Source: Akkermansia muciniphila
GTDB lineage: Bacteria > Bacillota > Clostridia > Oscillospirales > CAG-272
Assembly (NCBI GenBank): GCA_963611795.1
Contig: CAVDSZ010000007.1
Span: 21,014 to 85,013 of the forward strand
DNA length: 64,000 bases
Direction of reading: 5' to 3'
Shown here: one piece after another, positions 1-64,000 of the stretch
How positions within the stretch are numbered: position 1 is the stretch's first letter
How the letters are laid out: each line of letters begins with the position of its first letter
The notes under the pieces: model-generated
What the model saw: only the letters and a program-made list of their open reading frames with translations
What the model was told of the DNA's origin: nothing
Databases searched by the model: none
Made by a program: the position numbers and the translations under genes

Positions 1-1827
1 TTCGCGCTCGTGTTCCGTAAAGGAACGCCCCTCCGTGACGTTCCCGGGGAAAACGCCCTCGGTAGCGCCGAGCAGGTAGACATGCCTGACGTTGCCGGAG
101 CGCACGGTCGCGGCGTCCGCGACCGTGACTTCTTCGGTGCTTGCCGGGATTTGTCCGATCGTGACGGCGCGGAAGAGCAGTTTTAAGAGGTCGCTGAATT
201 CGGCGAGGTTCATCTCGGTGTCGCCCGCGAGCGTCGTCAGCGTGTCAAAGGTGTCACAGATGACGTCCCAGATACGCGCTGTATCCTCCGCGGCGGCGTT
301 GTCGCCTGCGAGCCGTTGTTCCTCGGCGCGTCGGTCGAGCGTCTCGGGCAGGTCGAGAGACAGCAGTAGTTCCGTCAGCGCACGGATACGCAGGGGCGTT
401 GCGCGGTCTTCGGAGAGTGTCGACGAGAGCGAGAGGAGCGGCGGGAGGTAGCGCCGCTTGGCATCGTTGATGCGCGCGAGCAGTCGTTCGTGATAGCGGG
501 CGCGCCCCTTGGTGTGGGCGGCGCCGTATCCGTCGGGCGACATCTTCCAGTCGGCGGTCGTGCGGAGATCCGCCCCCTCGAGATCCCACGTCTCGGTGTA
601 GAGGGCAATCGCGTCCGCGTCTTCCTGCGCCACGCCGGACAGCGGGCATTTCAGATAGGTGAGGACGTCTTCACGGCGCCAGCCGCCGACCACGATTGCG
701 ATTGCCGAAAGAATGAGTTTGACGGGCTCCAGCGTGAGGAGCGTATCGCGGGCGGAGAAGAAGTAGGGGATGCCGCACTTGCGGAGCGCGGCGTCAATCA
801 TATCGCGGTAGACGTTCGTCGCGCAGACGACGGTGCAGTCGCGGAAGCGTGCTTCCCCCGACGTCACACGGCGCAGAATATCGGAGGCGACAAAATCGGA
901 GGCTTCCATTGGGTCGAATGCTTCGACGAGACGCAGCGCATCTTCCGCGGCGCCGTCCCACGGCGCAAGCGTATCATAGTCTGCACGGAACAGGCGCGGC
1001 GCGACAAAGTCCAAAACCGCTGAGCGGCACCGCCGCCGCCCGGGGAGCGCGGTCTTGCGGACGGGGACCGACAGAGCATCGGCAAGGCGCGTCAGCCGCT
1101 CCCCCGTGTGCAGGGCATCCGCCGCCGAGATCTGCTTTTCTGCGTTTTCCGGCAGACACAGGGCAAGCGTTACATCCGTTTGCGCGAGCAGCGCCGAGAG
1201 GACGGCGTACTGCTGCTCCGTGAAACTGGAGAATCCGTCTATGTAGATTTCATAGCCGTCGAGCGGGCGGTAGCGCGTGAGCATTTCCGCGAGTCGGTCG
1301 AGCCGGTCGGCACTGCCTGTGTATGCCTCGCCGCGCAGATCACGGTAGGTGGCGGCGATGAGCGCGTAGTCGGCGAGTTTGTCTTTCAGTGCGGGGTCGG
1401 TGACGTTCCGTGCGGCGGCGTTCAGCATCGAGGCATCCAGCCGCGCGGCGCGGAGTTCCGACATAATCGCGCGCATGCGCTCGACCGTGCCGACGTTCGG
1501 GCGTTCCTTAACGGTTTTGAGGAGGGGGGCGAGTTCAACGAGCGTGCGCCACATGAGTACCTGCTCGGCGGCGGCGGTCGCCGTCGCTCCCGCGAGTCCC
1601 CCCGTCTGACGGAAAACCGTGTCGGTGAGACGCGTGAAGTTTGTGACTTCGAAGGTGAGAGGCGCGGACGGGGGGAGCTGCTCCGCCATCATGCGCTCGC
1701 ACGAGACAGTCTCCTGCTCGGGGACGATGAGAAAAATGCGGTGCCCTGCGGCAACACCGGCTTTGATTGCTTCGGCGATCTTCGTAGTTTTGCCGCTGCC
1801 GGCATCACCGAGAATGAGTGTCAGCAT
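1..1827 (-). CDS. addB: ATP-dependent helicase/nuclease subunit B (AddB/RexB), N-terminal 609 codons; ORF runs off the left edge
   Basis: Absent from the ORF track because it is open at the window edge. Manual minus-strand translation from ATG at 1825-1827 gives MLTLILGDAGSGKTTKIAEAIKAGVAAGHRIFLIVPEQETVSCERMM..., with Walker A GDAGSGKT at the extreme N-terminus as in AddB. No stop down to position 1. GGAGGTG lies upstream. Confidence 0.8.
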   Translation of the reverse strand, partial: MLTLILGDAGSGKTTKIAEAIKAGVAAGHRIFLIVPEQETVSCERMMAEQLPPSAPLTFEVTNFTRLTDTVFRQTGGLAGATATAAAEQVLMWRTLVELAPLLKTVKERPNVGTVERMRAIMSELRAARLDASMLNAAARNVTDPALKDKLADYALIAATYRDLRGEAYTGSADRLDRLAEMLTRYRPLDGYEIYIDGFSSFTEQQYAVLSALLAQTDVTLALCLPENAEKQISAADALHTGERLTRLADALSVPVRKTALPGRRRCRSAVLDFVAPRLFRADYDTLAPWDGAAEDALRLVEAFDPMEASDFVASDILRRVTSGEARFRDCTVVCATNVYRDMIDAALRKCGIPYFFSARDTLLTLEPVKLILSAIAIVVGGWRREDVLTYLKCPLSGVAQEDADAIALYTETWDLEGADLRTTADWKMSPDGYGAAHTKGRARYHERLLARINDAKRRYLPPLLSLSSTLSEDRATPLRIRALTELLLSLDLPETLDRRAEEQRLAGDNAAAEDTARIWDVICDTFDTLTTLAGDTEMNLAEFSDLLKLLFRAVTIGQIPASTEEVTVADAATVRSGNVRHVYLLGATEGVFPGNVTEGRSFTEHERE

Positions 1828-2408
1828 TTCGTTTCACCTCCCAGTCGGTATCCCCGCCCGCGCGAGGAGAATATGCGTTTTACGCCGTCTTTTTCAATCT
1901 TACGGCGCAGATAGTGAATATAAACTCCGACGATACCGGGCTCCTCCCCGTCGTCGCCCCACACCGCGGCGAGCAGCTCCTCACGCGTCAGATAGGTGCC
2001 ACGGGCGGCGTCGAGCGCGGCGAGCAGGGCGTATTCGGTCGCGGAGAGCGAGATTTCCTCCCGCCCGAGCCGTACCGCCCGCCGCTCCGGGATCAGTACG
2101 AGATCGTGCGCATCTACCTCATCAATCAGCCCGAAAAGCGCGAGCAGACGTGTGGGGCGGAAAGGACGATCCGCCCAGAGATACGGTGCGTCCGCGGGTC
2201 TTGTGCCGTGCCGCGCCGTGCAGAGCACCTCACCCGCGAGCCCCTCGGGCAGAGGACAGGTGTCGAGGTCGATGACATAGCGTGCTGCCTGCGGAATCGG
2301 TGCGTCACCCTCGGAGACGACCACGGAGGACAACCGCCGCCGCAGCGTCAGACGCAGAAACTGTGAAAACGCGGGATCCCGCGAAAGAATGCAGGCATCG
2401 TAGAACAC
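1821..2408 (-). CDS. OmpR/PhoB-type winged-helix DNA-binding regulator with a degenerate receiver-like N-terminal half
   Basis: 195-aa track ORF. The C-terminal half (LSATEYALLAALDAARGTYLTREELLAAVWG...VGVYIHYLRRKIEKDG...SSRGRGYRL) matches the trans_reg_C wHTH pattern. GTG start at 2408 is preceded by GGAGGT. Its stop overlaps the addB ATG (ATGCTGA, 1821-1827). Confidence 0.7.
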   Translation of the reverse strand: MFYDACILSRDPAFSQFLRLTLRRRLSSVVVSEGDAPIPQAARYVIDLDTCPLPEGLAGEVLCTARHGTRPADAPYLWADRPFRPTRLLALFGLIDEVDAHDLVLIPERRAVRLGREEISLSATEYALLAALDAARGTYLTREELLAAVWGDDGEEPGIVGVYIHYLRRKIEKDGVKRIFSSRGRGYRLGGETKC

Positions 2409-2592
2409 GGCGTTGACCTCCGGTGTGTTTTAATCTATTAGAATTCACTTCTATTTTACCGCACGTCATTGACTCTGTCAAGGCGGAAGGCGTCTCTATA
2501 TGTACGGTTTTGCGGACGTGATGACCGGCACGGGATTTCTGGTCGCCGGTGATCGGTTATGAGCCGGAATAAAGCGCAATCGGCTCCCTCTG

Positions 2593-2625
2593 GAAAAGAA
2601 AAAGCAGACCCGCGGCCGGGTCTGC
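2593..2625 (-). terminator. Rho-independent terminator after the Noc/ParB-like gene
   Basis: Hairpin gcagacccg-cggc-cgggtctgc (2604-2625), followed on the minus strand by a U-run (plus-strand A-run 2593-2603). Confidence 0.7.
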
Positions 2626-2641
2626 CAAAGACTTTTGGGCG

Positions 2642-3457
2642 TTAGGTATGCGGCTGTTTTTTGCGAATGAAAATCGTGAGCTCCACCCCGTCCTCCGTCT
2701 CTTTTTTTTCGCACCCTGTCTGCATTCCGGCACCGCGCATGATGTGCAGGGCGCGGTTGAGGGAATTGTAGAAAAGACGCAGGTCGGTAATGGAGCCTTT
2801 GACGCTTTTTCGTTTTGTCCCCGCCTCCCGCGCGAGCAATTCTTCAACATAATGCTCCGTTTGCGCGACATTGAGATTCTTTGCGATGACATGATTGAGC
2901 GCGGCGCGGCGACGCTTGGGGTCGGACAGGCGCAGGAGCGCCCGCGCGTGCCGCTCCGTGAGCCCGGCGGCGAGCAGATCCTGCTGCTCGTCCTCCGTGA
3001 GCCGCAGGAGCCGTAGCTTGTTTGCGATATAGGACTGCGAGACGGAGAGCCGCTCGCCCAGCTCCTCCTGCGTCACGCCGTACTGTTTCAGAAGCAGGGA
3101 AATCGCAGTCGCCTCCTCGAAGGGGGTGAGATCGCGCCGTTGAATGTTCTCGATGATCGCAAGCTCCGCGCTCTGCTCTGCCGAGATATGCAGGACGCGG
3201 CAGGGGACGCGTCCAAGCCCCGCGATGACCGCCGCCCGAAGACGCCTCTCGCCCGCAATCAGTTCATATAGGACGCCCGAGTCGCCGTAGCGGCGGCGGA
3301 CGGTCAGTGGTTGCAGGATGCCGTACCGACGGATGCTGTCCGCGAGTTGATACAGCTCGTCCTCCGGGAAGTCGCGGCGCGGCTGTGCCGGATTGGGCAG
3401 AATCAGGGCGGGGTCGATTTCTTCCTCCGCCGATTTTGTGGTGACTGTACATTCCAT
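2642..3457 (-). CDS. ParB-family protein, Noc (nucleoid occlusion)-like
   Basis: ParB box ILPNPAQPRRDF...LADSIRRYGILQPLTVRR...YELIAGERRLRAA, then HTH GVTQEELGERLSVSQSYIANKLRLLRL. The C-terminus DLRLFYNSLNRALHIMRGAG...EDGVELTIFIRKK resembles the Noc tail. I place the start at ATG 3457 (MECTVTT), with AGGAGGT upstream. The track ORF start at 3673 is an unsupported extension. Confidence 0.75.
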   Translation of the reverse strand: MECTVTTKSAEEEIDPALILPNPAQPRRDFPEDELYQLADSIRRYGILQPLTVRRRYGDSGVLYELIAGERRLRAAVIAGLGRVPCRVLHISAEQSAELAIIENIQRRDLTPFEEATAISLLLKQYGVTQEELGERLSVSQSYIANKLRLLRLTEDEQQDLLAAGLTERHARALLRLSDPKRRRAALNHVIAKNLNVAQTEHYVEELLAREAGTKRKSVKGSITDLRLFYNSLNRALHIMRGAGMQTGCEKKETEDGVELTIFIRKKQPHT

Positions 3458-3608
3458 CGTTCGTACCTCCTGTTCCCATGGTAGCATCCGCCCGAGGCGA
3501 AACAAGTCAAAAGAGGGGAGCCCGGCAGAATTTTTCCGGGAGGGTGTTTCATATACTGTGAGGACACCCTGTCGGGCGCCTGCCCGACCCCGGAGAAGGA
3601 GGAGCGAC

Positions 3609-5147
3609 ATGTCGGTACGCATGAGGGAATTTATCAAAAACGCGTGTTTCCTGTCGATTTCGGCACTGATCATGCGTACCGTCGCCGTTAGTTATAACGC
3701 CTATCTCGTGCGGACGATTGGCTCCGAGGGCATGGGGCTGTTCGCCTTGGTCGGGAGTCTCTACGGTTTTGCCGTCACTTTTGCCACCTCCGGCGTGCAG
3801 CTCGCGGTCACGCGTCTGGTTTCGGAGACGCTCGGCCGGGGGGAGCCGTCGAGTGCGCGCTCGGCTCTGCGTCACGCCGCACTGTATGCGCTTCTCTTCG
3901 GCGGAGTCGGGGGCGCAGTCCTCTTTTTCGGTGCGCCGCTCTTCGGCACGTATGTTCTGCGCGACGCGCGCACCATATTGTCTATCCGCTTGCAGGGGCT
4001 GACATTAATCCCCATTGCTCTGTGCGCCGTGATGAGCGGATATTTCACCGCGGTGCGAAGAGTTCTGGGCAACTCCCTGACGCAAATGGCAGAGCAGGGG
4101 CTGAGGATTCTCTTCACGGTGTACCTTCTGACATTGGCGCTCCCGCGCGGTATGACCTATACCTGCGCCGCCGTCGTCGGTGGTGCGGCGCTCGCACAGG
4201 TGCTGAGTACGGCGGCGCTCGCCCTGCAATACTTTTTCGATCGCCGCAGACACGTCCGCGGCGTCGGAGGAGAAACCAAAGGTATTCTGCCGCGTCTGCT
4301 GCACATCTCGCTCCCTATCGCGTTTTCCGCCTATATCCGATCGGGACTGATTACGGTCGAGCATCTGCTCATTCCGCGCGCGCTGGTGCGCGGGGGACGC
4401 ACCCCGGAGGAAGCGCTTTCCTCCTACGGCGTCCTTGACGGTATGGCGCTCCCGGTCGTGCTGTATCCCATGGCAATCCTCGCCTCGTTTGCAGGACTGC
4501 TTGTGCCGGTGTTCGCCGAGCATCGTGCCCGCGGGGAGCGGGCATCTATCGACCGCATCGCCACGCGGGCGCTCCACCTGACGACGGTGTTCGCCGTCGG
4601 CTGTACTGCGGTGCTCCTGGTTCTTGCCCGCGATTTCGGAATCGCCGTTTACCACAGCGAGGAGGCGGGCGACCTCATAAGGATGCTTGCCCCGGTGATT
4701 CCGCTCATGTTCCTCGACCATGTGACGGACTGCGTTCTGAAAGGGCTCGGTGAGCAGGTCTATACCATGTGGGTCAATATCGGCGACTCGCTCCTCAGCA
4801 TTATTCTGGTACTGCTGATTCTACCTTCACAGGGCGCTGTCGGCTACGTCTATGTCATTATTCTTGCGGAGGCGGCGAACTTCGCCTGCAGTCTCGCGCG
4901 GCTCTGCCGTGTTGCACATTTGCGTTATTCGCCCCTGCGCTCGCTCGTTTATCCCGCCGTCGCGGGGCTTATCGCTGCCGTGGGGGTGCGGGCAATCCTC
5001 CCAATCGACCCGGCGACGGTGCCGCTCCCGTGGCTTTTCGCCGAGGTAGTATTCATGCTCGCCGCCTATGCGGGGCTTCTCGCCCTCGCCGGGGCTTTGC
5101 GCCGGCTCTTCCACCGCCGTGACGATGCCGCCCTTGACATTCTCTAA
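3609..5147 (+). CDS. spoVB: Stage V sporulation protein B / MOP-superfamily (MurJ-like) flippase
   Basis: Multi-TM protein beginning MSVRMREFIKNACFLSISALIMRTVAVSYNAYLVRTIGSEGMGLFALVGSLYGFAVTFATSGVQLAVTRLVSE, typical of SpoVB. ATG 3609 follows AAGGAGGAG. The track start at 3393 is a spurious extension. Confidence 0.8.
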   Translation: MSVRMREFIKNACFLSISALIMRTVAVSYNAYLVRTIGSEGMGLFALVGSLYGFAVTFATSGVQLAVTRLVSETLGRGEPSSARSALRHAALYALLFGGVGGAVLFFGAPLFGTYVLRDARTILSIRLQGLTLIPIALCAVMSGYFTAVRRVLGNSLTQMAEQGLRILFTVYLLTLALPRGMTYTCAAVVGGAALAQVLSTAALALQYFFDRRRHVRGVGGETKGILPRLLHISLPIAFSAYIRSGLITVEHLLIPRALVRGGRTPEEALSSYGVLDGMALPVVLYPMAILASFAGLLVPVFAEHRARGERASIDRIATRALHLTTVFAVGCTAVLLVLARDFGIAVYHSEEAGDLIRMLAPVIPLMFLDHVTDCVLKGLGEQVYTMWVNIGDSLLSIILVLLILPSQGAVGYVYVIILAEAANFACSLARLCRVAHLRYSPLRSLVYPAVAGLIAAVGVRAILPIDPATVPLPWLFAEVVFMLAAYAGLLALAGALRRLFHRRDDAALDIL

Positions 5148-5162
5148 TCACAATGATATAAT
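5134..5162 (+). promoter_or_regulatory. Sigma-A-type promoter for the CNNM-CNNM-SLOG gene string
   Basis: TTGACA (5134-5139), 17 nt spacer, TATAAT (5157-5162). The -35 box lies inside the last codons of spoVB. A 6-bp perfect inverted repeat TATGCA-t-TGCATA sits at 5173-5185, just downstream. Confidence 0.6.
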
Positions 5163-5215
5163 TCTTTTTAACTATGCATTGCATAATCCATTTATAAAGG
5201 AGTGTGGTTTTTTTC

Positions 5216-6565
5216 ATGGACCCCAGTTGGTGGTTGCTGTTTGCGTATGTTCTCATGCTGACTTGCAGCGCGTTCTTTTCCGCGTCCGAAAATGCGATGG
5301 CGGCGTCGAATAAGATTCGGCTCCGTGCGTTTGCCGAGGAGGGAAAGCGAGGGGCAAAGACCGCCCTGCGCCTAACGGAAAAGTTTGACGAAACGCTGAC
5401 GACCATCCTCATCGGTAATAACATTGTCAATGTCGCCGGGGCTTCGATTGCCACCGTATTTTCGTTCCGTATGTTTTCGCGTGCGCTGAACGAAGGGCGC
5501 GTCGCCGAAGGAACGGTCACCATCATCGTCACCATTGTGACGACGGTGATTGTGTTCCTGTTCGGCGAGATGACACCGAAGAGTTTCGCCCTCGCATACG
5601 CTGATCGGTTTGCCTGCTTTTCGGCGCCGATTCTGCGCGTGCTTCAGTGGATTCTCCGCCCGCTCGTCTGGGTTTTTGGCGGGATCGGGGAACTGACACG
5701 TCGCCTGACCGGCGCGAAACCGGAGCCTACCGTGACGGAGGAGGAACTCTCCGCCATGTTCGAGGACGCAGAGGAGGCGGGGACACTTGACGAGGATCAG
5801 GAGGATTTGCTCCAGTCTGCGCTCGAGTTCTCCGAGACGACGGTCGCCGACGTCATCACCCTGCGTGACGATATCGTCGGAATCAAGCTCGGTGCCACCT
5901 ACGACACCATTATGGAAATTGCGGGAGAGAATAAACACTCGCGTTTCCCGGTCTATGAAAACGACCTTGATCATATCATTGGTGTTTTGCAGATTAAGAA
6001 CTATCTCAAAGCACACCTGCGGGGCGAGCGCCTGACGCTCAAGCAACTCTGCTCCGCGCCATTCTATACCACATTGGATGCCCCAATCCACGAACTGCTC
6101 GAAGAGATGAGCCGGGAAAAGGTCACGATGGCGGTTGTCCGCGACCCGGAAACGGGGCGCACGCTCGGACTTGTGACAATCGAGGACTTTCTCGAGGAAC
6201 TCGTCGGGGAGATTTACGACGAGGATGACGTCGTGAATGACCGTTTCATGAAACTGGGCGGCAACTATTTCCGCGTCAGCGCCGACTGTACCATGGGCGA
6301 GATGTTCCGTGATATGTCGTATAGCGGGAAAGTCAATATGAGCCGTGTCAAAACGGTCAACACCTGGGTCATGGAAAACCTCGGTCACGCGCCGGAGGTC
6401 GATGATACCTTCGTGTGGCGCGACCTGACTGTCACCGTGACGGACGTCACGGAGGACGGAAAACTCGCCTATGTCGAGGTCAAACTGGCGAATGAGCTGC
6501 TTGACAGCGTGACGGCGCCCAACCCCGTCCCCGATGAAGTGAAAGAAGGGGGTGACGCCGAATGA
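5216..6565 (+). CDS. CNNM/DUF21 + CBS pair + CorC_HlyC domain protein (hemolysin-family / Mg-Co efflux-like)
   Basis: The N-terminal TM domain carries SASENAM...LIGNNIVNV, followed by CBS-pair and CorC C-terminal patterns. ATG 5216 lies 13 nt after AAGGAG. The track GTG at 5204 is too close to the SD. Confidence 0.8.
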   Translation: MDPSWWLLFAYVLMLTCSAFFSASENAMAASNKIRLRAFAEEGKRGAKTALRLTEKFDETLTTILIGNNIVNVAGASIATVFSFRMFSRALNEGRVAEGTVTIIVTIVTTVIVFLFGEMTPKSFALAYADRFACFSAPILRVLQWILRPLVWVFGGIGELTRRLTGAKPEPTVTEEELSAMFEDAEEAGTLDEDQEDLLQSALEFSETTVADVITLRDDIVGIKLGATYDTIMEIAGENKHSRFPVYENDLDHIIGVLQIKNYLKAHLRGERLTLKQLCSAPFYTTLDAPIHELLEEMSREKVTMAVVRDPETGRTLGLVTIEDFLEELVGEIYDEDDVVNDRFMKLGGNYFRVSADCTMGEMFRDMSYSGKVNMSRVKTVNTWVMENLGHAPEVDDTFVWRDLTVTVTDVTEDGKLAYVEVKLANELLDSVTAPNPVPDEVKEGGDAE

Positions 6566-7851
6566 GTACGATAGCAACATTTGTTTTGATGCTGGTGGCG
6601 CTTTTGATGTCGGCGTTCTTCTCCTCGGTGGAAATGGCGTATACATCGCTCAATAAAATGCGTCTGGAAGCGCTTGCCGAGCGCGGCAGTCGCCGTGCGA
6701 AACTCGCGAAAAAGATTTCCGACCATTACGACATTACGATGTCGTCGCTTCTAATCGGGAATAACCTGGTCAACAACATGATTTCCGCCTTTGCGACCAT
6801 GCTGGCGGTCTCATGGGCGGCGAGGGGGACAATCGGTGCGGGGACGGCGACCACCGTGACGAGTATCATCGTCACAATCGTTATTTTGACTTTCGGCGAA
6901 ATCGTACCGAAAATTGTTGCCAAACAGCACGCAATCGGCTATGCTTGCCTCATGGCGTATCCGCTACGCCTGCTTTCGTGGCTCCTGTTCCCAGTTTCGT
7001 TCCTGGTGACGCGCGGCGTCAACGTTGTCCTCTCACGCCTGACAAAGAATCGGGAGGAAAACACCGTCACCGAGCAGGAACTCTCGGTGATGATTGACAC
7101 CGCCGAGGAAGAGGGGACCGTGGACGAGGATCAGGGCGAACTGCTCCACTCGGCGATGGACTATCAGGAGACGACGGTCGAGGATATTCTGGTGCCGCGG
7201 ATTCAGGTAGAGGGCATTGATATCGAGGACGCGCCGGAAGCGGTGCGTGAGACCTGCCTGACGACGGGCTTCTCGCGGCTCCCGGTGTATGAAGAATCGC
7301 TTGACCATATCCTCGGGATTCTGACGGTGAACCGCTATCTTATGGCGGCATCGGGGGATTCAAATCGGGTACCCGACCTCCGTGCGCTCATCAAACCGGC
7401 ACTTTATGTGCACAAAACGGCGAAACTGCCGAGCGTCCTCTCCATGATGCAGGAGAAACAGGTACATATCACGGTCGTCATAGACGAGTACGGCGGTACC
7501 ATGGGGATTGTGACCATGGAGGACATTCTCGAGCAGATCGTCGGCGACATCTGGGACGAGAACGACGAGGCGCCACCGGAGGAAATCCGGCCGCTCGCGG
7601 ATTACACGTATATTGTGGACGGCATGACGCCGATTGCAGATTTCTTCGAGGAGGTTGATATCGACGACCGCAACTTTGAGTCGGAGTATACGACGATGGG
7701 CGGTTGGGCGGTCGAGATGTTGGAGGAGGATCCCCATGTCGGCGACACCTTTACATGGGAGCGCCTGACGGTGACGGTGTTGGAAATACACGATCACCTG
7801 GTCGGGAGCCTGCGTGTCACCGTGACGCCGCCTGAGGAAGAAGAGGATTGA
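6562..7851 (+). CDS. Second CNNM/DUF21 + CBS + CorC_HlyC protein (tandem paralogue)
   Basis: Same architecture (SSVEMAYTSL...LIGNNLVNN..., CBS pair, CorC C-terminus). Its ATG overlaps the upstream stop (ATGA at 6562-6565). Confidence 0.8.
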   Translation: MSTIATFVLMLVALLMSAFFSSVEMAYTSLNKMRLEALAERGSRRAKLAKKISDHYDITMSSLLIGNNLVNNMISAFATMLAVSWAARGTIGAGTATTVTSIIVTIVILTFGEIVPKIVAKQHAIGYACLMAYPLRLLSWLLFPVSFLVTRGVNVVLSRLTKNREENTVTEQELSVMIDTAEEEGTVDEDQGELLHSAMDYQETTVEDILVPRIQVEGIDIEDAPEAVRETCLTTGFSRLPVYEESLDHILGILTVNRYLMAASGDSNRVPDLRALIKPALYVHKTAKLPSVLSMMQEKQVHITVVIDEYGGTMGIVTMEDILEQIVGDIWDENDEAPPEEIRPLADYTYIVDGMTPIADFFEEVDIDDRNFESEYTTMGGWAVEMLEEDPHVGDTFTWERLTVTVLEIHDHLVGSLRVTVTPPEEEED

Positions 7852-7854
7852 CAT

Positions 7855-8319
7855 TTGGAGAAAGTATGCGTATTCACCGGGCACCGCTTCGTGCCCGCAC
7901 AGGAGCGCGCGCGCCTGCAAAGGCGCCTCATCGACACGGTGGAATCGCTGTATGCTGACGGGTACCGTACCTTTTGTGCCGGCGGAGCGCTCGGCTTTGA
8001 CCGCATGGCGGCAGATACCGTCCTCGTGCTCAAACAGCGGTATTCCGACCTGCGGCTGCTCCTGATGGTGCCTTGCCGCGACCAGGCGGAACGCTGGCGG
8101 GCGGAGGATCGCGCGGTGTATGCGCGTCAACTCCGCGATGCAGATGAAGTACGGGTGTTGTCGGAGCATTACTATGACGGTTGTATGCGGGAGCGGAATC
8201 GGAGCATGATTGACCTCGCGGACTGCTGCGTCGCATACGTGACCTCTCCGCACAGCGGATCCGCCCAGACCATGCGCATGGCGCAGACGCGGCATATTCC
8301 GGTTTTGAACCTGGCGTGA
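7855..8319 (+). CDS. DUF1273 / SLOG-family protein (YpsA-like)
   Basis: VCVFTGHR...GYRTFCAGGALGFDRMAADTVL... matches the DUF1273 signature. TTG start lies 3 nt after the preceding stop, with GAAGAGGA upstream. Confidence 0.7.
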   Translation: MEKVCVFTGHRFVPAQERARLQRRLIDTVESLYADGYRTFCAGGALGFDRMAADTVLVLKQRYSDLRLLLMVPCRDQAERWRAEDRAVYARQLRDADEVRVLSEHYYDGCMRERNRSMIDLADCCVAYVTSPHSGSAQTMRMAQTRHIPVLNLA

Positions 8320-8337
8320 CCGATTATCACGCTGAAT

Positions 8338-8372
8338 TAAAGAAGCGACGGCTCTGCCGTCGCTTCTTTTTC
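8338..8372. terminator. Bidirectional rho-independent terminator between convergent genes
   Basis: 11-bp perfect stem agaagcgacgg / ccgtcgcttct (8341-8351 and 8357-8367), with T-runs on both strands. Confidence 0.8.
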
Positions 8373-8389
8373 GTTTCATTGTGGGTCGC

Positions 8390-8860
8390 TTATTCGTTGA
8401 TTCGACGCTGCAGATCGTTGAAGTCGGCTTCGCCGCGCGCCATTTTGGTGAGGACGTCGTTATAGTCGTCGACCGTCCCGACAAGGCAGTTGACAAGATA
8501 AATGATGACATCTTCCGAGAGCGTGCAGTTGCGGTAGGACTGTACGATGCGGAAAACGACCTGCCCGTCGCTCATGTCGTAGTCAAAGCAGCCGTTGACG
8601 ACACGCCAGTTGATGAGGGACGTGGCGACCGAGCCCATGGCGCGTTTGTCCTCACCGAACTTGGTCTCGAGGACAGAGTGCATACGGACGAGGTCACGTT
8701 CTGCGTCAATCTTAATGATGATTGGCATGGAGAGATCGTCACCGCGGAAGGAGGTGGTCATCGTCAGGTTGTCTTCATCTGTTTTGTAACGCCAACCTTT
8801 GCTGTCAAATGCCTTTGCAAGCAGTTTGAAATGTGCTTTAGCCGCTGCGGAATTGCTCAT
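8390..8860 (-). CDS. YbjN-domain protein (putative sensory-transduction / chaperone-like fold)
   Basis: 156-aa ORF. The pattern FKLLAKAFDSKGWRYKTDEDNLTMTTSFRGDDL...IIIKIDAERDLVRMHSVL resembles the YbjN family. AGGAGGA lies before the ATG. Confidence 0.6.
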   Translation of the reverse strand: MSNSAAAKAHFKLLAKAFDSKGWRYKTDEDNLTMTTSFRGDDLSMPIIIKIDAERDLVRMHSVLETKFGEDKRAMGSVATSLINWRVVNGCFDYDMSDGQVVFRIVQSYRNCTLSEDVIIYLVNCLVGTVDDYNDVLTKMARGEADFNDLQRRINE

Positions 8861-8955
8861 AAAAATCCTCCGTTATGTAAAGTGACGGGCGAAACGGTTT
8901 GCGGTATCGTATCCCCTCGAGGGCAGTGATGCTGCTGATAGCCCGCTATACTTGT

Positions 8956-8984
8956 ATTATCACACAAATGTCTACATTTGTCAA
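8956..8984 (-). promoter_or_regulatory. Promoter of the ybjN-like gene, with an embedded inverted-repeat operator candidate
   Basis: Minus strand reads TTGACA (8979-8984), 17 nt spacer, TGtGATAAT (-10 at 8956-8961). The spacer contains a perfect 8-bp inverted repeat ACAAATGT-ct-ACATTTGT (8964-8981). Confidence 0.6.
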
Positions 8985-9096
8985 GCGCAAGCGGTACCTT
9001 TTTTCACCATTTATAGCCCTTTTCGTGACTGAAAAGCGAAGCCGTGCATACAATGAAAAAGTGAATGACGGTTAGAGATGATTGGGAGGATTGCTT

Positions 9097-10923
9097 ATGT
9101 GTTCGATCTGCGGAATCTACGCCACGCGGGGATTGGGGCTCGGGGCGCTGTCGGCTGTGGAGTCGATGAGCGGTGCGATGACGCACCGGGGGCCGGATGC
9201 GGCGGGCGGATTTTCCTCGGCGAATGTCGCCATGCACCATAACCGGCTCGCCGTCGTGGACATCATCGGCGGGGCACAGCCGATGACGGTCGTCCTCGGC
9301 GGTAAGCGCTACACCGTTGTTTATAACGGGGAACTCTATAATACGGAAGAACTCACACGGGAACTTGCGGAGCGGGGGGTGACCCCGAGGACACACTCGG
9401 ATACAGAGGCACTGGTGTACGCATATGCAGTGTTCGGCGAGGACTGTCTTTCGCACCTGAACGGCATTTTTGCGTTCGCCGTCTATGATGATTTTGAGGG
9501 GAGCCTATTCTGCGCGCGCGATCGGCTCGGCGTCAAACCGTTTTTCTTTACCGAGGTGCAAGGGCAGTTCCTCTTCGCGTCGGAAGTGAAAGCACTGCTG
9601 AAACACCCGAGCGTCCGTCCCGTGCTTGACGCTCCCGGGCTTTGGCAGCTCCTGTATCTCGCGCCGGTGACGCTCCCGGGGTACAGTGTATTCCGCGGCA
9701 TCTCCGAGTTGCTCCCGGGCGAGTGCCTGCGTGTCGATGCCGTAGGACTTCATCGCCGCCGCTACTGGGATTACACGCCGGGGGCACATACCGAGGGGCG
9801 CGACGAAACGGTCGAGCACGTGCACAATCTGCTCACGGACGCGATTCGGCGGCAACTGGTGTCCGATGTGCCGCTCTGCTGTTTTTTGTCCGGAGGATTG
9901 GATTCTTCGGTCGTCAGCGCCGTCGCCGCGGAGAAGTACCGCGAGGATGAAAAGCGGCTCTCCACCTATTCTTTTGAGTACGAAGGAAACAAGTACGCTC
10001 CCACTCTCTTCCAGCCGAATCCGGACGATGATTACGCGCGCCTTATGGCAGACTATATCGGGTCGGATCATACGGTGCTCGTCGCCGACAGCGAGACGGT
10101 CGCGCGGGAACTGCTCCCGGCGGTCCTCTCGCGTGATTTCCCCGGGCAGGCGGATATCGACTCTTCACTGCGCTACTACTGCGCCCGCGTGAAAGAGAAG
10201 CATACGGTGGCACTCTCGGGCGAGTGCGCCGACGAGATTTTCGGCGGCTACCCATGGTTCTATCGTCCCGAGATGCTCTCACGCGACTTTTTCCCGTGGG
10301 TGCACGATCCCCGCGCGCGCATCGGGCTATTCGATGCGGCGGCGACCCGCGCCGAGGAGGGGTATGCGTATCTCTCCGAAGCTTACCACCACGCGGTCGC
10401 GTCGGTGCCGACAGACAATACGGAACCTGTGGAGGAACGTACTGCCCGCATCGCGACGCGTCTTTCAGTCGATTACTTTATGACGAATCTTCTTGAGCGC
10501 AAGGATCGCATGAGCATGGCGTCGGGGCTGGAAGTACGTGTGCCGTTCTCCGATCACCGCATTCTCGAATACGTGTACCGCGTCCCGTGGAAATACAAGT
10601 TTGAGGGGGGTGTGGAGAAGTCGCTCCTCCGTGAGGCGATGGCGTCGTACCTCCCGCCCGAGATTCTCCACCGGAAAAAGAGTCCGTATCCCAAGACCCA
10701 TAATCCCGCTTATGAAAAGCTCGTGCGTGAAATGCTCATGGCGCGCCTTGCCCGCCGTTCCAGTCCTCTGGCGCCGCTCCTGCGCCGCGGAGCAATCGAA
10801 GAGCTTACGTCCGGCGGCGACGTGACGTGGCTCGGGCAACTCATGTCCCGCCCGCAGATGTATGCGTGGCTCCTGCAGTTCGATTACTTTCTCACCGCAT
10901 ACCGGGCGGAACTCGTGCTTTGA
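9097..10923 (+). CDS. asnB: Asparagine synthase (glutamine-hydrolysing)
   Basis: The N-terminal Ntn-amidotransferase domain starts MCSICGIYA. The PP-loop motif is FLSGGLDSS. A C-terminal AsnB-type domain follows. GGGAGG lies 8 nt before ATG 9097. Confidence 0.85.
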   Translation: MCSICGIYATRGLGLGALSAVESMSGAMTHRGPDAAGGFSSANVAMHHNRLAVVDIIGGAQPMTVVLGGKRYTVVYNGELYNTEELTRELAERGVTPRTHSDTEALVYAYAVFGEDCLSHLNGIFAFAVYDDFEGSLFCARDRLGVKPFFFTEVQGQFLFASEVKALLKHPSVRPVLDAPGLWQLLYLAPVTLPGYSVFRGISELLPGECLRVDAVGLHRRRYWDYTPGAHTEGRDETVEHVHNLLTDAIRRQLVSDVPLCCFLSGGLDSSVVSAVAAEKYREDEKRLSTYSFEYEGNKYAPTLFQPNPDDDYARLMADYIGSDHTVLVADSETVARELLPAVLSRDFPGQADIDSSLRYYCARVKEKHTVALSGECADEIFGGYPWFYRPEMLSRDFFPWVHDPRARIGLFDAAATRAEEGYAYLSEAYHHAVASVPTDNTEPVEERTARIATRLSVDYFMTNLLERKDRMSMASGLEVRVPFSDHRILEYVYRVPWKYKFEGGVEKSLLREAMASYLPPEILHRKKSPYPKTHNPAYEKLVREMLMARLARRSSPLAPLLRRGAIEELTSGGDVTWLGQLMSRPQMYAWLLQFDYFLTAYRAELVL

Positions 10924-11003
10924 GAGAAACCGTTTGACGAAGCCCCGCTTTTGTGCTACACTCTTGTCAAAACGGGCGGACGCCCGGGTGAGAGGTGGCA
11001 CCT

Positions 11004-11861
11004 ATGGCAGAGAAGTATCGGAAATGGCTGGAGAAACACATCCACCCGATGACGGGGGAGCGCGTGGTGATTACGGGCGGGAACAGCGGCATTGGTTTTG
11101 CCGCCGCCGGAGAGTTCCTCTCGCTCGGCGCCGCCGTCACGCTTGCGTGCCGAAATGAGGCACGCGCCGTCGCCGCTTGTGAGCGGCTTCGGGCGCGCTA
11201 TCCGCTCGCCGATGTGAATTACATGATTGTGGATCTCGCTTCTTTCGCGTCGATTGACGCGTTTGCCGCCCGCCTTGTGGCGGATACCCGCCCGGTCGAC
11301 GTCTTTCTGCACTGCGCCGGGGTGTATTATCCCCCAAAGGCGACGACTGAGGACGGTCTGCCCATGACCGTCGGGGTGAACTACTGCGGGACCTTGCGGC
11401 TCTCCGAAGCAGTAGAGCCGTTGCTCCCACCCGGCGGACGCATGATTTTTGTCACCAGTCTTGTGGACAGAAACGGGAAAGTCGACCGTGACCCCGAGAA
11501 AGAGGGTTACGCCGCGTATGCGAAGAGCAAAACGCTCCTCTCCGCCTATGTTCTCCACCGCGCGAGGACGCGCACGGAGGGCATGCCGCTCTTCATCGCC
11601 GTCCACCCCGGCATTACGGCGACGGATTTGCTTTCGAGCGAAAAGACGGCGCATAAACCGCTGTTCTCCCGGATCGGGCACGCGTTTCTGTATCTCTTTA
11701 CCCATTCGCCCGAGAAAGCGGCGCTCACGGCGATTCGCGCCGCCGCCGGCGACGGGGAGAACGGGGATATCATCGCTCCGCGCGGGCTGTTCGGCATCAG
11801 CGGTTATCCGCACAAGACGCGCTTCTGCGCCCGTGTCCGCCGCGCGGAAAAGAATCTGTGA
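11004..11861 (+). CDS. Short-chain dehydrogenase/reductase (SDR) family oxidoreductase
   Basis: VVITGGNSGIGFAAA Rossmann motif, with CRNEARA after it (retinol-dehydrogenase-like SDR). ATG 11004 follows GAGAGGTG. Confidence 0.8.
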   Translation: MAEKYRKWLEKHIHPMTGERVVITGGNSGIGFAAAGEFLSLGAAVTLACRNEARAVAACERLRARYPLADVNYMIVDLASFASIDAFAARLVADTRPVDVFLHCAGVYYPPKATTEDGLPMTVGVNYCGTLRLSEAVEPLLPPGGRMIFVTSLVDRNGKVDRDPEKEGYAAYAKSKTLLSAYVLHRARTRTEGMPLFIAVHPGITATDLLSSEKTAHKPLFSRIGHAFLYLFTHSPEKAALTAIRAAAGDGENGDIIAPRGLFGISGYPHKTRFCARVRRAEKNL

Positions 11862-11929
11862 CAACCAAGTGACAACTATGTGATGCGGCGTTTTCACCGC
11901 CGATTCAATACGGTGTAAGACCGTCCAGG

Positions 11930-11961
11930 AAAAACGTGACCGGGAGCCGTGGCTCCCGGTC
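11930..11961 (-). terminator. Terminator of the metY-metA operon (also usable by the convergent SDR gene)
   Basis: Hairpin gaccgggagcc-gt-ggctcccggtc (11938-11961), flanked by an A-run on one side and a T-rich tract on the other. Confidence 0.75.
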
Positions 11962-11971
11962 GCGTTCTGTT

Positions 11972-12889
11972 TTATCCGATACTGGAAATATCGTAGGGCG
12001 TCGATTGATACACGAAATAGTTCAGCCAGTTGGTGAAGAGCAGGTTTGCCGCCGAGCGCCAGCGCACGAGCGGCTCCCGTGTCGGGTCGTCGTCAGGGAA
12101 GTAATGTTCCGGCACAGGAGTTCCGGGGTCGAGATGCCGGTCGCGCAGATATTCCTTTTTCAGCGTGTCGGGGTCGTATTCCGCGTGCCCGGTGAAGAAG
12201 ATCTGCCTGCCGTGGTTGGCGGTGACGGCGAAGACACCCGCCTCGGGCGAGGAGGCGAGAATCCGCAGTTCGGGTATTGCTTCGATGGCGGCGCGGTCAA
12301 CGCCGGTGTGGCGGGAATGCGGCACGTAAAATACGTCGTCGAACCCGCGGAAGAGAATGGAGCGCTTGTATTCCACCGTGTGCGGGTAAACGCCGGAGAG
12401 CTTCCGCTCGAGCGGCACCTTCTCGATGCCGTAGTGGTAGTATAGACCCGCCTGCGCGCCCCAGCAGATGTGGAGTGTGCTGTAAACGTGCGTCTTCGAC
12501 CACTCCATGATGTCTTTCAGCTCATCCCAGTATTCCACCTCGGAAAAAGGGAGACGCTCGACGGGCGCGCCCGTGATGACAAGACCGTCATAGTTGTTCT
12601 CGCGGATTTCGTCGAACGTGCGGTAGAAGGAGAGCAGATGCTCCTCGGGGGTATTTTTCGAGACGTGCGAGCGGGTGTGGATAAGCTCTGGCTCGACTTG
12701 CAGAGGCGTGTTGCCGAGCAGGCGGCAGAGCTGCGTCTCGGTGTCCACCTTGGTGGGCATCAGATTCAGAATCAGGATTTTTAAGGGGCGGATGTCCTGC
12801 GTGACGGCGCGCGTTTCGGTCATGACGAAAATGTTCTCGTCCTCGAGTGTGCGTACCGCCGGCAGTTCGTTCGGGATTTTGATTGGCAT
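11972..12889 (-). CDS. metA: Homoserine O-acyltransferase (MetA family)
   Basis: [23 protein letters not shown]...[15 protein letters not shown]...[11 protein letters not shown] is the canonical MetA sequence. Confidence 0.9.
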
Positions 12890-12894
12890 GGCGC

Positions 12895-14184
12895 TTATGC
12901 CTCCACCGCGTCGAGCGCGGCGGCGAGGTCGGCGATGAGGTCGTCCGGGTCCTCAATCCCGCAGGAGTAGCGGACGAGGTCGGGGCTCACTCCAGCCGCG
13001 ACGAGTTGCTCATCGGTCAGTTGGCGGTGCGTAGCACTCGCCGGGTGCAGACAGCAGGTGCGCGCGTCCGCGACGTGCGTCTCGATGGCGGCGACTTTCA
13101 GTTGTTTCATGAAGGCTTCTGCCGCGCGGCGTCCGCCCCGCACGCCGAAGCTGACAACGCCGGAGGAACCGTTCGGCAGGTATTTCTGCTGGAGTGCATG
13201 GTAGGGGTCGCCCGGCAGATCGGAGTAGCGGACCCAGGTAACGTTCGGGTGGCTTTCCAGGAAAGTCGCGACCTTCAGGGCGTTTGCACAGTGCTGCTTC
13301 ATGCGCAGGTGCAGGCTCTCGAGCCCGAGGTTTAAGAGGAAGGCGCTCTGCGGCGATTGCGTACAGCCGAAGTCACGCATGAGTTGTGTCGTTGCCTTGG
13401 TGATATAGGCACCCGCCTGCCCGAACTCTTTCACATAGGTGATGCCGTGGTAACTTTCGTCTGGGATGCAGAGCCCGGGGAACTTCCCGGCGTTCGCCGC
13501 CCAGTCGAATTTGCCCGAGTCGACGACGGCGCCCCCGACGGCGGCACCGTGGCCGTCCATATACTTGGTGGTCGAGTGCGTGACGATGTCCGCGCCGAAC
13601 TCGAACGGGCGACAGTTCACCGGCGTCGCAAAGGTGTTGTCGACGATGAGCGGGACGCCGTGCGCGTGCGCCGCTTTCGCGAACCGCTCGATATCGAGGA
13701 CGGTCAGGGACGGGTTGGAGACGGTCTCGCCGAACACCGCCTTGGTGTTCGGGCGGAATGCGGCGTCCAGTTCCGCGTCGGTCGCGTCGGGGGAGACGAA
13801 CGTGAAGTCGATGCCCATACGTTTCATCGTGACGGCGAAGAGGTTGAACGTGCCGCCGTAAATGTGAGCGGAGGCGATGACGTGATCACCCGCCCCGGCT
13901 ATATTGAACACGGCGAAGAAGTTGGCGGCTTGCCCGGAGGAGGTCAGCATCGCGGCGGTACCGTCCTCGAGGGCGGCGATTTTCGCGGCGACCGCGTCGC
14001 AGGTCGGATTCTGCAGACGGGAATAGAAGTAGCCGCTTGCTTTGAGGTCGAAGAGGTCTCCCATGGCTTCGCTGGTCTCGTAGCGGAAGGTCGTGCTCTG
14101 CACAATGGGGATCTGTCTCGGCTCCCCGTTTTTCGGTGTGTAGCCCCCCTGTACGCAGGTGGTGGCGATGCCGGACTTTTTCAT
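12895..14184 (-). CDS. metY: O-acetylhomoserine sulfhydrylase / aminocarboxypropyltransferase (PLP, Cys/Met metabolism family)
   Basis: TTCVQGGY...[10 protein letters not shown]...YSRLQNPT...[11 protein letters not shown] (PLP-lysine motif). Confidence 0.9.
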
Positions 14185-14225
14185 GTTGAACTCCTTTCGG
14201 TAGGTGATTTACTTTTATATTTTGT

Positions 14226-14494
14226 GTAAAAAAACAAAAAACACCCGTCTCTTTTGAGACGGATGACTCCGCGGTACCACTCAAATTCACGGTCGGAACC
14301 GTGCCCTCACAGGCGCTGACACGCCCCGGCGGAACTCTCGCGCGCCACACGGGAGACCCTACACGCGTCTGACGCGCTCGAACCTCCGGCTCAGGAGCCA
14401 TAGGCACATTCTCTCTGGGCGACCGACTCGCACCACACGTCGGCTCTCTTGGCACCCTCGGGGAAGACCCTCTCCCTCATCGCCTTGCTGATTT
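14226..14494 (-). promoter_or_regulatory. T-box leader (apparent Met specifier AUG) controlling metY-metA
   Basis: Minus-strand RNA shows a K-turn GAUGA, AGAGAG and GGUGCGA stem-I motifs, and a specifier bulge CCU-AUG-G (AUG at 14399-14401). The T-box motif AAUUUGAGUGGUACCGCGG is at 14269-14287. Terminator hairpin ccgtctc-aaaa-gagacgg plus U-run is at 14226-14264. Confidence 0.85.
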
Positions 14495-14500
14495 TGATTC

Positions 14501-14529
14501 ATTATACCCGATTTGTATGCCCGTGTCAA
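14501..14529 (-). promoter_or_regulatory. Consensus sigma-A promoter of the Met T-box operon
   Basis: Minus strand reads TTGACA (14524-14529), 17 nt spacer, TATAAT (14501-14506). Confidence 0.75.
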
Positions 14530-14562
14530 GGCGTTTGAGAAAAAACTTTTTGGCTTTACTGC

Positions 14563-14591
14563 TTTACAGAGATAAAGCATTGTGTTATACT
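14563..14591 (+). promoter_or_regulatory. Promoter of the yerC-like gene
   Basis: TTTACA (14563-14568), 17 nt spacer, TGtTATACT (-10 at 14586-14591). Confidence 0.6.
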
Positions 14592-14622
14592 GAAAGCGGA
14601 AAAACACATTTCGGAGGTGCCT

Positions 14623-14937
14623 ATGAACGGAGAGAACACGACGCTGTCTGAGCAACTGGAACTGCTTTTTGGCGTGATGGCGACGCTGGATACGCCCGAA
14701 AAGGTGAAGCGCTTTCTCACCGATGTCTGCACGGATACGGAGATCGAATACATGGCACAGCGGGTGGAATCCGCGCGCCTGCTCCTCTCTGGCGCGACGT
14801 ATCAGCAGGTGAGCGGGGCGGTGAAGATCTCGTCGGCGACGCTCAGCCGCGTCAACCGGTGTATCAAGCACGGCTCGGGTGGATATGCCGCCCTGCTCGC
14901 GGAATACCTCGCGGGGGAGAGCGAAAAAAACTCTTGA
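14623..14937 (+). CDS. YerC/YecD-family (TrpR-like) small DNA-binding protein
   Basis: LELLFGVMATLDTPEKVKRFLTDVCTDTEIEYMAQRVESARLLLSGATYQQVSGAVKISSATLSRVNRC matches the YerC/YecD pattern. ATG 14623 lies 5 nt after GGAGG. Confidence 0.75.
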   Translation: MNGENTTLSEQLELLFGVMATLDTPEKVKRFLTDVCTDTEIEYMAQRVESARLLLSGATYQQVSGAVKISSATLSRVNRCIKHGSGGYAALLAEYLAGESEKNS

Positions 14938-14962
14938 CACGCCGCACCCAGTTGTGTATAAT
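14934..14962 (+). promoter_or_regulatory. Consensus promoter of the Leu T-box operon
   Basis: TTGACA (14934-14939, containing the yerC-like stop TGA at 14935-14937), 17 nt spacer, TATAAT (14957-14962). Confidence 0.75.
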
Positions 14963-14969
14963 GCAGTCA

Positions 14970-15246
14970 ATAAATGCGTGGATGGTATTATGTCGCCATC
15001 GTATGACCTACACAGAGAGCCGCCGGTCGGTGCAAGGCGGTGGGGTCGGATGACGACAGTCTCGTACCGGAGCAGGCGCCCCGAACCGCTGTCGCAGTAA
15101 GGGCACCCGGACGGATCCCGTCACAGATCCTCGGCTTGTCAGAGCCGTCAGAGCGGTCGCCCCCGGGGCGGCAATGTCGGGTGGTACCGTGGTTGCATCG
15201 CAATCATCCCGCAGAAGTCTCAGGACTTCTGCGGTTTTTGTTTTTT
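14970..15246 (+). promoter_or_regulatory. T-box leader, apparent Leu specifier CUC
   Basis: K-turn UGC-GUGGAU-GGUA pairs with UACC-GGA-GCA. AGAGAG and GGUGCAA motifs are present. The specifier bulge is AGU-CUC-G (CUC at 15061-15063). T-box motif GGGUGGUACCGUGG is at 15179-15192. Terminator stem ccgcagaagtc/gacttctgcgg plus U-run is at 15209-15246. Confidence 0.85.
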
Positions 15247-15279
15247 AACGTCAGTTTGTATGATCGGGAGGAGAGCAGA

Positions 15280-16674
15280 ATGAAACAGCAAAATATAAGA
15301 GTGGTGACGGTTTCGGACAGGACGCTCGCGGTGTGTGTCGACGGGCGCGAGGCGCCGTTAACGTTCCGTGAGCGGACACGGATTGCCGAGATTCTTTCGG
15401 GCGCCGGGGTGGACGCGATTGAACTCCCCGCCATGACCCGCCCGCGCGAGGAGACGGTCGTGAACCGCACGATTGCGCTCGCTGCCGGGGAGGTTGCCGT
15501 TAAGATTCCCGTGGCGTGCGAGGAGGGTGTTGCCGCGGCGTATGAGAGTGTCCGCGACGCCATTCACCCGGTTCTGCAGGTCGTCATGCCGACTTCTACG
15601 CTCGGTATGGAATACCGCTTACATAAAAAGGCACCCGCCGCCCGCGACCATGCCGTTTCGCTCTGCCGTGCGGCGCGGGCGATTGCCCCCGCCGTCGAGT
15701 TCGTGGCGGAGGACGCATCCCGCGCGGAGCCCGCTTTCCTTGCAGAGCTCATGCAGGCGGTCATCGCCGTCGGGGTCACTTCGTTTGTCCTTTGCGATGA
15801 CGCCGGGAACTGGCTCCCCGAGGAGGCGGCGGCGACCGTCCGGGCGCTTGTGACGCCCGCATGCCCGCTCCTGATCCGCCCCGCGATGTCGCTCGGGCTC
15901 GCGTCTGCGGTCGCCGCCGCGGCGCTCACGGCGGGTGCCGCCGGGGTCGTCACCGGCTTGGGCGGTGGTTCTTACACTGCGGCGGCACTCTCCGACCTGT
16001 TGACCGCCCGCGGCGAGACGCTGGGGCTATCCTCCCGCCTCGTCGCCACCGCCATTCACCGGGAGACGGAGGAGATTCACCGCACCGCCGGCGGCATCGG
16101 CGGGAAGCGGCAGGATCCTATCGCCGCACGCATCGCGCTCGGCGCGGACGCTACGCTCGGCGAGGTCTCCGACGCTTGTAACGCCCTCGGCTATGAACTC
16201 TCCGATGAGGATATTACCCATGTCGTGCGTGAGGTACAGCGTGTCGCAGAGAAGAAGGAGTCGATTGGCGCCCGAGAGCTGGAAGCCATTGTTGCCACCG
16301 CCGCCATGCAGGTGCCCTCGACCTACCACCTCGTGAGTTATCTCGTCAGTACAGGGAATGTGATTTCTCCTATGGCGGAAGTCACACTGAAAACAGGGGA
16401 GCGCACGCAGTCGGGGGTCTCCATGGGTGACGGTCCGATTGACGCGGCGTTCCGCGCGCTCGAGCAAATCATCGGGCACCACTATGAGCTCGACGATTTC
16501 GAGATTCAATCGGTGACGGAGGGGCGCGGCGCCGTCGGCTCCGCCCTCGTCAAGTTGCGTCACGACGGCAGACTGTACGCGGGGCAGGGCATCTCGACCG
16601 ATATCATCGGCGCGAGCGTGCGTGCCTACCTCAACGCTTTGAACAAGATTATCTATGAGGATATACGGGAATGA
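15280..16674 (+). CDS. 2-isopropylmalate synthase-like protein lacking catalytic residues but retaining the LeuA C-terminal (allosteric/dimerisation) domain
   Basis: HMGL-like TIM-barrel similarity, but DRTLAVCVD replaces DTTLRDGEQ and IRPAMSLGLA replaces the HxHxDxG metal motif. The C-terminus GVSMGDGPIDAAFRALEQII...SVTEGRGAVGSALVKLRHDGRLYAGQGISTDIIGASVRAYLNALNKI is a clear LeuA_dimer domain. ATG 15280 follows GGGAGGAG. The track start at 15040 reads through the T-box leader. Confidence 0.7.
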   Translation: MKQQNIRVVTVSDRTLAVCVDGREAPLTFRERTRIAEILSGAGVDAIELPAMTRPREETVVNRTIALAAGEVAVKIPVACEEGVAAAYESVRDAIHPVLQVVMPTSTLGMEYRLHKKAPAARDHAVSLCRAARAIAPAVEFVAEDASRAEPAFLAELMQAVIAVGVTSFVLCDDAGNWLPEEAAATVRALVTPACPLLIRPAMSLGLASAVAAAALTAGAAGVVTGLGGGSYTAAALSDLLTARGETLGLSSRLVATAIHRETEEIHRTAGGIGGKRQDPIAARIALGADATLGEVSDACNALGYELSDEDITHVVREVQRVAEKKESIGARELEAIVATAAMQVPSTYHLVSYLVSTGNVISPMAEVTLKTGERTQSGVSMGDGPIDAAFRALEQIIGHHYELDDFEIQSVTEGRGAVGSALVKLRHDGRLYAGQGISTDIIGASVRAYLNALNKIIYEDIRE

Positions 16675-19121
16675 AACTGGCTTTTTCAACGGCACTCGTG
16701 CCGTCTCCGACGTTTTTCGCACTCTGTCATACCGCCGCCGAGTACGGCTATGAGGGCATAGAACTGCATAATCTCGATGCCGTCGCCGCCCTCCCGGACG
16801 GTCCCTTCGGCACGGACGCCGCGGGCGCGCGGCGCAAGTTGCGGAACAGGCGTCTTTCAGTCTCGGCGCTGACCTGCCCGACCCCGGCGGACGGGACGGA
16901 AGTCTCGCGGCGAGAGATTGAGCGCTACTCTCTCGCGGCGTCCGATGCGGGCATTCCCGCCGTCATCGTCACGGTGGCGGGAGGTGCCGATCCCGCCCGC
17001 ATCGCCGCCTCTCTGCGCCCGGTCGCGGAACAGGGAGATGCCCGGTGTGTAAGGCTCCTCTTTGAGACGACCGGCGACCTCGCAAACACCGAGCGCCTGC
17101 TCGCGATTCTGCACACCTTTCGCGCCGTCGGCGTCGGCGCCGCGTGGAATATCCGCGCGACGTACTTTGAGGGCGGAGAGAGTGCCGAGACAACAATCAC
17201 CACCCTCGGCGCCTATATCGCCTATGTCCGTATCGGTGACCGCCGCGCGGGCGGGGACGTGTTGCTCGGGGAGGGGGAACTCCCTACCAGGGACTTTCTC
17301 GACGCGCTCCGGTCGCTGAACTATGACGGCTATTGCGCCTTTGATACGGCGGATATCGCCGACCCCGACCTTCTGCTCACGCACAGTGCCGCTTTCCTGC
17401 GTGCCCGCCTCGGCGTGGAGAAAAAGCGCCGCCTGTTGTCGAACCGGGCGGGGACCGGCACGTTCCCGTGGAAGAAGTATGAGGTCATTGATAAGACCTT
17501 TTCGCAGGTGCTTGACGAGATGGCGGAGACCTACCCCGACCAGTACGCCTTCCGTTACCCGACTCTCGACTATACCCGCACTTACCGCGCGTTCCGCGAG
17601 GATGTTGACCGTATCGCCGCGTCGCTGATTGCCCTAGGGGTGAAGCCGGGGTACCACGTCGCCGTCTGGGCGACGAACGTCCCGCAGTGGTTCCTGACCT
17701 TCTGGGCGGCGGTCAAGATTGGCGCCGTCCTCGTCACCGTGAATACCGCGTATAAGATTCAGGAGGCGGAATATTTGCTCCGCCAGTCGGATACCCATAC
17801 GCTCGTGATGATTGAAAACTGTAAGGATTCCGATTACCGCGGCATTATGGCGGAGCTCTGCCCGGAGTTGAAAGACAAAGCGCCGGAGGCGCCGCTCTAC
17901 GCGGAGCGCCTGCCGTTTCTGCGCCACATCGTGACCGTCGGCTTTTCGATGCCCGGCGCGCTTCCCTGGGAGCGTTTCTCCGACCTTGGCGCGACCGTCC
18001 CGCCCGAAGAAGTGCGGCGCCTCGCCGCCGGGGTGCGCCCCGACGACGTCGCGAATATGCAATACACCTCCGGCACGACCGGTTTCCCGAAGGGCGTCAT
18101 GCTGACGCATCGGAATATTGTCAATAACGGGAAGATTATTGGCGATCGTATGGACCTCTCCACCGCCGACCGCATGATGGTGCAGGTGCCGATGTTCCAT
18201 TGCTTCGGCATGGTGCTGACGATGACGTCCGTGATGACCCACGGCGGCACGCTCTGCCCGCTCCCGTACTTCTCGCCGAAGTCGTCACTCGCCTGTATCA
18301 CCGCGGAGCGCATCACGTGCTTCAACGGCGTGCCCACCATGTTCATCGCCATGTTCGCGCATGAAGATTTCGCGGGGACGGACTTTTCTCATGTCCGCAC
18401 CGGCATCATGGCGGGGGCGAACTGCCCGGCAGAGCTTATGCGCCGCGCCGCCCGTGAGATGCACATGACGGAGATTGTCAGCGTGTTCGGGCAGACGGAG
18501 GCATCGCCCGGCTGCACCATGGGTGAGGTCGGGGAGGATCTCGACCACCGCGTCGAGACGGTGGGCACCGCTTTCCCCGGGGTGGAGTGCAAAATCATCG
18601 ACCCCGAGACGGGGGAGGATTTGCCCGACGGGGAGAACGGCGAGTTTGTCGCCCGTGGCTTCAATATGATGAAAGGCTACTACAAAATGCCCCGCGCGAC
18701 GGCGGCGACCATTGACCGCGAGGGCTGGCTCCATACGGGCGATATCTGCTGCCGCACGCCGGAGGGGTACTTCCGCGTGACGGGGCGACTCAAGGACATG
18801 ATTATCCGCGGCGGGGAGAACCTCTACCCGCGCGAGATTGAGGAATTCTACCTCACGCACCCCAAGGTCAAGGACGCGCAGGTCGTCGGCGTGCCGGATG
18901 CGCGCTACGGCGAGGAAGCCTGTGCGTGGATTGTCCTGCATGACGGTGAGAGCGCGACGGAGGAGGAGATGCGCGACTTCGGGCGCGCACATATCGCGAG
19001 CCATAAGGTGCCGCGCTATTTCGTGTTCGTTCGTGCTTTTCCCATGAACGCAGCAGGGAAGATTCTGAAATACAAAATGCGCGAGACTATGATTGAGCGC
19101 CTCGGGCTCGCCGATTGCTGA
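16671..19121 (+). CDS. Fusion protein: xylose-isomerase-like TIM barrel (sugar-phosphate isomerase/epimerase, AP_endonuc_2 fold) + AMP-forming acyl-CoA ligase (FadD/YngI-like)
   Basis: The first ~250 aa show the TIM-barrel pattern (YGYEGIELHN...). The remainder carries the AMP-binding motifs MQYTSGTTGFPKGVMLTHRNI, GWLHTGD and PMNAAGKILK. Its ATG overlaps the upstream stop (ATGA at 16671-16674). Confidence 0.75.
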   Translation: MKLAFSTALVPSPTFFALCHTAAEYGYEGIELHNLDAVAALPDGPFGTDAAGARRKLRNRRLSVSALTCPTPADGTEVSRREIERYSLAASDAGIPAVIVTVAGGADPARIAASLRPVAEQGDARCVRLLFETTGDLANTERLLAILHTFRAVGVGAAWNIRATYFEGGESAETTITTLGAYIAYVRIGDRRAGGDVLLGEGELPTRDFLDALRSLNYDGYCAFDTADIADPDLLLTHSAAFLRARLGVEKKRRLLSNRAGTGTFPWKKYEVIDKTFSQVLDEMAETYPDQYAFRYPTLDYTRTYRAFREDVDRIAASLIALGVKPGYHVAVWATNVPQWFLTFWAAVKIGAVLVTVNTAYKIQEAEYLLRQSDTHTLVMIENCKDSDYRGIMAELCPELKDKAPEAPLYAERLPFLRHIVTVGFSMPGALPWERFSDLGATVPPEEVRRLAAGVRPDDVANMQYTSGTTGFPKGVMLTHRNIVNNGKIIGDRMDLSTADRMMVQVPMFHCFGMVLTMTSVMTHGGTLCPLPYFSPKSSLACITAERITCFNGVPTMFIAMFAHEDFAGTDFSHVRTGIMAGANCPAELMRRAAREMHMTEIVSVFGQTEASPGCTMGEVGEDLDHRVETVGTAFPGVECKIIDPETGEDLPDGENGEFVARGFNMMKGYYKMPRATAATIDREGWLHTGDICCRTPEGYFRVTGRLKDMIIRGGENLYPREIEEFYLTHPKVKDAQVVGVPDARYGEEACAWIVLHDGESATEEEMRDFGRAHIASHKVPRYFVFVRAFPMNAAGKILKYKMRETMIERLGLADC

Positions 19122-19167
19122 GGCAACCGGGAAAAGTGATTGTAAATACCAAATAAGGAAGTAATTC

Positions 19168-19977
19168 GTGAGAGAGATTATTGACGCGCATTGTCATATC
19201 TACCCCGACAAGATTGCCGAAAAGGCGGCGAGGGCAATCGGGGCGTTCTACCGTATCCCGATGCGTTACGACGGACGTATGGAGACCATGCTCCGGGAGG
19301 GCTCGGCGGCAGGAATCGGTCGCTATCTTGTTTTTTCCGTCGCCACCAAGCCGACGCAGACCGTTTCAATCAACGACTATATCGTCGAGACCGTTGCCCG
19401 CCATGAGGGGCAGATGCTGGGGCTCGGCACCATTCACCCGGATAACACCGACCCGGGCGCCCACGTCGAGTATATGCTCGCACACGGGCTCCGCGGAGTG
19501 AAGCTCCACCCGGATATTCAGGAGGCCGCGCTCGACGATCCGCGCTGTATGCGTATTTTCGAGGCGTGTGAGGGCAGGCTCCCCGTGCTCCTCCACACGG
19601 GCGACCGCCGCTTCGACTATTCCAACCCGAACAGGCTCTGCCCGGTGTTGGAGCGTTTCCCGCGCCTGACGGTCATCGGGGCGCATTTCGGCGGTTATTC
19701 CGTCTGGCAGAGCGCGACCGAGATGCTCGCCGGGCATGAGAACCTCTATGTCGATTGCTCGTCCTCTCTCTTTGCCATGTCTCCCGAGGAGGGCAGACGC
19801 ATTGTGCGTGCCTGGGGGGCGGATCGCGTGCTGTTCGGCACCGATTATCCCATGTGGAACCCGACGGAGGAGGTCGCCCGCGTGGAAGCGCTCGGACTCA
19901 CAGAGGAGGAGAACGAACAGGTGTTCCACAAAAATGCCGAAAAACTTTTCGGTTTTGAGAGTCATCTTGGGGCTTGA
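19168..19977 (+). CDS. Amidohydrolase_2-type (ACMSD/LigI-like) metal-dependent TIM-barrel hydrolase/decarboxylase family protein
   Basis: IIDAHCHIYPD (HxH metal motif), ...GVKLHPD..., ...LLHTGD..., ...FGTDYPMW. GTG start follows AAGGAAG. Confidence 0.7.
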   Translation: MREIIDAHCHIYPDKIAEKAARAIGAFYRIPMRYDGRMETMLREGSAAGIGRYLVFSVATKPTQTVSINDYIVETVARHEGQMLGLGTIHPDNTDPGAHVEYMLAHGLRGVKLHPDIQEAALDDPRCMRIFEACEGRLPVLLHTGDRRFDYSNPNRLCPVLERFPRLTVIGAHFGGYSVWQSATEMLAGHENLYVDCSSSLFAMSPEEGRRIVRAWGADRVLFGTDYPMWNPTEEVARVEALGLTEEENEQVFHKNAEKLFGFESHLGA

Positions 19978-20003
19978 CAGCCCCCTGGGCGGTATGCTAT
20001 ACT
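19974..20003 (+). promoter_or_regulatory. Promoter of the Ile T-box unit
   Basis: TTGACA (19974-19979, containing the upstream stop TGA at 19975-19977), 18 nt spacer, TATACT (19998-20003). Confidence 0.65.
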
Positions 20004-20009
20004 CTTGTC

Positions 20010-20279
20010 ATCCGAAAAGACTGTGACGAAGACGGAAGTATCGTTTAATCCCAGAGAGCCGGCGGGCGGTGTGAGCCGGTGTGAGGACGGTACGTGTTCC
20101 TATCCCTTCCGAGTCGGAGTCCCCAAAGCGTGTTTTGCCGGTAGGGGTTCCCGTGACGCCGCGTGAGTGCAAAGGGCTTGTTTGAGCCTGAGGGCACGGC
20201 TTTTGCCGTGAATTTGAGTGGTACCGCGGGTCTATCAGACTCGTCTCAAAGCATTTTTGAGATGGGTCTTTTTGTTTTC
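20010..20279 (+). promoter_or_regulatory. T-box leader, apparent Ile specifier AUC
   Basis: AGAGAG and GGUGUGA stem-I motifs are present. The specifier bulge is CCU-AUC-C (AUC at 20102-20104), aligned with the CCU-AUG-G bulge of the Met leader. T-box motif AAUUUGAGUGGUACCGCGG is at 20211-20229. Terminator plus U-run is at 20237-20279. The C after the codon is atypical, since a purine is expected there. Confidence 0.8.
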
Positions 20280-20306
20280 TCGGAAAGACCCGGGAAAGGA
20301 CAAAAC

Positions 20307-22568
20307 ATGAACGAATCCACAATGCTCCGTATCGGGGAGATCGCGACGCGTATCCGCGGGATGCGGGAGATTCTCGGCTGGTCGGAGGCGGACATGGCGG
20401 AGAAGACGGGGCTCACCACGGAGGAATACGCCGCCTATGAGGGCGGCGGGGTCGATCTGCCGTTCACCTTCATTCATAACTGCGCGCTCGCGTTCGGAAT
20501 GGAACTCACGGAACTGCTGGAAGGGCGGGAGCCGAATTTGTCCTCCTATACCGTGACGCGCCGCGGAGAGGGAGAGGATACCGCCCGCGAGGCAGGAATC
20601 TTAATCCGCAATCTCGCGCCCCGCTTCCGCTCCAAGATTGCGGAGCCCTATTGGGTGCGGTATGAGTATGACGAGAAGCTCCAACATCAGCCGATCCACC
20701 TGACGCGCCACTCGGGGCAGGAGTTCGACCTGATTCTGCGCGGGCACCTGAAAGTGCAGGTCGGCGACCACATCGAGTTGCTCCGCGAGGGCGACAGCAT
20801 TTATTATGACAGCGCCACGCCCCACGGCATGATTGCCGTCGACGGGGAGGACTGCGTGTTCTGCGCCGTTGTCCTACCGGGGGCGGAGCATACCGCCGCG
20901 GCGGCACCCGCCGCGGTCGCCGTCCCCGATACGGGAGATCTTGTTGTCGATCGTTTTGTACAGACAGAGACGGACGGGAGCGGCGCGCTCACAGGCGTTT
21001 CTTTCAGAAATACGGAACACTTTAATTTTGGCTTTGACATCATCGACGCCATCGCCGCGAAATGCCCGGAGAAACTCGCGCTCCTGCACCTCGACGCGGA
21101 CAAAAACGAGCGTCGCTTCACCTATCGCGACCTGAAAACGGCGTCGAATCGGTGCGTCAACTACTTCCGTTCGCTCGGTATCGGGCGCGGGGATAAGGTC
21201 ATGCTGGTGCTGAAACGGCATTGCCAGTTCTGGTTCGCGATGATTGCGCTCCATAAGCTCGGCGCCGTCGCAATCCCCGCCACGTCGCAACTGAAAGAAC
21301 ATGATTTCACCTACCGCTTCGACGCCGCGGGTGTGGACGCCATTCTCGCGACGGCGGACGACGGCGTACCGGCTTGCGTGGACAGCGCCGCCGCGTCTTG
21401 CCCGACGCTGAGGACCAAGATTCTCGTCGGCGGCGCGCGCCCGGGCTGGCACGATTTCGACAGCGAATATACGCTCTATTCGGGGCACTACGACCGCCCC
21501 GAGGACGCCCCCGGCGGGGAGGAGACGGCACTCATGTTCTTCACCTCCGGCACGACGGGGAACTCCAAAATGGCGGCGCATAAACACACCTATGCTCTCG
21601 GGCACTTCGTGACGGCGAAATACTGGCATTGCTGCGAGCGCGACGGGCTCCATTTCACCATTTCCGACACCGGTTGGGGTAAGTCGCTCTGGGGGAAGTT
21701 CTACGGGCAGTTCATGTGCGAGGGCGCGGTCTTTGTCTACGATTTCCGCCGCTTCTCGGCGCCCGACCTCCTGCCGCTCTTTGCGAAGTACGGCATCACG
21801 ACCTTCTGCGCGCCGCCGACCATGCTGCGCCTGATGATTAAAGAGGATCTTTCCTCCTACGACCTCTCGTCCGTTCGACATATGACGACGGCGGGCGAGG
21901 CGCTTAACCCCGAGGTGCACAGACAGTTTTTCCTCTCGACGGGGCTCTCAATCATGGAGGGCTTCGGGCAGACCGAGACGACGCTCACGATTGCCAACCT
22001 TGCGGGGACGACTCCGAAGATTGGTTCCATGGGCAAGGCGTCTCCGCAGTATAAAATTGACCTCTTGGATGCGGACGGGAACCCCGTCGGCGTCGGTGAG
22101 GTCGGAGAGATTTGTATCGACGTTTCGGGGGGCGTCCCCGTCGGACTTTTCGAGGGCTACTACCGCGACCCCGAGCGCACACGTGAGGTATGGCATGACG
22201 GCTATTACCATACGGGCGACACCGCCTGGCGCGACGAGGACGGCTATTTCTTCTATGTCAGCCGCGTGGACGATGTAATCAAATCCTCCGGTTATCGAAT
22301 CGGACCGTTCGAGATTGAGAGTGTCATTATGGAACTGCCGTACGTCCTTGAGTGCGGCGTCTCTGCGGCGCCCGACGAGGTGCGCGGGCAGGTTGTGAAA
22401 GCCAGCATCGTGCTGACGCGCGGCACCGAGCCGACCGAGGCGTTGAAAAAAGAAATTCAGGACTATGTCAAGACGCATACCGCGCCGTATAAATACCCTC
22501 GTATTGTGGTTTTCCGAGAGGAGCTCCCCAAGACCGTGAGCGGTAAGATTCGACGCAATCTTTTGTGA
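20307..22568 (+). CDS. Fusion protein: XRE-family HTH + cupin domain + AMP-forming (medium-chain ACSM-like) acyl-CoA synthetase, paralogue 1
   Basis: HTH_3: IRGMREILGWSEADMAEKTGLTTEEYAAYEGG. Cupin: HSGQEFDLILRGHLKVQVGD...GDSIYYDSATPHGM. AMP-binding: MFFTSGTTGNSKMAAH, YHTGDTAWRDEDGYFFYVSRVDDVIKSSGYRIGPFEIE, PKTVSGKIRR. The ATG at 20307 is the first after the T-box terminator. Confidence 0.8.
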   Translation: MNESTMLRIGEIATRIRGMREILGWSEADMAEKTGLTTEEYAAYEGGGVDLPFTFIHNCALAFGMELTELLEGREPNLSSYTVTRRGEGEDTAREAGILIRNLAPRFRSKIAEPYWVRYEYDEKLQHQPIHLTRHSGQEFDLILRGHLKVQVGDHIELLREGDSIYYDSATPHGMIAVDGEDCVFCAVVLPGAEHTAAAAPAAVAVPDTGDLVVDRFVQTETDGSGALTGVSFRNTEHFNFGFDIIDAIAAKCPEKLALLHLDADKNERRFTYRDLKTASNRCVNYFRSLGIGRGDKVMLVLKRHCQFWFAMIALHKLGAVAIPATSQLKEHDFTYRFDAAGVDAILATADDGVPACVDSAAASCPTLRTKILVGGARPGWHDFDSEYTLYSGHYDRPEDAPGGEETALMFFTSGTTGNSKMAAHKHTYALGHFVTAKYWHCCERDGLHFTISDTGWGKSLWGKFYGQFMCEGAVFVYDFRRFSAPDLLPLFAKYGITTFCAPPTMLRLMIKEDLSSYDLSSVRHMTTAGEALNPEVHRQFFLSTGLSIMEGFGQTETTLTIANLAGTTPKIGSMGKASPQYKIDLLDADGNPVGVGEVGEICIDVSGGVPVGLFEGYYRDPERTREVWHDGYYHTGDTAWRDEDGYFFYVSRVDDVIKSSGYRIGPFEIESVIMELPYVLECGVSAAPDEVRGQVVKASIVLTRGTEPTEALKKEIQDYVKTHTAPYKYPRIVVFREELPKTVSGKIRRNLL

Positions 22569-22576
22569 AAAAACAG

Positions 22577-22605
22577 TTGACAGCAGATACAAAGTGTGAT
22601 ATAGT
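22577..22605 (+). promoter_or_regulatory. Promoter of the Val T-box operon
   Basis: TTGACA (22577-22582), 17 nt spacer, TATAGT (22600-22605). It begins 9 nt after the upstream stop. Confidence 0.7.
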
Positions 22606-22611
22606 GTACTA

Positions 22612-22889
22612 AATCACCCAAAGGCGTTGAAGAAAAGGGCGCGTAGCAGGTTCCCTCTCAGAGACATGGCGGTTGGTGCGAGCCATGAGGGGCGGATACG
22701 TGTTTGTAGTTTCCGAGCCGGGAGGAAGAAAGGGATTTCCGAGTAGACCCTCCCCGTCATTGCCGCGTCAGAGCATAGAGTTTGCTAGAACTCGATAAGG
22801 GCACGACGGAACGTCGTGAATTTGAGTGGTACCGCGGGTCTTTTTCGGCTCGTCTCAAAGTCATACTTTGAGGCGGGCCTTTCTGTTTT
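22612..22889 (+). promoter_or_regulatory. T-box leader, apparent Val specifier GUA
   Basis: The lower helix pairs GGC...GAAA with UUUC-CGA-GCC. AGAGA and GGUGCGA motifs are present. The specifier bulge is UUU-GUA-G (GUA at 22706-22708). T-box motif AAUUUGAGUGGUACCGCGG is at 22819-22837. Terminator plus U-run is at 22847-22889. Confidence 0.85.
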
Positions 22890-22906
22890 CCCGCCGGGGA
22901 GGGATT

Positions 22907-25207
22907 ATGCAGACCAAAACCAAAACAGGACTGGAAGAGAAGATTCGCGAGATGGCGGGGCGTATCCGCGCCCTGCGGGAAATCGTCGGGTTTTCCACCG
23001 CCGAAATGGCGGAGAAGACGGACGTCGAGGAGGCGGAATACATCGCCTGCGAGGCGGGGCGGCAGGATTTGAACTTCGCGTTCCTTTATCGTTGTGCACA
23101 GGCGCTCGGCGTCGACGTCACGGATATTATCGAGGGGACGGGACCCCGCCTTTCCTCCTACACGGTCACGCGCCGCGGGGAGGGGCAGAAGATTGAACAG
23201 GCGCACGGCATGATTTATTACAATCTTGCCGCCGCTTTCAAGAACCGCATTGCCGAACCGCTGTTTGTCTGCTCGGTCTATTCCGAGGAGGCGCAGCACC
23301 GAGACATTGAACTCACGACACACATCGGGCAGGAGTGTGACATCATCGTCAGCGGCACGCTCAAAGTGCAGGTCGGTGAACACGTCGAGATTCTCCGCGC
23401 AGGCGACAGTATCTATTATGACAGCGCGACGCCCCACGGTATGATTGCGACCGAGGGGGCAGATTGTCTCTTCTATGCGATTGTCCTGAACCCGGCAGGA
23501 GAGCCGATTGCCAACCTGACGCACAGCGGTGTGCGCGAGTTTACCACCCTGCCGCCGAAGTTCCCCCCCAGCCGCAAGTGGGTGTGGGAGGACTATATCG
23601 ACGTCCGAGAGGGAGAGAACGGCGCGCTCGAGTCTCTCTCGTTTAAAAACACCGATACGTTCCATTTCGCCTTTGATATCGTGGACAGGATTGGACGGGA
23701 GCAGCCGGGGAAACTCGCGATGCTTCACCTCGACCGCGAGCACACGGAGCGCCGCTTCACGTTCGCCGACCTCTCCCGTGCTTCCAACCGCGCGGCGAAC
23801 TATTTCCGCTCTCTCGGCATCGGGCGCGGCGACCGCGTCCTGCTCCTGCTCAAGCGGCATTACCAGTTTTGGATTGCCCTGCTCGGGCTGATGAAGATCG
23901 GCGCCGTCTCCATTCCGGCGCCTTGCCAGCTCCGCGCGCATGATATCTCCTACCGCCTCGGCGCGGCGGGTATCTCCGCCGTCGTTGCTACGGCGGATGG
24001 CGATATTGCCACCGAGGTGGACGCCTCCACGGCGGAGGCGGGCGTGCCGCTGACCCGTATCCTCGTCGACGGCAAGCGCGAAGGCTGGCGCGACTTCGAC
24101 GGGGAGTACCCGCTCTTTACCGGGAAGTTCGAGCGCCCGGCGGACGCCCCGACGGGAGACAGTCTGATGCTCATGTATTTCACCTCCGGCACGTCGGGAA
24201 ACCCGAAGATTGCCGCGCATGATTACCGTTATCCCCTCGGGCATTTCCATACCGCGAAGTATTGGCACTGTGTGAACCCGGACGGTTTGCACCTCACCGT
24301 CGCCGACACCGGCTGGGCAAAAGCGGCGTGGGGGAAGATTTTCGGACAATGGCTATGTGAAGCACCCATTTTCGTCTATGATTTCGACAGATTCGACGCG
24401 GCGGATATCCTGCCGATGTTTGCCAAATATCATATCACCACCTTCTGTGCCCCGCCGACAATCCTCCGCATGATGGTCAAGGAGGATATCTCTCGCTACG
24501 ACCTTTCGTCCGTCGAGCATATGACGACGGCGGGTGAGGCACTCAATCCCGAGGTGTTTCGTCTCTTTGAGGCGGCGACCGGACTACAGATTATGGAGGG
24601 CTTCGGGCAGAGCGAGACGACCTGCGTGATTGCGAACCTCGTCGGCACCCGCGCCCGCCTCGGCTCGATGGGGAAGCCGGTACCGCTCTACCGCGTTGCA
24701 TTGCTCGACGGGGAGGGCAGACCCGTACCGGACGGCGAGGTCGGAGAAATCTGTATCGACGTCTCGGGGGGCGCGCCCTGCGGGCTGTTCCGCGGCTACT
24801 ACCGTGACGACGAAAAAACGGTGGAGTGCTGGCACGACGGTTACTACCATACGGGCGATACCGCATGGCGTGACGAGGACGGCTATTACTGGTATGTCGG
24901 GCGCACCGACGACCTCATCAAGTCCTCCGGCTACCGCATCGGACCCTTTGAGATCGAGAACGTCCTCATGGAACTGCCGTACATTCTCGAATGCGGCGTT
25001 TCCGCCGCGCCCGACCCGGTGCGCGGACAGGTGGTGAAAGCCAGCATCGTCCTCACCCGCGGCACCGCCCCGACGGAGGAACTCAAAAAAGAAATCCAGA
25101 ATTACGTCAAGGAACGTACCGCCCCCTATAAATACCCCCGTATCGTCGTGTTCCGGGAGGAACTCCCCAAGACGACGAGCGGTAAGATTCGGAGAAATCA
25201 ACTGTAA
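22907..25207 (+). CDS. Fusion protein: XRE-family HTH + cupin domain + AMP-forming acyl-CoA synthetase, paralogue 2
   Basis: Same three-module architecture as 20307-22568, and by eye roughly two-thirds identical to it. ATG 22907 follows GGGGAGGG. The track start at 22826 reads through the T-box terminator. Confidence 0.8.
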   Translation: MQTKTKTGLEEKIREMAGRIRALREIVGFSTAEMAEKTDVEEAEYIACEAGRQDLNFAFLYRCAQALGVDVTDIIEGTGPRLSSYTVTRRGEGQKIEQAHGMIYYNLAAAFKNRIAEPLFVCSVYSEEAQHRDIELTTHIGQECDIIVSGTLKVQVGEHVEILRAGDSIYYDSATPHGMIATEGADCLFYAIVLNPAGEPIANLTHSGVREFTTLPPKFPPSRKWVWEDYIDVREGENGALESLSFKNTDTFHFAFDIVDRIGREQPGKLAMLHLDREHTERRFTFADLSRASNRAANYFRSLGIGRGDRVLLLLKRHYQFWIALLGLMKIGAVSIPAPCQLRAHDISYRLGAAGISAVVATADGDIATEVDASTAEAGVPLTRILVDGKREGWRDFDGEYPLFTGKFERPADAPTGDSLMLMYFTSGTSGNPKIAAHDYRYPLGHFHTAKYWHCVNPDGLHLTVADTGWAKAAWGKIFGQWLCEAPIFVYDFDRFDAADILPMFAKYHITTFCAPPTILRMMVKEDISRYDLSSVEHMTTAGEALNPEVFRLFEAATGLQIMEGFGQSETTCVIANLVGTRARLGSMGKPVPLYRVALLDGEGRPVPDGEVGEICIDVSGGAPCGLFRGYYRDDEKTVECWHDGYYHTGDTAWRDEDGYYWYVGRTDDLIKSSGYRIGPFEIENVLMELPYILECGVSAAPDPVRGQVVKASIVLTRGTAPTEELKKEIQNYVKERTAPYKYPRIVVFREELPKTTSGKIRRNQL

Positions 25208-25218
25208 GGAGAGATACC

Positions 25219-26301
25219 ATGTTAGAAATCCGTTTGACAAGAACCGCAACCCCGAAAGAAAAACCGCAGGACGAAAGCGCGCTCGGTTTCGGGAAGATTT
25301 TCACCGACCATATGTTTCTCGCCGATTATACGGAGGGGGAGGGGTGGCATGACGCCCGCATCGTCCCCTACGGTCCACTTTCGCTTTCTCCCGCCGCATC
25401 GGTGCTGCATTACGGCACCGAGATTTTCGAGGGCATGAAAGCGTATCGCACGGCATCGGGCGAAATCCGTCTGTTCCGCCCCATGGAGAATATCCGCCGC
25501 ATGAATCATAGTGCGGAGCGCTTGTGCCTGCCGGAGGTGGACGAGGCGTTCATGCTCCGCGCGCTGGATACGCTGGTGAATCTCGAACGCGACTGGGTGC
25601 CGAACAACGTTGGCACGTCTCTCTATATTCGCCCGTTCATGTTCGGCGCAGACCCTCACCTCGGCGTTCACGCCGTCCATGCGGCGACCCTCTGCATCAT
25701 CTGCTCGCCCGTCGGCGCCTATTACGCCGAGGGCATTAACCCGGTGAAGATTGCGATTGAGCACGAGGACGTCCGCGCCGTGCGCGGTGGTACGGGCTAT
25801 GCGAAGTGCGGCGGGAACTATGCCGCCAGCCTGCGTGCCGGTAAGCGTGCGGAGGAAAAGGGCTATACACAGGTGCTTTGGCTCGACGGCGTCGAGCGTA
25901 AGTACATCGAGGAAGTCGGCTCCATGAACGTCATGTTCAAGATTGCGGGGAAGATTGTCACCCCTGCGCTCACCGGCTCCGTCCTCCCCGGTATCACGCG
26001 CAAGTCCTGTATCGAATTGCTCCGTTCGTGGGGTTACGAGGTCGAAGAGCGTCTGCTCTCGGTCGGGGAACTGATTGGCGCCGCAGAGGACAGGACGCTC
26101 GAGGAGGCGTGGGGCACCGGCACGGCGGCGGTCGTCTCTCCGATCGGCACCCTTGCCTACGAGGGGAAGGAGCATATGGTCGGCGGCGGCGGCATCGGCG
26201 CCGTGACGCAGAAACTCTACGATACGCTGACGGGGATTCAGTGGGGTACGCTCCCGGACACCTTCGGCTGGTGCCACACGGTGGGGAAACCATGCGACTG
26301 A
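25219..26301 (+). CDS. ilvE: Branched-chain amino acid aminotransferase
   Basis: GFGKIFTDHMF...YGTEIFEGMKAYR...GGTGYAKCGGNYAAS... is the class-IV BCAT signature. AAGGAGAG lies before the ATG. Confidence 0.9.
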   Translation: MLEIRLTRTATPKEKPQDESALGFGKIFTDHMFLADYTEGEGWHDARIVPYGPLSLSPAASVLHYGTEIFEGMKAYRTASGEIRLFRPMENIRRMNHSAERLCLPEVDEAFMLRALDTLVNLERDWVPNNVGTSLYIRPFMFGADPHLGVHAVHAATLCIICSPVGAYYAEGINPVKIAIEHEDVRAVRGGTGYAKCGGNYAASLRAGKRAEEKGYTQVLWLDGVERKYIEEVGSMNVMFKIAGKIVTPALTGSVLPGITRKSCIELLRSWGYEVEERLLSVGELIGAAEDRTLEEAWGTGTAAVVSPIGTLAYEGKEHMVGGGGIGAVTQKLYDTLTGIQWGTLPDTFGWCHTVGKPCD

Positions 26302-26960
26302 CCGAGTTTCCGCACCGGCGGGTCACACTCTTCGCCGGGCATTACGGGAGCGGGAAGACTAATCTCGCCGTCAACTATGCGCTCGCCCTCCGCGAGAGGG
26401 GGGAAAGCGTGACGGTCGCCGATATGGATATTGTCAACCCGTATTTCCGTACCAAGGACAGCGCCGAGGTGCTCAGTGCGGCGGGGATACGCCTGATTTC
26501 CCCTGCGTTTGCGAACAGTAACGTCGATTTGCCGGCGCTCCCGGCGGCGCTCTATCTGCCAATCGTCGCCCGCGATACGCTCGCGATTCTGGACATCGGC
26601 GGTGATGACCGCGGGGCGTATGCCCTCGGGCGGTATGCACCGGATATTCTCACAGAGGGCAATTTTGAAATGATTTTCGTCGTGAACTTTTGCCGCCCGC
26701 TGACAGAGACGACGGAGGACGCGCTCGGGGTCATGCGGGAAATTGAGACGGCGGGCGGGATTCCGTTTACCGCGATTGTCAACAATTCCAACCTCGGCAC
26801 CGAGACGACCCCTGAAACGGTGCGTGCGACGCAAGCGCGCGCCGGAGAACTCTCGCGCCTCTCGGGGCTCCCGCTCCTGTTTACCTCCGCCGAGGCGCGC
26901 ATTGCCGACGCGGTACCTGAACCGCTCTTCGCGCTCAATCTGCAAAAGAAGTATATTTGA
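26292..26960 (+). CDS. Small SIMIBI-class (MinD/ParA/CooC-like) P-loop NTPase of unknown role
   Basis: Walker A: FAGHYGSGKTNLAVN. Walker B-like: LAILDIGGDD. 222 aa counted from ATG 26292, which overlaps the ilvE 3' end by 10 nt. The track start at 26028 lies inside ilvE in another frame. Confidence 0.6.
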   Translation: MRLTEFPHRRVTLFAGHYGSGKTNLAVNYALALRERGESVTVADMDIVNPYFRTKDSAEVLSAAGIRLISPAFANSNVDLPALPAALYLPIVARDTLAILDIGGDDRGAYALGRYAPDILTEGNFEMIFVVNFCRPLTETTEDALGVMREIETAGGIPFTAIVNNSNLGTETTPETVRATQARAGELSRLSGLPLLFTSAEARIADAVPEPLFALNLQKKYI

Positions 26961-26974
26961 TAAAGGAGACTGCC

Positions 26975-27181
26975 ATGGCGAAAGTGACTTTTGCGACGGA
27001 CCTTTGTAAAGGCTGTGGACTGTGTGTCGCCGCCTGCCCGCGGGGCATCATCGCGCTCTCGCGTGAAAAAATCAATCAGAAAGGACATTCTCCCGCCGAG
27101 GTGACGGACGGGTCGAAGTGCATCGGTTGTGCTTTCTGCGCGACGATGTGCCCCGACTGCGTAATCACGGTGGAGAAGTGA
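26975..27181 (+). CDS. 2-oxoacid:ferredoxin oxidoreductase delta subunit (2x[4Fe-4S] ferredoxin-type)
   Basis: Two CxxCxxCxxxCP clusters (CKGCGLCVAACP and CIGCAFCATMCP). ATG 26975 follows AAGGAG. Confidence 0.85.
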   Translation: MAKVTFATDLCKGCGLCVAACPRGIIALSREKINQKGHSPAEVTDGSKCIGCAFCATMCPDCVITVEK

Positions 27182-27190
27182 GGTGATACA

Positions 27191-28258
27191 ATGGCGGAAA
27201 AAGTATTGATGAAGGGGAATGAGGCAATCGCCGAGGCGGCAATCCGCGCCGGGTGCCGTCACTATTTCGGATACCCAATCACCCCCCAGACCGAGGTCGC
27301 CGCGTATATGGCGAAGCGTATGCCGAAGATCGGCGGCGTGTTCCTGCAAGCGGAGAGCGAGATCTCTGCGATTAACATGGTGTACGGCGTCGCCGGGACA
27401 GGGAAGCGCGTGATGACCTCTTCCTCCAGCCCCGGGATTTCGCTGAAACAGGAGGGAATCTCCTATATTGCCGGGGCAGACCTGCCCGCGCTCATTGTCA
27501 ACGTCCAGCGCGGCGGACCGGGGCTCGGCGGGATTCAGCCGTCGCAGTCGGATTACTTCCAGGCGACCAAAGGCGGTGGTCACGGCGACTACCATCTGAT
27601 TGTTCTCGCGCCTGCCTCCGTGCAGGAAATGGCGGACATGACGGTGCACGCCTTCAATCTTGCCGATACATACAGAATGCCCGTCATGCTCCTCGCAGAC
27701 GGTACCATGGGGCAGATGATGGAGCCCGTGACGCTCCCGGAGGCGGTCGAGCCGCGCACCGCAGAAACATCGTGGACGGTGACGGGGACGGAGGGCAAAC
27801 GTCCGCATCATATCATCAATTCGCTGTACCTGAAGCCGGAGATTCTCGAGAAAACCAATATCGAGCGCTTTGCGCGTTACCGCACGGTCGAGGAGCGCGA
27901 GCCGCTGTTCGAAACCTATATGATGGAGGACGCGGAGTATTGCGTCGTCGCGTTCGGTATCGCCGCGCGCGTGTCCAAGAACGCCGTCAAGGCGGCGAGA
28001 GACATGGGTATCAAGGTCGGACTCATTCGTCCGATTACCCTCTGGCCGTTCCCGAAGGCGGCGCTTGCGGCGTCGGCAGAGCACGTGCGGGCGTTCCTCT
28101 CGGTGGAACTCTCCATGGGGCAGATGATTGAGGACGTGGAACTCGCAATCCGCTGCCGCCGCCCGGTGTCGCTCTGCTCGCGTACCGGCGGGATGATTCC
28201 CACGCCCGAGGAAGTTTTGACGGCAATTCGAAACATGATGGGAGGAGACAAGGCATGA
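27191..28258 (+). CDS. 2-oxoacid:ferredoxin oxidoreductase alpha subunit (VorB/KorA-type)
   Basis: MKGNEAIAEAAIRAGCRHYFGYPITPQTE...ESEISAINMVYGVAGTG... is the canonical OFOR alpha N-terminus. Confidence 0.85.
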   Translation: MAEKVLMKGNEAIAEAAIRAGCRHYFGYPITPQTEVAAYMAKRMPKIGGVFLQAESEISAINMVYGVAGTGKRVMTSSSSPGISLKQEGISYIAGADLPALIVNVQRGGPGLGGIQPSQSDYFQATKGGGHGDYHLIVLAPASVQEMADMTVHAFNLADTYRMPVMLLADGTMGQMMEPVTLPEAVEPRTAETSWTVTGTEGKRPHHIINSLYLKPEILEKTNIERFARYRTVEEREPLFETYMMEDAEYCVVAFGIAARVSKNAVKAARDMGIKVGLIRPITLWPFPKAALAASAEHVRAFLSVELSMGQMIEDVELAIRCRRPVSLCSRTGGMIPTPEEVLTAIRNMMGGDKA

Positions 28259-29004
28259 CTGTATTTGAAAAACCGAAATCCCTGACGGACGCGCCGCTGC
28301 ATTATTGCCCCGGCTGTACGCACGGGATTATACACCGCCTTGTCGCACAGGCGATTGACACGCTCGGGATTGAGGGGAAGACGATTGGCGTCGCCCCCGT
28401 CGGCTGCGCCGTCATGGCGTACGACTATTTTGCCTGTGACATGGTGGAGGCGGCGCACGGCAGAGCCCCTGCGGTCGCGACCGGCATTAAGCGCGCACTT
28501 CCCGAAAATATCGTATTTACTTATCAGGGAGACGGCGACCTTGCCTCCATCGGCATGGCGGAGACGGTACACGCCGCAACTCGGAACGAGAATATCACCG
28601 TGATCTTTGTCAATAACGCGATTTACGGCATGACGGGCGGGCAAATGGCGCCGACGTCGCTCCCCGGACAGGTCACGCAGACCTCCCCCTATGGTCGTGA
28701 CGTCGCGACGGTCGGCTATCCGATCCGTGTTTCGGAGATGCTCGCCGCCCTCGACGGACCTGCCTATATTCGGCGCGTCGCCGTCAACAACGTGAAGCAC
28801 GTGAAAGAGGCGGAGAAAGCGATTTTGAAAGCCTTCCGAAACCAGGTGGAGGGGCGCGGATTTTCGCTTATTGAAGTGATTTCTTCCTGCCCGACCAACT
28901 GGGGCATGACCCCCGAGGCGGCGCTTCAGTGGGTAGAGGATAAAATGATTCCGTATTATCCGCTCGGCGTGTATAAGGACAAGACAGAGGAGGGTACACG
29001 ATGA
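28255..29004 (+). CDS. 2-oxoacid:ferredoxin oxidoreductase beta subunit (TPP-binding)
   Basis: YCPGCTHGI...GDGDLASIGMAE...NNAIYGMTGGQ TPP motif. Start overlaps the alpha-subunit stop. Confidence 0.85.
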   Translation: MTVFEKPKSLTDAPLHYCPGCTHGIIHRLVAQAIDTLGIEGKTIGVAPVGCAVMAYDYFACDMVEAAHGRAPAVATGIKRALPENIVFTYQGDGDLASIGMAETVHAATRNENITVIFVNNAIYGMTGGQMAPTSLPGQVTQTSPYGRDVATVGYPIRVSEMLAALDGPAYIRRVAVNNVKHVKEAEKAILKAFRNQVEGRGFSLIEVISSCPTNWGMTPEAALQWVEDKMIPYYPLGVYKDKTEEGTR

Positions 29005-29528
29005 CGTATCACATTCTGATTGCGGGCTTCGGCGGGCAAGGGGTGCTTTTTGCCGGTAAGTTCCTCACATACCTCGGTATGATGGCGGGGAAAGAGGTAA
29101 GCTGGCTGCCGTCCTACGGACCCGAGATGCGCGGCGGCACCGCGAATTGTAGCGTGATTCTCTCCGACGACCCCGTCGGTTCGCCGATTGTGTCGCACCC
29201 CGACGTCCTCGTTGTGATGAATCTGCCCTCGCTCGATAAATACGAGGGGGAGGCGGTGCCGGGGGCAAAACTCTTCGTCGACAGTACGCTGATTGCGCGG
29301 AAAGTTGCGCGCACCGACGTCACGCCCTACTATCTGCCCGCGACCGAGATGGCGCGCGCGGCGGGGATTCCGACGCTTGCCAACATGATGCTGGTCGGGA
29401 AGGTGTTGCGCGAGGTCGGGATTCCTTTCGATCATGTGGAAGCGGCGCTCACGAAAGTTGTCTCCGCCCGCCACGCGGATTTGTATGACGCGAACTTCCG
29501 CGCCCTCCGCACGGGCTACGAGAGTTAA
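29001..29528 (+). CDS. 2-oxoacid:ferredoxin oxidoreductase gamma subunit
   Basis: ILIAGFGGQGVLFAGKFL...SYGPEMRGGTANCSV. Start overlaps the beta-subunit stop. Confidence 0.85.
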   Translation: MTYHILIAGFGGQGVLFAGKFLTYLGMMAGKEVSWLPSYGPEMRGGTANCSVILSDDPVGSPIVSHPDVLVVMNLPSLDKYEGEAVPGAKLFVDSTLIARKVARTDVTPYYLPATEMARAAGIPTLANMMLVGKVLREVGIPFDHVEAALTKVVSARHADLYDANFRALRTGYES

Positions 29529-29593
29529 AATCTCCTCATAGAGCGCCCTGTTAACAAAACCGATTTCTATCGTATCAAAACCGATTCCACAAT

Positions 29594-29635
29594 ACAAAGA
29601 GGAGCCGTTAACACGGCTCCTCTTTGTGCTTTTTA
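29594..29635 (+). terminator. Terminator ending the Val T-box operon
   Basis: 14-bp perfect stem acaaagaggagccg / cggctcctctttgt (29594-29627), followed by gcTTTTT. Confidence 0.8.
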
Positions 29636-29692
29636 CTCGTCTCGCACCGTTTTTTCGATGTCCGGTGGCGCGACGTAATGGTATTGTGACTT

Positions 29693-31924
29693 TTACGCCT
29701 TGAAGCGGCGGAGCCGCAGGGCGTTTGTGACGACGCAGACGGAGGAAATGCTCATCGCCAGCGCGCCGACCATCGGCGGGAGGCTGAACCCAATCGGCGC
29801 CAGCACCCCGGCGGCGAGCGGAATACAGATTGTGTTGTAAATCAGTGCCCAAAACAGGTTTTCATGGATATTGCGCACGGTCGCGCGTCCGAGACGAATG
29901 GCGGTCGGGACGGAGGTGAGCGTGTCACGGCGCAGGACGACGTCCGCACTTTCGATGGCGACGTCCGTCCCGGTGCCGACGGCGATGCCGATGTCCGCGC
30001 TCACGAGGGCGAGTGCGTCATTCACGCCGTCGCCTACCATGGCGATCTTTTCACCGGCGCCCTTTTCCGCTTCGATACGCTCCGACTTGTCGGCGGGGAG
30101 GAGCCCCGCTGCGTAGCCGTCGATACCGGCACCCAAGGCGATGTGCTTCGTGACGATTTCATGGTCGCCCGTGAGCATGAGGGTCTTGACCCCGATTTTG
30201 TGCAGTTCGGAAATGGCTTCACGGCTGTCCTCGCGGATGCCGTCTGCGACGGCGAGGAGCCCGATACACTCGGCCCCGCGGCATACATAAGTGATGGTGG
30301 AGCCGCTCTCGAGCAGTGCTTTGACTTCGCTCTCCGGAAAGGGGGATTCAATTTCCAGATCTTCGAGCAGCGCCCGGTTGCCGGCGAAACATTTGACGCC
30401 GTTTACTTTGGCGTAGACGCCGCGCCCCTCCATGGCGGAGAAGCCGACGGCTTCCGGCGTTTCGCCTTCTCCGAGCCCCGCGCAGATCGCTTTCGCAATC
30501 GGGTGCCCGGACGGCGTTTCGAGTGCACGGGCAAGCGCGTGGAACACCTCTTCGTCGGCGTCGGGGGCGGTGAGGGCGGCGGTCAGGCGCATTTTGCCCT
30601 CCGTGACCGTGCCGGTCTTGTCGAGTGCGACGGTCGTGATACGACCGAGGGATTCCAGCGCCGCGGCGCTCTTGATGAGAATTCCCATTTCGGCGGCGCG
30701 CCCGGTAGCGGTCATGATAGCGGTCGGCGTCGCGAGCCCCAGGGCACACGGGCAAGAAATGACGAGGACGGCAATCGCGTGCGAGAGTGCGTCCGTGAAG
30801 GTGTAGTGGTCGCTGACCCCGGCGACGATGCTCCAGACGCCGAGCGTCACGAGCGCGATGCCGAGGACGGCGGGGACGAAGACGGCGCTGACCTTGTCCG
30901 CGATGCGCGCGAGCGGTGCCTTGGAGGCGACGGCACCGGCGACCATGCGAATGGTCTGCGAGAGCGAAGTTTCCTCACCCACGCGGTCGGCTTTCAGCGT
31001 GACGGAGCCGGAGGTGAGAATACAGCCGCAGAGCACGGTGTCGCCCGCCTGTTTGTCGACCGGCAGGCTCTCGCCCGTGAGCGTGGATTCATCGACCGCG
31101 CCGGTGCCCGTGAGGACGGTACCGTCGACGGGGGTTCGCTCCCCGGCGCGCAGAATCACCGTGTTGCCGACGACGACTTCCCGGAGCGGGAGCGTCACTT
31201 CTTTCCCGTCGCGAAGGACGTTTGCGGTCTCTGGCGCGAGCGATGCGAGCGCACGGACGGCGGCGGCGGTCTTGTCCTTTTGCCGCCCCTCGAGTGTTTT
31301 ACCGAGCGTGACGAGAATCAGAATCATTGCGGCAGTCTCTGCGAAGACGTGCGGCGTCGACATACTGTGATGAGAGGCGTGTCCGCCCGCGATCAGCATC
31401 ACCAGTACGCCGGCAGTTTGCAGGATTGCGGCGGCAGAGCCGAGAGCAATCAGCGTGTCCATATTCGGCGCACGGTGGAAGAGCGACGCGAAGCCGCCCT
31501 TAAAATAGCGGTAGTTGATGCCCGCTACAATCAGCGCGAGGACGAGCTGCACGCTGACGTTCAGGATTGGGCTTTCCCGGAGCGCGGGCGGAATCGGCGC
31601 GTTTGCCCACAGCATCGGCATCATGCCGAGCCAGAGGAGCGGCAGACCGAAGAGGAGCGAAAGCCACAGACGTCGCCACGAGGTTTTTTCCGGCGGCGGG
31701 AGCGCGACCCCCGCGGCGGTCGCCTCGATGACGGAGGCGGAGTAGCCGGCGTGCTTGACTGCCGCGATGATGTCCTCGGTGGGGCACTCGTGCTCGACGA
31801 CCATGGTGCCGGTGAGCAGACTCACCGACGCGCGCGAGACGCCCGCTAGGTGAGAGACGGCGCCCTCGACGTGCGCGGAGCAGGCAGCGCAGCTCATGCC
31901 TTTGACGCGAAAATCCGTTTTCAT
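29693..31924 (-). CDS. copA: Copper-translocating P1B-type ATPase
   Basis: The N-terminal HMA domain carries GMSCAACSAHVE. Further motifs are the CPC motif SCPCALGLATP, the phosphorylation site DKTGT, and GDGVNDA. I place the start at ATG 31924 (MKTDFRV). Confidence 0.9.
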   Translation of the reverse strand: MKTDFRVKGMSCAACSAHVEGAVSHLAGVSRASVSLLTGTMVVEHECPTEDIIAAVKHAGYSASVIEATAAGVALPPPEKTSWRRLWLSLLFGLPLLWLGMMPMLWANAPIPPALRESPILNVSVQLVLALIVAGINYRYFKGGFASLFHRAPNMDTLIALGSAAAILQTAGVLVMLIAGGHASHHSMSTPHVFAETAAMILILVTLGKTLEGRQKDKTAAAVRALASLAPETANVLRDGKEVTLPLREVVVGNTVILRAGERTPVDGTVLTGTGAVDESTLTGESLPVDKQAGDTVLCGCILTSGSVTLKADRVGEETSLSQTIRMVAGAVASKAPLARIADKVSAVFVPAVLGIALVTLGVWSIVAGVSDHYTFTDALSHAIAVLVISCPCALGLATPTAIMTATGRAAEMGILIKSAAALESLGRITTVALDKTGTVTEGKMRLTAALTAPDADEEVFHALARALETPSGHPIAKAICAGLGEGETPEAVGFSAMEGRGVYAKVNGVKCFAGNRALLEDLEIESPFPESEVKALLESGSTITYVCRGAECIGLLAVADGIREDSREAISELHKIGVKTLMLTGDHEIVTKHIALGAGIDGYAAGLLPADKSERIEAEKGAGEKIAMVGDGVNDALALVSADIGIAVGTGTDVAIESADVVLRRDTLTSVPTAIRLGRATVRNIHENLFWALIYNTICIPLAAGVLAPIGFSLPPMVGALAMSISSVCVVTNALRLRRFKA

Positions 31925-32044
31925 CACAAATTTCCTTTTTCCGTTTTCTTTAGTATCGCGGTGGCTGTATCGACTATACACCCCGCCTTTAACACGGCTA
32001 GTGTATCATGTATTTCCTATAATTGCAATAGGAATTTAAGAAAA

Positions 32045-33214
32045 TTATTTGTAAACACGCGTGATACGTGTACCGAGGGAAGTCAGGAGTTCGTAGGGAA
32101 TCGCCCCGAGCCTCTCCGCCCAGTCGCAGAGCCGCGCGCCCGGGATATTTCCGAAGAGGCAGACGCTGTCGCCGACGGCGCCGCCGACGTCCGTGAGGTC
32201 GATGAGCGTCTGATCCATACACACCCGCCCGACGACGGGCGCGAGTGCGCCTCCCACCGATACCATGCACCTGTGCGCTCCCGCGAGCCGCGCAATCCCG
32301 TCCCCGTAGCCGAGCGGGAGAATGCCGATCTTCGAGGGGCGGCGCGTGACAAATGTGCCGCCGTACCCGATGGGGAAGCCCGCCGGCAGTTCTTTGACGG
32401 AGACGAGCGGCGCCCGCAGGGTGAGAATCGGCATGAGCGTTGCCATTGTCGGCGGAAAAGTGTCTTTGCGTGCGGGTGCCGTTTCTTTGATGCCTTTTTC
32501 CGTTGCCACGGGTCTCTCCGCGGCATTGTAGCCATAGAGCGCCAGCCCTGCCCGTACCATGTCGAACGCCCCGTCAGGGTAGCAGAGCAGTCCCGCGGAG
32601 TTCGCCGCGTGGCGCAGGAGCCGCCGCCCGAGCACGCCTTCGACCGCCGTGACAGCCTCCCGGAATGCATGGAGTTGCCGCTCCGTTGCCTCCCGCCCTG
32701 CCGCTCCCTCGTCGGCGTACGCAAGGTGGGTGTAGATACCCGTGATGCGGAGCGCGGTGAGCGCCTCGATGATACCCGCCGCTTCGGCGGCGTCTTCCGG
32801 GAGGAATCCCAACCGCCCCATACCCGTGTCGATTTTGAGGTGGACGTCAATTTGCCCGCCGCGTGCCTCTGCCGCGAGTGCCTCTGCCTGCGCTCGGTCG
32901 TAGACGGTCAGCGTCAGATGTTCGCACGCCGCCCGTGCGGCAAAGGCGGGCGGCACGTATCCGAGGAGGAGGATTGGCGTGCGGATGCCCGCGCGTCGGA
33001 GCGCGAGTGCCTCGTCCGCCGTTGCCACCGCGAGATAGTCCGCGCCGAGCCGCTCGTAAAGCGTTCCGAGGACGGCGGCGCCGTGCCCGTAGGCGTTCGC
33101 CTTGACGACACAACAGAATTTTGCCTTGGTTCTCGCGCGCAGCGTCAGATAATTCCACGCCGCCGCGTCGAGTGAAATCTCCGCGACGGCGCCCGTCAAT
33201 CGTTTTTCTTTCAT
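32045..33214 (-). CDS. alr: Alanine racemase
   Basis: VVKANAYGHG PLP-lysine motif, and C-terminal ...VCMDQTLIDLT... ATG 33214 (MKEKRLTG) follows GGAGGGG. The track start at 33349 is an extension. Confidence 0.9.
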   Translation of the reverse strand: MKEKRLTGAVAEISLDAAAWNYLTLRARTKAKFCCVVKANAYGHGAAVLGTLYERLGADYLAVATADEALALRRAGIRTPILLLGYVPPAFAARAACEHLTLTVYDRAQAEALAAEARGGQIDVHLKIDTGMGRLGFLPEDAAEAAGIIEALTALRITGIYTHLAYADEGAAGREATERQLHAFREAVTAVEGVLGRRLLRHAANSAGLLCYPDGAFDMVRAGLALYGYNAAERPVATEKGIKETAPARKDTFPPTMATLMPILTLRAPLVSVKELPAGFPIGYGGTFVTRRPSKIGILPLGYGDGIARLAGAHRCMVSVGGALAPVVGRVCMDQTLIDLTDVGGAVGDSVCLFGNIPGARLCDWAERLGAIPYELLTSLGTRITRVYK

Positions 33215-33507
33215 GTCCACCCCTCCATATCCACAGGATATGCGGGGCGTTCGCCTGCCGTCCGCCGCACACGACGATGCTGCACGCGTTTTGCAGGTCG
33301 TGACGATGTAGGGAAAGTACGCGGTGACGCGACACACGGCTATACACACATTTCTGCTGGTCTGTTACTTGCGCCGCCCGTCGCCCGTGTGGTTTCACCC
33401 ACGTGTTCATATAAAGTGCCCATATAAACCCCCGGCGCGCTTCGCCCGGGAAAAATCCCATCTCCCACGTCGCCAAGCCCGGACAAACGCACAACGCGGG
33501 CACACAG

Positions 33508-33546
33508 GCAAAAAATCCCCGCCGACCGGAGAGGGCGGCGGGGATT
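33508..33546 (-). terminator. Terminator after the HD-domain gene
   Basis: 11-bp stem aatccccgccg / cggcggggatt (33514-33524 and 33536-33546), followed by a U-run on the minus strand. Confidence 0.75.
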
Positions 33547-33551
33547 TGGTA

Positions 33552-34211
33552 TTACAGCACTTGCTGATCGTTGATGACGAGGCGGAAGCGGATCCCGAGT
33601 TTTTCCGCCGCCTTACGCGACATGACCATGCGGGTGAGGAAGATCTCGAAATAGTCCATGACGGAACTGATAGCGGTGTCGATTGTAAGGCGGAGCGTGA
33701 TCTCGCTGTTATCGCCGGAGAGCGTCAAGAGCGACCCCTCGACGGAGTAGTTGACGCGGTCGTGAATATCGAAAGCGGCAATATCGCGGTTGCGTACGCG
33801 GGAGCGCCGCACGTCCGTCTTGTCGGCGAGGATGAGCGCCGCGCTGACAGCGTTGACGGGGACACCGGTGCCCTCGTCATGGTTGCCGATAGCGGTCACG
33901 ACGGTGGCGACTTCGGTGGCGTCCATACCCAGTTCGTTGAGAATGCGGAAAGCGATGAGCGCTCCGGTCTCCGCGTGGTTCACGCGGTTGACGAGGTTGC
34001 CGATATCGTGCAGATATCCGGCGATGCGCGCGAGTTCGACGGTGCGCTCATCGTACCCGAGCGCGGTTAAGATCATCGCGGCAGTTTCCGCCGCTTTCAT
34101 CACATGGGCGTACCCGTGGTCGGTGTATCCCATGGCCGCCATGGTCGCGTCCGCCGATTCAATATAGGTGTTGACGGTTTTGTTTGCCCGCAGGCTCTCG
34201 TATGTCACCAT
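33552..34211 (-). CDS. HD-domain phosphohydrolase
   Basis: HGYAHVMKAAE...AGYLHDIGN...NHAETGA...IGNHDE (HD metal-binding ligands). Confidence 0.75.
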   Translation of the reverse strand: MVTYESLRANKTVNTYIESADATMAAMGYTDHGYAHVMKAAETAAMILTALGYDERTVELARIAGYLHDIGNLVNRVNHAETGALIAFRILNELGMDATEVATVVTAIGNHDEGTGVPVNAVSAALILADKTDVRRSRVRNRDIAAFDIHDRVNYSVEGSLLTLSGDNSEITLRLTIDTAISSVMDYFEIFLTRMVMSRKAAEKLGIRFRLVINDQQVL

Positions 34212-34431
34212 GAAAAAGTCCTTTCCGCTGACGAGGGAACGACTTTGCCGTTCGTCCCGCGCGTTCTGTATTGATATCAGTGTTACATTTTACGGTCTTA
34301 CTATAACAAAACAAAAGAGGGAATGCAATGTTTTTTACATATGTTTTACCTCGAAGAGCTTTGCTTGCCCCCGCCCGCCGCAATCACATTCCGCGAGTGC
34401 GCTTTTTCCTCCGAAAATATCAAAAAAACTG

Positions 34432-34460
34432 TTGACATTTTGCTTTTGCTATGCTATACT
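34432..34460 (+). promoter_or_regulatory. Promoter of tRNA-Tyr
   Basis: TTGACA (34432-34437), 17 nt spacer, TATACT (34455-34460). Confidence 0.7.
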
Positions 34461-34482
34461 CATCAAGTCAGCAAACGAATAT

Positions 34483-34567
34483 GGGGGAATTCCCGAGCGG
34501 CCAAAGGGGGCAGACTGTAAATCTGTTGTCCATGACTTCGCTGGTTCGAATCCAGCTTCCCCCACCA
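34483..34567 (+). tRNA. tRNA-Tyr: tRNA-Tyr (anticodon GUA), long variable arm, encoded CCA
   Basis: Acceptor stem GGGGGAA/TTCCCCC. The anticodon stem-loop is GCAGA-CUGUAAA-UCUGU. The T-arm is GGTTCGAATCC. The discriminator is A, followed by CCA at 34565-34567. Confidence 0.9.
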
Positions 34568-34634
34568 GATTGATTACACGATTCCGCGCGTTCGAGTCTT
34601 TCAACGACCAACTGTGCGGGATAATGAATAAAAA

Positions 34635-34686
34635 ACGGAGAGTTACTTCCGAGTGGGAAGTGGCTTTCCGTTTCTGTTTTTGCTTT
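34635..34686 (+). terminator. Terminator downstream of tRNA-Tyr
   Basis: Long hairpin acggagag...acttcc-gagt-ggaagt...ctttccgt (34635-34671), followed by ttctgtttttgctttt. Confidence 0.6.
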
Positions 34687-35308
34687 TCGAATAGCCGTAT
34701 GTGGCATGGAATGAAATTTCCTTGCCGAGAAACAGCAATTAAGGCACTCTCCTACGCAAAAGATGCCACTTTGCGGACATATAATACTCTAGAATGCATT
34801 TTACTCGGTCGCCGTCCGGTTCAGCCGTCACGGAACTTCCCGAAAAACCTGCAGTTCTCCGTGCTTTTCTTTGACAGTGAAATCCGGGTCGCATTTCAGG
34901 CACTCCGCGTGCGATTCAGCCTGATAAACCCGAGAGCGAATTTGCAAGTTTGATAGGCTGACCTTGCCGCCTCCGAACCCCCGCCATCTGTTCATCACCC
35001 AGACGATGCAAAACTGAAAAAGAATAAATATTCATAATATAAGAAAATTATACATTTTTCGAGGAGTTTCGGTGACGGTTTATAAGGTCGATACCATGGC
35101 GGCGGTGACGGTTTTTGCAACCGGTCGACCGCTCGTTCCGATATGCTTCTCCATTGGTTCATCATCGGTTCGAGGTGTCCGCCGATTATATACAGCGGTT
35201 TGTCCGCACCCTGGGGAACCTTTTTTATGATAAAATAACCAAAAACGGACCGACTGCGGGCTCTGTTTGTGTAATAGTGGATAAATTTGAATTTTTTTGC
35301 TAAAATTC

Positions 35309-35337
35309 TTGCATTTGTGATGAATTCGTGAGATAAT
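35309..35337 (+). promoter_or_regulatory. Promoter of the giant LRR lipoprotein gene
   Basis: TTGCAT (35309-35314), 17 nt spacer, GATAAT (35332-35337). An AGGAGAA RBS precedes ATG 35368. Confidence 0.55.
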
Positions 35338-35367
35338 ATGCCTAATTTTATATAGGAGAAAAAAACC

Positions 35368-38300
35368 ATGCGTCACTATCAGAAAAGTCTGGTCAGCGCG
35401 TTTCTGCTGATCGTTCTTTGTGTTTCACTGTTTTTGCTGGCGGCGTGCGACAAAGGCGGGGACGTTAACCCCACCCCTAAGCCCGACGATCAGACAAAGA
35501 CGGACTATGGAATCGACAACGTCTACTTCATGACGGAGGGAGACGACGAATACCTGTTCACCATTACAGGGAATGCGTTCATGCTCTCCGGTCTGAACGG
35601 AGACCAAAGCGGTACTTTCACCTATGAAAACGGCGTTCTGACGCTCAAGTTCAAGGAGGGAGACAGTACGACTGCTTCCGCCACGATTGAGGACGGCGTC
35701 CTGACGCTTACATACAATGGAAGCACCTACAGAATGCTGCAGCGCAGCAAGTTCACCGTTACCTATGATGTGGACGGCGGCAGTGCGGTCGCGTCTCAGC
35801 AGGTGCTGAACGGCGAGTACGCAACCAAACCGCAGGATCCGAAAAAGGACGGTTGTGCCTTCATTGGCTGGTACACCGATAAGGACTACACGAGTGCTTT
35901 CGTGTTCGACAGTATCGCCATTAAGAAGGATACCACGGTTTACGCGCGCTTTGAGCAACTGATTGGCAAGTCCGAATACACGGCGACCCTTGTGGGCGGC
36001 GACGTCAACTACGCGCCCGTCAAGACCGTGAACGGCGTACTGTACAATCTGCCGACGCCCGCCGCCAAAGACGGTGCGGCATTTATCGGTTGGTGGATGA
36101 GCGACTATCAGAAACCGGACAAACTGACCGCACAGTATGAGGGGCAGGCACTCACGCAGGACGTGATCCTGTATGCTCGCTACGAGGATACGGACGGTGC
36201 GCCTGTGATTTCCGTGACGTCGACGGGGGTCAGTTGGAACTCGCTCGGTACGAACATTGCGTACCATGTGACCGTCCAACTGGACGATACCGTTGTCAAA
36301 TCGACGGATGTCAATGCGACGCGCTACGCATTTGACTTTTCCGCGGCGACTGCCGGTGATTATACGGTAACGGTGTCCGGCAACGGCAAGACCGCGACGG
36401 CGTACTATCGCAACAAGGGGCTGGATCGCGTATCCAATTTCCGCGTGGTGTCCTCCGGTATCCTGGTGTTTGACCCGGTCGCAAATGCCGAAAGTTATGT
36501 GATTACCGCCGTCTGCGGCAATCCGAACCATAAGCATATCGCCGTCAATAACGGCAGCTCGACCAACTATATTTTCGCCAACTGCGATATGCCGCAGAAC
36601 GGTATCACTTTCATCGTCACGGCGAAAGCAAAAGGCTATCTTGATTCGTCAAGCACCTACATCTTCTACCAGGGGCTCGCCACTGTGAGCGGGGTCGAAG
36701 TGAATAATGAGAAAATCACATGGAACCCGGTGGAAAATGCGATGGGCTACCTCGTCAGCCTCTCGAAGGACGGCGAAACCTATACGGACTACTATGTCAC
36801 GAGCGGCACGTCTTATGACATCACCGGCGTTGCGGCAGGGCTTCTCTACGTCAAGGTGAAGCCTGTCAGCACCGGCTATTATGCGGCGCCTGCAGACGCG
36901 GTGAGTTTTGAAAAGACGGTTCTCGCCCGTCCGAGCGGCGTAACCCTCTCCGGCACCAAACTGGTCTGGAACGCGGTGGTAGGGGCAACCTCCTACAAGG
37001 TCACGATTAATGGTACCGTATACGAGGCATCGGAAGCCGCCTTTGTGATGAGCAGCGACGTTCTCACCGACGGCATTGATGCGTATGAAGTGACGGTACA
37101 GGCGATTGCGGCAGACGCGCAGAACAATTCGCCCGTGTCCGAGACGGTCACGGTCAACTACGCGACGGTTTCCGATGTGACCTACCGTGACGGCTATCTC
37201 TACTGGTCGCCGGTTCTGAACGCCAGCAAGTACATTCTCCGCGTCGGCACGTCCGGGGCTGAGATTGAGGTTCCGGCAACTGCCGCTTTCGCTCCGGTGC
37301 CCTTTACCGAGAGCGGGGAAGTGAAGGTCTCTGTCTGCAGTGAGAATGACAACGGTGAGCGTTCCGCATGGGTTTCCACGACGGTGGAGGTCTTTGAAAT
37401 CCTGTTGGATGTCCGCGGCGGCACGGCGGTCACCAGCCTGTACAAGGCATTCGGCGATAGCCTGACGCTCCCCGAGACCACCCGCGAGGGTTATGATTTC
37501 GTCGGCTGGTATCTCGTCCCGAACGGCGTTACCGGCGGCAAGGAATACACGAGCGACAGATTTGACGGCGACGGCGATCTTGTGCTGTACGCCAACTGGT
37601 CTGCCAAGAAGTATACCGTCACCCTGAACTCAGGCGAAAACGGCACGGTGGGGACCGATACGGTCATGGTGATTTACGGCAAACTCAATACACTCCCCAC
37701 GGCGACCTGCACGGACGCGACCAGGACCTTCGTCGGCTGGTTCTCCGAGCCGAACGGTGCCGGTACCCGTTATTTCGACGACAAGGGCGAAGCACTCTTC
37801 AAGTGGAATAACGCCAATGACAACGTCACGTTGTATGCACACTATGCGGAGATTCTGTCCTATAAGGAGATTGACAACGGTAAGGCGTACTCTGTCTCCA
37901 AGGGACCCTTTGGCATCGGTAACCTGACCGAGATTACCATTCCCGCTACCTACAACGGCAAACCCGTGACGACCATCGAGGCTTCCGCGTTTATTTCCTG
38001 CAACACCCTGCAGGTCATCAATATCCCGAACACCATCGAGAGCATCAACACCGGTCTCGACGGCAAAACGGCTTCCTGCTTCCAGGGGTGCTATAAACTC
38101 ACGGCTGTCAACATTTACAGGGTGGAGGGCGCAATCGAGCCGAAGTATTTCTCGGTGGACGGTGTCCTGTACTGCACCGAATACGGCGATACTCAGATTC
38201 GTTACTGCCCGTATGCCAGGACGGGTATTGTGAAGATTGCCGAGGGGACGACGTCGATTCCGATTGGCGTGTTCAGCAGCATCAAGGTGTCCGAAGTGCA

Positions 38301-41300
38301 GATTCCGCACACGGTCACTTACATCGGCAGCAATGCGTTCTACGGCAGTTACCTGAAGAAGGTTGTGTTCCTCGCCGCTCCGGAGGGGACTGATGAAGTC
38401 CCGCTCAAGATGGAGGATAAGGCGTTCTACTACTGCCGTTCTCTGACGGAAATTACCCTCCCGTCCCGTATCACAGAGTTTACCGCCAACACCCTCACAA
38501 GTTGCTACGCACTGACCTCGATTGATATTGTCGGCGAGGGCGGTCTGTACTCTGCGAAGGGTGAGGAGGGCAGAAAGGTCCTCTGCACCGCTGACGGCAC
38601 GACGCTTATCTTCTGCCCGCAGGGCATGGCAGGTGAGTTCACGATTCCGTCCGGTATTGAAACCATCGGGGAAGATTCCTTCTCCGGTTGCAAAGACCTG
38701 AGAAAGGTCATCATTCCCGGCTACGTCAAGACCATTGCCAAGAACGCTTTCAACGGCAACTCCGGCATCACGGACGTTGAGATGGAAGAAGAAGGGCAGC
38801 CTCTCACCATCTGCGAGGCGGCATTCTACGGTTGCTCCGGCCTGACCAAGATCACGCTCCCTGCACGTCTTGTCAAACTCGAGGTCAATGCGTTCGGCGC
38901 GACTTCTTCTCTGGCGGAAGTGACGATTAACGCCATGGGTGCCTCCGCCGGTGAAGGGGAGGAGCCCACAGTCGACTTCGCGGTCGGTGCATTCACGACG
39001 ACGGACGGCAGAAACTCCTATGTGACCGACGTCACGCTCGGCGACAATGTCCCGTACTTTGATATCCCCGGCGTGATCGGCAAGAAACTCCAGAATATCT
39101 ATGTTTCCGATACCAACCCCAACTACTCCTCGGTAGACGGCGTTCTGTTCGATAAGGCGGTCACTAAGGTGGCGTTCTATCCGATTGAGCGTGTCGGCGA
39201 CTATGCACTGCCGGAGACGGTGATTGAGATCGGCGCTGGTGCTTTCCAGGGCAGAACCGAGCTGACCGGCATCACGATCGGCAAGAACGTGAAGTCCATC
39301 GGTGCCAATGCCTTTGAGGGTTGTGTAAAGTTAGCGTCCGTCACCTTTACGGACGGCGGCACGGCAGAACTCTCGATCGGGGACTACGCGTTCAAAGAAT
39401 GTAAGGTCCTGGCGACGCTCAATCTCCCCACCAGCCTGCGGACCATCGGTGCTTACGCGTTTCAGAACTGTACTATTTTGACGGCCGTGAAGATTCCCGA
39501 AGGGGTGACCCGGATCGGGGAAGGCGCCTTTGTCTACTGTAGAGATCTTGAGACTGTATCTCTGCCTTCCACTCTGAAGGAAATTCAGATGGCGACCAAG
39601 AAAACAGTTACCCTCGATGATGTGGGGTCCTGTAACATCTTCCGTGGTTGCCCTAGCCTTACCACCATCACGGTGCCGGATGGTGCCCATTATTTCGGTA
39701 CGATTGACAATATCCTGTACCAGAAGGCGGCAAAGACCGTGACGGACGACGGTGAAGAATCCACCGTTTATGTGGAAGTGTCGCTGTTGTTCTGCCCGCA
39801 GAAGAAGGCAGGCTCCCCTACGGTGACCATCCCCGGTACCGTAACGACGGTCAAGACATGGGCATTCTTCTCCGCTACGACGGTCGAGTCCCTTGTATTC
39901 GAGGATATGACCGATGCGGACGCGACTTTCACCGTCGAGAGTAATGCGTTCTACGCCAGTGCTCTGACGCAGGTGACGCTCCCGAAGGGGCTGAAAGTCA
40001 TTGCAAAAGAACTGTTCATGCTCTGCTCCACGCTGGAGACAATCACAATCCCCAGCACGGTGACCAGTATTGAGAACGGTGCCTTCCGTTCCTGCTCCAG
40101 CCTGACGAACCTGATCTTTGCCGCGCCCGGCAAGGACGATAAAGTGGTTCCGCTGGTCATCGAGGACGCTGCATCTTGTGATAAGTCGCCCTTCTATGGC
40201 TGCACGAGACTCACGAATATCGTATTCCCCGAAAGAATGACGGTGCTCGGTGACTATGCTTTCAGCGGTAAAATGGCTAGTGAGTATGATAGCTCGGACA
40301 TCGTTCACGCCATCAAGTCCGTGACGTTCCCCTCCACGCTCGAGCGCATCGGGCAGTACGCTTTCTACCTGGCGCGTAACCTGACCTCGGTGACTTTCGC
40401 GGATAAAACGGTATTGAAAGACGGCACGTCTCCCGCAATCGGCAACTATGCTTTCAATAACTGCAAGGCGCTCGTGAGCATTTCTTTGCCGGCGGTCGAC
40501 ACCGATAAGCCGTATTCAATCGGCGAATATGCCTTCAGCAGAACGGGTCTGACGTCGGTCACCATTCCTGCCGGGGTCGGCTCTCTCGGTAAAATGTGCT
40601 TCTATTGGGACGAGGACCTGACCTCCGTTACTTTCCTTGACGGAGCGAAGCCTACGTTCGGCGATTTCGTGTTTGATTCCTGCTACGCTCTCCCGAGTAT
40701 CACGATTCCCGAAGGTACGACAGGAATCAGCTCCAGCATGTTTAAGAACTGCAAGTTGCTGACCACGATTACCATTCCTTCGACGGTGACGTCCATCGGC
40801 GGCAGCGCGTTCTCCGACTGTAAAGCGCTGAAGACAATTGTTTTCTCGACCTATGAGAACGACGGGAAGGCGTATTCCCGCATCACCAGCATCGGTGACA
40901 ACGCTTTCACCTCAACGGCGCTGACCTCGTTCGCCTTCCCGACGCTGGAGACCGGCACGCTGTCGCTGGGCAAGAGCCTCTTTACAGGCTGCACGCAGCT
41001 CACGTCGGTGACGCTCTCGAAGTCGGTCGGCTCGATTGACGGCGTGCTCACCGGGTGCTCCTCGATCACGAGTTTCACGGTTGATTCCGAGAACCAGAAC
41101 TTCTCCGCAGTGGAGGGCGACCCGATTCTGTACAATAAGGATCAGACCGCCTACCGTTACATCGTCGGGCTCCTGCTCGGTGAATTCCGCATCAGTGATA
41201 AAATCGAGGAAATCGGATCGAGTGTCTTTGAGAACCAGATTGCACTGACCAAACTGATTATCCCCGCCAATGTGAAGACCATCGGTGACGGTGCATTCAG

Positions 41301-44300
41301 AGGCTGTGCTCTGCTGGAGACCGTGGTGTTTGAGCATAGCGAGGAGAAACCGAGTCAGCTTTCCACGCTCGGCAAGGAACTGTTCAAGAACTGTTATGAA
41401 CTCATCAGTGTGACGCTGCCGGGTAACATGACCGTTCTGCCCGAGTCGATGTTCTACAATTGCTATAAACTCCCGACCGTTACGCTCCCCGATACGCTGA
41501 CCACCATCAGTAAGAATGCTTTCTACGGCTCCGGTCTCGCAACAATTACAATCCCTGCCAAGGTGGCGACAATCGGCGATAGCGCTTTCTATGGCTCTAC
41601 GAGCGGTGGTTTGCTCACGACCGTGAACTTCGCCACGTTGTCGGACGGTTCGACGGCCCTCACGACAATCGGCAACAGTGCCTTTAAGTACCAGGCACTG
41701 GAGTCGATTACGTTGCCGAAGTCGCTGACGTCGCTCGGTACCGATGTCTTCTACAACTGCAAGGAACTCGTCAGTGCTTCACTTGAGAATACGGCGCTCA
41801 CCGTGATTCCCAAGAATACTTTCTATAACTGCACGAGCCTGACCACCGTCAAGCTGCCTGCCGGTTTGACTGCCATCGGTGCTGCGTCTTACAGCGGAGC
41901 CAATGCGTTCAGTGGCTGTACATCGCTGAAGGAAATCACGCTGCCGGATACGGTGACGGTCATCGGTAATTCCGCATTCACCGGTTGTACCTCGCTCGAG
42001 ACGGTCAACATTTCCGCCAGTTCCGGCTTGATAACCATCGGTACGTATGCGTTCCAGAACTGTGAATCCCTGAAGTCTATCTCTCTGCCCGCCAGCATCG
42101 CAACAATCGGCACAACGACATTCAAAGGCTGTAAAGCCCTGACGACGTTCACGATTGCAAGCGGCGCCAAGGCTCTGACAAAGATTGACACCAGTCTCTT
42201 TGAGGGGTGCGAATCGCTAACCTCTATCGCAATTCCGGACAGCGTGACCTCGCTCGGCAAGAACGCCTTCCTGGGCTGCGCCGCGCTGAAGTCCGTGACT
42301 TTCGGCAGCGGTTCCAAGTTGGATACGATTCTTGCCTCCTGCTTCGAGAAATCCGGTCTGGAATCCATCACGATTCCGAAGGGCGTGACCGTCCTCGGTA
42401 CTTCCAAGACCGCGGGGGCTGCCACCTCTTCTGCAAAGCAGTTCCTGGATTGCGTCAATCTTAAGAGCGTTACTTTCGCGGGGAACATCAAACTGCTCGG
42501 CGGTTATGTCTTTCAGAACTGCTCGTCGCTGACGTCCGTCAGTTTCCCGGCGTCCGTTACCCAGATTGGTAACTACTGCTTCGACGGATGCACGCAACTC
42601 GCCACTGCCACCTTTGCCTCCGGCGCCTCCGCGCTGACGATTGGCACCTACGCATTCCGGAACACCGGTCTCACTGCATTCGAGGTTCCCGCCAGAGCCA
42701 CGTCGCTTGGTAAGTATGCACTCAGCGGTAGCGAAAGCCTTGCCACTGTGACCTTTGAGACGAGAACAAAGGCGCTGTCGCTCGGCGATAGCATCTTTGA
42801 GAACTGCACCGCATTGACGTCGGTCGCATTGCCGGACACGGTCACTGCCATCTCGGCGAGTACCTTCTACGGCTGCGAGAAACTTGCGACCCTGACGATG
42901 ACCCAGGTGACCTCTATCGGTGACAGCGCGTTCAGAGATTGCTCCGCACTGACGGAAATTGCGCTCCCCGAGTCGTTGACAAGTATTTCCACCAATGCCT
43001 TTATGGGCGCGGGGCTGACCTCCGTCACGATCCCGAAAAACTGTACGAGCATCGGCAATAACGCCTTTGGCTACTGCCGTTCTCTGATGAATTTCAGCGT
43101 GGCAGAAGGGAATACCACTTTCACCACATTCGACATCACCGAGAATGAGACGGTCCTCCTGAAACTCGGAGCCGAAGAGGGCGATCCGTCCACCATCATT
43201 GCCGCACCGGCTACAGTCACCGATACCGTCACGTGGCCGGAGAACTGCACCATCGGCGGTTACGCGCTGAACGGTATGATGACGACGATGACCTCGCTCG
43301 TGATTCCTGAAGGTGTGACCGAGATCCCGGATTACGCGTTCATCGGCTCCAGTCTGGAATCCGTGACGCTCCCCTCTACGCTGACGAAGATCGGCAAGGG
43401 CGCCTTCAGCGGCTCCAAACTCAAGAGCATCACGATTCCGGCGGCAGTGACCGAATTTGGCGGCTCCGCATTCAAGAACTGCACGAGCCTGACGACCATC
43501 ACCTTTGAGGGTGAATCGCAACTGACCACGCTCGGCACATATGTCTTTGCCGGTAGCGGTTTGACGAGTATCACGCTCCCCGCAGGTGTGACCAACCTCT
43601 ACAAGGAATACTCCGCTTCGTATACTTTCGCGGATTGTGCGTCGCTGACTTCCGTGACCTTCCTCGGGGAGATTACCGAACTGAACGGCTACGCTTTCCA
43701 GAACTGCACGGCACTGCAGAGTTTCACGATTCCGTCTACCGTGAAGGTACTCGGCAATTATCTGTTCGCCGGCAGCGGTCTGACGAGTATCACGATCCCC
43801 GGTACGCTGGAGAGAATGTACATTGCTTCGAAGTATACGCAGACCAGCGCCGGCTATACTTTCCAGGATTGCACTGCCCTGAAGACGGTCGTCATTGAAA
43901 ACGGCTTTAAGTACCTCAACGGCGCATCGTTCAAGGGGTGCACCGCGCTGACGAGTGTCACGTTCCCCGCGAGCGTTACCGTGGTCGGTGCCAACGCCTT
44001 TGAGGACTGTACCGCGCTGACGGCAATCAGTTTCCCGAAGGACATGGAAGCCAGTATCGGTGGCTCTGCATTCAAGAATTGCACCTTGCTTTCCGGCGTG
44101 ACCTTTGCCGCCGGGTCGAAGATTACCAGCATCGGCTCAGAGGCATTTGTCGGCACGGCGCTGACCTCCATTGAGATTCCGGCATCCGTGACCACAATCG
44201 GCGCAAGTGCCTTTGCGGGTTGCACGACGCTGACCTCCGTGACTTTTGCCACCGATTCGCAGGTGAATAGCATCGGTGCCAGTGCCTTCAAGGGAACCGG

Positions 44301-44928
44301 ACTGACCTCTATCACCCTGCCGGAGAATGTCGAAACGCTGACGCTCGGCGCAAGCCTCTTTGAGGGGTGTGCAAACCTCACCAGCGTCACGCTCGGCAAG
44401 TCCGTCAAGGCAATCAGTGTCACGATGTTCTTAAACTGCACGTCGCTTGCCTCCCTGACGATTCCTGCCAACGTGACCACACTCGGGAATGAAGCATTCA
44501 GGGGTTCGGGACTTACCTCGATTACGATCCCCGCGACGGTGACCAAATACGGCAATTCGATGTTCAAGGAGTGTCTCAAGCTGGCAACCGTTGTGTACGA
44601 GGACGGCTGCACGAGAATCGAAAGTTCGACTTTCACCGGTTGCACCGCGCTCACTTCCGTGACACTGCCCGATACGATGACGTACATTGGTATGAACGCC
44701 TTCGAGGGGTGCACGTCGCTGTCCGTGATTGAGATTCCGGCGTCCGTTGTCAACCTGTATAAAGGCGTGTTCAAGGGGTGGACTGCCGAACAGACCATTC
44801 GTGTCAAGGCGCCCAAGACCATCTGCGCCGGCTGGACCTACGGCCTTAATAGCAGTTGGGACGAAGACTGCCTGGCGACAATCATCTGGGACTACGGCAC
44901 GACGCCCACGACGACTACGAACGACTGA
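35368..44928 (+). CDS. Giant (3186 aa) surface lipoprotein: lipobox, lipocalin-like module, InlB B-repeat (Listeria-Bacteroides repeat) units, Fn3-like modules, then a very long BspA-type leucine-rich-repeat array
   Basis: The signal peptide plus lipobox is LFLLAAC (Cys27). B-repeats include FTVTYDVDGG...CAFIGWYTDKDY...TVYARF and REGYDFVGWY. Five V(S/T)W...Y.V modules fall at about aa 278-675. From about aa 855 the units read (I/V)TIP..VT.IG..AF..C..LT.V. There is no LPXTG motif and no C-terminal TM. Confidence 0.85.
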   Translation: MRHYQKSLVSAFLLIVLCVSLFLLAACDKGGDVNPTPKPDDQTKTDYGIDNVYFMTEGDDEYLFTITGNAFMLSGLNGDQSGTFTYENGVLTLKFKEGDSTTASATIEDGVLTLTYNGSTYRMLQRSKFTVTYDVDGGSAVASQQVLNGEYATKPQDPKKDGCAFIGWYTDKDYTSAFVFDSIAIKKDTTVYARFEQLIGKSEYTATLVGGDVNYAPVKTVNGVLYNLPTPAAKDGAAFIGWWMSDYQKPDKLTAQYEGQALTQDVILYARYEDTDGAPVISVTSTGVSWNSLGTNIAYHVTVQLDDTVVKSTDVNATRYAFDFSAATAGDYTVTVSGNGKTATAYYRNKGLDRVSNFRVVSSGILVFDPVANAESYVITAVCGNPNHKHIAVNNGSSTNYIFANCDMPQNGITFIVTAKAKGYLDSSSTYIFYQGLATVSGVEVNNEKITWNPVENAMGYLVSLSKDGETYTDYYVTSGTSYDITGVAAGLLYVKVKPVSTGYYAAPADAVSFEKTVLARPSGVTLSGTKLVWNAVVGATSYKVTINGTVYEASEAAFVMSSDVLTDGIDAYEVTVQAIAADAQNNSPVSETVTVNYATVSDVTYRDGYLYWSPVLNASKYILRVGTSGAEIEVPATAAFAPVPFTESGEVKVSVCSENDNGERSAWVSTTVEVFEILLDVRGGTAVTSLYKAFGDSLTLPETTREGYDFVGWYLVPNGVTGGKEYTSDRFDGDGDLVLYANWSAKKYTVTLNSGENGTVGTDTVMVIYGKLNTLPTATCTDATRTFVGWFSEPNGAGTRYFDDKGEALFKWNNANDNVTLYAHYAEILSYKEIDNGKAYSVSKGPFGIGNLTEITIPATYNGKPVTTIEASAFISCNTLQVINIPNTIESINTGLDGKTASCFQGCYKLTAVNIYRVEGAIEPKYFSVDGVLYCTEYGDTQIRYCPYARTGIVKIAEGTTSIPIGVFSSIKVSEVQIPHTVTYIGSNAFYGSYLKKVVFLAAPEGTDEVPLKMEDKAFYYCRSLTEITLPSRITEFTANTLTSCYALTSIDIVGEGGLYSAKGEEGRKVLCTADGTTLIFCPQGMAGEFTIPSGIETIGEDSFSGCKDLRKVIIPGYVKTIAKNAFNGNSGITDVEMEEEGQPLTICEAAFYGCSGLTKITLPARLVKLEVNAFGATSSLAEVTINAMGASAGEGEEPTVDFAVGAFTTTDGRNSYVTDVTLGDNVPYFDIPGVIGKKLQNIYVSDTNPNYSSVDGVLFDKAVTKVAFYPIERVGDYALPETVIEIGAGAFQGRTELTGITIGKNVKSIGANAFEGCVKLASVTFTDGGTAELSIGDYAFKECKVLATLNLPTSLRTIGAYAFQNCTILTAVKIPEGVTRIGEGAFVYCRDLETVSLPSTLKEIQMATKKTVTLDDVGSCNIFRGCPSLTTITVPDGAHYFGTIDNILYQKAAKTVTDDGEESTVYVEVSLLFCPQKKAGSPTVTIPGTVTTVKTWAFFSATTVESLVFEDMTDADATFTVESNAFYASALTQVTLPKGLKVIAKELFMLCSTLETITIPSTVTSIENGAFRSCSSLTNLIFAAPGKDDKVVPLVIEDAASCDKSPFYGCTRLTNIVFPERMTVLGDYAFSGKMASEYDSSDIVHAIKSVTFPSTLERIGQYAFYLARNLTSVTFADKTVLKDGTSPAIGNYAFNNCKALVSISLPAVDTDKPYSIGEYAFSRTGLTSVTIPAGVGSLGKMCFYWDEDLTSVTFLDGAKPTFGDFVFDSCYALPSITIPEGTTGISSSMFKNCKLLTTITIPSTVTSIGGSAFSDCKALKTIVFSTYENDGKAYSRITSIGDNAFTSTALTSFAFPTLETGTLSLGKSLFTGCTQLTSVTLSKSVGSIDGVLTGCSSITSFTVDSENQNFSAVEGDPILYNKDQTAYRYIVGLLLGEFRISDKIEEIGSSVFENQIALTKLIIPANVKTIGDGAFRGCALLETVVFEHSEEKPSQLSTLGKELFKNCYELISVTLPGNMTVLPESMFYNCYKLPTVTLPDTLTTISKNAFYGSGLATITIPAKVATIGDSAFYGSTSGGLLTTVNFATLSDGSTALTTIGNSAFKYQALESITLPKSLTSLGTDVFYNCKELVSASLENTALTVIPKNTFYNCTSLTTVKLPAGLTAIGAASYSGANAFSGCTSLKEITLPDTVTVIGNSAFTGCTSLETVNISASSGLITIGTYAFQNCESLKSISLPASIATIGTTTFKGCKALTTFTIASGAKALTKIDTSLFEGCESLTSIAIPDSVTSLGKNAFLGCAALKSVTFGSGSKLDTILASCFEKSGLESITIPKGVTVLGTSKTAGAATSSAKQFLDCVNLKSVTFAGNIKLLGGYVFQNCSSLTSVSFPASVTQIGNYCFDGCTQLATATFASGASALTIGTYAFRNTGLTAFEVPARATSLGKYALSGSESLATVTFETRTKALSLGDSIFENCTALTSVALPDTVTAISASTFYGCEKLATLTMTQVTSIGDSAFRDCSALTEIALPESLTSISTNAFMGAGLTSVTIPKNCTSIGNNAFGYCRSLMNFSVAEGNTTFTTFDITENETVLLKLGAEEGDPSTIIAAPATVTDTVTWPENCTIGGYALNGMMTTMTSLVIPEGVTEIPDYAFIGSSLESVTLPSTLTKIGKGAFSGSKLKSITIPAAVTEFGGSAFKNCTSLTTITFEGESQLTTLGTYVFAGSGLTSITLPAGVTNLYKEYSASYTFADCASLTSVTFLGEITELNGYAFQNCTALQSFTIPSTVKVLGNYLFAGSGLTSITIPGTLERMYIASKYTQTSAGYTFQDCTALKTVVIENGFKYLNGASFKGCTALTSVTFPASVTVVGANAFEDCTALTAISFPKDMEASIGGSAFKNCTLLSGVTFAAGSKITSIGSEAFVGTALTSIEIPASVTTIGASAFAGCTTLTSVTFATDSQVNSIGASAFKGTGLTSITLPENVETLTLGASLFEGCANLTSVTLGKSVKAISVTMFLNCTSLASLTIPANVTTLGNEAFRGSGLTSITIPATVTKYGNSMFKECLKLATVVYEDGCTRIESSTFTGCTALTSVTLPDTMTYIGMNAFEGCTSLSVIEIPASVVNLYKGVFKGWTAEQTIRVKAPKTICAGWTYGLNSSWDEDCLATIIWDYGTTPTTTTND
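37930..44790 (+). repeat. Coding array of BspA-type (LRR_5-like) leucine-rich repeats, about 23-25 codons per unit; my rough estimate is on the order of 90 units
   Basis: Visible protein-level periodicity (..LTSVTIP.SVTSIG..AF..C..L..) throughout. The units are diverged at DNA level, and no exact long DNA repeat was noticed by eye. Confidence 0.7.
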
Positions 44929-44961
44929 TTTTGACTCCAAAAACGATATCGTGTTTTTCGT

Positions 44962-44993
44962 CCCCTGCCGGAGACCCGGCAGGGGGCGTTTTT
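44962..44993 (+). terminator. Terminator of the giant LRR gene
   Basis: Stem cccctgccgg-agac-ccggcagggg (44962-44985), followed by gcgTTTTT. Confidence 0.8.
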
Positions 44994-45086
44994 CGATTCG
45001 GGCAGGGACGTCCGAGATGTTTTAGAAATGAAGCACGATTTTTCACAAAAAAGACGCAAAATGGGCGATAAATGCAACAAAAAATG

Positions 45087-45115
45087 TTTACAAGTCTGGA
45101 GGAAAGTGCTATATT
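45087..45115 (+). promoter_or_regulatory. Promoter of the MoxR/vWA/LRR operon
   Basis: TTTACA (45087-45092), 17 nt spacer, TGcTATATT (extended -10, 45107-45115). Confidence 0.6.
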
Positions 45116-45205
45116 ATAATATACATATAATAAGCAGAACTGTGGAAATGTTTTTTCGCCGAAAAGCGTGGAACCGTATCGAAAATGAAACGCGGGAGGA
45201 TTCTT

Positions 45206-46288
45206 ATGAGCAAGCAGAAACGAACAGACACATCGGTATCGGAAGCCGAAAATTTGCTTTCGCAATACCGCACCCGCCTTGCAACAGAGGGCTGGATTAA
45301 GTCCGCGCTTTGCGGTCTGACCGTCGCTTTCGTGCTGAATATCATCTATACGTTTGTCTGCCTCCTGTTCGGCATTAAGGTGTATTGGGTCAGCGCCATT
45401 CTCATTGTCGCGGGCGCGGCGACCACACCGCTCTTCTATTTCGTGAAATTCAGAAAATCGCTCCGGCAGGTTGCGTCCCGCGTGGATACGCTGGGGCTTG
45501 AGGAACGTGTGCTGACGATGGCAGGGCTCGAGGGCGATGACAGTTTTATGGCGCGCCGCCAGAGAGAGGATACCATTCGCGCACTCAAGACCGTGAACGC
45601 GTCACTGATTAAGTTGGCGGTCTCCGTTCCGCTGATTGTGATGTGCGCCACGACTTTTGCCGTGAGTGCCACGACGACCACTGTCAATGCGCTGGTGGAT
45701 CAGCCGCTGCTCGACCTCAGCGGGGAACAAAAAGAAGATGTCTTCTATGATGTGACCTACGAGGTGAAAGGTGAGGGCGGAAGCATTGCCGGTCTTACGG
45801 TGCAAAAGGTGAAGGCAGGCTCGGTTGCAAGTCCGGTACAGGCGATTGCCGAGGACGGATATGCGTTCGCCGGTTGGTCGGACGGGTATGAAGAAGTGTT
45901 CCGCGCCGACGCAGATGTGACCGGTGAGATTCATGTATTTGCCGTTTTTACATTGATTGACGAGAACGATTTACCCGATCCCGGCGATGAAAGCGAGTCG
46001 GAGGGGGATGAAAAGGACGGTTCGAGTAAAGCCGACCAGAGCGGTCAGCAAGCCCCCGGTCAGCCCGATGACCCTGGTGACCCGAGCGACGAAGATCCCG
46101 ATGACGTCGGAGGCGGCGCCGGCGGTGCCTCCTCGCCGAGCAACAAATACATGGATGGCAAGACCTACTACGGCGATGACTACAGTAACAGCCTCTCCGA
46201 CGCGCAGGACGCCATGAATTCCAGTACGGATTTGAGCGGCGACCAGTCGGACGTCATCGGCGACTATTTCAACAATATCGCAAAATAA
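45206..46288 (+). CDS. Membrane protein (about 3 TM) with one InlB B-repeat-like domain and an acidic, low-complexity C-terminal tail
   Basis: TM segments are SALCGLTVAFVLNIIYTFVCLLF, VSAILIVAGAATTPLFYFV and LAVSVPLIVMCATTFAV. The B-repeat is YDVTYEVKGEGGSI...DGYAFAGWSDGY...IHVFAVF. The tail is D/E/G/P-rich. ATG 45206 follows GGGAGG. Confidence 0.6.
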   Translation: MSKQKRTDTSVSEAENLLSQYRTRLATEGWIKSALCGLTVAFVLNIIYTFVCLLFGIKVYWVSAILIVAGAATTPLFYFVKFRKSLRQVASRVDTLGLEERVLTMAGLEGDDSFMARRQREDTIRALKTVNASLIKLAVSVPLIVMCATTFAVSATTTTVNALVDQPLLDLSGEQKEDVFYDVTYEVKGEGGSIAGLTVQKVKAGSVASPVQAIAEDGYAFAGWSDGYEEVFRADADVTGEIHVFAVFTLIDENDLPDPGDESESEGDEKDGSSKADQSGQQAPGQPDDPGDPSDEDPDDVGGGAGGASSPSNKYMDGKTYYGDDYSNSLSDAQDAMNSSTDLSGDQSDVIGDYFNNIAK

Positions 46289-46334
46289 TTTAGCATCACC
46301 CAAAAAGATAATTTACGGAAAAGGGAATATCAAA

Positions 46335-47381
46335 ATGGTTACAGAAGAAAGCATTCAGCAGTTCAGCGCGCTGTGCGAGCGCATTTTCACCGAGACCCGC
46401 AAGGATATGATCGGGCAGGAAGAAGTCGTGAGAAATACGATTATTGCCCTGATTGCAGGCGGTAATATTCTGCTCGAGGGCGTGCCGGGCGTTGGTAAGA
46501 CCCGACTTGTCCGGACGCTCAGTCGGGTGTTCGATCTTCCTTTTTCGCGTATTCAGTTCACCCCTGACCTGATGCCGGCGGACGTGACCGGTACCAACAT
46601 CATCACCAAAGATGAAAACGGGAATTCGACCTTTCGCTTTGAGCCGGGCCCGATTTTCGCCAACCTGATTCTCGCGGACGAAATCAACCGTGCCACGCCG
46701 AAAACGCAGTCCGCTCTGCTGGAGGCGATGCAGGAGCATACCGTCACCGTCATGGGTGTTTCCCGGAAGATGAAAGAACCCTTCTTCGTCCTCGCAACGC
46801 AGAACCCGGTGGAGCAGGACGGTACCTATCCGTTGCCGGAGGCACAGATGGACCGTTTCATGTTCAAGCTTGTGGTGGATAACCCCTCGCTCGAAGATTT
46901 GAAAGGCATCGTTACCATGACGCAGAAGACCATGGGCGAGACCGCCGAAGTCGCCTGCAACGCCGAGCAGCTGCTCGAGATGCGCGAGATTGCGAACCAG
47001 ATTCCCGTCGCCGACGAGGTGCTGGACTTCGCCATGAAGGTGATTGCCGCTACCCAGCCGGACAGCGCGTATGCGTCGGAGGCGGCTAAGAACTACATTC
47101 GTCTCGGTTCCTCGCCGCGTGGAGGTCAGGCGCTGATTTCCGCCGCGAAGGTGCTGGCACTGATGAACGGCAGATTCAATGTGTCTTATTCGGATGTCGC
47201 TACGCTGGCATTCCCGGTACTGCGCCACCGTATGAAGATGAATTTTGAGGCAATCGCCGAGCGCGTCGCTCCCGACACGGTCATTCGCATGATCGTCGAG
47301 GAGGTTGCCAAGAAAAATAAGGTGCATCTCGATGCGAGTGTGTGGAACGCCGCTACGGGAGACAACAGTAAAAACGGATGA
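46335..47381 (+). CDS. MoxR-family AAA+ ATPase (AAA_3)
   Basis: Walker A LLEGVPGVGKT. Walker B ILADEINRATPKTQSALLEAMQE. Also TQNPVEQDGTYPLPEAQMDRF. Confidence 0.9.
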   Translation: MVTEESIQQFSALCERIFTETRKDMIGQEEVVRNTIIALIAGGNILLEGVPGVGKTRLVRTLSRVFDLPFSRIQFTPDLMPADVTGTNIITKDENGNSTFRFEPGPIFANLILADEINRATPKTQSALLEAMQEHTVTVMGVSRKMKEPFFVLATQNPVEQDGTYPLPEAQMDRFMFKLVVDNPSLEDLKGIVTMTQKTMGETAEVACNAEQLLEMREIANQIPVADEVLDFAMKVIAATQPDSAYASEAAKNYIRLGSSPRGGQALISAAKVLALMNGRFNVSYSDVATLAFPVLRHRMKMNFEAIAERVAPDTVIRMIVEEVAKKNKVHLDASVWNAATGDNSKNG

Positions 47382-48274
47382 AATCTTATTTAAACGACGC
47401 ATTCTTCAGTCGTCTGGAGGCGCTTGCATTCAATCTCCGCCGGGATCTCGGCGGGTACTTCGGCGGTAAGCATCTGGTCAATACCTATGGGCAGACCGTA
47501 GAGTTCGCCGATTACCGGGAGTATATGCTGGGTGATGACATCCGCCGCATTGACTGGAACCTGTACAGCCGTTTCGAGAAGTACTTCATCAAGTTGTTTA
47601 CCGACGAGCGGCAGATGCAGGTGCAGATTTACATAGACTGCTCCGGCTCTATGGGGAAGGTCAATCCCGACAAGGGCGCGTACGCCATCGGCGTTGCCGC
47701 CGCCATGGGGTATCTCGCAATCCATAATATGGACAAGGTGTCTTACCACCTGATTCGCGGGGATAAAGCCGAGAATCCGTTCGGCACCATTGTGGGGAAG
47801 ACGGCGTTCTTCCGTGCGATGAAGACCTTGGATCAGACCGAATTTGACGGCGATGCGAACATCTCCAAAGCCATCATCGGGAACCCGAATACCGGGACCG
47901 GCGACGGACTGACAATCGTCATTTCCGACTTTTTCTCCGGCGAAGACTGGAAAAAGGGAATTGATTATCTCGTCTATAAAAAGAAACAGATTCTGCTGAT
48001 GCAGGTCTTTTCACCGGACGAGTTGGATCCTACCTACACAGACAGAATCAACCTTATTGACGCGGAGGCGACTGACCTCGCAGATAGCCGGAATATGAAA
48101 CTCCGCATCAATAAATCCATGCAGCTGGCGTTCCGCGAGGCGGTCACAGCCTTCTATGACGACATCGGTAATTTCTGCAAGAAACGCGGCGCCGGATTCA
48201 TGGCGCTCGACTGCGAAAAGCCGATTGAGCGGCAACTCTTTTCCGAACTGCTAAAACGAGGTACCGTATCTTGA
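47378..48274 (+). CDS. DUF58-domain protein (MoxR partner)
   Basis: EFADYREYMLGDDIRRIDWNLYSRFEKYFIKLFTDE is the DUF58 signature. Start overlaps the moxR stop (ATGA). Confidence 0.85.
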   Translation: MKSYLNDAFFSRLEALAFNLRRDLGGYFGGKHLVNTYGQTVEFADYREYMLGDDIRRIDWNLYSRFEKYFIKLFTDERQMQVQIYIDCSGSMGKVNPDKGAYAIGVAAAMGYLAIHNMDKVSYHLIRGDKAENPFGTIVGKTAFFRAMKTLDQTEFDGDANISKAIIGNPNTGTGDGLTIVISDFFSGEDWKKGIDYLVYKKKQILLMQVFSPDELDPTYTDRINLIDAEATDLADSRNMKLRINKSMQLAFREAVTAFYDDIGNFCKKRGAGFMALDCEKPIERQLFSELLKRGTVS

Positions 48275-50295
48275 GATTACTCCTACCACTCGGACTCCTC
48301 GCTCTTGTCGGAATTCTTCTTCTTATCTTAATTTATATCATCAAGCCGAATTTCCAGCAAAAGTTGATTTCCAGTACATATATCTGGAAATTGAGTCTAA
48401 AATTCAAGAAGCGAAAGATCCCGATCAGCAGGTTGCGTAACATTTTGCTTGTGGCGTGCCAAGTGCTGATTATTACCGCCATCTCGCTGATTCTCTCCAA
48501 GACCGTTTGGGTGCTGAAAGAGCAGATTACACAGCCGGAGGTGGTGCTGATTATCGACTCTTCCGCCAGTATGCGGACGGGCGATGAAGTATCCAACCGC
48601 TATACTCGCGCGGTGGATGAAGCTATCAAAGAGGCGAATAAGGCCTTTGACCGGGACGGGATTGTTTCCGTCATCGTGGCCGGGGGAGAGAACACATACC
48701 TCGCGGAGCGGGCTTATAAGGAAAACAGAGAGCAGGTCATCTCGGCGATGGACGCTCTCCTCGCCGGTGACACGAGTTGCACATACGGATCTGCCGATAT
48801 GAGTGCCGCGGTGGCAATGACGGATCGCGTGCTGCTGGAAAACCCCGACGCGAAAATCTATCTTTACACCGACTCGACATACGCCGGTCTGTCCGATAAT
48901 ATCAGTCTTGTTAATGTTGCGGAAGAGACGGAATGGAATGCCGCCATTCTTGATGCGACCGCCACATATGAGGACAACTATTACACTTTCCGTGTCGAGG
49001 TGGCTTGCTACGGCAGAGACAAGGATCTGACGTTGAGACTGACGGTCAACGGTGCCAACGCCGAGAGCAGTGAAGACACCGCTGCCGGAGACCGGTTGTG
49101 GACGGTGACCGTCCCCTGCATGAATGACGGAGTCTATACGGCAATCTTCAAATATGTGCCGGTGGAGGAGGAACAGGCATTCCTCGATACGCTGGACGAT
49201 ACGACGGTTTTCTATAATATCCCGGTCGGTGCCACCGAGGGGCAGGACGAGCGCGTCTATGCATACCAGTCAGTTTTCGTCACCATCGACGAGCGGGATT
49301 CCATGCCGCAGGACAATGCTTTCAGCCTTTATGGCGGACTGAAAGAGACCGTTAAGATTCAGTATTACAGTTTTGGGACAGACCCGAAAACGGGCGTTTC
49401 CCTCGGTCCGAACATTTTCTTCCAGCAGGCTTTGGCGGCGGTTCAGAAGATTTATGCCGATCGCTGGAATATCGAAATCACGGAAGTCAAGAAGGGCAAT
49501 CCGTACGCGACGGAAGGATTCGATTTCTACATCTTTGAACATGAGATGCCGGCGAAACTTCCCACAGACGGCGTTGTTCTCCTCGCGGATCCGATGTCCG
49601 CACCGGCGGATGCGGGCTTTGAGGTGGAAGGCTATATTGACCGTAACGGGCAAAGTGTTTTCCTCGCGTCCGAAACGCTGCACCCGATTCTCAGCGGAAT
49701 GACGCCGACCAATATTTCGGTCAGCCGCTACACCCAGCTGAAAGTTAAGGATACGGCGTATACCTGTCTCCTCTCTTACGGCGCAGATCCGCTTCTCCTC
49801 GTTAAGAACGGGAAGGAAGCGCGCGTGGCGGTCATGCCCTTTTCGCTACACTATTCCAATCTGCCCCTGCTGGTGGATTTTCCGCTTTTGATTAACAATC
49901 TGTTCGGGTACTTTTTCCCGACGACGGTTGACTCGATGGCAATTGAGGCAGGGGAAGATGTTCTGCTCAACTGCCGCGGGGAGGAACTGACGGTCAGCGA
50001 CGGCGTGAATGAGACGACTTTCAACACATTCCCGGCGAGTATGCGCCTGGATGTCCCCGGCTCCTACACCGTCTCGCAGACAACCTATGCCGGCAAAGAT
50101 GTCGTAGAAACCATTTATGTGAGAATGCCGCGTGCGGAAAGCAATATTTTCGCGCAGGAGGGTGCAATTCGCAGTCCGTATTACGAGATTGACGAGAGCG
50201 ACTACTATGCCGATGTGCTGTTGTATATCGCTTGCGCTTTGGTGGCGTTGCTGATGCTGGAATGGTATCTGCAACACCGCGAAAGCAGTCTTTAA
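48271..50295 (+). CDS. BatA_N (aerotolerance-regulator N-terminal) + vWA domain membrane protein
   Basis: The N-terminus is MRLLLPLGLLALVGILLLILIYIIKP. The vWA MIDAS motif is VVLIIDSSASM. A C-terminal TM reads LLYIACALVALLMLEWY. The TTG start overlaps the DUF58 stop (TTGA). Confidence 0.75.
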   Translation: MRLLLPLGLLALVGILLLILIYIIKPNFQQKLISSTYIWKLSLKFKKRKIPISRLRNILLVACQVLIITAISLILSKTVWVLKEQITQPEVVLIIDSSASMRTGDEVSNRYTRAVDEAIKEANKAFDRDGIVSVIVAGGENTYLAERAYKENREQVISAMDALLAGDTSCTYGSADMSAAVAMTDRVLLENPDAKIYLYTDSTYAGLSDNISLVNVAEETEWNAAILDATATYEDNYYTFRVEVACYGRDKDLTLRLTVNGANAESSEDTAAGDRLWTVTVPCMNDGVYTAIFKYVPVEEEQAFLDTLDDTTVFYNIPVGATEGQDERVYAYQSVFVTIDERDSMPQDNAFSLYGGLKETVKIQYYSFGTDPKTGVSLGPNIFFQQALAAVQKIYADRWNIEITEVKKGNPYATEGFDFYIFEHEMPAKLPTDGVVLLADPMSAPADAGFEVEGYIDRNGQSVFLASETLHPILSGMTPTNISVSRYTQLKVKDTAYTCLLSYGADPLLLVKNGKEARVAVMPFSLHYSNLPLLVDFPLLINNLFGYFFPTTVDSMAIEAGEDVLLNCRGEELTVSDGVNETTFNTFPASMRLDVPGSYTVSQTTYAGKDVVETIYVRMPRAESNIFAQEGAIRSPYYEIDESDYYADVLLYIACALVALLMLEWYLQHRESSL

Positions 50296-50307
50296 GGAGG
50301 CGGAACG

Positions 50308-53190
50308 ATGGTACATTTCAAAATTCATTTTTCCTATCCGTTGCTCCTCCTGGTATTCTTGCTCGGGCTTGCAATTACGGCACTTTTGTACTTCCGCCTC
50401 TCCAAGAAGTACAGAAAGAACAGGAACCGCGTTACCTCCATTGTGTTGCATCTGATTGTGTTCGCTCTGGCGGTGCTGACCATGGCGGGAACCATGTTTA
50501 CTTATGAGATCCCGAATAAGGAGAATCAGATCATTCTCCTCGTTGATGTATCCGATACGGAAGAGCAGTCCCGGGAGGTAAGGGATACGTTCGTTAAGAC
50601 GATCCTCGACATGGGTCAGTACGACGGGTTCAGTATCGGTATTGTGACGTTCGGCTATAACCAGGTCTACGCCGTGGAAATGACGAATAAGATATCGGTC
50701 AACGATATGATGAACCGTTATCGGTCGGCAGAACAGCCGGATACGTCGGCGACCGACATCGCCGCCGCACTGACCTATACCGCGAATCTCTTTACTAACC
50801 CGGAGGCAGGCAGAATCGTGCTTGTCACGGACGGTAAGGAGACGGACGAAAAGGCATCCTCGGTGATTCGCTCCGTCAGTGCGCGGGGCATCGGCGTGGA
50901 CGTTGCCAATATCCCCTCAGCCTATGAGGGGAGCGATATGCAATTGGTCGGAGCCGTGCTGCCGGATTACCATGTGTCGCCCGGTGCGGGCTGCGTGGTT
51001 GCCGCCACGCTGTATGCGCAGACGGCAGGCGATGTCAAGGTCGAGTTTTTCGACAACGGCAATCTGGTGTCGACACAGGATTTTAAGGCGGCAGTCGGTA
51101 CGCAAAATGTGACTTTCAACCACACGTTTTCGGGGGCGGGTCTCCACACGCTTTCTTTCCGTCTCTCGACAGAAACGAACGATGTGCTGAAAGAGAACAA
51201 TACCTACTATACCTATATGAACCTCGAAAACTTTGATAACGTGCTGATTCTTGAGCATAAGAACGGAGAGTCCGATCGGCTGAAGGCACTCCTCACCGAA
51301 GGGGAGAGCGCGTACAAAGTGACGGTCAAAAACATCAAGACCGATACGACCGTTCCTACGACAATCGAGGAAATGCGTCAGTACGATCAGGTGATTCTCA
51401 ACAATATCGCCCGCGCCGATATGCCGGAAGGGTTTGAGGAACTGTTGCAGGAATATGTCAGCGTCTACGGTGGCGGTCTTTTCACCGTCGGTGGCGCCGA
51501 TGAACTGCCGGGCGTGACAGGGAACGACCGATTTGTTGCCCACGCCTATAATCGCGAGGATATGTGGGGCAGTATCTATCAGGAACTCCTGCCTGTGCAG
51601 GCGATTCAATATACGCCTCCGATTGGGCTTATGGTCATCGTGGACCGCTCCGGTTCTATGAGTGAAGTGGACGGTTCGACCGGCAGTACCTATTATGATC
51701 TGGCACTGTCCGGCGCGAGAGGGTGTCTTGAGGCGCTCACGGAACGTGACTATTTCGGTCTGATGACACTCGACAGCGACTACGAGACACTTCTGCCGCT
51801 GACACCGCGTTCCCAGGACAATAAGATTAAAAAAGCGATTTTCGATGCACAGGAACTGGGGCCGACGGGCGGTACCGTGTTCCCGGACGCAATCGAACGC
51901 GCGAGCCGCGCGCTCCTGTCGCTCAACGTGGCGAGACGTCACGTCATCATCGTAACGGATGGTCAGGTCCCCGAGACGCAGGAGAAAGAATACCTCGATT
52001 ATATCCAGCAGTATCATAAAAATAACGGTATTACCTATTCCGTTGTCGGGATTGGTGTCGCCGAGGGGTCAGATGCCGCGACGCAGATGAAGAAGGCGTG
52101 TGATCTCGGTGGGGGCAGACTGTATGCCCTGACGAACGGTACCTCGGTCACAGGTTCCATGCGGGAAGACCTGCGTGTGCCGGACATCAAAGAGGTCAAC
52201 TACGATACCTATTACCCAACTGTCCGCAATACGCTGTCCACACTTCTGAACGGCATTGCGCTGTCGACGACGGAAGACGGACACCAGACCCCGAAGATGA
52301 CGGCATCTCTGGACGGTTTCTTCGGCGTCAAAGTCAAGGACGGTGCCGAACTCGTCCTGATGGGCGACTACGACGTGCCCGTATATGCACAATGGAAATA
52401 CGGAAAAGGGACGGTCGGCAGTTTCATGTGTGACCTGAACGGCACCTGGTCGTCGGACTTCCTGACCGAAACGCCGGAAAACAACGGCTCGGGTCGGCAG
52501 TTTATCCGCAATGTGGTCAGTGCTCTGATGCCGACAGAGTCCGTGCGTGAGAATCAGATTACGGTCAACATCGAAACAGATAACTACACGAATCTGCTCA
52601 GCGTCTTTTCGCAACTCGGCGACGGCGAACGTATCGTAGGCTATCTGAAGAACATGGCGGACGCCTCCGGCACGTCCCTGTCACTGAGCGAGGTGACGGC
52701 GGCGCCGGCGGGGGGGAAGCTCGAGAGCCTCGCCTGCTATGTCACCTCTGCACTCAGTGCCGCCAATAAGTACAGTCGCGCCGGTTTCGTCATTAAGCAG
52801 GCGGGCGTCTATGAACTTACTTTGCAGAAGGTGGATGAGGCGGGTAACGTCCTTGCCGAATATACGACATACCGCGCCTTCTCGTACTCCGAAGAATATG
52901 ATCAGATGGCAGTTCCCACAAACGCGGACCTCGCCGTGTCGCTCACCGCTTTGGCGAAAAACGGTGGTGGCTCTCTGATTGTGAAGAATGAGGATCCGAT
53001 TGAGGTCTTTGCCAATTTTGTGACCTCGGTGCAGAAATCCTTTGACCCGAGATACCTGTTCATGATCCTTGCGCTGATTCTGTTCCTCGCAGATGTTGCG
53101 GTTCGTAAGTTTAAGTTCAAATGGCCGCACGAACTGATACGTGCACATCGCGAAAAGGTCCAGAAGAAGAAAGGAGGATCCGATCAATGA
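50308..53190 (+). CDS. BatA_N + double-vWA membrane protein with a central unassigned domain
   Basis: The N-terminus FSYPLLLLVFLLGLAITALLYF is followed by a second TM. vWA-1 is IILLVDVSDTEE. vWA-2 is LMVIVDRSGSMSE. The C-terminal TM reads YLFMILALILFLADVAV. AAGGAGG lies before the ATG. Confidence 0.75.
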   Translation: MVHFKIHFSYPLLLLVFLLGLAITALLYFRLSKKYRKNRNRVTSIVLHLIVFALAVLTMAGTMFTYEIPNKENQIILLVDVSDTEEQSREVRDTFVKTILDMGQYDGFSIGIVTFGYNQVYAVEMTNKISVNDMMNRYRSAEQPDTSATDIAAALTYTANLFTNPEAGRIVLVTDGKETDEKASSVIRSVSARGIGVDVANIPSAYEGSDMQLVGAVLPDYHVSPGAGCVVAATLYAQTAGDVKVEFFDNGNLVSTQDFKAAVGTQNVTFNHTFSGAGLHTLSFRLSTETNDVLKENNTYYTYMNLENFDNVLILEHKNGESDRLKALLTEGESAYKVTVKNIKTDTTVPTTIEEMRQYDQVILNNIARADMPEGFEELLQEYVSVYGGGLFTVGGADELPGVTGNDRFVAHAYNREDMWGSIYQELLPVQAIQYTPPIGLMVIVDRSGSMSEVDGSTGSTYYDLALSGARGCLEALTERDYFGLMTLDSDYETLLPLTPRSQDNKIKKAIFDAQELGPTGGTVFPDAIERASRALLSLNVARRHVIIVTDGQVPETQEKEYLDYIQQYHKNNGITYSVVGIGVAEGSDAATQMKKACDLGGGRLYALTNGTSVTGSMREDLRVPDIKEVNYDTYYPTVRNTLSTLLNGIALSTTEDGHQTPKMTASLDGFFGVKVKDGAELVLMGDYDVPVYAQWKYGKGTVGSFMCDLNGTWSSDFLTETPENNGSGRQFIRNVVSALMPTESVRENQITVNIETDNYTNLLSVFSQLGDGERIVGYLKNMADASGTSLSLSEVTAAPAGGKLESLACYVTSALSAANKYSRAGFVIKQAGVYELTLQKVDEAGNVLAEYTTYRAFSYSEEYDQMAVPTNADLAVSLTALAKNGGGSLIVKNEDPIEVFANFVTSVQKSFDPRYLFMILALILFLADVAVRKFKFKWPHELIRAHREKVQKKKGGSDQ

Positions 53191-55958
53191 AACGTGTGAC
53201 AACATTGCTTTGCGTTGCGTTGACGCTGGGGCTCCTTCTTCTCCTGACCGCCTGCGGTCATAAACTGACGGCGCCGGACGATCTCACAGTGGACGATGAC
53301 CTGAAACTGACATGGACGACGGTTGAATCCGCTCGGTTTTATACGATTGAGATTAAGAATGTCGACAGCGGAGAGACAGTCAATAGCAATTCACGCCTGA
53401 ATTCCAAGGAGTTGAACGATCTCGAAGTCGGTGATTATGAAATCCGTGTCATGGCGACCGGCGGCGCCGATAACGAGTTGACCTCCACCTGGTCGCGGAC
53501 GTTGGCTTTCCATCGGGATTATGAATCCGGATGTGTTTACGAACTTTATAACGGAAACAGCGAATACCGGATTCTTCGGGCGGGAAGCGCGCGTGGCGAT
53601 GTCTTGATTGAAGGGACTTACCGCGGAAAGCCCGTCACCGCCATCGCGGACAATGCATTTAAGGGCAACCCAAGTATTGTAAATGTGGTGATTGGTGAAA
53701 ACCTGCGTACAATCGGAGAGAACGCGTTCTATAACTGCCCCAAGTTGAATTCCGTTTCTCTGCCGGAGAGCCTGACGTCTCTCGGCAAATCCGCGTTTCA
53801 GGGGTGCCGCGCGCTGACGGAGGTCAATCTCCCGTCCGGGCTGACGTCCGTGCCGGAGTTGTGCTTTGCGTATTGCCGCGCGCTCACGTCCGTGACGATC
53901 GGCGACCATGTTAAAACGATTGGCAAGTCCGCTTTCTCGGGCGCCGCTTTGACATCGGTCGAGATTCCGGACAGCACGACGACGATTGAGGATAGCGCAT
54001 TTGCCGAGATGGACGCCCTAACGGAAGTCACAATCGGCAGTGGCGTGACGACCATCGGAAACTACGCTTTCAGCACGAATGAAAAACTCACATCAGTTAC
54101 TTTTGCCGAAGGTAGTGCGCTTGACAGCATCGGTTACTACTGTTTTCGGAATGACAAACTCTTGACGGAGATTGTCCTCCCTGAGGGGCTTACAGACATC
54201 GGCAGTCTGTGTTTTCTTGACTGTGTTGCCCTTGCGTCCGTCAGCATTCCGGACAGCGTGACGCATATCGGCAACGCCGCTTTCAATAACACGCAGGTCT
54301 ATACAACGTCACCGTCGGATTTCGTGTATGTGGGGCGGTGGCTGGTTGCCGTCAAAAATCGGGATACCTATCAGAAGATTGACACGACCCATATCGTGAA
54401 CGGTACGGTCGGCATCAGCGACTACTGCTTTTCGCAGGCAAAGACGCTGGAGAGCGTGACGTTGCCTGCCTCTCTGCAGACGGTCGGCAGATATGCGTTC
54501 CAGCGGTGTTCCGAACTTGCCGAATTTAAATCCGGCACTTCGCTCCGGTACATTCAGATCGGTGCCTTTTCCGGGTGTGAAAAACTGTATAAGTTGAATC
54601 TTACGGAAGGGCTCCTCGACATCGACGACTATGCCTTTTATGGTTGTACGATGCTGGACAACAACTCGCTGAGATCCATCGTGCCGAAGTCCGTACAGCG
54701 AATCGGTATCAATGCATTTAAAAATACGCGCCTCTGGGGCAAGCCGGATGAGAATAACATCATCTATGCCGGCACATGGGTCGTCGGCTATAAGGAAGAT
54801 GCTTCACTCGGCGCTGCGACGCTTTCGGAGAGCGTGACGGGGATTGCAGACTATGCATTCCTGGACTGCGAGACGCTCGTCAATCTCGTCAACCTGAACC
54901 AGTGCCGTTACATCGGCGAGGGGGCGTTCTACAACTGCTCCAAGTTGGAATCGGTCGTCCTACATAACCGTGTGACGAATCTGCCCGATTATGTGTTCTA
55001 CAAATGTGCGAGCCTGTACAATATCAATGTGCCGACCTATCTCGAGCAGATCGGGCGTGCCGCATTCTATAAGTGCGCTTCGCTCGGCGGGACGCTGGAC
55101 TTCAGCGAAACGCTCGCGTTCCGTTCCATCGGCGCCAATGCGTTCTATCAGTGCACGAACCTTCGCAATGTCAATTTCGGAGAGAACCTGATGGATTTGG
55201 GTACCTATGCATTCTATAACTGCACATCGCTGCAGGGGGTGCTGATTCCGGACACGGTGAGGGATATTCCGGACTATGCGTTCGCATTTTGTCCGGCGCT
55301 TGAGACCATGACGATTGGTTCCGGTGTGGAGCGCATCGGTGACTATGCCTTTTATAAGTGCCAGGGGCTGACGGAACTCCGCCTGCCGGACGCTTTGAAA
55401 GTCATCGGAAACAACGCTTTTTATAAATGTACAGGGATTCAGATACTGGAACTTGGGAAATCCCTCGAGACCATCGGAGATTATGCATTCCTCGGGCTTG
55501 ATCAGGTGACGGACATGACGTTGCCCGTGACCCTGACGAGCATCGGCAGACACGCATTTAAGGGGCTTGCATCGCTCCGGACGCTGATGATTCCGAAGAG
55601 CGTGCGGGATATCCGTATCAATGCATTTTACGGTTGCCGTAACGTGACCTTCTTTGTAGAAGAGGGGACGGACATGAGCGGCTGGAATATCCGGTGGAAT
55701 TCCTCCAACCGCCCGGCGGTAATCGGCGCGAGACTCTCCGATAACAGCGACTATGTTGCATCGGTTACCGTGGGAGCGGGGACGCTGAAGAACGTGAGAA
55801 GTCTTGTGGATACAATCACCCCCATCTCTTCTCCCGAGCGTGCCGGATATGTTTTCGGCGGCTGGGAGCGGCAGGACGGCAGTCTCATCGGCACCGAGGA
55901 TCTTTCCTCTGAGCCGGAGGGGAGCGAACTCACGGCAGTATGGAACCCGCGCACATAA
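53187..55958 (+). CDS. BspA-type LRR lipoprotein (923 aa) with an N-terminal Fn3-like module and a C-terminal InlB B-repeat
   Basis: The lipobox is LLLLTAC. An LTWTTVESARFYTIEIKN module follows. LRR_5-type units include VTAIADNAFKGNPSI..NVVIGENLRTIGENAF. The C-terminus carries AGYVFGGWERQDG. ATG 53187 overlaps the upstream stop (ATGA), with AAGGAGGA upstream. The track start at 53121 lies inside the previous gene. Confidence 0.8.
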   Translation: MKRVTTLLCVALTLGLLLLLTACGHKLTAPDDLTVDDDLKLTWTTVESARFYTIEIKNVDSGETVNSNSRLNSKELNDLEVGDYEIRVMATGGADNELTSTWSRTLAFHRDYESGCVYELYNGNSEYRILRAGSARGDVLIEGTYRGKPVTAIADNAFKGNPSIVNVVIGENLRTIGENAFYNCPKLNSVSLPESLTSLGKSAFQGCRALTEVNLPSGLTSVPELCFAYCRALTSVTIGDHVKTIGKSAFSGAALTSVEIPDSTTTIEDSAFAEMDALTEVTIGSGVTTIGNYAFSTNEKLTSVTFAEGSALDSIGYYCFRNDKLLTEIVLPEGLTDIGSLCFLDCVALASVSIPDSVTHIGNAAFNNTQVYTTSPSDFVYVGRWLVAVKNRDTYQKIDTTHIVNGTVGISDYCFSQAKTLESVTLPASLQTVGRYAFQRCSELAEFKSGTSLRYIQIGAFSGCEKLYKLNLTEGLLDIDDYAFYGCTMLDNNSLRSIVPKSVQRIGINAFKNTRLWGKPDENNIIYAGTWVVGYKEDASLGAATLSESVTGIADYAFLDCETLVNLVNLNQCRYIGEGAFYNCSKLESVVLHNRVTNLPDYVFYKCASLYNINVPTYLEQIGRAAFYKCASLGGTLDFSETLAFRSIGANAFYQCTNLRNVNFGENLMDLGTYAFYNCTSLQGVLIPDTVRDIPDYAFAFCPALETMTIGSGVERIGDYAFYKCQGLTELRLPDALKVIGNNAFYKCTGIQILELGKSLETIGDYAFLGLDQVTDMTLPVTLTSIGRHAFKGLASLRTLMIPKSVRDIRINAFYGCRNVTFFVEEGTDMSGWNIRWNSSNRPAVIGARLSDNSDYVASVTVGAGTLKNVRSLVDTITPISSPERAGYVFGGWERQDGSLIGTEDLSSEPEGSELTAVWNPRT

Positions 55959-56027
55959 ACGATGTCCCGCTCTGATTCGAGAGGATCGGTTAATTCAGTG
56001 ATTTAAATTTGGTTAGGAAATGAAAAA

Positions 56028-59000
56028 ATGATGAAAAAGACACATCTGCTCCTGCTGGTAAGCATCCTGATTCTGCTTTGCGGGCTCTTGACCGCCTGCG
56101 GCAAGACCGAACAGGTCAATCTTACCATGGTCAACGGCGACGGAAACGAGCAGACCGTCGTGCAGATTAAAAAAGGCGAGACCTATACGCTGACGGATCC
56201 GACCCGCGAGGGATATGCCTTCGCCGGTTGGTACATGAATGCAGATTTCTCCGGGGCGCCTGTCACCTCGGTCAAACCGGACGCGGGCATCACCGTTTAC
56301 GCGAAGTGGAATAAACTCTATGAACTGACACTTGATCCCGACGGCGGTACGCTGTCCACGACGAAAGTGTCGCTCGCCGCCGGGGATTTGATTTCCGAGA
56401 AGATCGCCGGTCTAATCCCCGAAAAGGCAGACTGCCGCTTCGGCACCTGGCTCCTGAACGGGGAGCCCCTTTCGGACGACGCCGTGATGGGGAACGAGAA
56501 TGCCACGCTGGTTGCAAAGTATCAGATTAAGTTCACGGCGGAGATTTTCGCGCAGAACGAGGCACTGGACGGTTATGACCGTGTGTCGGAGTTGTTTGTG
56601 GATTACGGGTACATCGGCGACGCCGTGACACCCACCTACACGCTCACCGGCTTTAAGACGGTCACCAAGTCCGACAGTGTGACGAGACTTGTCCTCTCCG
56701 GGGATACGTCGAAAAATGTTTTCCGGCTGTATTTTGACCGTCAGAGCTGTACCCTGACCTTTGCCTCCAACTACCCGGACGGCTCCGAGAACACAAGAAA
56801 GACGGAATCGCTGATTTATGGCATCAAGACGAAACTGCCGTTCGTGACGTTTGAGAAAGCCGGGTACTACCTGGAGGGCTGGTCGCTGACCCCGAACGGG
56901 GAGATGGTCTATTCTTCTCATGTAATGGACGGCAAACTCTACGGTGCGATGACCCCTGAGGTCGAGGAGTTGACGTCTACCGGTAACGTGACACTATACG
57001 CCGTGTGGAGCAAGGGTTATACCGACCTCTTCGGCGGTTCGGACATCATGTATGTCTCAAAGGGTGACGAAAAGACCGTTTACCTCTGCCGTGGTGACCG
57101 TTATTTCAAGGGTACGCTCATCAACGGCAGAACCATTGCGTTCCCCGGTGCGAATGTACCGGCGGACTTCCCGGATGCCGTACTGAATTTCGACGGTGAA
57201 ACCTTCCTCTATAAAAAGGGCAGCCGCGCGGAAATCACCGCTACGCTGTATGAGATGGGTGCCGGCAAGGGGCTTAATGAACTGGTCAAACTGATTTTCA
57301 ACGACGAGAACGGTGTGACCTACTCCGAGAAGGCGAGCGAGGACGCGACTTCGACCGTGGACTCGGAGGGGACTTATGTCTTTGATGATGAAGGCAATCT
57401 GGTGACGACTTTCACGTCCGGTCCTCTTGCGGGCAAGACGCTGATTATTGCTGTCGGTACCGTGACGGTCGACAATGTCCGAAAGACGGCTTTCCAGGTT
57501 AGAAACGAAGAGGAAATCGCTCTCGGCAAGATTTATCATTTCGTTGTGAAGAACAATGTGCTGGTGGTGGATGCCGATGATGCCGGCAATGCGGTCAAAG
57601 ACCTCATACTGGACGGTTTCGGTATTGCTACCTACAATACCGGTTCCGGCACCAATACGTTCTACTATACTTACGACGCCGAGAGCCGCACCATTACCCT
57701 GATTTCGCAGGGGCAGGTGGCAGGTGTGCTTCGCCTCATGGAGGTGGACGGCATGCTCGGTTACATGATTTACAATGCCTCGAACGATGTGACCTATACC
57801 CTCGCGGACGGTTCCACCCTGACGCTGGACGGTATCCAGACCGCGACTTATACGGTGGGGGGCGTTGCACACAGCGGCTACTTTACCGCGGCGAAATCCG
57901 CGTTTGGCGGTGTGATTCTTACCTTTACCGAGGACGGCGTGACCTATAAGTTTATGATTACGACCAAGTCGCAGGAGGTACTCGTGGATCCCGATAACCC
58001 CGGTAGCGGTACGACCTCGACGACCGTAACTGTTGTCGAAAAGTTGGTTGCCGGGTATGCGGAATATTACTATAAAGATGCCGACGGCACTTACTACGGA
58101 CCGCTCTTCGTGTTTGAGAGCGAAGACCCCACGAAAGTGACCGTTTACGGCTACAACAAAGAGAAGCAGTATCATAAGATTGCGATCGGTACGCTCTCGA
58201 CCGACGCGGCGACGGGACTGTACCTGCTCACGGTCAATGAGACCTTCGCCTTGCCGGAGGGCACCACGCCCGTTTTCACAGAGCCGGTGGATTTCTCCAA
58301 GGTCAAGACTTGTGTGCTGATGCTGGACTCCGAGCTGACTCAGTACAGCATTCACTTCTGGTTCAATTACAGTGACGGTGTGGAGACCTTTGACAAGACG
58401 CAGGCCTTTACCGACAGTAACGGTGGTAAGTTGACGCTGGTGGCGGGCTTCGCCATTTACCAGATCAACGGCAAGAGCGAGATGGGGGTCTGCAAGCAGA
58501 ACGGCGACGCGCTTACCGTGACTTTTGTGGATCGTACCCTGTACTTCACGCTGGATACCACCGCGATGACGTATACCGTGTCGACCACCACCGCTGCAAC
58601 GTATGCGGAGGTAGGGAAAGACGGTCAGATTTCCAAAACATATTACCTTATTATTGATCCTGTCAGCGGCGTGACCTATTGCGTCATTACGGTGGACGGC
58701 GAAACGCAGACTGTGAACAAGTATCCCGGTACCCTGACGAGAACCGGCGCTACCTCGCTGACCAACTTCACCATCTATCACTTCGACTCTACCGAAAAGG
58801 CAGAAGGGACGGATACGCCACTCTATTCGTTCGATTTCATCGAGCGTACCCTGTCAACCGGGAACTACTTCTTCCGCTATGACGAGGCATACGCCGGCAC
58901 GTTTACCAACCCGACGACGAACGGTGTTTTGAAACTGGACGGGTTCGGGCTTGCCGCCACTTACTCCGACAGTACGGGTCTCTCCCTCATGGGAATGTAC

Positions 59001-61094
59001 CAGAAGAGCGGGAATGACGTGATGATTTCCTATAATAGGGACAGCTACTACTTCCTGCTCTCCGGCGCCTCCTGCGCTTTGCGCGGGGATGAATACGGCA
59101 AAGTCTATCTTATGATGGACAATCAGGTATTCGACGGACTGTATGTAGAACTTGACGGTCTCGGTCATGCGACCATCTTCCGTATGGTTCAGAGCGGGGA
59201 GACGTATGAGAGAGAAACGGTTGATGAAAACGCTACTTATACGATTTCCGGCGACAGAGCCACCATTACGTATAAGAACGGCGCCGAGACGCATACGATT
59301 ACGGTTCGTTTAGGCACGGTGACAATCGGCAGCAATACGCGGTACGCCCTGCATACCATTCACGACGAAGTCGTTTATTCGTATGTGAATGAAGAGGATT
59401 GGTCGGTCCTGCGCCTGAACGGCGACGGCACCGCCACCAAGTATCTGACGGACGGCGCATTCGAGACGGGTACCTATTCGTTGGTGACCGAGACGCTGCT
59501 GTACTATGTCAATGCGAGCGGCACGGAGGCGTATATTTACACCTACGATACCGAGCGCGGTACGGCGACGCCCCGCCACTATGATGCGGTAGCGTACTAC
59601 ACGCCCGAACTTGATTCGCTCCTGTTCTCGCAATACGGGTTTGCGATTTTTAACAACAGCACGAGATACTACTACACGGTGGACGAGAATGGCAACGTCA
59701 CGCTGTATCACCTCGACGAGACCGCGACCAATAAGAACCGGTACGGTTATGTGGAAGAGAGTTTCGGGACGCTTACCGACACGAAGTCCTATAACGAAAA
59801 GACCTACTACAAGAATGACGGCTTTGCCATCAGTTTTGTCCGCGCAGATGCTACGAAGGACTATTACCCGGTACATGTTGATGAGACCAATATGCTACCG
59901 ACGCTGATGCTGACCTTTGCGCCGACCGGCGACGAGAACTTCTCGGTCAGCGGGACAGTGGTCATCGGCACCGACAGTTATAATTGCACGGTGGTCAGAG
60001 AGACGGTGGACGGCGTTTCCAGAATGTACTTTACCGTTGCCACCTTCCGTTTCGATATCACAATCAAGTATCAGGGTGACGGTGTCGGGAGCGATGTCAA
60101 GAGCACCTATGCGGTCACCGGGCTGACCAGTATCAATACGATGCCCTCGTACACGTATCTCTACTACCTGTACTACATCTACTCCATGATGGGGTCGCAG
60201 TACGCGAGCCAGTTTGAGAACACCTTCGGTACCGTATCGCTCTGCACGGTGTATAAGCAGGACGGCTCTGTCGAAGAGAGTTACATGGATGCGACCTTCG
60301 GCAAGAACGCCAATCTGATGGAGAGCGACGGGACGCTGATAGAAAAGCTCGAGCATGTCGCTCTTAACTACCTTGGCAGTGGCTTCTACCGCGTCGCGTT
60401 CGAGGGCGGTGACGGGTATCAGTACACGATGATTCTGGTGAGACGCTATATGTCGGTATTCAACACCTACGGCTACAGCGTTTACGCTCTCCTGCGTGAA
60501 GAAACGGTGGGGGCGAACGATGGATATGCCGTGACTGTCGACCGCGTTGTGGCGTCCGATGTCGGGCTGTCCACCGGTGCCTACTTCTCCTTCTCTCTGA
60601 CTAAGGACGGCGAGGAAATCACCGCCTCCAACGTCATTATGAGCAACGGGAAGTTGTACTACATCGTCAGAGATGAAAGCGGAAAAACGTATTACTATCA
60701 GTTGACGCTCATCGAGAAGAGTTCCGGTAGCTTAGATGACGGCACCGGTGAGGGTGGGACGACCAACCCCGACGAGACGACGGATGAAGAGAATAAGCCG
60801 TTGCCGACCCTTGAGAGTGCGACGGTCACGAAGATTGAGGCAACTACCGTTCGCACGGCGGATGGCAAGAACTACGTGGATATTCTCCCCGAGAATCAGA
60901 TTCTGCTCATGGTTCTGACGACCGAGCAGGACGGCGAGGAGACAGAGACGGCTGTACTGGTCGCGGAATGCAACTATGACGCCGAAACCGGTGTTTATAC
61001 ATTAAAGACCAGCGATGATAAGACCTACACCGTGTCCGTTACGGACGGTGTCGCGACAATCACCGAAACCACCGAGACGACGACTGAAGCCTGA
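56028..61094 (+). CDS. 1688-aa lipoprotein: N-terminal InlB B-repeats followed by about 1250 aa of unassigned repeated beta-rich modules
   Basis: The lipobox is GLLTAC. B-repeats include REGYAFAGWYMNADF...ITVYAKW and AGYYLEGWSLTPNG...VTLYAVW. The remainder carries the recurring motif L.LDG.G.A.Y. There is no LPXTG motif and no C-terminal TM. Confidence 0.7.
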   Translation: MMKKTHLLLLVSILILLCGLLTACGKTEQVNLTMVNGDGNEQTVVQIKKGETYTLTDPTREGYAFAGWYMNADFSGAPVTSVKPDAGITVYAKWNKLYELTLDPDGGTLSTTKVSLAAGDLISEKIAGLIPEKADCRFGTWLLNGEPLSDDAVMGNENATLVAKYQIKFTAEIFAQNEALDGYDRVSELFVDYGYIGDAVTPTYTLTGFKTVTKSDSVTRLVLSGDTSKNVFRLYFDRQSCTLTFASNYPDGSENTRKTESLIYGIKTKLPFVTFEKAGYYLEGWSLTPNGEMVYSSHVMDGKLYGAMTPEVEELTSTGNVTLYAVWSKGYTDLFGGSDIMYVSKGDEKTVYLCRGDRYFKGTLINGRTIAFPGANVPADFPDAVLNFDGETFLYKKGSRAEITATLYEMGAGKGLNELVKLIFNDENGVTYSEKASEDATSTVDSEGTYVFDDEGNLVTTFTSGPLAGKTLIIAVGTVTVDNVRKTAFQVRNEEEIALGKIYHFVVKNNVLVVDADDAGNAVKDLILDGFGIATYNTGSGTNTFYYTYDAESRTITLISQGQVAGVLRLMEVDGMLGYMIYNASNDVTYTLADGSTLTLDGIQTATYTVGGVAHSGYFTAAKSAFGGVILTFTEDGVTYKFMITTKSQEVLVDPDNPGSGTTSTTVTVVEKLVAGYAEYYYKDADGTYYGPLFVFESEDPTKVTVYGYNKEKQYHKIAIGTLSTDAATGLYLLTVNETFALPEGTTPVFTEPVDFSKVKTCVLMLDSELTQYSIHFWFNYSDGVETFDKTQAFTDSNGGKLTLVAGFAIYQINGKSEMGVCKQNGDALTVTFVDRTLYFTLDTTAMTYTVSTTTAATYAEVGKDGQISKTYYLIIDPVSGVTYCVITVDGETQTVNKYPGTLTRTGATSLTNFTIYHFDSTEKAEGTDTPLYSFDFIERTLSTGNYFFRYDEAYAGTFTNPTTNGVLKLDGFGLAATYSDSTGLSLMGMYQKSGNDVMISYNRDSYYFLLSGASCALRGDEYGKVYLMMDNQVFDGLYVELDGLGHATIFRMVQSGETYERETVDENATYTISGDRATITYKNGAETHTITVRLGTVTIGSNTRYALHTIHDEVVYSYVNEEDWSVLRLNGDGTATKYLTDGAFETGTYSLVTETLLYYVNASGTEAYIYTYDTERGTATPRHYDAVAYYTPELDSLLFSQYGFAIFNNSTRYYYTVDENGNVTLYHLDETATNKNRYGYVEESFGTLTDTKSYNEKTYYKNDGFAISFVRADATKDYYPVHVDETNMLPTLMLTFAPTGDENFSVSGTVVIGTDSYNCTVVRETVDGVSRMYFTVATFRFDITIKYQGDGVGSDVKSTYAVTGLTSINTMPSYTYLYYLYYIYSMMGSQYASQFENTFGTVSLCTVYKQDGSVEESYMDATFGKNANLMESDGTLIEKLEHVALNYLGSGFYRVAFEGGDGYQYTMILVRRYMSVFNTYGYSVYALLREETVGANDGYAVTVDRVVASDVGLSTGAYFSFSLTKDGEEITASNVIMSNGKLYYIVRDESGKTYYYQLTLIEKSSGSLDDGTGEGGTTNPDETTDEENKPLPTLESATVTKIEATTVRTADGKNYVDILPENQILLMVLTTEQDGEETETAVLVAECNYDAETGVYTLKTSDDKTYTVSVTDGVATITETTETTTEA

Positions 61095-61132
61095 ATCCGG
61101 ACTGAAGCCTGCATCTTAATTTATCAGACCCT

Positions 61133-61166
61133 ACAGGGCTACCAAACGGTAGCCCTGTTTTCTTTT
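61133..61166 (+). terminator. Terminator ending the MoxR/vWA/LRR/lipoprotein operon
   Basis: 11-bp stem acagggctacc / ggtagccctgt (61133-61158), followed by tttcttttg. Confidence 0.8.
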
Positions 61167-61169
61167 GCA

Positions 61170-61202
61170 AAAATGAAAACCACCCAGTAAGCGGGTGGTT
61201 TT
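61170..61202 (-). terminator. Terminator of the MATE gene
   Basis: Stem aaaaccaccc / gggtggtttt (61176-61202). On the minus strand it is followed by cattttt. Confidence 0.7.
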
Positions 61203-61219
61203 TATTCGATTGGATTGGT

Positions 61220-62554
61220 TTAGAAATATCCATATTTTTTACGGTTGAGGAAGAGCATGGTGAGCGAGACAATAAGCGCGAACGCCTCTGCCGCCGTGAT
61301 TGCCCACCAAATGCCGTCCACTCCGAAGAGCAGCGGCAGGAGCAGTACGGACGCGGACTGAAAGACGAGCGTACGCAGGAACGCAATGAGTGCCGAGACG
61401 CCGCCGTTGTTCAGCGCAGTGAAGAAGCCGGAGACATAGATATTGATGCCCGTCAAAAGGAACGAGAACGAGAAGATGCGGAACGCATGGACAGTCAGCG
61501 CGTACAGCGTCGCGTCGTAGCCGACAAACAGATGTGCGAGGGGGATTGCCAGTACTTCGGCAAGCCCGGCGAGACAGATTCCGGCGAGCCCCATGAGCAG
61601 GAGGCTCTTGCGGAGCAGATTCTTTAGTTCCGCCCGGTTTTCGGCACCGTAGTGATAACCGACAATCGGCGCTGCCCCGACCGAATAGCCCACTTCGAGG
61701 GCGACAAAGATGAACTGCACATACATCAGTACGCCATAAGCGGATACGCCGTCCTCGCCGATTCTCTCCATGAGGATCAAGTTATAGAGCATACTGACGA
61801 GCGAGGCGGAGATGTTGTCCATCAGCTCCGATGAACCGTTGGCACATACGGCGAAGAGCTGCCGGACTTCGCGTGCGGGGCGGCAGAGTCGTAACAGGCA
61901 GGAGGGACGTTCTTTGGCAAAGTAGAGGATGGGGATCAGCCCGCCGACACATTGCCCGATTCCGGTCGCGAGAGCCGCGCCGGCAAGCCCCCAGCGGAAG
62001 CCGGCGATAAAGAGGGCGTCAAGCGCTGCGTTGGTACAGCCGGCTGCCACGGTGACGATAAATCCGAGTTTCGGCTTTGCCGCCGCAGCGAAGAAGGACT
62101 GAAACATGCTTTGGAGCATGAACGGAATCGTGAAAGCAATGACAATCCTGCCGTAGAGAACGCAGTCCTCAATCATGGCGTCGCTCGCTCCGAGCAGATG
62201 CGCAATCGGGCGCGTGCAGGCTACACCGAAACCGGTCAGCAGGACACCGAAGAGGACGGTGAAGAGAATACAGAGGGAAAAGGTGCGGTTTGCCCTCTCG
62301 CGGTCGCCTTGCCCGAGGATTTTTGTCACGAGCGCGGTGCCGCCGGTGCCCACCATGAATCCCATACCGCCGAGAATCATAATGAACGGCATGATAAGGT
62401 TAATGGCAGCAAAGGGGGTTTTACCGATAAAATTGGAGACGAACAGCCCGTCTACCACCCCGTAGATGGAGGTAAAAATCATCATGGCGGAGGTTGGCAG
62501 GACGAACCGAATCAGTTTTCGATAGGTGAAATGATCGGATAATCGTATAGACAT
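61220..62554 (-). CDS. MATE-family efflux transporter
   Basis: 12-TM protein. The N-terminus YRKLIRFVLPTSAMMIFTSIYGVVDGLFVSNFIGK... and overall pattern are typical of MatE. Confidence 0.85.
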   Translation of the reverse strand: MSIRLSDHFTYRKLIRFVLPTSAMMIFTSIYGVVDGLFVSNFIGKTPFAAINLIMPFIMILGGMGFMVGTGGTALVTKILGQGDRERANRTFSLCILFTVLFGVLLTGFGVACTRPIAHLLGASDAMIEDCVLYGRIVIAFTIPFMLQSMFQSFFAAAAKPKLGFIVTVAAGCTNAALDALFIAGFRWGLAGAALATGIGQCVGGLIPILYFAKERPSCLLRLCRPAREVRQLFAVCANGSSELMDNISASLVSMLYNLILMERIGEDGVSAYGVLMYVQFIFVALEVGYSVGAAPIVGYHYGAENRAELKNLLRKSLLLMGLAGICLAGLAEVLAIPLAHLFVGYDATLYALTVHAFRIFSFSFLLTGINIYVSGFFTALNNGGVSALIAFLRTLVFQSASVLLLPLLFGVDGIWWAITAAEAFALIVSLTMLFLNRKKYGYF

Positions 62555-62650
62555 AAAATATAATTCGCTTAAAACACAAAACTCTTAAAAAAGGAGTGGA
62601 CATCAACTTCAAAGAATGACAGTTGCGTGTGGGGCAGATGTCCACCAGAA

Positions 62651-62690
62651 AAAAGCAACAAAAAAAGAACCCCGCGGCGCTGCCGCGGGG
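62651..62690 (-). terminator. Terminator of yceD-rpmF
   Basis: Stem ccccgcggc / gccgcgggg (62670-62690), followed by a long U-run on the minus strand (plus-strand A-run 62651-62667). Confidence 0.8.
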
Positions 62691-62699
62691 AGTTGGGCG

Positions 62700-62885
62700 T
62701 CAGTCAGCGGATTTCGCGACGATTTCTTCGCCCTTGTAGTAACCGCAGTTCGAGCAAACGCGATGCGTCAGATTGTATTCGCCGCACTTCGGGCATTTCA
62801 CCATTTCAGGTGCAGCCATTTTGCTGTTGGCGGAACGTCTCTTGTCTCTGCGCGCTTTGGAAACCTTCTTCTTCGGTACTGCCAT
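62700..62885 (-). CDS. rpmF: 50S ribosomal protein L32
   Basis: [18 protein letters not shown]... with the zinc-ribbon CPKCGE...CSNCG. Confidence 0.95.
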
Positions 62886-62937
62886 GGTTAGATCCTCCTA
62901 TCGTCTTGGGGGAATGACCCCGCATCGTTTATAAAAA

Positions 62938-63504
62938 TTATTCTGTTTCTTCGCTTTGGCCGTTGTCCCGTGCTTCCATCTCTTCGAGGATTGCCTGCAA
63001 AGGCGCCCATCTCGGATCCGGCTCTTCTCTGCAGTCACAGTCACCCGTGTTGAGGTCGCGCCCGCATTTCGGACACAGCCCACGACAATCGGGACGACAG
63101 AGAATCTTGCGAGGGAACTCGAGTTCGAGCAGCTCGACCAGTTGCTCGTCCATATCGAGGAACCCGTCCTCCACAATGGCGTAGTCGTCGAGCACATCTT
63201 CATCGAGCCCGGTGAGCAGATTCTTCGGTGCTACCGTTTTCTCAAGAGAGAAGGAGAACTTGCCGTGTGTCTCAGCGAGACAGCGCGCGCAGGGAGCCGT
63301 GTAATCAAGGGACAGATTCAGGCTCATTCGCATATACCCCGCGGTATTGGCGATTTCTCCGTTAACCTCCATTGGAGAAGGAAAACGAACGCCGTACAAA
63401 CTACTCTTGGGATCCTCCGTCATGGCGGAGTCGAGGACAATCGTGTAGTGTATCGGGAGTACGCGGCATTCTTCCGCGATAAGACCTCTCAAATCCAACT
63501 TCAC
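62938..63504 (-). CDS. yceD: YceD/DUF177-family protein (upstream partner of rpmF)
   Basis: The position directly upstream of rpmF is conserved. The C-terminal CxxxCxGLCPKCGxxLN..C.C motif is present (CRPDCRGLCPKCGRDLNTGDCDC). GTG start follows GGAGGA. Confidence 0.8.
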   Translation of the reverse strand: MKLDLRGLIAEECRVLPIHYTIVLDSAMTEDPKSSLYGVRFPSPMEVNGEIANTAGYMRMSLNLSLDYTAPCARCLAETHGKFSFSLEKTVAPKNLLTGLDEDVLDDYAIVEDGFLDMDEQLVELLELEFPRKILCRPDCRGLCPKCGRDLNTGDCDCREEPDPRWAPLQAILEEMEARDNGQSEETE

Positions 63505-63566
63505 GTTCGTTTCCTCCGTTTGGGAACAGCCGGCGTTGTGGCAAAACCACTTACGCCATGCACACT

Positions 63567-63595
63567 ATTATAACGATTATTTTCAGACTTGTCAA
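63567..63595 (-). promoter_or_regulatory. Consensus promoter of yceD-rpmF
   Basis: Minus strand reads TTGACA (63590-63595), 17 nt spacer, TATAAT (63567-63572). Confidence 0.75.
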
Positions 63596-63655
63596 GAAAA
63601 ACAAACAAAAAATACAAAGAAAATCGCAGAGCGAGGATTGTTTACGCCACTTTCA

Positions 63656-63685
63656 TTGACAAGGCGGGCAATCGTATGCTACAAT
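63656..63685 (+). promoter_or_regulatory. Promoter of the rightmost partial gene
   Basis: TTGACA (63656-63661), 18 nt spacer, TACAAT (63680-63685). Confidence 0.6.
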
Positions 63686-63728
63686 GACGAAAAAGAGCCG
63701 TTTGAACGGCTCGCGTAGAGGTGCCATA

Positions 63729-64000
63729 TTGTCGGATTATGAACGGTATGCCGACTATGATCGCGGGGAGGACGAGGAGCCGCTCGGTCCGCCTCCGTCG
63801 CGTTTCAGCGTCGTCATCAAAAGAATACTGAAAACGCTGTTGATTCTGCTGCTCGCCGTCGCCTGCCTGACGATGCTTTTTCGCATGATTGTCTCGGGGT
63901 ACTATCCCGGGGAAATGAAGCGCCTGTATCGCACGGAGGCGCTCTCTGCGTATGTTGCCGCCACGGGCGTTCAGCCGACGGTCACGACACAGAAGATTCG
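63729..64000 (+). CDS. Hypothetical membrane protein, N-terminal fragment (runs off the right edge)
   Basis: Manual translation from TTG 63729 (GAGGTG lies 5 nt upstream) gives LSDYERYADYDRGEDEEPLGPPPSRFSVVIKRILKTLLILLLAVACLTMLFRMIVSGYYPGE..., with one clear TM and an open frame to the window end. The start codon is uncertain. Confidence 0.4.
   Translation, partial: MSDYERYADYDRGEDEEPLGPPPSRFSVVIKRILKTLLILLLAVACLTMLFRMIVSGYYPGEMKRLYRTEALSAYVAATGVQPTVTTQKI

Follow-up and report, generated by a model that had tools for sequence, protein, structure and literature searches.

Three adjacent T-box leaders of different specificity and their acyl-CoA ligase genes: a probable route by which branched short-chain fatty acids become branched-chain amino acids

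We showed that three adjacent T-box leaders, with Leu, Ile and Val specifiers, precede genes of AMP-forming acyl-CoA ligases in the analysed window (the whole stretch of DNA, 64,000 nucleotides), and that the last of these leaders also precedes the genes of IlvE and a predicted VorB-type oxidoreductase. The locus probably encodes a starvation-induced route that converts branched short-chain fatty acids into branched-chain amino acids, a route whose substrates and direction we infer. As predicted from its sequence, the region is composed of three independent transcription units, each equipped with its own promoter and attenuating T-box leader. The regulatory elements are given below; across 11.5-30.5 kb, the best four sigma-70-like sites turned out to be the promoters of the four leaders (12/12, 12/12, 11/12 and 11/12 consensus positions).

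14489-14252, minus strand: fourth T-box, Met-type, specifier AUG
14934..14962, + strand: Leu-unit promoter, TTGACA-17-TATAAT, 12/12 consensus positions
14970..15245, + strand: T-box leader of the Leu unit, CUC specifier 15061-15063, T-box sequence at about 15176-15200
15209-15234, + strand: terminator hairpin of the Leu leader, plus U-run
19974..20003, + strand: Ile-unit promoter, 11/12 matches, TG extension
20014..20280, + strand: T-box leader of the Ile unit, AUC specifier 20102-20104
20237-20269, + strand: terminator of the Ile leader, plus U-run
22577..22605, + strand: Val-unit promoter, 11/12 matches, TG extension
22618..22890, + strand: T-box leader of the Val unit, GUA specifier 22706-22708
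22847-22879, + strand: terminator of the Val leader, plus U-run
29593..29628, + strand: intrinsic terminator at the end of the Val unit, 16-bp stem and T-run

The initial annotation had described the three + strand leaders and their specifiers, and both were borne out by a search with the model RF00230 at a permissive threshold, which matched all three leaders at full length (model 1-219; E-values from 1e-17 to 5e-19) and with the same specifiers: Leu at 14970-15214 (84.8 bits, E 1.5e-17), Ile at 20014-20251 (86.0 bits, E 7.8e-18) and Val at 22618-22860 (90.5 bits, E 5.2e-19). The Met-type T-box on the minus strand had been overlooked. The curated gathering score of RF00230 is 93 bits, and an Rfam scan of the window at this threshold reported no T-box; the Leu, Ile and Val leaders of the window lie 2.5-8 bits under it, and orthologous leaders found before the same genes in lower-GC relatives exceed it (94-117 bits).

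The specifier reading frame was defined by a constant register, in which the codon is followed by 1 nt, a 4-bp helix, 1 nt and GAG, together with the covariance-model alignment, and the two agree on the codon position in all three + strand leaders. When 146 stem-I elements from 80 related loci were read in this register, the 4-bp helix beneath the specifier codon was paired in 144 of them. Across 150 sequences of stem I, 94.1% of cells were paired (versus 35-45% in slid controls) and compensatory changes were present in 20/21 pairs, which represents strong covariation. Stem I, with its K-turn, specifier loop and distal AGAGA and GGUGNRA motifs, was aligned to the RF00230 consensus, as was, in all leaders, the conserved T-box sequence (GGUGGUACCGCG) that forms the antiterminator. 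Every leader terminates, as had been noted earlier for those on the + strand, in a hairpin (10-15 bp) followed by a U-run. In the comparison with the antiterminator, the terminators had stems of 11-15 bp, and their 5' arm overlapped the antiterminator on its 3' side. T-boxes switch genes on in response to uncharged cognate tRNA, i.e. starvation for the respective amino acid. The leaders of the window are followed by these genes:

15280..16674, + strand: LeuA-like putative pseudo-enzyme (HMGL-like barrel and LeuA_dimer), first gene after the Leu leader
16671..19121, + strand: xylose-isomerase-like TIM barrel (residues 1-265) fused to a FadD/PRK12583-type AMP-forming acyl-CoA ligase (TIM-ligase)
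19168..19977, + strand: Amidohydro_2 protein of a metal-dependent hydrolase/decarboxylase family (Pfam E 2.5e-38)
20307..22568, + strand: ligI, HTH-like and cupin domains plus AMP-forming short-chain acyl-CoA ligase, after the Ile leader
22907..25207, + strand: ligV, same domains as ligI, after the Val leader
25219..26301, + strand: IlvE, class IV branched-chain amino acid aminotransferase (NCBIfam NF009897)
26292..26960, + strand: SIMIBI-class P-loop NTPase adjoining the OFOR genes (Walker A GHYGSGKT)
26975..27181, + strand: OFOR delta subunit, 2x[4Fe-4S] ferredoxin-like (Fer4_7 dicluster domain)
27191..28258, + strand: OFOR alpha subunit, VorB type (NCBIfam PRK07119)
28255..29004, + strand: OFOR beta subunit, TPP-binding (TPP_enzyme_C)
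29001..29528, + strand: OFOR gamma subunit (PF01558 POR, E 6.8e-35)

This arrangement recurs in at least 80 loci of gut and rumen genome collections. The comparison set consisted of 80 related loci of gut/rumen Clostridia from a one-genome-per-species collection, many of them cut by contig ends, and their usual order is Ile T-box, ligI, Val T-box, ligV, P-loop NTPase, VorDABG, IlvE, Leu T-box, LeuA-like gene, TIM-ligase and Amidohydro_2 gene. Within this set, Val leaders preceded ligV-type genes in 75/75 cases and Ile leaders preceded ligI-type genes in 46/46, while all 21 Leu leaders (21/21) stood before the LeuA-like gene, followed by the third ligase. The codon-to-paralog pairing is a one-to-one rule, without exception across 142 leaders outside the window, and 120 ligases form exactly two clusters, which coincide with the specifier class (73 Val, 47 Ile). 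The earlier proposal that each leader is followed by its own ligase, dedicated to one amino acid, is thereby upheld as a conserved rule for Val and Ile, but in the Leu unit the LeuA-like gene, apparently a dead LeuA, intervenes before the ligase gene starting at 16671, and this ligase belongs to another family.

Downstream of the Ile and Val leaders, the genes (ligases, ilvE, P-loop NTPase and delta/alpha/beta/gamma OFOR genes) were as annotated, and the assignment of ilvE and of a VOR-type oxidoreductase agrees with the model scores: IlvE passes the equivalog cut-offs (NF009897, 477.2 versus 307 bits; TIGR01123, 388.3 versus 250) and the alpha subunit passes that of the VorB subfamily model PRK07119 (559.8 bits, cut-off 399). 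The VOR subunit set (delta, alpha, beta and gamma) is complete; the small delta subunit corresponds to a 68-aa gene called in a near-identical contig. We classify the enzyme as a predicted VorB-type four-subunit 2-oxoacid:ferredoxin oxidoreductase whose substrate is named via the NCBIfam subfamily model; among solved structures, an unassigned 2-keto acid OFOR and a 2-oxoglutarate enzyme come closest, neither of them branched-chain-assigned. The P-loop NTPase (AF2 model pLDDT 87; Foldseek matches to SRP GTPases and ATPase-type HypB) is kept in 67/80 related loci, and IlvE was detected in 52/80, many of which are contig-truncated. The caveat, raised previously, that ilvE and the OFOR genes lie behind the Val leader only is true of the window and of every related locus, and starvation for Ile or Leu only would therefore not induce VOR and IlvE.

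The ligase domain of ligV and ligI carries PF00501 and PF13193, and ligV (residues 248-765, about 520 residues) matches MacsMa (PDB 3ETC) with 619 bits (E 7e-185). Among NCBIfam models, ligV and ligI match MbcS best (422 and 426 bits); with a cut-off of 850 they were rejected as MbcS equivalogs and are relatives only. MacsMa prefers 2-methylbutyrate and has an acyl pocket lined by Trp259 (PMC10455477), and MbcS activates 2-methylbutyrate and isobutyrate, and isovalerate poorly (PMC10026030). The sole strict difference between ligV and ligI within this domain is Ala471 of ligV (Gly in ligI), equivalent to Gly255 of MacsMa, which adjoins Trp254, lies four residues ahead of Trp259 and is thus placed beside the acyl pocket; ligI has the same Gly at this position as the 2-methylbutyrate-preferring MacsMa. 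Judging indirectly from this residue, from these relatives and from the pairing with Ile and Val specifiers, ligI is a candidate 2-methylbutyrate-CoA ligase and ligV a candidate isobutyrate-CoA ligase. Alpha-branched short acids are substrates of MacsMa and MbcS alike, and both enzymes have ligase domains homologous to those of ligV and ligI, but the latter are two specialised paralogs under different T-boxes and possess an additional N-terminal HTH-like and cupin module of ~245 residues.

This module, overlooked in the initial annotation, holds 9/10 positions strictly separating ligV from ligI. In a Foldseek search, the ligV module (AF2 model pLDDT 71.5, moderate confidence) gave the best matches to HppE, HEPD, MPnS and the Vibrio HTH_3 regulator 1Y9Q (E 1e-13 to 1e-9), with which, as modelled, it would share an HTH-like alpha domain joined to a cupin; unlike in these proteins, it is fused to a ligase and its HTH part is strongly acidic, which argues against DNA binding. 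The invariant H139, E143 and H177 are compatible with a putative cupin metal site.

The ligases may instead mainly scavenge branched short acids as acyl-CoA primers for branched membrane fatty acids, the T-boxes then serving as a proxy for a shortage of amino-acid-derived primers. Allison's work reportedly found that rumen ruminococci channel isovalerate into leucine and branched lipids alike, and such a dual fate would suit this reading. So would the relationship of ligV and ligI to MbcS, whose role in Staphylococcus aureus is to provide lipid synthesis with primers (PMC10026030). We nevertheless consider it rather unlikely, given that IlvE and VOR, neither of which is required for primer formation, share the Val-gated operon, that the cluster has no fab genes, and that T-boxes report tRNA charging, i.e. 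the demand of protein synthesis. Primer supply and amino acid synthesis are mutually compatible uses of the ligases.

The Leu unit differs from the plain leader and ligase described previously, since a LeuA-like gene comes first, the ligase carries a fused TIM barrel and an Amidohydro_2 gene follows. The LeuA-like gene, whose stop overlaps the start of the TIM-ligase gene, was rejected as a 2-isopropylmalate synthase LeuA: its Pfam and NCBIfam scores are far under the LeuA cut-offs, an alignment with LeuA of N. meningitidis (3RMJ) shows other residues in place of RDGEQ and HxH, and the catalytic LRDGEQ and HxH motifs, sought in the protein and 20 orthologs, are absent in all 21. Its only well-kept part is the LeuA_dimer regulatory domain (E 4e-31), and the protein is, by these sequence features, a predicted catalytically dead LeuA. 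The TIM-ligase is most likely the isovalerate-activating enzyme, a candidate assignment for which homology gives no substrate. The Amidohydro_2 protein has only distant PDB matches; its HxH, H, H and D residues are invariant in 15 orthologs and the enzyme is apparently active. The three Leu-unit genes have roles which a simple scheme leading from isovalerate to Leu does not explain.

A second alternative, namely that the T-boxes and the pairing are real and the ligases use other branched-chain-related substrates (2-hydroxy or 2-oxo acids, N-acyl compounds), with the Leu unit representing a different leucine route that does not start from isovalerate, draws on the features of this unit: the ligase shows just 24% identity to ligV, feruloyl- and fatty-acyl-CoA synthetases are its best relatives among solved structures, and the TIM barrel and the Amidohydro_2 gene are conserved together with it. 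This appears decidedly unlikely, because the similarity of ligV and ligI to MacsMa is very high, and because carboxylation of isovalerate is the known physiological route to Leu (PMC7356843). Moreover, MbcS-type enzymes are poor on isovalerate, which would explain why Leu recruits a ligase of another family.

In the preferred reading, synthesis of branched-chain amino acids, the leaders would sense uncharged tRNA-Leu (CUC), tRNA-Ile (AUC) and tRNA-Val (GUA), and a shortage of one of these amino acids would allow RNA polymerase to pass its leader into the gene of the dedicated AMP-forming ligase. Isobutyrate would be activated by ligV, 2-methylbutyrate by ligI and isovalerate, most likely, by the TIM-ligase. 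The VorB-type oxidoreductase would then reductively carboxylate the acyl-CoA, using reduced ferredoxin and CO2, and IlvE would convert the 2-oxo acid thus formed into Val, Ile or Leu by transamination; we infer that one VOR and one IlvE serve all three acids. These conversions (isovalerate to Leu, 2-methylbutyrate to Ile, isobutyrate to Val) are established for rumen bacteria (work of Allison and co-workers, cited in PMC7356843).

A catabolic direction, with IlvE and VOR breaking branched-chain amino acids down to acyl-CoAs and the ligases as unrelated passengers, is very improbable: such enzymes are indeed oxidative in many anaerobes, but this direction would make no sense when T-box induction occurs under starvation for the same amino acid, AMP-forming ligases cost two ATP equivalents and are not an energy-conservation device, and the codon-to-ligase pairing outside the window is perfect.

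A Leu T-box controls the ilv-leu operon of Bacillus subtilis. The leuA T-box of Geobacter has a tRNA-Leu(GAG) specifier (PMC2700814). The leaders studied here share with those of such ilv/leu operons the RNA family, the antiterminator logic based on uncharged tRNA and CUC for Leu, but the gated genes are those of acyl-CoA ligases, OFOR and IlvE instead of the de novo pathway, and three specifiers are distributed over three adjacent units, each with its own ligase paralog. Methanogens possess an anabolic 2-oxoisovalerate:ferredoxin oxidoreductase (VOR). The chemistry proposed here (acyl-CoA, CO2 and reduced ferredoxin giving a 2-oxo acid, followed by transamination) would be the same as in these organisms and in the isoacid carboxylation of the rumen; what differs is that the genes of a bacterial delta/alpha/beta/gamma OFOR share a tRNA-Val-controlled operon with those of IlvE, a ligase and a SIMIBI NTPase.

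More tentatively, and with considerable doubt, we suggest a feedback of two layers with an end-product sensor for each ligase, in which the T-box reads tRNA charging and a protein module, responding to the free amino acid or acid, might throttle the ligase, i.e. the committed step. The sensor for Val and Ile would be the fused acidic HppE-like HTH and metal-cupin module, and that for Leu the translationally coupled LeuA-derived pseudo-enzyme, which would retain only the leucine-binding regulatory domain. The SIMIBI NTPase could be devoted to assembling or activating the anabolic VOR.

To conclude, our literature search found no description of acyl-CoA ligases, OFOR or IlvE gated by three adjacent T-boxes of different specifiers. 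To our knowledge, all evidence for the bacterial pathway of isoacid carboxylation comes from labelling studies carried out in the 1960s and 70s, and its genes have not been assigned so far. Since the arrangement is this recurrent, in gut and rumen bacteria alike, it provides candidate genes for the pathway which that labelling work revealed.

At the Rfam gathering threshold no T-box was detected across the window, the sole match being a tRNA. When the T-box model RF00230 (gathering score of 93) was searched over 14-30 kb at a permissive threshold, four full-length matches were obtained:

14970-15214, plus strand: Leu T-box leader (84.8 bits, E 1.5e-17)
20014-20251, plus strand: Ile T-box leader (86.0 bits, E 7.8e-18)
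22618-22860, plus strand: Val T-box leader (90.5 bits, E 5.2e-19)
14489-14252, minus strand: Met T-box leader (72.6 bits, E 2.2e-14; the leader spans 14252-14529)

The model thus recovered the Leu, Ile and Val leaders described in the initial annotation, which had left the minus-strand Met leader unmentioned. Along the 3' strand of stem I, the register is common to all four leaders: a single base separates the codon from a 4-bp helix, and another separates this helix from the GAG of the K-turn. The RF00230 covariance alignment and this GAG-anchored register identified the specifiers CUC (15061-15063; Leu), AUC (20102-20104; Ile) and GUA (22706-22708; Val), the same triplets that had been proposed at these positions, together with AUG in the Met leader. 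The top four promoter-like sites between 11.5 and 30.5 kb are the promoters of the four leaders (12/12, 12/12, 11/12 and 11/12 consensus matches). At the end of each leader stands a long hairpin, whose 5' arm overlaps the antiterminator, and then a U-run. The T-box bulge reads UGGU in every case, which fits the A73 discriminator of tRNA-Leu, tRNA-Ile, tRNA-Val and tRNA-Met. As members of a known RNA family the T-boxes are unremarkable, and their sub-threshold scores look like an effect of the G+C content of the genome (roughly 60%), since orthologous Leu, Ile and Val leaders in relatives of lower G+C content (loci L012, L033, L047, L058, L061 and L063) reach 94-117 bits, i.e. values above the gathering score. 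Annotation at the gathering threshold would therefore overlook all four T-boxes of this genome.

The Met leader, divergent from the Leu unit and equipped with its own 12/12 promoter and terminator, gates the genes of a Cys/Met PLP enzyme (O-acetylhomoserine sulfhydrylase-like; 12895-14184) and a homoserine O-acyltransferase (11972-12889). Between the Met and Leu leaders lies a small gene of the TrpR/YerC family (14617-14937), which is also present in L081, a contig near-identical to the window. The sole tRNA gene in the window encodes tRNA-Tyr (GTA; 34483-34567), and no genes for tRNA-Leu, tRNA-Ile or tRNA-Val were found near it or elsewhere in the window.

The three branched-chain amino acid (BCAA) units contain the following features:

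15280-16674: LeuA-like gene, the first gene of the Leu unit
16671-19121: TIM-ligase gene of the Leu unit, encoding a xylose-isomerase-like TIM barrel fused to an AMP-forming ligase of the FadD/PRK12583 type
19168-19977: Amidohydro_2 gene of the Leu unit
20307-22568: ligI of the Ile unit, encoding an AMP-forming ligase preceded by HTH_XRE-like and cupin domains
22907-25207: ligV of the Val unit, with the same architecture as ligI
26292-26960: gene of a P-loop protein (222 aa) in the Val unit
29593-29628: strong terminator closing the Val unit

The ligV and ligI proteins are 62% identical. The Val unit also encodes IlvE, which scores above its equivalog cut-off, and the delta, alpha, beta and gamma subunits of a 2-oxoacid:ferredoxin oxidoreductase (VOR), whose alpha subunit scores above the VorB subfamily cut-off. 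The same gene calls were found in L081, identified through its 98%-identical ligV protein; a search for an exact copy of the ligV sequence gave no match. No ilv or leu genes of de novo synthesis occur elsewhere in the 64-kb window. The earlier view that each leader precedes a ligase gene was borne out, but it proved incomplete for the Leu unit, which comprises LeuA-like and Amidohydro_2 genes as well as that of the TIM-ligase. The restriction of VOR and IlvE to the Val leader, noted previously, holds both here and in every relative among the 80 related loci described below.

Downstream of the operon, a minus-strand ORF (29693-31981) probably encodes a heavy-metal P-type ATPase (HMA, E1-E2 ATPase), as judged from the gene calls of L081; the plus-strand ORFs overlapping it gave no Pfam matches. 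The window further contains two giant ORFs of 3186 and 1688 aa (35368-44928 and 56028-61094) and a cluster encoding a MoxR AAA ATPase, DUF58 and BatA/VWA proteins (46335-53190). The G+C content, about 0.61, falls to about 0.54 beyond 32 kb.

The comparative analysis used an alignment of ligV-type proteins as the query and a collection with one genome per species. From more than 594 relatives (best match 73% identical), 80 loci were taken, nearly all of them from MAGs of rumen, hindgut or human gut origin, labelled as Oscillospiraceae, Acutalibacteraceae, Ruminococcaceae, Ruminococcus, Eubacteriales or Clostridia. A stem-I covariance model, based on the Val stem I and its structure as derived from Rfam, identified 156 stem-I elements in these loci and the window. 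Among 150 elements, 94.1% of cells were paired, compared with 35-45% when the partner column was slid, and 20 of the 21 stem-I pairs showed changes on both sides. Specifiers were read in the GAG-anchored register for the 146 elements with a canonical GAG.

Specifier classes (window included) and the genes directly downstream of them in the other loci
Val: 76 elements (GUA 74, GUC 2); ligV-type gene in 75/75
Ile: 47 elements (AUC); ligI-type gene in 46/46
Leu: 22 elements (CUC 21, CUG 1); LeuA-like gene in 21/21
Met: 1 element (AUG); window alone

Three elements with a variant K-turn were assigned by eye to Val (one) and Leu (two), one further element is cut by a contig end, and two extra Leu leaders (CUC and CUG), missed by the stem-I model, were found with Rfam. 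Apparent Leu(CUA), Pro, Ser and Gln specifiers, obtained from fixed alignment columns and affecting even the window's own Ile leader, were an insert-column artefact, and no exception persisted once the reading was anchored on the K-turn GAG; Leu T-boxes seemingly located ahead of ligI-type genes were a register artefact that disappeared in the same way. The 120 full-length ligases encoded behind Val or Ile leaders form two clusters that match the specifier class perfectly, the nearest neighbour of each ligase being a member of its own class. The commonest order is Ile leader, ligI, Val leader, ligV, P-loop gene, VorD-A-B-G, IlvE, Leu leader, LeuA-like gene, TIM-ligase and Amidohydro_2, with the Leu unit inverted upstream in some loci.

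The best-supported reading of the locus is that of a starvation-induced salvage route to BCAAs. Uncharged tRNA would open the cognate leader, the cognate ligase would generate a branched acyl-CoA, VOR would carry out its reductive carboxylation, and IlvE would aminate the product. The main rival explanation is that the ligases, like MbcS, supply primers for branched-chain lipids. This is compatible with the ligases themselves, but leaves unexplained the co-transcription of IlvE and VOR in the Val-gated operon; the two uses may, however, coexist. A catabolic direction of the operons contradicts the logic of T-box control.

MbcS is the best NCBIfam match of both ligV and ligI. The ligase domain of ligV matches PDB 3ETC with an E value of 7e-185 over about 520 residues. 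The latter structure is that of MacsMa of Methanosarcina acetivorans, which prefers 2-methylbutyrate and has an acyl pocket lined by Trp259 (PMC10455477), while MbcS activates 2-methylbutyrate and isobutyrate, and isovalerate barely (PMC10026030). Ten positions are paralog-specific (at least 90% conserved inside each paralog group and different between the groups), and just one of them, Ala471 in ligV versus Gly in ligI, is located in the ligase domain. It corresponds to Gly255 of MacsMa, flanked by Trp254 and Lys256 and placed four residues before Trp259 (the chain numbering of 3ETC is offset by 23 from the native one, as checked on Gly459-Tyr460-Lys461, chain 482-484). The glycine is common to ligI and the 2-methylbutyrate enzyme MacsMa, and the bulkier alanine of ligV is what might be expected of a pocket trimmed by one carbon. 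The preference of MacsMa and MbcS for alpha-branched acids, with isovalerate a poor substrate of MbcS, provides a rationale for the other ligase family in the Leu unit.

The remaining nine paralog-specific positions fall within residues 56-119 of the N-terminal module (encoded by 20307-21040 in ligI and 22907-23641 in ligV); with relaxed criteria, 12 of 65 positions differ in residues 56-120, compared with 7 of 521 in the ligase domain. An AF2 model of the module (moderate pLDDT of 71.5) gave the Vibrio HTH_3-cupin protein 1Y9Q and the HppE/HEPD/MPnS enzymes as best matches. The HTH-like domain of the latter enzymes is not known to bind DNA. The helix-turn-helix part is acidic in every one of the 120 orthologs, its net charge averaging -6.5 and never exceeding -2, which, together with the likeness to the non-DNA-binding HppE architecture, led us to reject a BirA-like ligase-repressor and makes a ligand-sensing or scaffolding role most likely. 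The residues H139, E143 and H177 are invariant and might serve as the metal site of the cupin.

In the Leu unit, the LeuA-like protein aligns to LeuA of N. meningitidis, but in this and every other of the 21 compared sequences different residues occupy the motifs for substrate and metal binding (…LRDGEQ…, HxH), so that a true LeuA is ruled out. The better-kept part is the C-terminal LeuA_dimer regulatory domain (77% versus 58% column identity), which we take to be of the leucine-binding type. The stop codon of the gene overlaps the start of the TIM-ligase gene (ATGA), and by these sequence features the protein is a conserved pseudo-enzyme, predicted to be translationally coupled to the TIM-ligase. 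The TIM barrel of the latter (16671-17465) is poorly kept (58%, compared with 83% in the ligase domain) and lacks an invariant His, and the nearest solved relatives of the ligase domain are feruloyl- and fatty-acyl-CoA synthetases. The Amidohydro_2 protein retains a complete HxH/H/H/D metal site; the relatives with solved structures are all distant, namely LigW/ACMSD-type decarboxylases and one uncharacterised protein. On the basis of the Leu specifier, the known physiology and exclusion, isovalerate is the candidate substrate of the TIM-ligase.

In 67 of the 80 loci (gene-presence counts being limited by contig ends), the gene of the P-loop protein, annotated as hypothetical in all sources, separates ligV or IlvE from VorD. 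The confidently predicted fold of the protein (pLDDT 87) places it in the SIMIBI class of NTPases and likens it to SRP GTPases and ATPase-type HypB, and a role in the assembly or activation of the neighbouring oxidoreductase is plausible. A NifH-like ATP-driven electron donor for VOR was ruled out, as the fold is generic SIMIBI and the orthologs share no invariant cysteine.

Since the 1960s, isobutyrate, 2-methylbutyrate and isovalerate have been recognised as acids that rumen and gut anaerobes require or use for the synthesis of valine, isoleucine and leucine, respectively. To our knowledge, no bacterial genes have been assigned to this conversion. In the literature searched we found neither a gene assignment for bacterial isoacid carboxylation nor any account of acyl-CoA ligases or 2-oxoacid:ferredoxin oxidoreductases under T-box control, although an earlier mention is possible; acyl-CoA ligases, ferredoxin enzymes and ilvE are all unmentioned in the T-box survey of Wels (2008). 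What appears to be new is thus the regulon, T-boxes being well known.

To conclude, the specifier codons serve as built-in labels that pair each ligase paralog with an amino acid in all 80 loci examined. The old physiology is thereby converted into a short, testable gene list (the two ligase paralogs, which differ at a residue that may set specificity, the third ligase complex, and a single VOR and IlvE), and a sixty-year-old pathway becomes accessible to genetics. T-box regulons, which include synthetases, de novo pathways and transporters, are widened to salvage by acyl-CoA ligases and a ferredoxin oxidoreductase. These results also bear on predictions of BCAA auxotrophy that search genomes for ilv/leu genes alone, and on the action of “isoacid” feed supplements upon fibre-degrading Clostridia.

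Follow-up and report, generated by a model that had tools for sequence, protein, structure and literature searches.

The window, by which we mean the whole 64,000-nucleotide stretch of DNA analysed here, carries an operon preceded by a leucine-specific T-box leader. Its first gene encodes an apparent LeuA-derived pseudoenzyme, here called pLeuA, and is followed by the genes for a TIM-ligase fusion and an Amidohydro_2 protein. The features of this operon are as follows.

14934–14962, + strand: Leu operon promoter of sigma-70 type (TTGACA and TATAAT separated by 17 nt; 12/12 consensus matches)
14970–15214, + strand: T-box leader of the Leu operon (RF00230, 84.8 bits, E 1e-18, slightly below the gathering score of 93)
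15061–15063, + strand: Leu specifier CUC, closed by a GGUA/UACC helix
~15179–15190, + strand: T-box sequence GGGTGGTACCG (also GGGUGGUACCG) in the Leu leader
15209–15244 (also delimited as 15209–15234), + strand: intrinsic terminator of the T-box, with a stem of 11 bp and then a run of T
15280–16674, + strand: pLeuA, 464 aa (ATG at 15280, stop TGA at 16672–16674)
15280–16044, + strand: degenerate HMGL-like/DRE-TIM barrel of pLeuA, residues 1–255
16270–16650, + strand: LeuA_dimer allosteric domain of pLeuA, residues 331–457 (PF08502, 108 bits)
16671–19121, + strand: TIM-ligase fusion (partner gene), a xylose-isomerase-like TIM domain joined to an AMP-forming acyl-CoA ligase
16671–17420, + strand: TIM domain of the partner ligase, residues 1–250
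residues ~273–812 of the fusion, + strand: AMP-forming acyl-CoA ligase part
19168–19977, + strand: third operon gene, encoding an Amidohydro_2 protein (PF04909, 133 bits)

A sequence-only reading of this DNA had described pLeuA as the first gene of a Leu T-box operon, and the CUC specifier, the T-box sequence and the terminator all lie upstream of it. The overlap between its stop codon and the start of the ligase fusion was also found as described (ATGA at 16671–16674). In 67 of 80 loci pLeuA is preceded by a T-box whose specifier is CUC, while a recognisable T-box was absent from the 700 nt upstream of the gene in 11 of the 80. Of 13 related loci, 12 gave a match to the Rfam model RF00230 at the corresponding position with 84–137 bits, 10 of these 12 scoring above 93, and these orthologous leaders have the CUC specifier.

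Downstream of the Leu operon lie two further T-box units, each with its own promoter, and the genes of an aminotransferase and an oxidoreductase; the MbcS-like ligases, the aminotransferase and the oxidoreductase are under the control of these Ile and Val T-boxes.

20014–20251, + strand: T-box with Ile (AUC) specifier, own promoter at 19974–20003
20307–22568, + strand: HTH-cupin-MbcS-like acyl-CoA synthetase of the Ile unit
22618–22860, + strand: T-box with Val (GUA) specifier, own promoter at 22577–22605
22907–25207, + strand: second HTH-cupin-MbcS-like acyl-CoA synthetase, of the Val unit
25219–26301, + strand: IlvE, branched-chain amino acid aminotransferase (NF009897, 477 bits; cut-off 307)
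26957–29528, + strand: four-subunit 2-oxoacid:ferredoxin oxidoreductase, Vor-type (terminator at 29593–29628)
26957–27181, + strand: Vor delta
27191–28258, + strand: Vor alpha (VorB; NF005507, 560 bits; cut-off 399)
28255–29004, + strand: Vor beta
29001–29528, + strand: Vor gamma

Separate Ile (AUC) and Val (GUA) T-boxes ahead of two MbcS-like ligases are present in dozens of loci in addition to the window, and genes for IlvE and VorB-type oxidoreductase subunits lie directly 3' of the TIM-ligase in ~10 other loci.

The homology of pLeuA to LeuA is far above chance level. In Pfam searches the protein matched HMGL-like (PF00682) with 82 bits (E 6e-23, cut-off 29), and its LeuA_dimer match (E 4e-31) covers profile positions 4–130 of 131. 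The AF2 model has an overall pLDDT of 89.7, with the barrel at ~95–98, and a fold search with this model matched methylthioalkylmalate (MAM) synthase 6E1J and M. tuberculosis LeuA with E ~1e-21. In Foldseek, the barrel superposes on the LeuA barrels 3EEG, 3RMJ and 3EWB with an rmsd of ~2 Å (E 1e-18). pLeuA is carried by more than 526 species-level genomes and forms ~130 clusters at 50% identity. The carriers are animal-gut Clostridia, and existing annotation of the proteins is confined to a domain name. We found no published description of the family in the literature on the LeuA regulatory domain and pseudoenzymes, on isovalerate reductive carboxylation, or on T-boxes together with ferredoxin oxidoreductases. 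Three weakly related LeuA homologues of 503–516 aa with partly degenerate motifs, P0375, P0379 and P0382, were considered and not assigned to the family; P0375 was excluded because an aconitase/LeuC gene adjoins it, a different genetic context.

Active-site positions were mapped by aligning pLeuA with 6E1J, 3RMJ and E. coli LeuA using phmmer and MAFFT, whose pairings were concordant; 6E1J numbering is used for the reference residues. The metal ligands Asp90, His288 and His290 correspond to V18, R200 and A202 of pLeuA, the active-site Arg89 to A17, and Gln93 and Thr257 to D21 and D174. The motifs that had drawn attention to the protein are present, namely SDRTLAVCVD (residues 12–21), IRPAMSLGLA (199–208), TGLGGGSYT and the C-terminal GDGPIDAAF...STDIIGASVRAYLNALNKI. 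The glutamate of GERAGN is deleted. So is the subdomain-I segment that holds the general-base histidine (HxSGIHQDG; His388 and Tyr399 of 6E1J), which appears as a gap of ~35–40 residues against E. coli LeuA and 6E1J, and the earlier statement that pLeuA aligns with LeuA along its length fails at this subdomain. The strands of the AF2 model are positioned as in LeuA, and no conserved His was found near strand 7 of pLeuA. The active-site Arg is invariant and essential across all DRE-TIM subgroups. In MAM synthase the mutants R89A, R89K and R89Q are inactive, and changes of Arg to Ala or Lys and of His to Ala abolish activity in relatives; the roles of the LeuA-type catalytic residues used here come from the same work (PMC11532901).

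These losses extend across the family, as judged from residue counts in 203 distinct homologues. The metal Asp is retained in 3 of 203 and neither histidine of His-x-His in any (0/203 and 0/203). The GERAGN glutamate is deleted in 203 of 203, and the subdomain-I catalytic His segment is absent in 202 of 203. The metal-Asp position is occupied by 17 different residues and the E(ED) position by 15. The active-site Arg behaves differently, with Arg in 85 homologues, Lys in 76 and another residue in 42. The proposed loss of catalytic residues thus applies to the window protein with the Arg included, but loss of the Arg is not family-wide. Profile scores point the same way. The best NCBIfam equivalog match, NF002086, reached 221.8 bits against a cut-off of 532, and TIGR00973 gave 192 bits against 598.7. 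pLeuA reaches none of the LeuA equivalog cut-offs (517–748 bits), scoring 2.4–5 times below them, and no leuBCD genes were found among the genes around it. The earlier view that the protein is not a synthase is strongly supported by the missing metal ligands and general base in pLeuA and essentially all homologues, together with the low equivalog scores. From its sequence, there is strong support for pLeuA being a catalytically dead paralogue of 2-isopropylmalate synthase (IPMS) rather than an IPMS.

The conservation pattern within the family suggests which part of the protein is at work. Compared pairwise, family members are on average 73% identical in the regulatory domain and 49% in the barrel, a gradient opposite to that expected of a synthase. 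Invariant in the regulatory domain are GDGPI (383–387), G420 and STDI (439–442), and GDGPI and STDI are also found in LeuA. G420 is Gly in 203 of 203 homologues and aligns with G462 of E. coli LeuA, where G462D is a leucine-feedback-dysregulated leuA allele (PMC6345581). In M. tuberculosis LeuA the leucine carboxylate is held between two helix N-termini (PMC11057210), and in pLeuA GDGPI and STDI are helix N-terminal motifs. The C-terminal half of pLeuA scores up to 222 bits against bacterial LeuA models and 21–28 bits against citramalate synthase. Sequence comparison thus indicates that pLeuA is under strong purifying selection focused on the allosteric domain; conservation across the whole family also led us to reject the idea of a relic pseudogene. 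The barrel, too, is well conserved at its 49%, with many invariant residues (among them D13, E140, D145, R148 and D173); it is thus no relic in decay, and it may do something in its own right. Leucine sensing by pLeuA would be consistent with the conservation of the regulatory domain, the GDGPI and STDI motifs, the invariant G420 and the Leu T-box.

A reciprocal, near-obligate gene adjacency lends strong support to the earlier suggestion that pLeuA is tied to the ligase encoded after it. The TIM-ligase lies directly 3' of pLeuA in 85 of 85 genome loci, typically at a distance of no more than ~10 nt or with an overlap, and among metagenome loci found via the TIM domain pLeuA lies directly 5' of the TIM-ligase in 69 of 70. 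Neither the 120 best-scoring ligase homologues (all 814–824 aa) nor the 150 best-scoring representatives of pLeuA included a natural pLeuA-ligase fusion. The TIM domain of the partner matches AP_endonuc_2 in Pfam (57 bits, cut-off 31.1). Its metal ligands were placed by profile search, single-sequence PDB matches being weak, and the canonical Glu/Asp/His/Glu site reads E132/N160/R187/D225 in the window protein. Three of the four canonical ligands are lost in most members (to N, R and a non-Glu residue), and D, H and E are kept only in the divergent members L082 and L085. This degenerate metal site suggests that the domain serves in docking or regulation and not as a catalyst. The full-length TIM-ligase model was good for the TIM domain only, and a fold search with it returned only ligases. 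In the ligase part the adenylation motifs are intact. Core identity is 74–84% across most related loci and 64–68% in the few most divergent, and the clade is PRK12583-like, not that of MbcS. Characterised MbcS accepts 2-methylbutyrate and isobutyrate and takes isovalerate poorly (PMC10026030), which would leave isovalerate for the third ligase, that of the Leu unit. By exclusion and context, isovalerate is the most likely substrate of the TIM-ligase.

We propose that pLeuA is a non-catalytic leucine-sensing partner that inhibits the isovalerate-CoA ligase of a route from isovalerate to leucine, a proposal to which we give an even chance. Here we infer the pLeuA-ligase complex, the binding of leucine, the direction of regulation and the isovalerate substrate. 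The TIM-ligase would convert isovalerate to isovaleryl-CoA, the Vor-type oxidoreductase would reductively carboxylate this to 2-oxoisocaproate, and IlvE would transaminate the latter to leucine. Uncharged tRNA-Leu would turn the operon on through the Leu T-box. Inhibition of the ligase would follow from leucine binding at the interface where the regulatory domains of pLeuA dimerise. The LeuA barrel would have been kept as a scaffold, with the allosteric domain as the working part, and the end-product control of LeuA would thereby have been transferred to a different route to leucine, at its first committed step.

Other explanations of the same data were weighed. It is extremely unlikely that pLeuA is in truth a synthase of isopropylmalate, citramalate or homocitrate with shifted catalytic residues. 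The LeuA fold and domain order are kept, and the Arg persists in the 85 homologues noted above; however, the alignments agree with one another, the modelled strands run as in LeuA with no conserved His near strand 7, the general-base segment is physically missing, and Arg to Ala/Lys and His to Ala changes abolish activity in relatives (PMC11532901). The equivalog scores are 2.4–5 times too low and leuBCD neighbours are lacking. The concordant alignments, the deleted His segment and the low scores together led us to reject this explanation. A new catalytic activity of the barrel, independent of DRE-TIM chemistry and serving the pathway alongside the amidohydrolase and/or the ligase's TIM domain, appears decidedly improbable. 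It would account for the confident fold of the barrel (pLDDT 95–98), for the conserved strand-end residues D13, E48, S106/T107, E140, D145, R148 and C172-D173-D174, and for the change of Thr to Asp at the PDTVG position in 189 of 203 members, and an apparently active amidohydrolase with an HxH motif is encoded in the same operon. The conserved barrel residues are mostly shared with true LeuA, though, and are plausibly structural, the metal- and substrate-site positions vary within the family in a manner expected of relaxed constraint rather than of a new active site, and the capping subdomain I is deleted.

Two alternatives retain a regulatory or structural role for pLeuA. The protein might instead be a structural or activating subunit, needed for assembly or activation of the TIM-ligase or as a tether to Vor for acyl-CoA channelling, with the LeuA_dimer domain serving for dimerisation and contacts only. 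This is on the unlikely side, but several observations fit it: the pairing with the ligase is obligate, both TIM barrels are degenerate and would suit protein-protein contacts, Vor genes lie directly 3' of the pLeuA/ligase pair in ~10 loci, and family-specific invariant surface residues of the regulatory domain (MQVPSTYH, HYELDDF, NALNKI) could form an interface. Mere dimerisation would not, however, need invariant GDGPI and STDI motifs and an invariant Gly equivalent to G462, and the combination of a Leu T-box with a leucine-binding ancestor would have to be a coincidence. It is also quite unlikely that pLeuA senses a different ligand, such as isoleucine, valine, 2-oxoisocaproate or an acyl-CoA, or that it activates the ligase or another pathway enzyme. 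Homologous regulatory domains do differ in ligand, that of citramalate synthase binding isoleucine (PMC9860122), and the pLeuA barrel retains several of the residues that line the LeuA pocket (E140, D145, R148 and D173). Against this, the C-terminal half is far nearer to LeuA than to CimA models, control of the operon is specific for tRNA-Leu, and the ligases that serve the Ile and Val units are separate ones in which the N-terminal module differs.

The leucine-sensing proposal can be placed among characterised systems. LeuA itself (TIGR00973/PRK00915, bacterial short form, DRE-TIM Claisen-condensation subgroup) has the same HMGL-like TIM barrel, helical subdomain II and LeuA_dimer domain in the same order, and shares with pLeuA the barrel to within ~2 Å, the regulatory-domain motifs and the G462-equivalent Gly. 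Unlike LeuA, pLeuA has no metal Asp, His-x-His, GERAGN Glu or subdomain I, and the window protein also has no Arg; it stands outside a leuABCD context, is always paired with an acyl-CoA ligase, and is more conserved in the regulatory domain than in the barrel. HisZ, a catalytically dead HisRS paralogue, senses histidine and regulates the short-form ATP phosphoribosyltransferase HisG as its subunit. Like pLeuA as proposed, it is a pseudoenzyme from an amino-acid-recognising ancestor that acts in trans as an allosteric subunit on the first enzyme of the route to that amino acid. HisZ differs in ancestor, fold and partner, and for pLeuA the complex and the feedback are predictions. Methylthioalkylmalate synthases (6E1J; PMC11532901) are likewise LeuA paralogues placed in a new role through loss of one module, but they keep catalysis and lose the sensor, so that pLeuA would be their mirror image. 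The allosteric domain of CimA is homologous, and its ligand, held at the dimer interface, is a branched-chain amino acid, isoleucine; CimA is catalytically active, unlike pLeuA, which matches CimA models weakly (21–28 bits, against up to 222 for LeuA). MbcS of Staphylococcus aureus (PMC10026030) converts exogenous branched short-chain acids to CoA esters, as proposed for the partner ligase, and the two neighbouring ligases of the Ile and Val units are MbcS-like. The partner ligase belongs to another clade and adds the N-terminal degenerate TIM domain, whereas MbcS, which lacks a sensor partner, supplies fatty-acid synthesis.

A wider interpretation is plausible but tentative, and somewhat more likely wrong than right. 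The LeuA allosteric module would have been exapted as a trans-acting leucine sensor which, together with a second dead TIM barrel, the one joined to the ligase, exerts feedback on an isovalerate-CoA ligase as the committed step of the reductive-carboxylation route by which uncultured gut Clostridia would turn branched short-chain acids into branched-chain amino acids. That would make the locus a complete genetic definition of the route, with three tRNA-specific T-box units (Leu, Ile and Val), each having a dedicated sensor-equipped ligase.

The pLeuA family appears to be a large group of LeuA-derived pseudoenzymes, present in more than 500 species-level genomes of gut Clostridia. If the pseudoenzyme interpretation is true, it would provide a clear case of a sensor domain that outlived its catalytic domain and was reused on a different enzyme, and an isolated leucine-binding pLeuA would be a ready-made leucine sensor module. 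Rumen anaerobes have been recognised since the 1960s, on physiological grounds, to make branched-chain amino acids from branched short-chain acids. The locus links the formation of leucine, isoleucine and valine from isovalerate, 2-methylbutyrate and isobutyrate to particular genes and regulators, the candidate genes being those of the three ligases, which are controlled one apiece by T-boxes of different amino-acid specificity, and of IlvE and the Vor-type oxidoreductase. The pathway and its feedback control are thereby open to direct in vitro test. The third gene of the Leu operon fits nowhere in the proposed leucine pathway; its Amidohydro_2 product, with its HxH motif, appears from sequence to be active, and in 34 of 86 related loci a homologue is present within 7 kb, either upstream or downstream.

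The pLeuA gene encodes a probable LeuA-derived pseudoenzyme and belongs to one of three separate branched-chain T-box units in the window, which have CUC (Leu), AUC (Ile), and GUA (Val) specifiers and an acyl-CoA ligase apiece. The elements of these units are as follows.

14934-14962: perfect sigma-70 promoter upstream of pLeuA
14970-15214: T-box leader (84.8 bits, E 1e-18; slightly under the Rfam gathering score of 93)
15061-15063: Leu specifier CUC, flanked by the expected closing helix
15209-15234: terminator of the Leu T-box
15280-16674, + strand: pLeuA, ATG at 15280 to TGA at 16672-16674, 464 residues
16671-19121, + strand: TIM-ligase, a xylose-isomerase-like (AP_endonuc_2) TIM domain fused to an AMP-forming acyl-CoA ligase (PRK12583-like, 660 bits)
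19168-19977: Amidohydro_2 protein, third gene of the Leu operon
20307-22568: HTH-cupin-MbcS-like acyl-CoA synthetase (MbcS1-like), controlled by the Ile (AUC) T-box unit
22907-25207: second HTH-cupin-MbcS-like acyl-CoA synthetase (MbcS2-like), controlled by the Val (GUA) T-box unit

A ribosome-binding site lies between the Leu terminator and pLeuA, and the stop/start overlap with the next gene noted in the sequence-only reading was confirmed as ATGA at 16671-16674. Of 13 loci scanned with the Rfam model, 12 have a T-box ahead of pLeuA, the best scoring 137 bits. A motif search found a T-box with a CUC specifier in 67/80. Some related loci carry tandem T-box motifs ahead of pLeuA (L012:3163-3608, L045:2042-2473, also L024, L065, and L074), the second scoring lower with the Rfam model.

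Pfam matched pLeuA residues 24-232 to an HMGL-like barrel (82 bits, E 6e-23) and residues 331-457 to a complete LeuA_dimer domain (108 bits, E 4e-31). An AlphaFold2 model built with 71 homologues had a mean pLDDT of 89.7 (95-98 in the barrel) and superposed on LeuA catalytic barrels at ~2 A; its top structural matches were MAM synthase 6E1J and M. tuberculosis LeuA (E about 1e-21). These Pfam and structural matches are far too strong to be due to chance and make pLeuA a homologue of LeuA.

In the LeuA/MAM-synthase active site, as defined by the 6E1J structure and mutagenesis, the metal ligands are Asp90, His288, and His290, Arg89 is essential and invariant across all DRE-TIM metallolyases, Gln93 and Thr257 contact substrate, and Glu227, His388 (general base), and Tyr399 are further key residues (PMC11532901). 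We mapped these residues by phmmer alignments to 6E1J and 3RMJ and by MAFFT alignments with E. coli LeuA, and both agreed. The altered motifs quoted in the sequence-only reading were all found in the protein, and its claim of a lost catalytic site was borne out: Arg89, Asp90, and Gln93 correspond to A17, V18, and D21, His288 and His290 to R200 and A202, and Thr257 to D174. The GERAGN loop has lost its Glu and is shorter, and ~35-40 residues are missing from subdomain I, including the segment bearing His388 and Tyr399 (HxSGIHQDG in E. coli). The alignments, checked for catalytic residues at shifted positions, revealed none. The same pattern, Arg excepted, runs through the 203 distinct family members: 3 retain the metal Asp, none retains either metal His or the GERAGN Glu, 1 retains the subdomain-I His segment, and 12 retain the Glu227 equivalent. 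The active-site Arg is kept in 85 members, so its loss in the window protein is not universal. Metal-site positions are highly variable, with 17 different residues at the Asp position, and this variability indicates relaxed constraint there. None of the NCBIfam equivalog models for LeuA, CimA, or NifV was approached (best 222 bits, against cut-offs of 517-748). We consider it almost certain that pLeuA is not a synthase. Of the LeuA features it has the fold and regulatory domain only; the defining catalytic ones fail, so classing it as an isopropylmalate synthase would be a mistake.

We also noted full-length LeuA homologues of 503-516 aa (P0375 at L168:6001-7536, P0379, and P0382) with partly degenerate catalytic motifs, such as DTTLCDGEQ, IRAYNDLG, and a scrambled HxSGIHQDG; the P0375 gene is directly upstream of an aconitase/LeuC-family gene. 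They may be further LeuA variants on the way to inactivity, or active enzymes of an unusual sort.

The pLeuA family comprised 212 representatives at E <= 1e-30, ~130 of them full-length clusters of 453-497 aa, and occurs in more than 526 species-level genomes among the matches listed, a lower bound. All 80 genome-collection loci kept stem from uncultured (metagenome-assembled) genomes, nearly all of gut Clostridia (Christensenellaceae, Acutalibacteraceae, Oscillospiraceae, Eubacteriales), with two labelled Spirochaetales. NCBI labels its members 'alpha-isopropylmalate synthase regulatory domain-containing protein' or 'hypothetical protein' and nothing more, and we found no description of the family in the literature searched.

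Within the family the regulatory domain is the best conserved part, at 73% mean pairwise identity against 49% for the barrel and 46% for the linker. In M. tuberculosis LeuA, leucine occupies a hydrophobic pocket where two regulatory domains meet, and two helix N-termini flank its carboxylate (PMC11057210). The two helices of pLeuA start with GDGPI (383-387) and STDI (439-442); neither motif varies among family members, and E. coli LeuA shares them as GNGPV and ATDI. Residue G420, Gly in 203/203 members, aligns with E. coli Gly462, where the G462D allele is used for removing leucine feedback (PMC6345581). The C-terminal half is far nearer bacterial LeuA models than citramalate synthase models. 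This conservation fits a retained, predicted amino-acid site, probably for leucine.

The TIM-ligase fusion directly follows pLeuA in 85/85 loci with downstream sequence, drawn from 86 loci in genomes and metagenome assemblies. Searching the other way, with the TIM domain alone, yielded 80 metagenome loci, scored only where flanking sequence sufficed; pLeuA was immediately upstream in 69/70, as a rule 8-10 nt away when counted from the last aligned residue, and the ligase was fused downstream of the TIM domain in 71/73. Identity to the window proteins across related loci was 74-84% for most ligase cores (64-71% in a few divergent loci), 40-53% for pLeuA, and 30-53% for the TIM domain. No pLeuA-ligase fusion protein was found among the best 120 ligase homologues or the best 150 pLeuA representatives. 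The pairing makes it probable that pLeuA is a functional partner of the ligase. Locus L088 (metagenome contig from ERZ1034755, 10.6 kb) carries the module in near-identical form (amino-acid identity 95% for pLeuA, 93% for TIM, and 99% for ligase), which means that sampling elsewhere has captured the window organism or a close relative.

The ligase core is intact, with the YTSGTTGFPKG motif, the GRLKDMIIRGGEN hinge, and the C-terminal GKILK lysine. The TIM domain (16671-17420) aligns by profile with MJ1311 (3WQO) and D-tagatose 3-epimerase (8XIX), and the canonical Glu, Asp, His, and Glu metal ligands correspond in the window protein to E132, N160, R187, and D225. In most of the family the last three of these are Asn, Arg, and something other than Glu; Asp, His, and Glu are kept only in the two most divergent, L082 (8406-9197) and L085 (5153-5995), which suggests a once-active enzyme domain that has since degenerated. 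With three of the four canonical metal ligands lost in most members, the ligase therefore carries a second, probably non-catalytic TIM barrel.

The Ile and Val units, within 19974-29628, each have their own promoter, and the codon-to-ligase assignment recurs in dozens of related loci, MbcS1-like with ATC and MbcS2-like with GTA. After the Val synthetase come IlvE, a P-loop protein, and a 2-oxoacid:ferredoxin oxidoreductase of four subunits, of which alpha passes the VorB model; in ~10 loci IlvE and Vor directly follow the pLeuA/TIM-ligase pair. On the simplest reading, the locus turns branched short-chain acids into the matching amino acids Ile, Val, and Leu, a route known physiologically in rumen anaerobes, which would run through CoA activation, reductive carboxylation, and transamination. 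Activation of isovalerate specifically would fall to the Leu-controlled TIM-ligase. The MbcS that has been characterised accepts 2-methylbutyrate and isobutyrate but handles isovalerate poorly (PMC10026030). The N-terminal HTH_XRE and cupin module of the MbcS-like Ile and Val ligases may be an analogous built-in sensor. The P-loop protein (26292-26960; CbiA/ParA-like, weak Pfam matches), whose gene separates IlvE from the ferredoxin-type delta subunit, may serve in maturation or as an accessory factor; other loci have a similar-size gap (~900 nt) between IlvE and Vor alpha. The Amidohydro_2 protein keeps its N-terminal HxH motif, has homologues up- or downstream of the pLeuA/TIM-ligase pair in 34/86 related loci, and has no obvious place in an isovalerate-to-leucine route.

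We propose that pLeuA is a leucine-sensing, non-catalytic partner inhibiting an isovalerate-CoA ligase, a proposal we judge evenly balanced. It would dimerise via its LeuA-like domains and bind leucine at the regulatory-domain interface, as in LeuA, where bound leucine makes the accessory and regulatory domains more rigid against the barrel of the partner (PMC9860122). In pLeuA a change of this kind would reach the associated TIM-ligase, whose catalytic cycle relies on large domain motions, such that plentiful leucine would lower isovalerate activation. The T-box would add transcriptional control via uncharged tRNA-Leu. HisZ is likewise a dead paralogue and end-product sensor for the first enzyme of its pathway, a logic that pLeuA would share; MAM synthases are the mirror image, with catalysis kept and the sensor lost.

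The pairing with the ligase would also suit a structural or activating subunit without a sensing role; set beside the invariant helix starts, we consider this unlikely. A sensor of another ligand, or an activator, we hold distinctly unlikely. A neofunctionalised enzyme would draw on conserved acidic barrel residues, and we rate it very unlikely. A true synthase would share the LeuA fold, and the emptied metal site makes it highly improbable. Leucine-dependent regulation by pLeuA itself we place at an even chance.

A fourth T-box lies at 14252-14489 (- strand; 72.6 bits, AUG (Met) specifier) with a perfect promoter at 14529-14501, preceding O-acetylhomoserine sulfhydrylase (12895-14184) and MetA (11972-12889); the metY-metA pair is also upstream of pLeuA in the related locus L006. 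Between the divergent Met and Leu T-box promoters is a small TrpR/YerC-family protein (14617-14937; PF01371, 70 bits), served by a promoter-like site at 14563-14591. Further along, a single 3186-aa ORF (35368-44928, + strand) is followed by a VWA-domain protein (48271-50295) and long ORFs at 50308-53190, 53121-55958, and 56028-61094.

Follow-up and report, generated by a model that had tools for sequence, protein, structure and literature searches.

Gut and rumen anaerobes are surrounded by millimolar branched short-chain fatty acids, and the salvage of those acids into isoleucine, valine and leucine by reductive carboxylation is an old physiological observation, of which the control at the gene level is poorly described. 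Several trigger enzymes, such as BirA, NadR and PutA, combine an enzyme and a repressor in one protein, and BirA is itself adenylate-forming. These proteins are proven to bind operators, and they have a conserved recognition helix. A helix-turn-helix (HTH) domain is followed by a cupin in Escherichia coli PuuR, while SinR has no cupin. HppE and Psf4 also pair an HTH-like helical domain, which does not bind DNA, with a cupin bearing a 2-His-1-Glu site. Among the acyl-CoA synthetases, MacsMa from Methanosarcina acetivorans prefers 2-methylbutyrate as its substrate (PMC10455477), and MbcS from Staphylococcus aureus activates 2-methylbutyrate and isobutyrate (PMC10026030, PMC11167679). Our literature searches turned up no description of acyl-CoA synthetases fused to an HTH-cupin module or paired with one as neighbouring genes.

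The window, which is the whole stretch of 64,000 nucleotides analysed here, holds a complete salvage cluster under three-fold T-box control. Two of its ligase genes, A and B, encode an XRE-type HTH domain and a cupin (together the N-module) ahead of an acyl-CoA synthetase (Table 1).

Table 1. Features of genes A and B, their leaders and the genes downstream of B (positions in the window)
Feature	Position	Strand	Basis or remark
Sigma-70 promoter of A, TTGACA-18-TATACT, TG-extended	19974..20003	+	TTGACA/TATAAT pair precedes the leader in 64 A-type loci
T-box leader of A, specifier AUC (Ile) at 20102-20104	20014..20251	+	Rfam T-box, 86.0 bits, E 9.7e-18
Terminator hairpin and T-run, leader of A	20237..20279	+	15-pair stem, then TTTTGTTTTC
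Gene A, 753 aa, XRE-HTH, cupin and Macs-type acyl-CoA synthetase, Ile-linked	20307..22568	+	ATG at 20307, stop ends at 22568
A, five-helix XRE-type HTH domain, acidic, aa 3-72	20313..20522	+	Pfam, PDB sequence match, AlphaFold, charge
A, cupin barrel, aa 90-190, invariant His135/Glu139/His173	20574..20876	+	Pfam, alignments, AlphaFold
A, disordered linker, little conserved, aa 193-205	20883..20921	+	pLDDT <50; dN/dS 0.25 (aa 193-212)
A, AMP-forming acyl-CoA synthetase part, aa 206-753, acyl-pocket position Gly458	20922..22565	+	3etc_A, Foldseek, MbcS model, pocket alignment
Sigma-70 promoter of B, TTGACA-17-TATAGT	22577..22605	+	
T-box leader of B, specifier GUA (Val) at 22706-22708	22618..22860	+	Rfam T-box, 90.5 bits, E 6.5e-19
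Terminator hairpin and T-run, leader of B	22847..22889	+	
Gene B, 766 aa, domain order as in A, Val-linked	22907..25207	+	ATG at 22907, stop ends at 25207
B, HTH ~aa 7-76, cupin ~aa 94-194, synthetase from ~aa 219, pocket position Ala471			Alignment to A
IlvE, branched-chain amino acid aminotransferase, in the operon of B	25219..26301	+	NCBIfam PRK13357, 477 bits (cut-off 307); synteny
orfX, P-loop NTPase	26289..26960	+	Invariably accompanies vorDBAC
VorDBAC, 2-oxoisovalerate-type 2-oxoacid:ferredoxin oxidoreductase	26975..29528	+	Reductive carboxylation step
VorD	26975-27181	+	
VorB	27191-28258	+	NCBIfam, 560 bits (cut-off 399)
VorA	28255-29004	+	
VorC	29001-29528	+	

The three-module architecture is confirmed in both proteins. 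The first-pass annotation had read each ORF as an HTH, a cupin and a complete AMP-binding enzyme with no stop or frameshift in between, and Pfam places HTH, Cupin_2, AMP-binding and AMP-binding_C in this order in both uninterrupted frames. In A, the HTH_19 match (aa 15-73) scores 28.6 bits, slightly below the cut-off of 30.2, and Cupin_2 (133-188), AMP-binding (249-619) and AMP-binding_C (669-747) reach 39.3, 205 and 73 bits against cut-offs of 27.2, 29.9 and 24.5. B matches HTH_31 (15-72) with 27.9 bits (cut-off 27) as well as HTH_19 and HTH_3, and its Cupin_2 (133-192), AMP-binding (263-632) and AMP-binding_C (682-760) domains score 41.1, 222 and 74 bits with the same respective cut-offs. 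The ANL core motifs TSGTTGN(S/P)K, GFGQ(T/S)ET, YHTGD, DD(V/L)IKSSGYRIGP and PKT(V/T)SGKIRRN are legible in both proteins and, including the catalytic Lys of motif A10, invariant across a 49-sequence alignment. AlphaFold predicts five helices at aa 3-72 of protein A (pLDDT 82-97). In the full-length model, confidence is low only at aa 193-205, and with a pTM of 0.62 the model does not fix the domain arrangement or the placement of the module on the synthetase.

Products of 753 and 766 aa are called identically in independent assemblies, and the gene order is the same in a 98% identical relative, while protein A itself had no exact match in the assembly collection. Full-length proteins of 750-769 aa with these domains make up more than 240 protein clusters. 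The two copies are 62% identical over the full length, close to the earlier estimate of two-thirds, with 68% in the synthetase part and ~55% in the first 190 aa. An Ala/Pro-rich linker had been described for both copies; it is present only in A (AAAAPAAVAVP), whereas the linker of B differs and this segment is little conserved across the family.

The synthetase part matches MacsMa (3etc_A), its closest solved relative, with 637 bits and ~50% identity over ~540 residues, and Foldseek likewise gives 50% identity. The best-scoring curated family for A and B is MbcS (NCBIfam NF047394), with 422 and 426 bits against a cut-off of 850, and the two proteins are thus related to this equivalog family and not members of it. 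By their AMP-binding domains and core motifs, A and B belong to the Macs-type AMP-forming acyl-CoA synthetases of the ANL superfamily. The sole type-specific position in the synthetase part is Gly458 in A and Ala471 in B, which aligns with Val310 of E. coli Acs, an acyl-pocket residue. At the position of the acetate-pocket Trp of Acs (W414), A and B both have Gly, as expected for larger acids. Given the kinship to MacsMa, the small residues at these two positions and the operon context, the enzymes probably activate branched C4/C5 acids, the likely substrates being 2-methylbutyrate for A and isobutyrate for B.

The cluster around A and B is kept in dozens of species. Since IlvE and VorDBAC are encoded downstream of B, the locus fits salvage of isoleucine and valine from 2-methylbutyrate and isobutyrate. 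The synthesis of both amino acids from branched acids had been proposed from the first look at the sequence, and it agrees with the relationship to MacsMa and MbcS, with IlvE and VorB scores above the curated cut-offs, and with the Ile and Val specifiers of the leaders. In the third, Leu-linked ligase, an AP_endonuc_2 TIM barrel, another metal-enzyme fold, stands in the corresponding place.

A and B each have their own sigma-70 promoter and their own T-box leader. Ranked by E-value, Rfam gives four T-box leaders slightly below the cut-off and none at the gathering threshold; the gathering score of the T-box model (RF00230) is 93, and leaders A and B match the full-length model slightly below it. 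The UGGUACCGCG box and the terminator hairpins are present in the leaders. AUC occupies the specifier position in 61 of 73 A-type loci, and GUA or GUC in 37 of 44 B-type loci. The full-length matches and the conservation of the specifiers across species bear out the T-box control that had been claimed.

The fusion is not peculiar to the genome of the window but common to hundreds of gut bacterial species. When species-representative genomes were scanned with an alignment of four fused sequences as the query, at least 594 stretches encoded the N-module, and all 80 loci that were fetched were fused. The same three-domain architecture is found in other genomes, every domain is under purifying selection, and the earlier view that the fusion is old and maintained holds. 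Over all loci examined there are 129 fused modules, 128 of which fall into one clade of a neighbour-joining tree computed without support values. Split forms occur as well. In 50 of 53 analysable split loci, an XRE-cupin gene of ~190 aa is followed on the same strand by a Macs-type synthetase gene of ~550 aa, with a stop/start overlap of 4 nt or 1 nt in 13 pairs and a gap of <40 nt in most others. Split XRE-cupin genes are found in Methanomassiliicoccales, Senegalimassilia and Clostridia, one example being the protein WP_020448726.1 of Ca. Methanomassiliicoccus intestinalis. Relatives of ~184 aa with 35-40% identity occur in Prolixibacteraceae and others. The stand-alone XRE-cupin genes closest to the module sit immediately upstream of a separate gene for a Macs-type synthetase, and the fusion thus joins an old pair of genes. 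The N-module is the ancestral gene neighbour of the synthetase family and not a recruited stand-alone repressor.

As to its function, the N-module resembles a metabolite sensor acting on the enzyme more closely than it does a repressor that binds DNA. The HTH of A and B is an XRE-family domain by sequence match and predicted fold, and the 434 repressor, with which it aligns, is the only PDB sequence match for the N-module. Both the fold and the Arg20-Glu45 pair have persisted, and purifying selection acts on the domain, at a dN/dS of 0.12 where the cupin has 0.056 and the synthetase 0.059; these values are rough, because dS, at ~1.2-1.7, is near saturation. However, the domain is strongly acidic. 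Its mean net charge is -5.4 for fused proteins and -6.6 for split ones, against +4 for the 434 repressor domain and ~+1 for the HTH region of PuuR (counted by hand from the aligned sequence). The segment of aa 24-55 alone has a mean charge of -4.7 in fused and -5.7 in split members. The argument from charge is somewhat weakened by the fact that the whole protein is acidic. At the positions equivalent to K40 and R43 of 434, the family has Asp (in nearly all members) and Phe, respectively, and Q28, Q29 and S30 correspond to Glu, Asp or variable residues. The exposed positions 27-29, 32, 38, 39, 42 and 43 vary, and the surface of helices 2 and 3 is the least conserved part of the module. A conserved polar or basic recognition surface, as in a PuuR-type repressor, was thus rejected.

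We searched for operators as exact 5-mer inverted repeats with spacers of 0-12, comparing the promoter sets with block shuffles. No shared palindrome was found in 64 and 40 promoters of fused genes or upstream of 38 split genes. The only enrichment of inverted repeats came from A/T runs in A-type promoters, with none in B-type promoters or upstream of split genes, and inspection by eye of the divergent intergenic regions between orfX and the XRE-cupin gene revealed nothing. In 16 of 64 A-type promoters, a TTTTT-N1-3-AAAAA element lies directly 5' of the -35 box. Its form suggests a terminator T-run with an UP element behind it, and neither the B-type promoters nor the window contain it.

These data bear on the strongest alternative, that A and B are true trigger enzymes, in which the HTH would bind an operator and the ligand state of the cupin, or the catalytic state of the synthetase, would decide whether the salvage genes are repressed, adding to the T-box attenuation a promoter control that responds to substrate or product. 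The Pfam matches, the predicted five-helix fold, the kinship to the 434 repressor and to PuuR-type repressors and the selection on the HTH all agree with it. So do the 38 split loci that lack a T-box, archaeal ones among them, in which the XRE-cupin gene heads the operon and often faces orfX-vorDBAC across a short intergenic region, and the element next to the -35 box. On the other hand, acidic, hydrophobic or variable residues stand where 434 contacts DNA, conservation within the module is lowest on the exposed faces of helices 2 and 3, no palindrome is common to the promoters, and the A/T element can be read otherwise. A regulator present at the amounts of an abundant metabolic enzyme in several hundred species would also be unusual. 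We consider this alternative rather unlikely, and the transcriptional control through the HTH put forward in the first-pass annotation finds no backing in the acidic domain, its non-conserved contact surface and the promoter regions searched.

The cupin is a Cupin_2 barrel by Pfam and by its conserved metal-type residues, and it would bind a metal. His135, Glu139 and His173 are invariant in fused and split sequences and also occur in PuuR, so that the triad does not separate enzyme-like from regulator-like proteins. A fold search with the N-module returned HppE and Psf4 on top (E ~1e-14 to 1e-10, 20-23% identity, TM-score ~0.5). This search does not make that distinction either, since a Vibrio HTH_3 protein carries equal weight. 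Of the 12 strict positions that distinguish the Ile type from the Val type, 11 precede residue 213, with five in the cupin, and further type-specific cupin positions are visible in the alignment. Such cupin positions, E95/A, I100/Y and Y115/L among them, show 100% conservation inside each of the two types, which argues for recognition of something pathway-specific. I98/M is type-specific as well. A cupin constrained like the enzyme and rich in type signatures fits the earlier suggestion that it senses a pathway metabolite.

The cupin data also weigh on two further explanations. Were the module to serve structure or oligomerisation alone, without responding to a ligand, its retention would mean that folding or assembly of the synthetase now depends on it. 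The obligate partnership across domains of life, the variable HTH surface and the lack of a known ligand of the N-module suit this idea, while the invariant interior residues and metal-type triad of the cupin, together with the positions fixed within each type, make it improbable. Alternatively, the cupin could be a catalytic or substrate-handling metallo-domain of the HppE kind, acting on the acid, the acyl-adenylate, the acyl-CoA or the 2-oxoacid, for example by capture, proofreading or hydrolysis of wrong adenylates. MacsMa forms adenylates of non-preferred acids and releases them or breaks them down (PMC10455477), which makes a helper function conceivable. The top fold matches, the invariant triad, a constraint equal to that of the synthetase and the TIM barrel of the Leu-linked ligase can be cited in its favour. 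However, the triad does not point to catalysis given its presence in PuuR, the salvage route needs no additional chemical step, and the TM-scores of ~0.5 come from nothing more than the common two-domain architecture. Oxidative chemistry like that of HppE is unlikely in strict anaerobes, and overall we regard a catalytic cupin as very improbable. The idea that the fusion is an error of assembly or annotation, or a recent read-through resembling a pseudogene, has nothing in its favour beyond a broken B-type gene in one MAG, and is refuted by the full-length clusters, the fused loci, the independent assembly and the selection on all domains.

The explanation that we favour, at a probability just short of even, is that A and B are salvage entry enzymes with a pathway-specific cupin sensor that acts on the synthetase, the HTH serving as a scaffold. 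A would open the route to isoleucine from 2-methylbutyrate and B that to valine from isobutyrate: the acid, ATP and CoA would be converted to the acyl-CoA by A or B, VorDBAC would carboxylate the acyl-CoA reductively to the 2-oxoacid, and IlvE would transaminate the latter to the amino acid. Transcription of A and B is set by their own T-box leaders, reading uncharged tRNA-Ile and tRNA-Val. The XRE-fold and metal-cupin module is the ancestral partner protein of the synthetase, still encoded by a separate linked gene in Methanomassiliicoccales, Senegalimassilia and some Clostridia, and joined to the enzyme in one main fusion event prior to the A/B duplication. We infer that the cupin binds a ligand, that it acts on the enzyme and that the HTH does not bind DNA. 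The ligand may be the amino acid, its 2-oxoacid or the acid, and the signal would reach the synthetase at the protein level, as allosteric or oligomeric control of the ATP-costly first step. The HTH would be a structural or oligomerisation scaffold and not an operator-binding domain.

This sensor-on-enzyme reading draws on the T-boxes, which already supply amino-acid-responsive transcription, and on the precedent of HppE, in which an HTH-like domain and a His/Glu/His cupin occur without DNA binding. Against it count the kept HTH fold and Arg20-Glu45 pair under purifying selection, the PuuR-like relatives that are true repressors and share the His/Glu/His residues, and the classic regulator layout of the split loci without a T-box. 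In addition, gene overlaps are frequent in compact genomes and are no proof of a complex, and an operator could be short or degenerate, or lie in another part of the genome. In a wider form, which we put forward tentatively and with somewhat worse than even prospects, the XRE-fold and cupin protein would be a previously unrecognised regulatory subunit of AMP-forming acyl-CoA synthetases and not a transcription factor. Its metal cupin would sense a branched-chain metabolite and thereby gate the entry step of Ile/Val salvage, which consumes ATP. From Methanomassiliicoccales to Actinomycetota the protein is conserved as part of a gene pair, and in gut Clostridia it is fused. For the Leu-linked ligase, a LeuA_dimer protein and the TIM barrel would take over this task.

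Hundreds of abundant, mostly uncultured Clostridia have salvage entry enzymes with a fixed sensor-like partner. Direct control of the enzyme by the module would be a new mode of ANL enzyme regulation beside lysine acetylation, and labels such as 'XRE family transcriptional regulator' would have to be taken with caution as evidence that a protein binds DNA. Should the module bind DNA instead, this would be a new trigger enzyme superimposed on a riboswitch. With the natural split versions, separate subunits are already at hand.

Among the known systems, MacsMa (PDB 3ETC) differs from A and B in that its solved chain has no XRE-cupin module, and neither a T-box nor a vor operon is connected with its physiological role. 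MbcS feeds branched fatty-acid synthesis and not amino-acid synthesis, and its family profile of 525 positions covers no extra N-terminal module. PuuR has the same order of two domains and the same size (~185 aa), and its HTH Arg-Glu pair and cupin His/Glu/His align. However, its identity to the module is only 19%, its HTH is about neutral as compared to acidic in the A/B family, its recognition helix reads THSAISTIE instead of (S/T)xEEYxxxE, and it is a free repressor and not the fixed partner of an enzyme. HppE and Psf4, the non-haem-iron epoxidases of fosfomycin synthesis, resemble the N-module in fold, but they are oxidative enzymes of aerobic actinomycetes and pseudomonads, unconnected with acyl-CoA synthetases. 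BirA, NadR and PutA share with A and B a DNA-binding-type fold fused to a metabolic enzyme, whereas A and B have no operator found near their promoters and no conserved basic recognition surface. Unlike the T-box-regulated branched-chain amino acid genes of Bacillota, the genes controlled here are not tRNA synthetases or the classical ilv/leu pathway but salvage enzymes (acyl-CoA synthetase, VOR and IlvE); all leader elements of that system are present, and the Ile, Val and Leu specifiers fit the predicted product of each operon.

The first-pass annotation placed the boundaries of the tandem genes A and B exactly, and the modules that it had described in each fused ORF, an HTH, a cupin and an AMP-binding enzyme, were all found in both proteins; its sole correction concerns the Ala/Pro-rich linker, which is present in A and absent from B. 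The XRE-type HTH at residues 12–79 gave borderline Pfam scores (A, HTH_19, 28.6 bits against a cut-off of 30.2; B, HTH_31, 27.9 against 27), Cupin_2 reached 39–41 bits, AMP-binding 205–222 bits and AMP-binding_C 73–74 bits. Identity between A and B is 62% over the full length, with 68% for the synthetase part and about 55% for the first 190 residues. AlphaFold2 (pLDDT 80.4, pTM 0.62) predicted five helices at residues 3–72, a β-barrel at 90–190, a short disordered linker at 193–205 and a complete ANL fold from about residue 206; the N-terminal XRE-cupin module modelled alone reached a pLDDT of 86.4. Promoter-like hexamer pairs also occur inside the genes (window 20806–20833 and 23418–23445), at closely corresponding positions of the two paralogues, in a conserved cupin stretch ending in PHGMI (residues 167–176 of A and 171–180 of B), and are most likely a by-product of the conserved coding sequence.

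Positions in the window of genes A and B, their control elements and neighbouring features
Feature	Position	Strand	Remarks
Cys/Met-metabolism PLP enzyme	12895–14184	−	behind the Met T-box
Met-specifier (AUG) T-box leader	14252–14489	−	
Leu-specifier (CUC) T-box operon	14970–19977		conserved in many related genomes
LeuA-like protein	15040–16674		weak HMGL-like match and LeuA_dimer allosteric domain
AP_endonuc_2 (xylose-isomerase-like TIM barrel) + FadD-type acyl-CoA synthetase fusion	16671–19121		816 aa
Amidohydro_2 protein	19168–19977		after the 816-aa fusion
Sigma-70 promoter of A	19974–20003	+	strong
T-box leader of A	20014–20251	+	Rfam full-length match, 86.0 bits
Gene A	20307–22568	+	753 aa
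Sigma-70 promoter of B	22577–22605	+	strong
T-box leader of B	22618–22860	+	Rfam full-length match, 90.5 bits
Gene B	22907–25207	+	766 aa
orfX	26289–26960		223-aa P-loop NTPase; weak CbiA/ParA/ApbC-like matches; overlaps ilvE end

The fusion is widespread. Full-length searches gave at least 120 clusters for each protein; all those listed are of 750–783 aa with the same domains, and those that have a name, 'AMP-binding protein' and nothing more specific, stem from Clostridia, Oscillospiraceae, Eubacteriales or Ruminococcaceae MAGs. At least 594 matching stretches turned up when one genome per species was scanned, and in all 80 loci fetched from it, from gut and rumen Acutalibacteraceae, Christensenellaceae, Oscillospiraceae, Ruminococcaceae and relatives, the module is fused to the synthetase. 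Among these loci the nearest, from a Clostridia MAG, is 79–87% identical, and a widely recurring layout runs from the Leu operon through an A-type (Ile-linked) gene to a B-type (Val-linked) gene with orfX, vorDBAC and ilvE. In an independent assembly of a near-identical strain, products of 753 and 766 aa were called again. An artefactual fusion is ruled out by this recurrence across species and assemblies.

Both leaders score just below the Rfam T-box gathering score of 93, and each is closed by a terminator hairpin with a T-run. Two further T-boxes lie upstream, one before the LeuA-like gene and one, on the other strand, before the Cys/Met PLP enzyme. Read in a fixed register (codon, one base, four-base helix, NGAG), the specifier loop assigns A to Ile (AUC), B to Val (GUA), the LeuA-like operon to Leu (CUC) and the fourth leader to Met (AUG). 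In related genomes AUC was read for A-type genes in 61 of 73 cases and GUA or GUC for B-type genes in 37 of 44, and CUC was the most frequent reading before the LeuA-like gene.

The closest PDB relative of the synthetase part is 3ETC, the Macs of Methanosarcina acetivorans (637 bits; 50% identity by Foldseek), whose preferred substrate is 2-methylbutyrate (PMC10455477). The best curated family is that of the S. aureus branched-chain synthetase MbcS; since the scores (422–426 bits) fall well under the equivalog cut-off of 850, A and B are relatives of MbcS outside that equivalog. Downstream of B follow IlvE (477 bits; cut-off 307), orfX, VorD (a two-cluster ferredoxin), VorB (560 bits; cut-off 399), VorA and VorC, the very genes that a conversion of branched short-chain acids to branched-chain amino acids should require. 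The acid would be converted to its CoA ester, reductively carboxylated by the ferredoxin oxidoreductase and transaminated, a route that is established rumen physiology. In Prevotella, the reverse route from branched acids to amino acids is still called unproven (PMC7709123). orfX accompanies vorDBAC always, in bacterial fused and archaeal split loci alike, and maturation of the oxidoreductase is one possibility for its role.

An exhaustive search gave 1983 relatives of the module at E < 1e-3; below the fused proteins and their fragments rank many stand-alone proteins of 183–195 aa with 33–46% identity. For the closest stand-alone forms we collected 80 metagenome loci. Of 53 analysable split loci, 50 have, behind the ~190-aa gene and in its orientation, a separate gene for a ~550-aa Macs-type synthetase, 48–56% identical to the synthetase part in the window; the stop of the first gene overlaps the start of the second by 4 nt (ten loci) or 1 nt (three loci), and most of the remaining pairs are less than 40 nt apart. 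The genes orfX-vorDBAC adjoin many of these pairs, divergently or downstream. Exact look-ups assigned split forms to archaea (Candidatus Methanomassiliicoccus intestinalis, WP_020448726.1; Methanomethylophilaceae; Thermoplasmatales) and to bacteria (Senegalimassilia of the Actinomycetota, Acutalibacteraceae/Oscillospiraceae and other Clostridiales). In a neighbour-joining tree of 189 modules, without support values, 128 of the 129 fused modules form one clade, whose lone 'split' member resembles a frameshifted gene. Taken together, the locus layout, owners and tree indicate that the fusion joins an old cross-domain gene pair, and that it arose essentially once and was then duplicated into the Ile- and Val-linked copies. 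One fused gene (L130, 6001–8280), with a module nested among split forms, may represent a second, independent fusion. A 90%-identity Senegalimassilia cluster mixes a 193-aa XRE-cupin protein with many 597-aa 'AMP-binding protein' entries, for which a differing gene call or a second kind of fusion may be responsible. In locus L011 the B-type gene (3345) is broken into 109 and 641 aa, probably by a frameshift in that MAG.

The first-pass annotation had offered transcriptional control as an alternative to feedback control of the ligase; a transcriptional role through the HTH is weakened by the following observations. The mean net charge of the HTH (residues 8–75) is −5.4 in fused and −6.6 in split forms, as compared to +4 for the 434 repressor domain and, by hand count from the alignment sequence, about +1 for the PuuR region. 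Where the 434 repressor has K40, 128 of 129 fused and 54 of 60 split modules have Asp; where it has R43, 128 fused and 47 split modules have Phe; and the positions matching Q28, Q29 and S30 hold Glu, Asp or varying residues. The recognition helix of real regulators tends to be their best-conserved part; here the exposed helix 2/3 positions 27–29, 32, 38, 39, 42 and 43 rank with the module's most variable ones, and the buried Tyr41, Glu45 and Arg20 are invariant. No inverted repeat was common to the upstream regions of 38 split genes without T-boxes, nor to 64 A-type or 40 B-type promoter regions except for an A-type A/T run. Just upstream of the −35 box, 16 of the 64 A-type promoters have this run, TTTTT-N1-3-AAAAA (shuffles gave no more than 3; L002, L006, L023, L027, L037, L042, L043, L057, L062 and L067 are among the loci), which B-type promoters and the window lack; it probably combines a terminator tail with an UP element, and might conceivably be a binding site. 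An acidic HTH, unsuitable contact positions, variable exposed faces and the lack of a shared operator argue, at the level of sequence, against a classical operator-binding repressor. A trigger enzyme, whose HTH would bind an operator so that the enzyme doubles as a regulator, is possible but doubtful. In its favour, the HTH has kept its fold and is under selection, the PuuR-type relatives do act as repressors, and where T-boxes are lacking, in archaea and other hosts, the XRE-cupin gene heads an operon opposite vorDBAC, a typical regulator layout. Moreover, the acidity extends to the whole protein, and the overlap of split genes is no proof of a complex.

We favour a role at the protein level, because the T-box leaders already couple transcription to tRNA charging. 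By rough dN/dS values the cupin (0.056) is as constrained as the synthetase (0.059), the HTH less so (0.12) and the linker least (0.25); the module is clearly functional. Fused and split forms alike have invariant His135, Glu139 and His173, residues that do not discriminate, as PuuR-type repressors carry them too. Eleven of the 12 strict Ile-type versus Val-type signature positions precede residue 213: five in the cupin (E95/A, I98/M, I100/Y, Y115/L and V188/I), five conservative HTH changes and one at the linker end; a per-column table holds many more type-specific cupin positions. The sole type-separating position in the synthetase part (55 Ile-type and 32 Val-type sequences aligned) is Gly458 in A-type and Ala471 in B-type. 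It aligns with Val310 of E. coli Acs, which we take to line the acyl pocket together with Trp414; A and B both have Gly at the equivalent of Trp414. An acyl pocket with Gly in A, for a C5 acid, and Ala in B, for a C4 acid, would fit. By these patterns, the part specialized between the two pathways is the cupin, not the catalytic domain, as expected if it recognizes a pathway-specific small molecule. The module could then provide fast protein-level control of an entry step costing two ATP equivalents; candidate signals are the final amino acid, the corresponding 2-oxoacid and the acid substrate. The HTH would be a scaffold, by analogy with HppE, which is one of the module's top fold matches and pairs an HTH-like domain with a His/Glu/His cupin. 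A catalytic or handling role of the module appears improbable, and so does a purely structural one.

In the Leu-linked operon, the stop of the LeuA-like gene overlaps the start of the 816-aa fusion gene. Methanomethylophilaceae-type contigs carry a homologue of its FadD-type ligase without the TIM barrel (L100, 94–2292; L111, 8733–11039; L112, 66–2306), preceded by its own distant XRE-cupin gene (28–30% identity to the window module), so that all three branched-chain ligases there seem to have a cupin partner. Elsewhere in the window, GC falls from about 0.63 to 0.49–0.55 at ~34000–34600, beside a tRNA gene (34483–34564), and stays lower to the window end, which may mark an island boundary. 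Two candidate ORFs of 661 aa (29864–31849) and 441 aa (31850–33175) had no Pfam or NCBIfam match; a 762-aa minus-strand ORF overlaps them, and either strand may code.

Literature searches gave no report of a fixed XRE-cupin partnership with this synthetase family, split or fused, nor of one within a three-fold T-box-controlled salvage cluster. The fusion is common in abundant gut organisms. As compared to known systems, the module of A and B belongs to the broad XRE-cupin group, their leaders are ordinary T-boxes, and their synthetase part is an ordinary member of the Macs/MbcS group.
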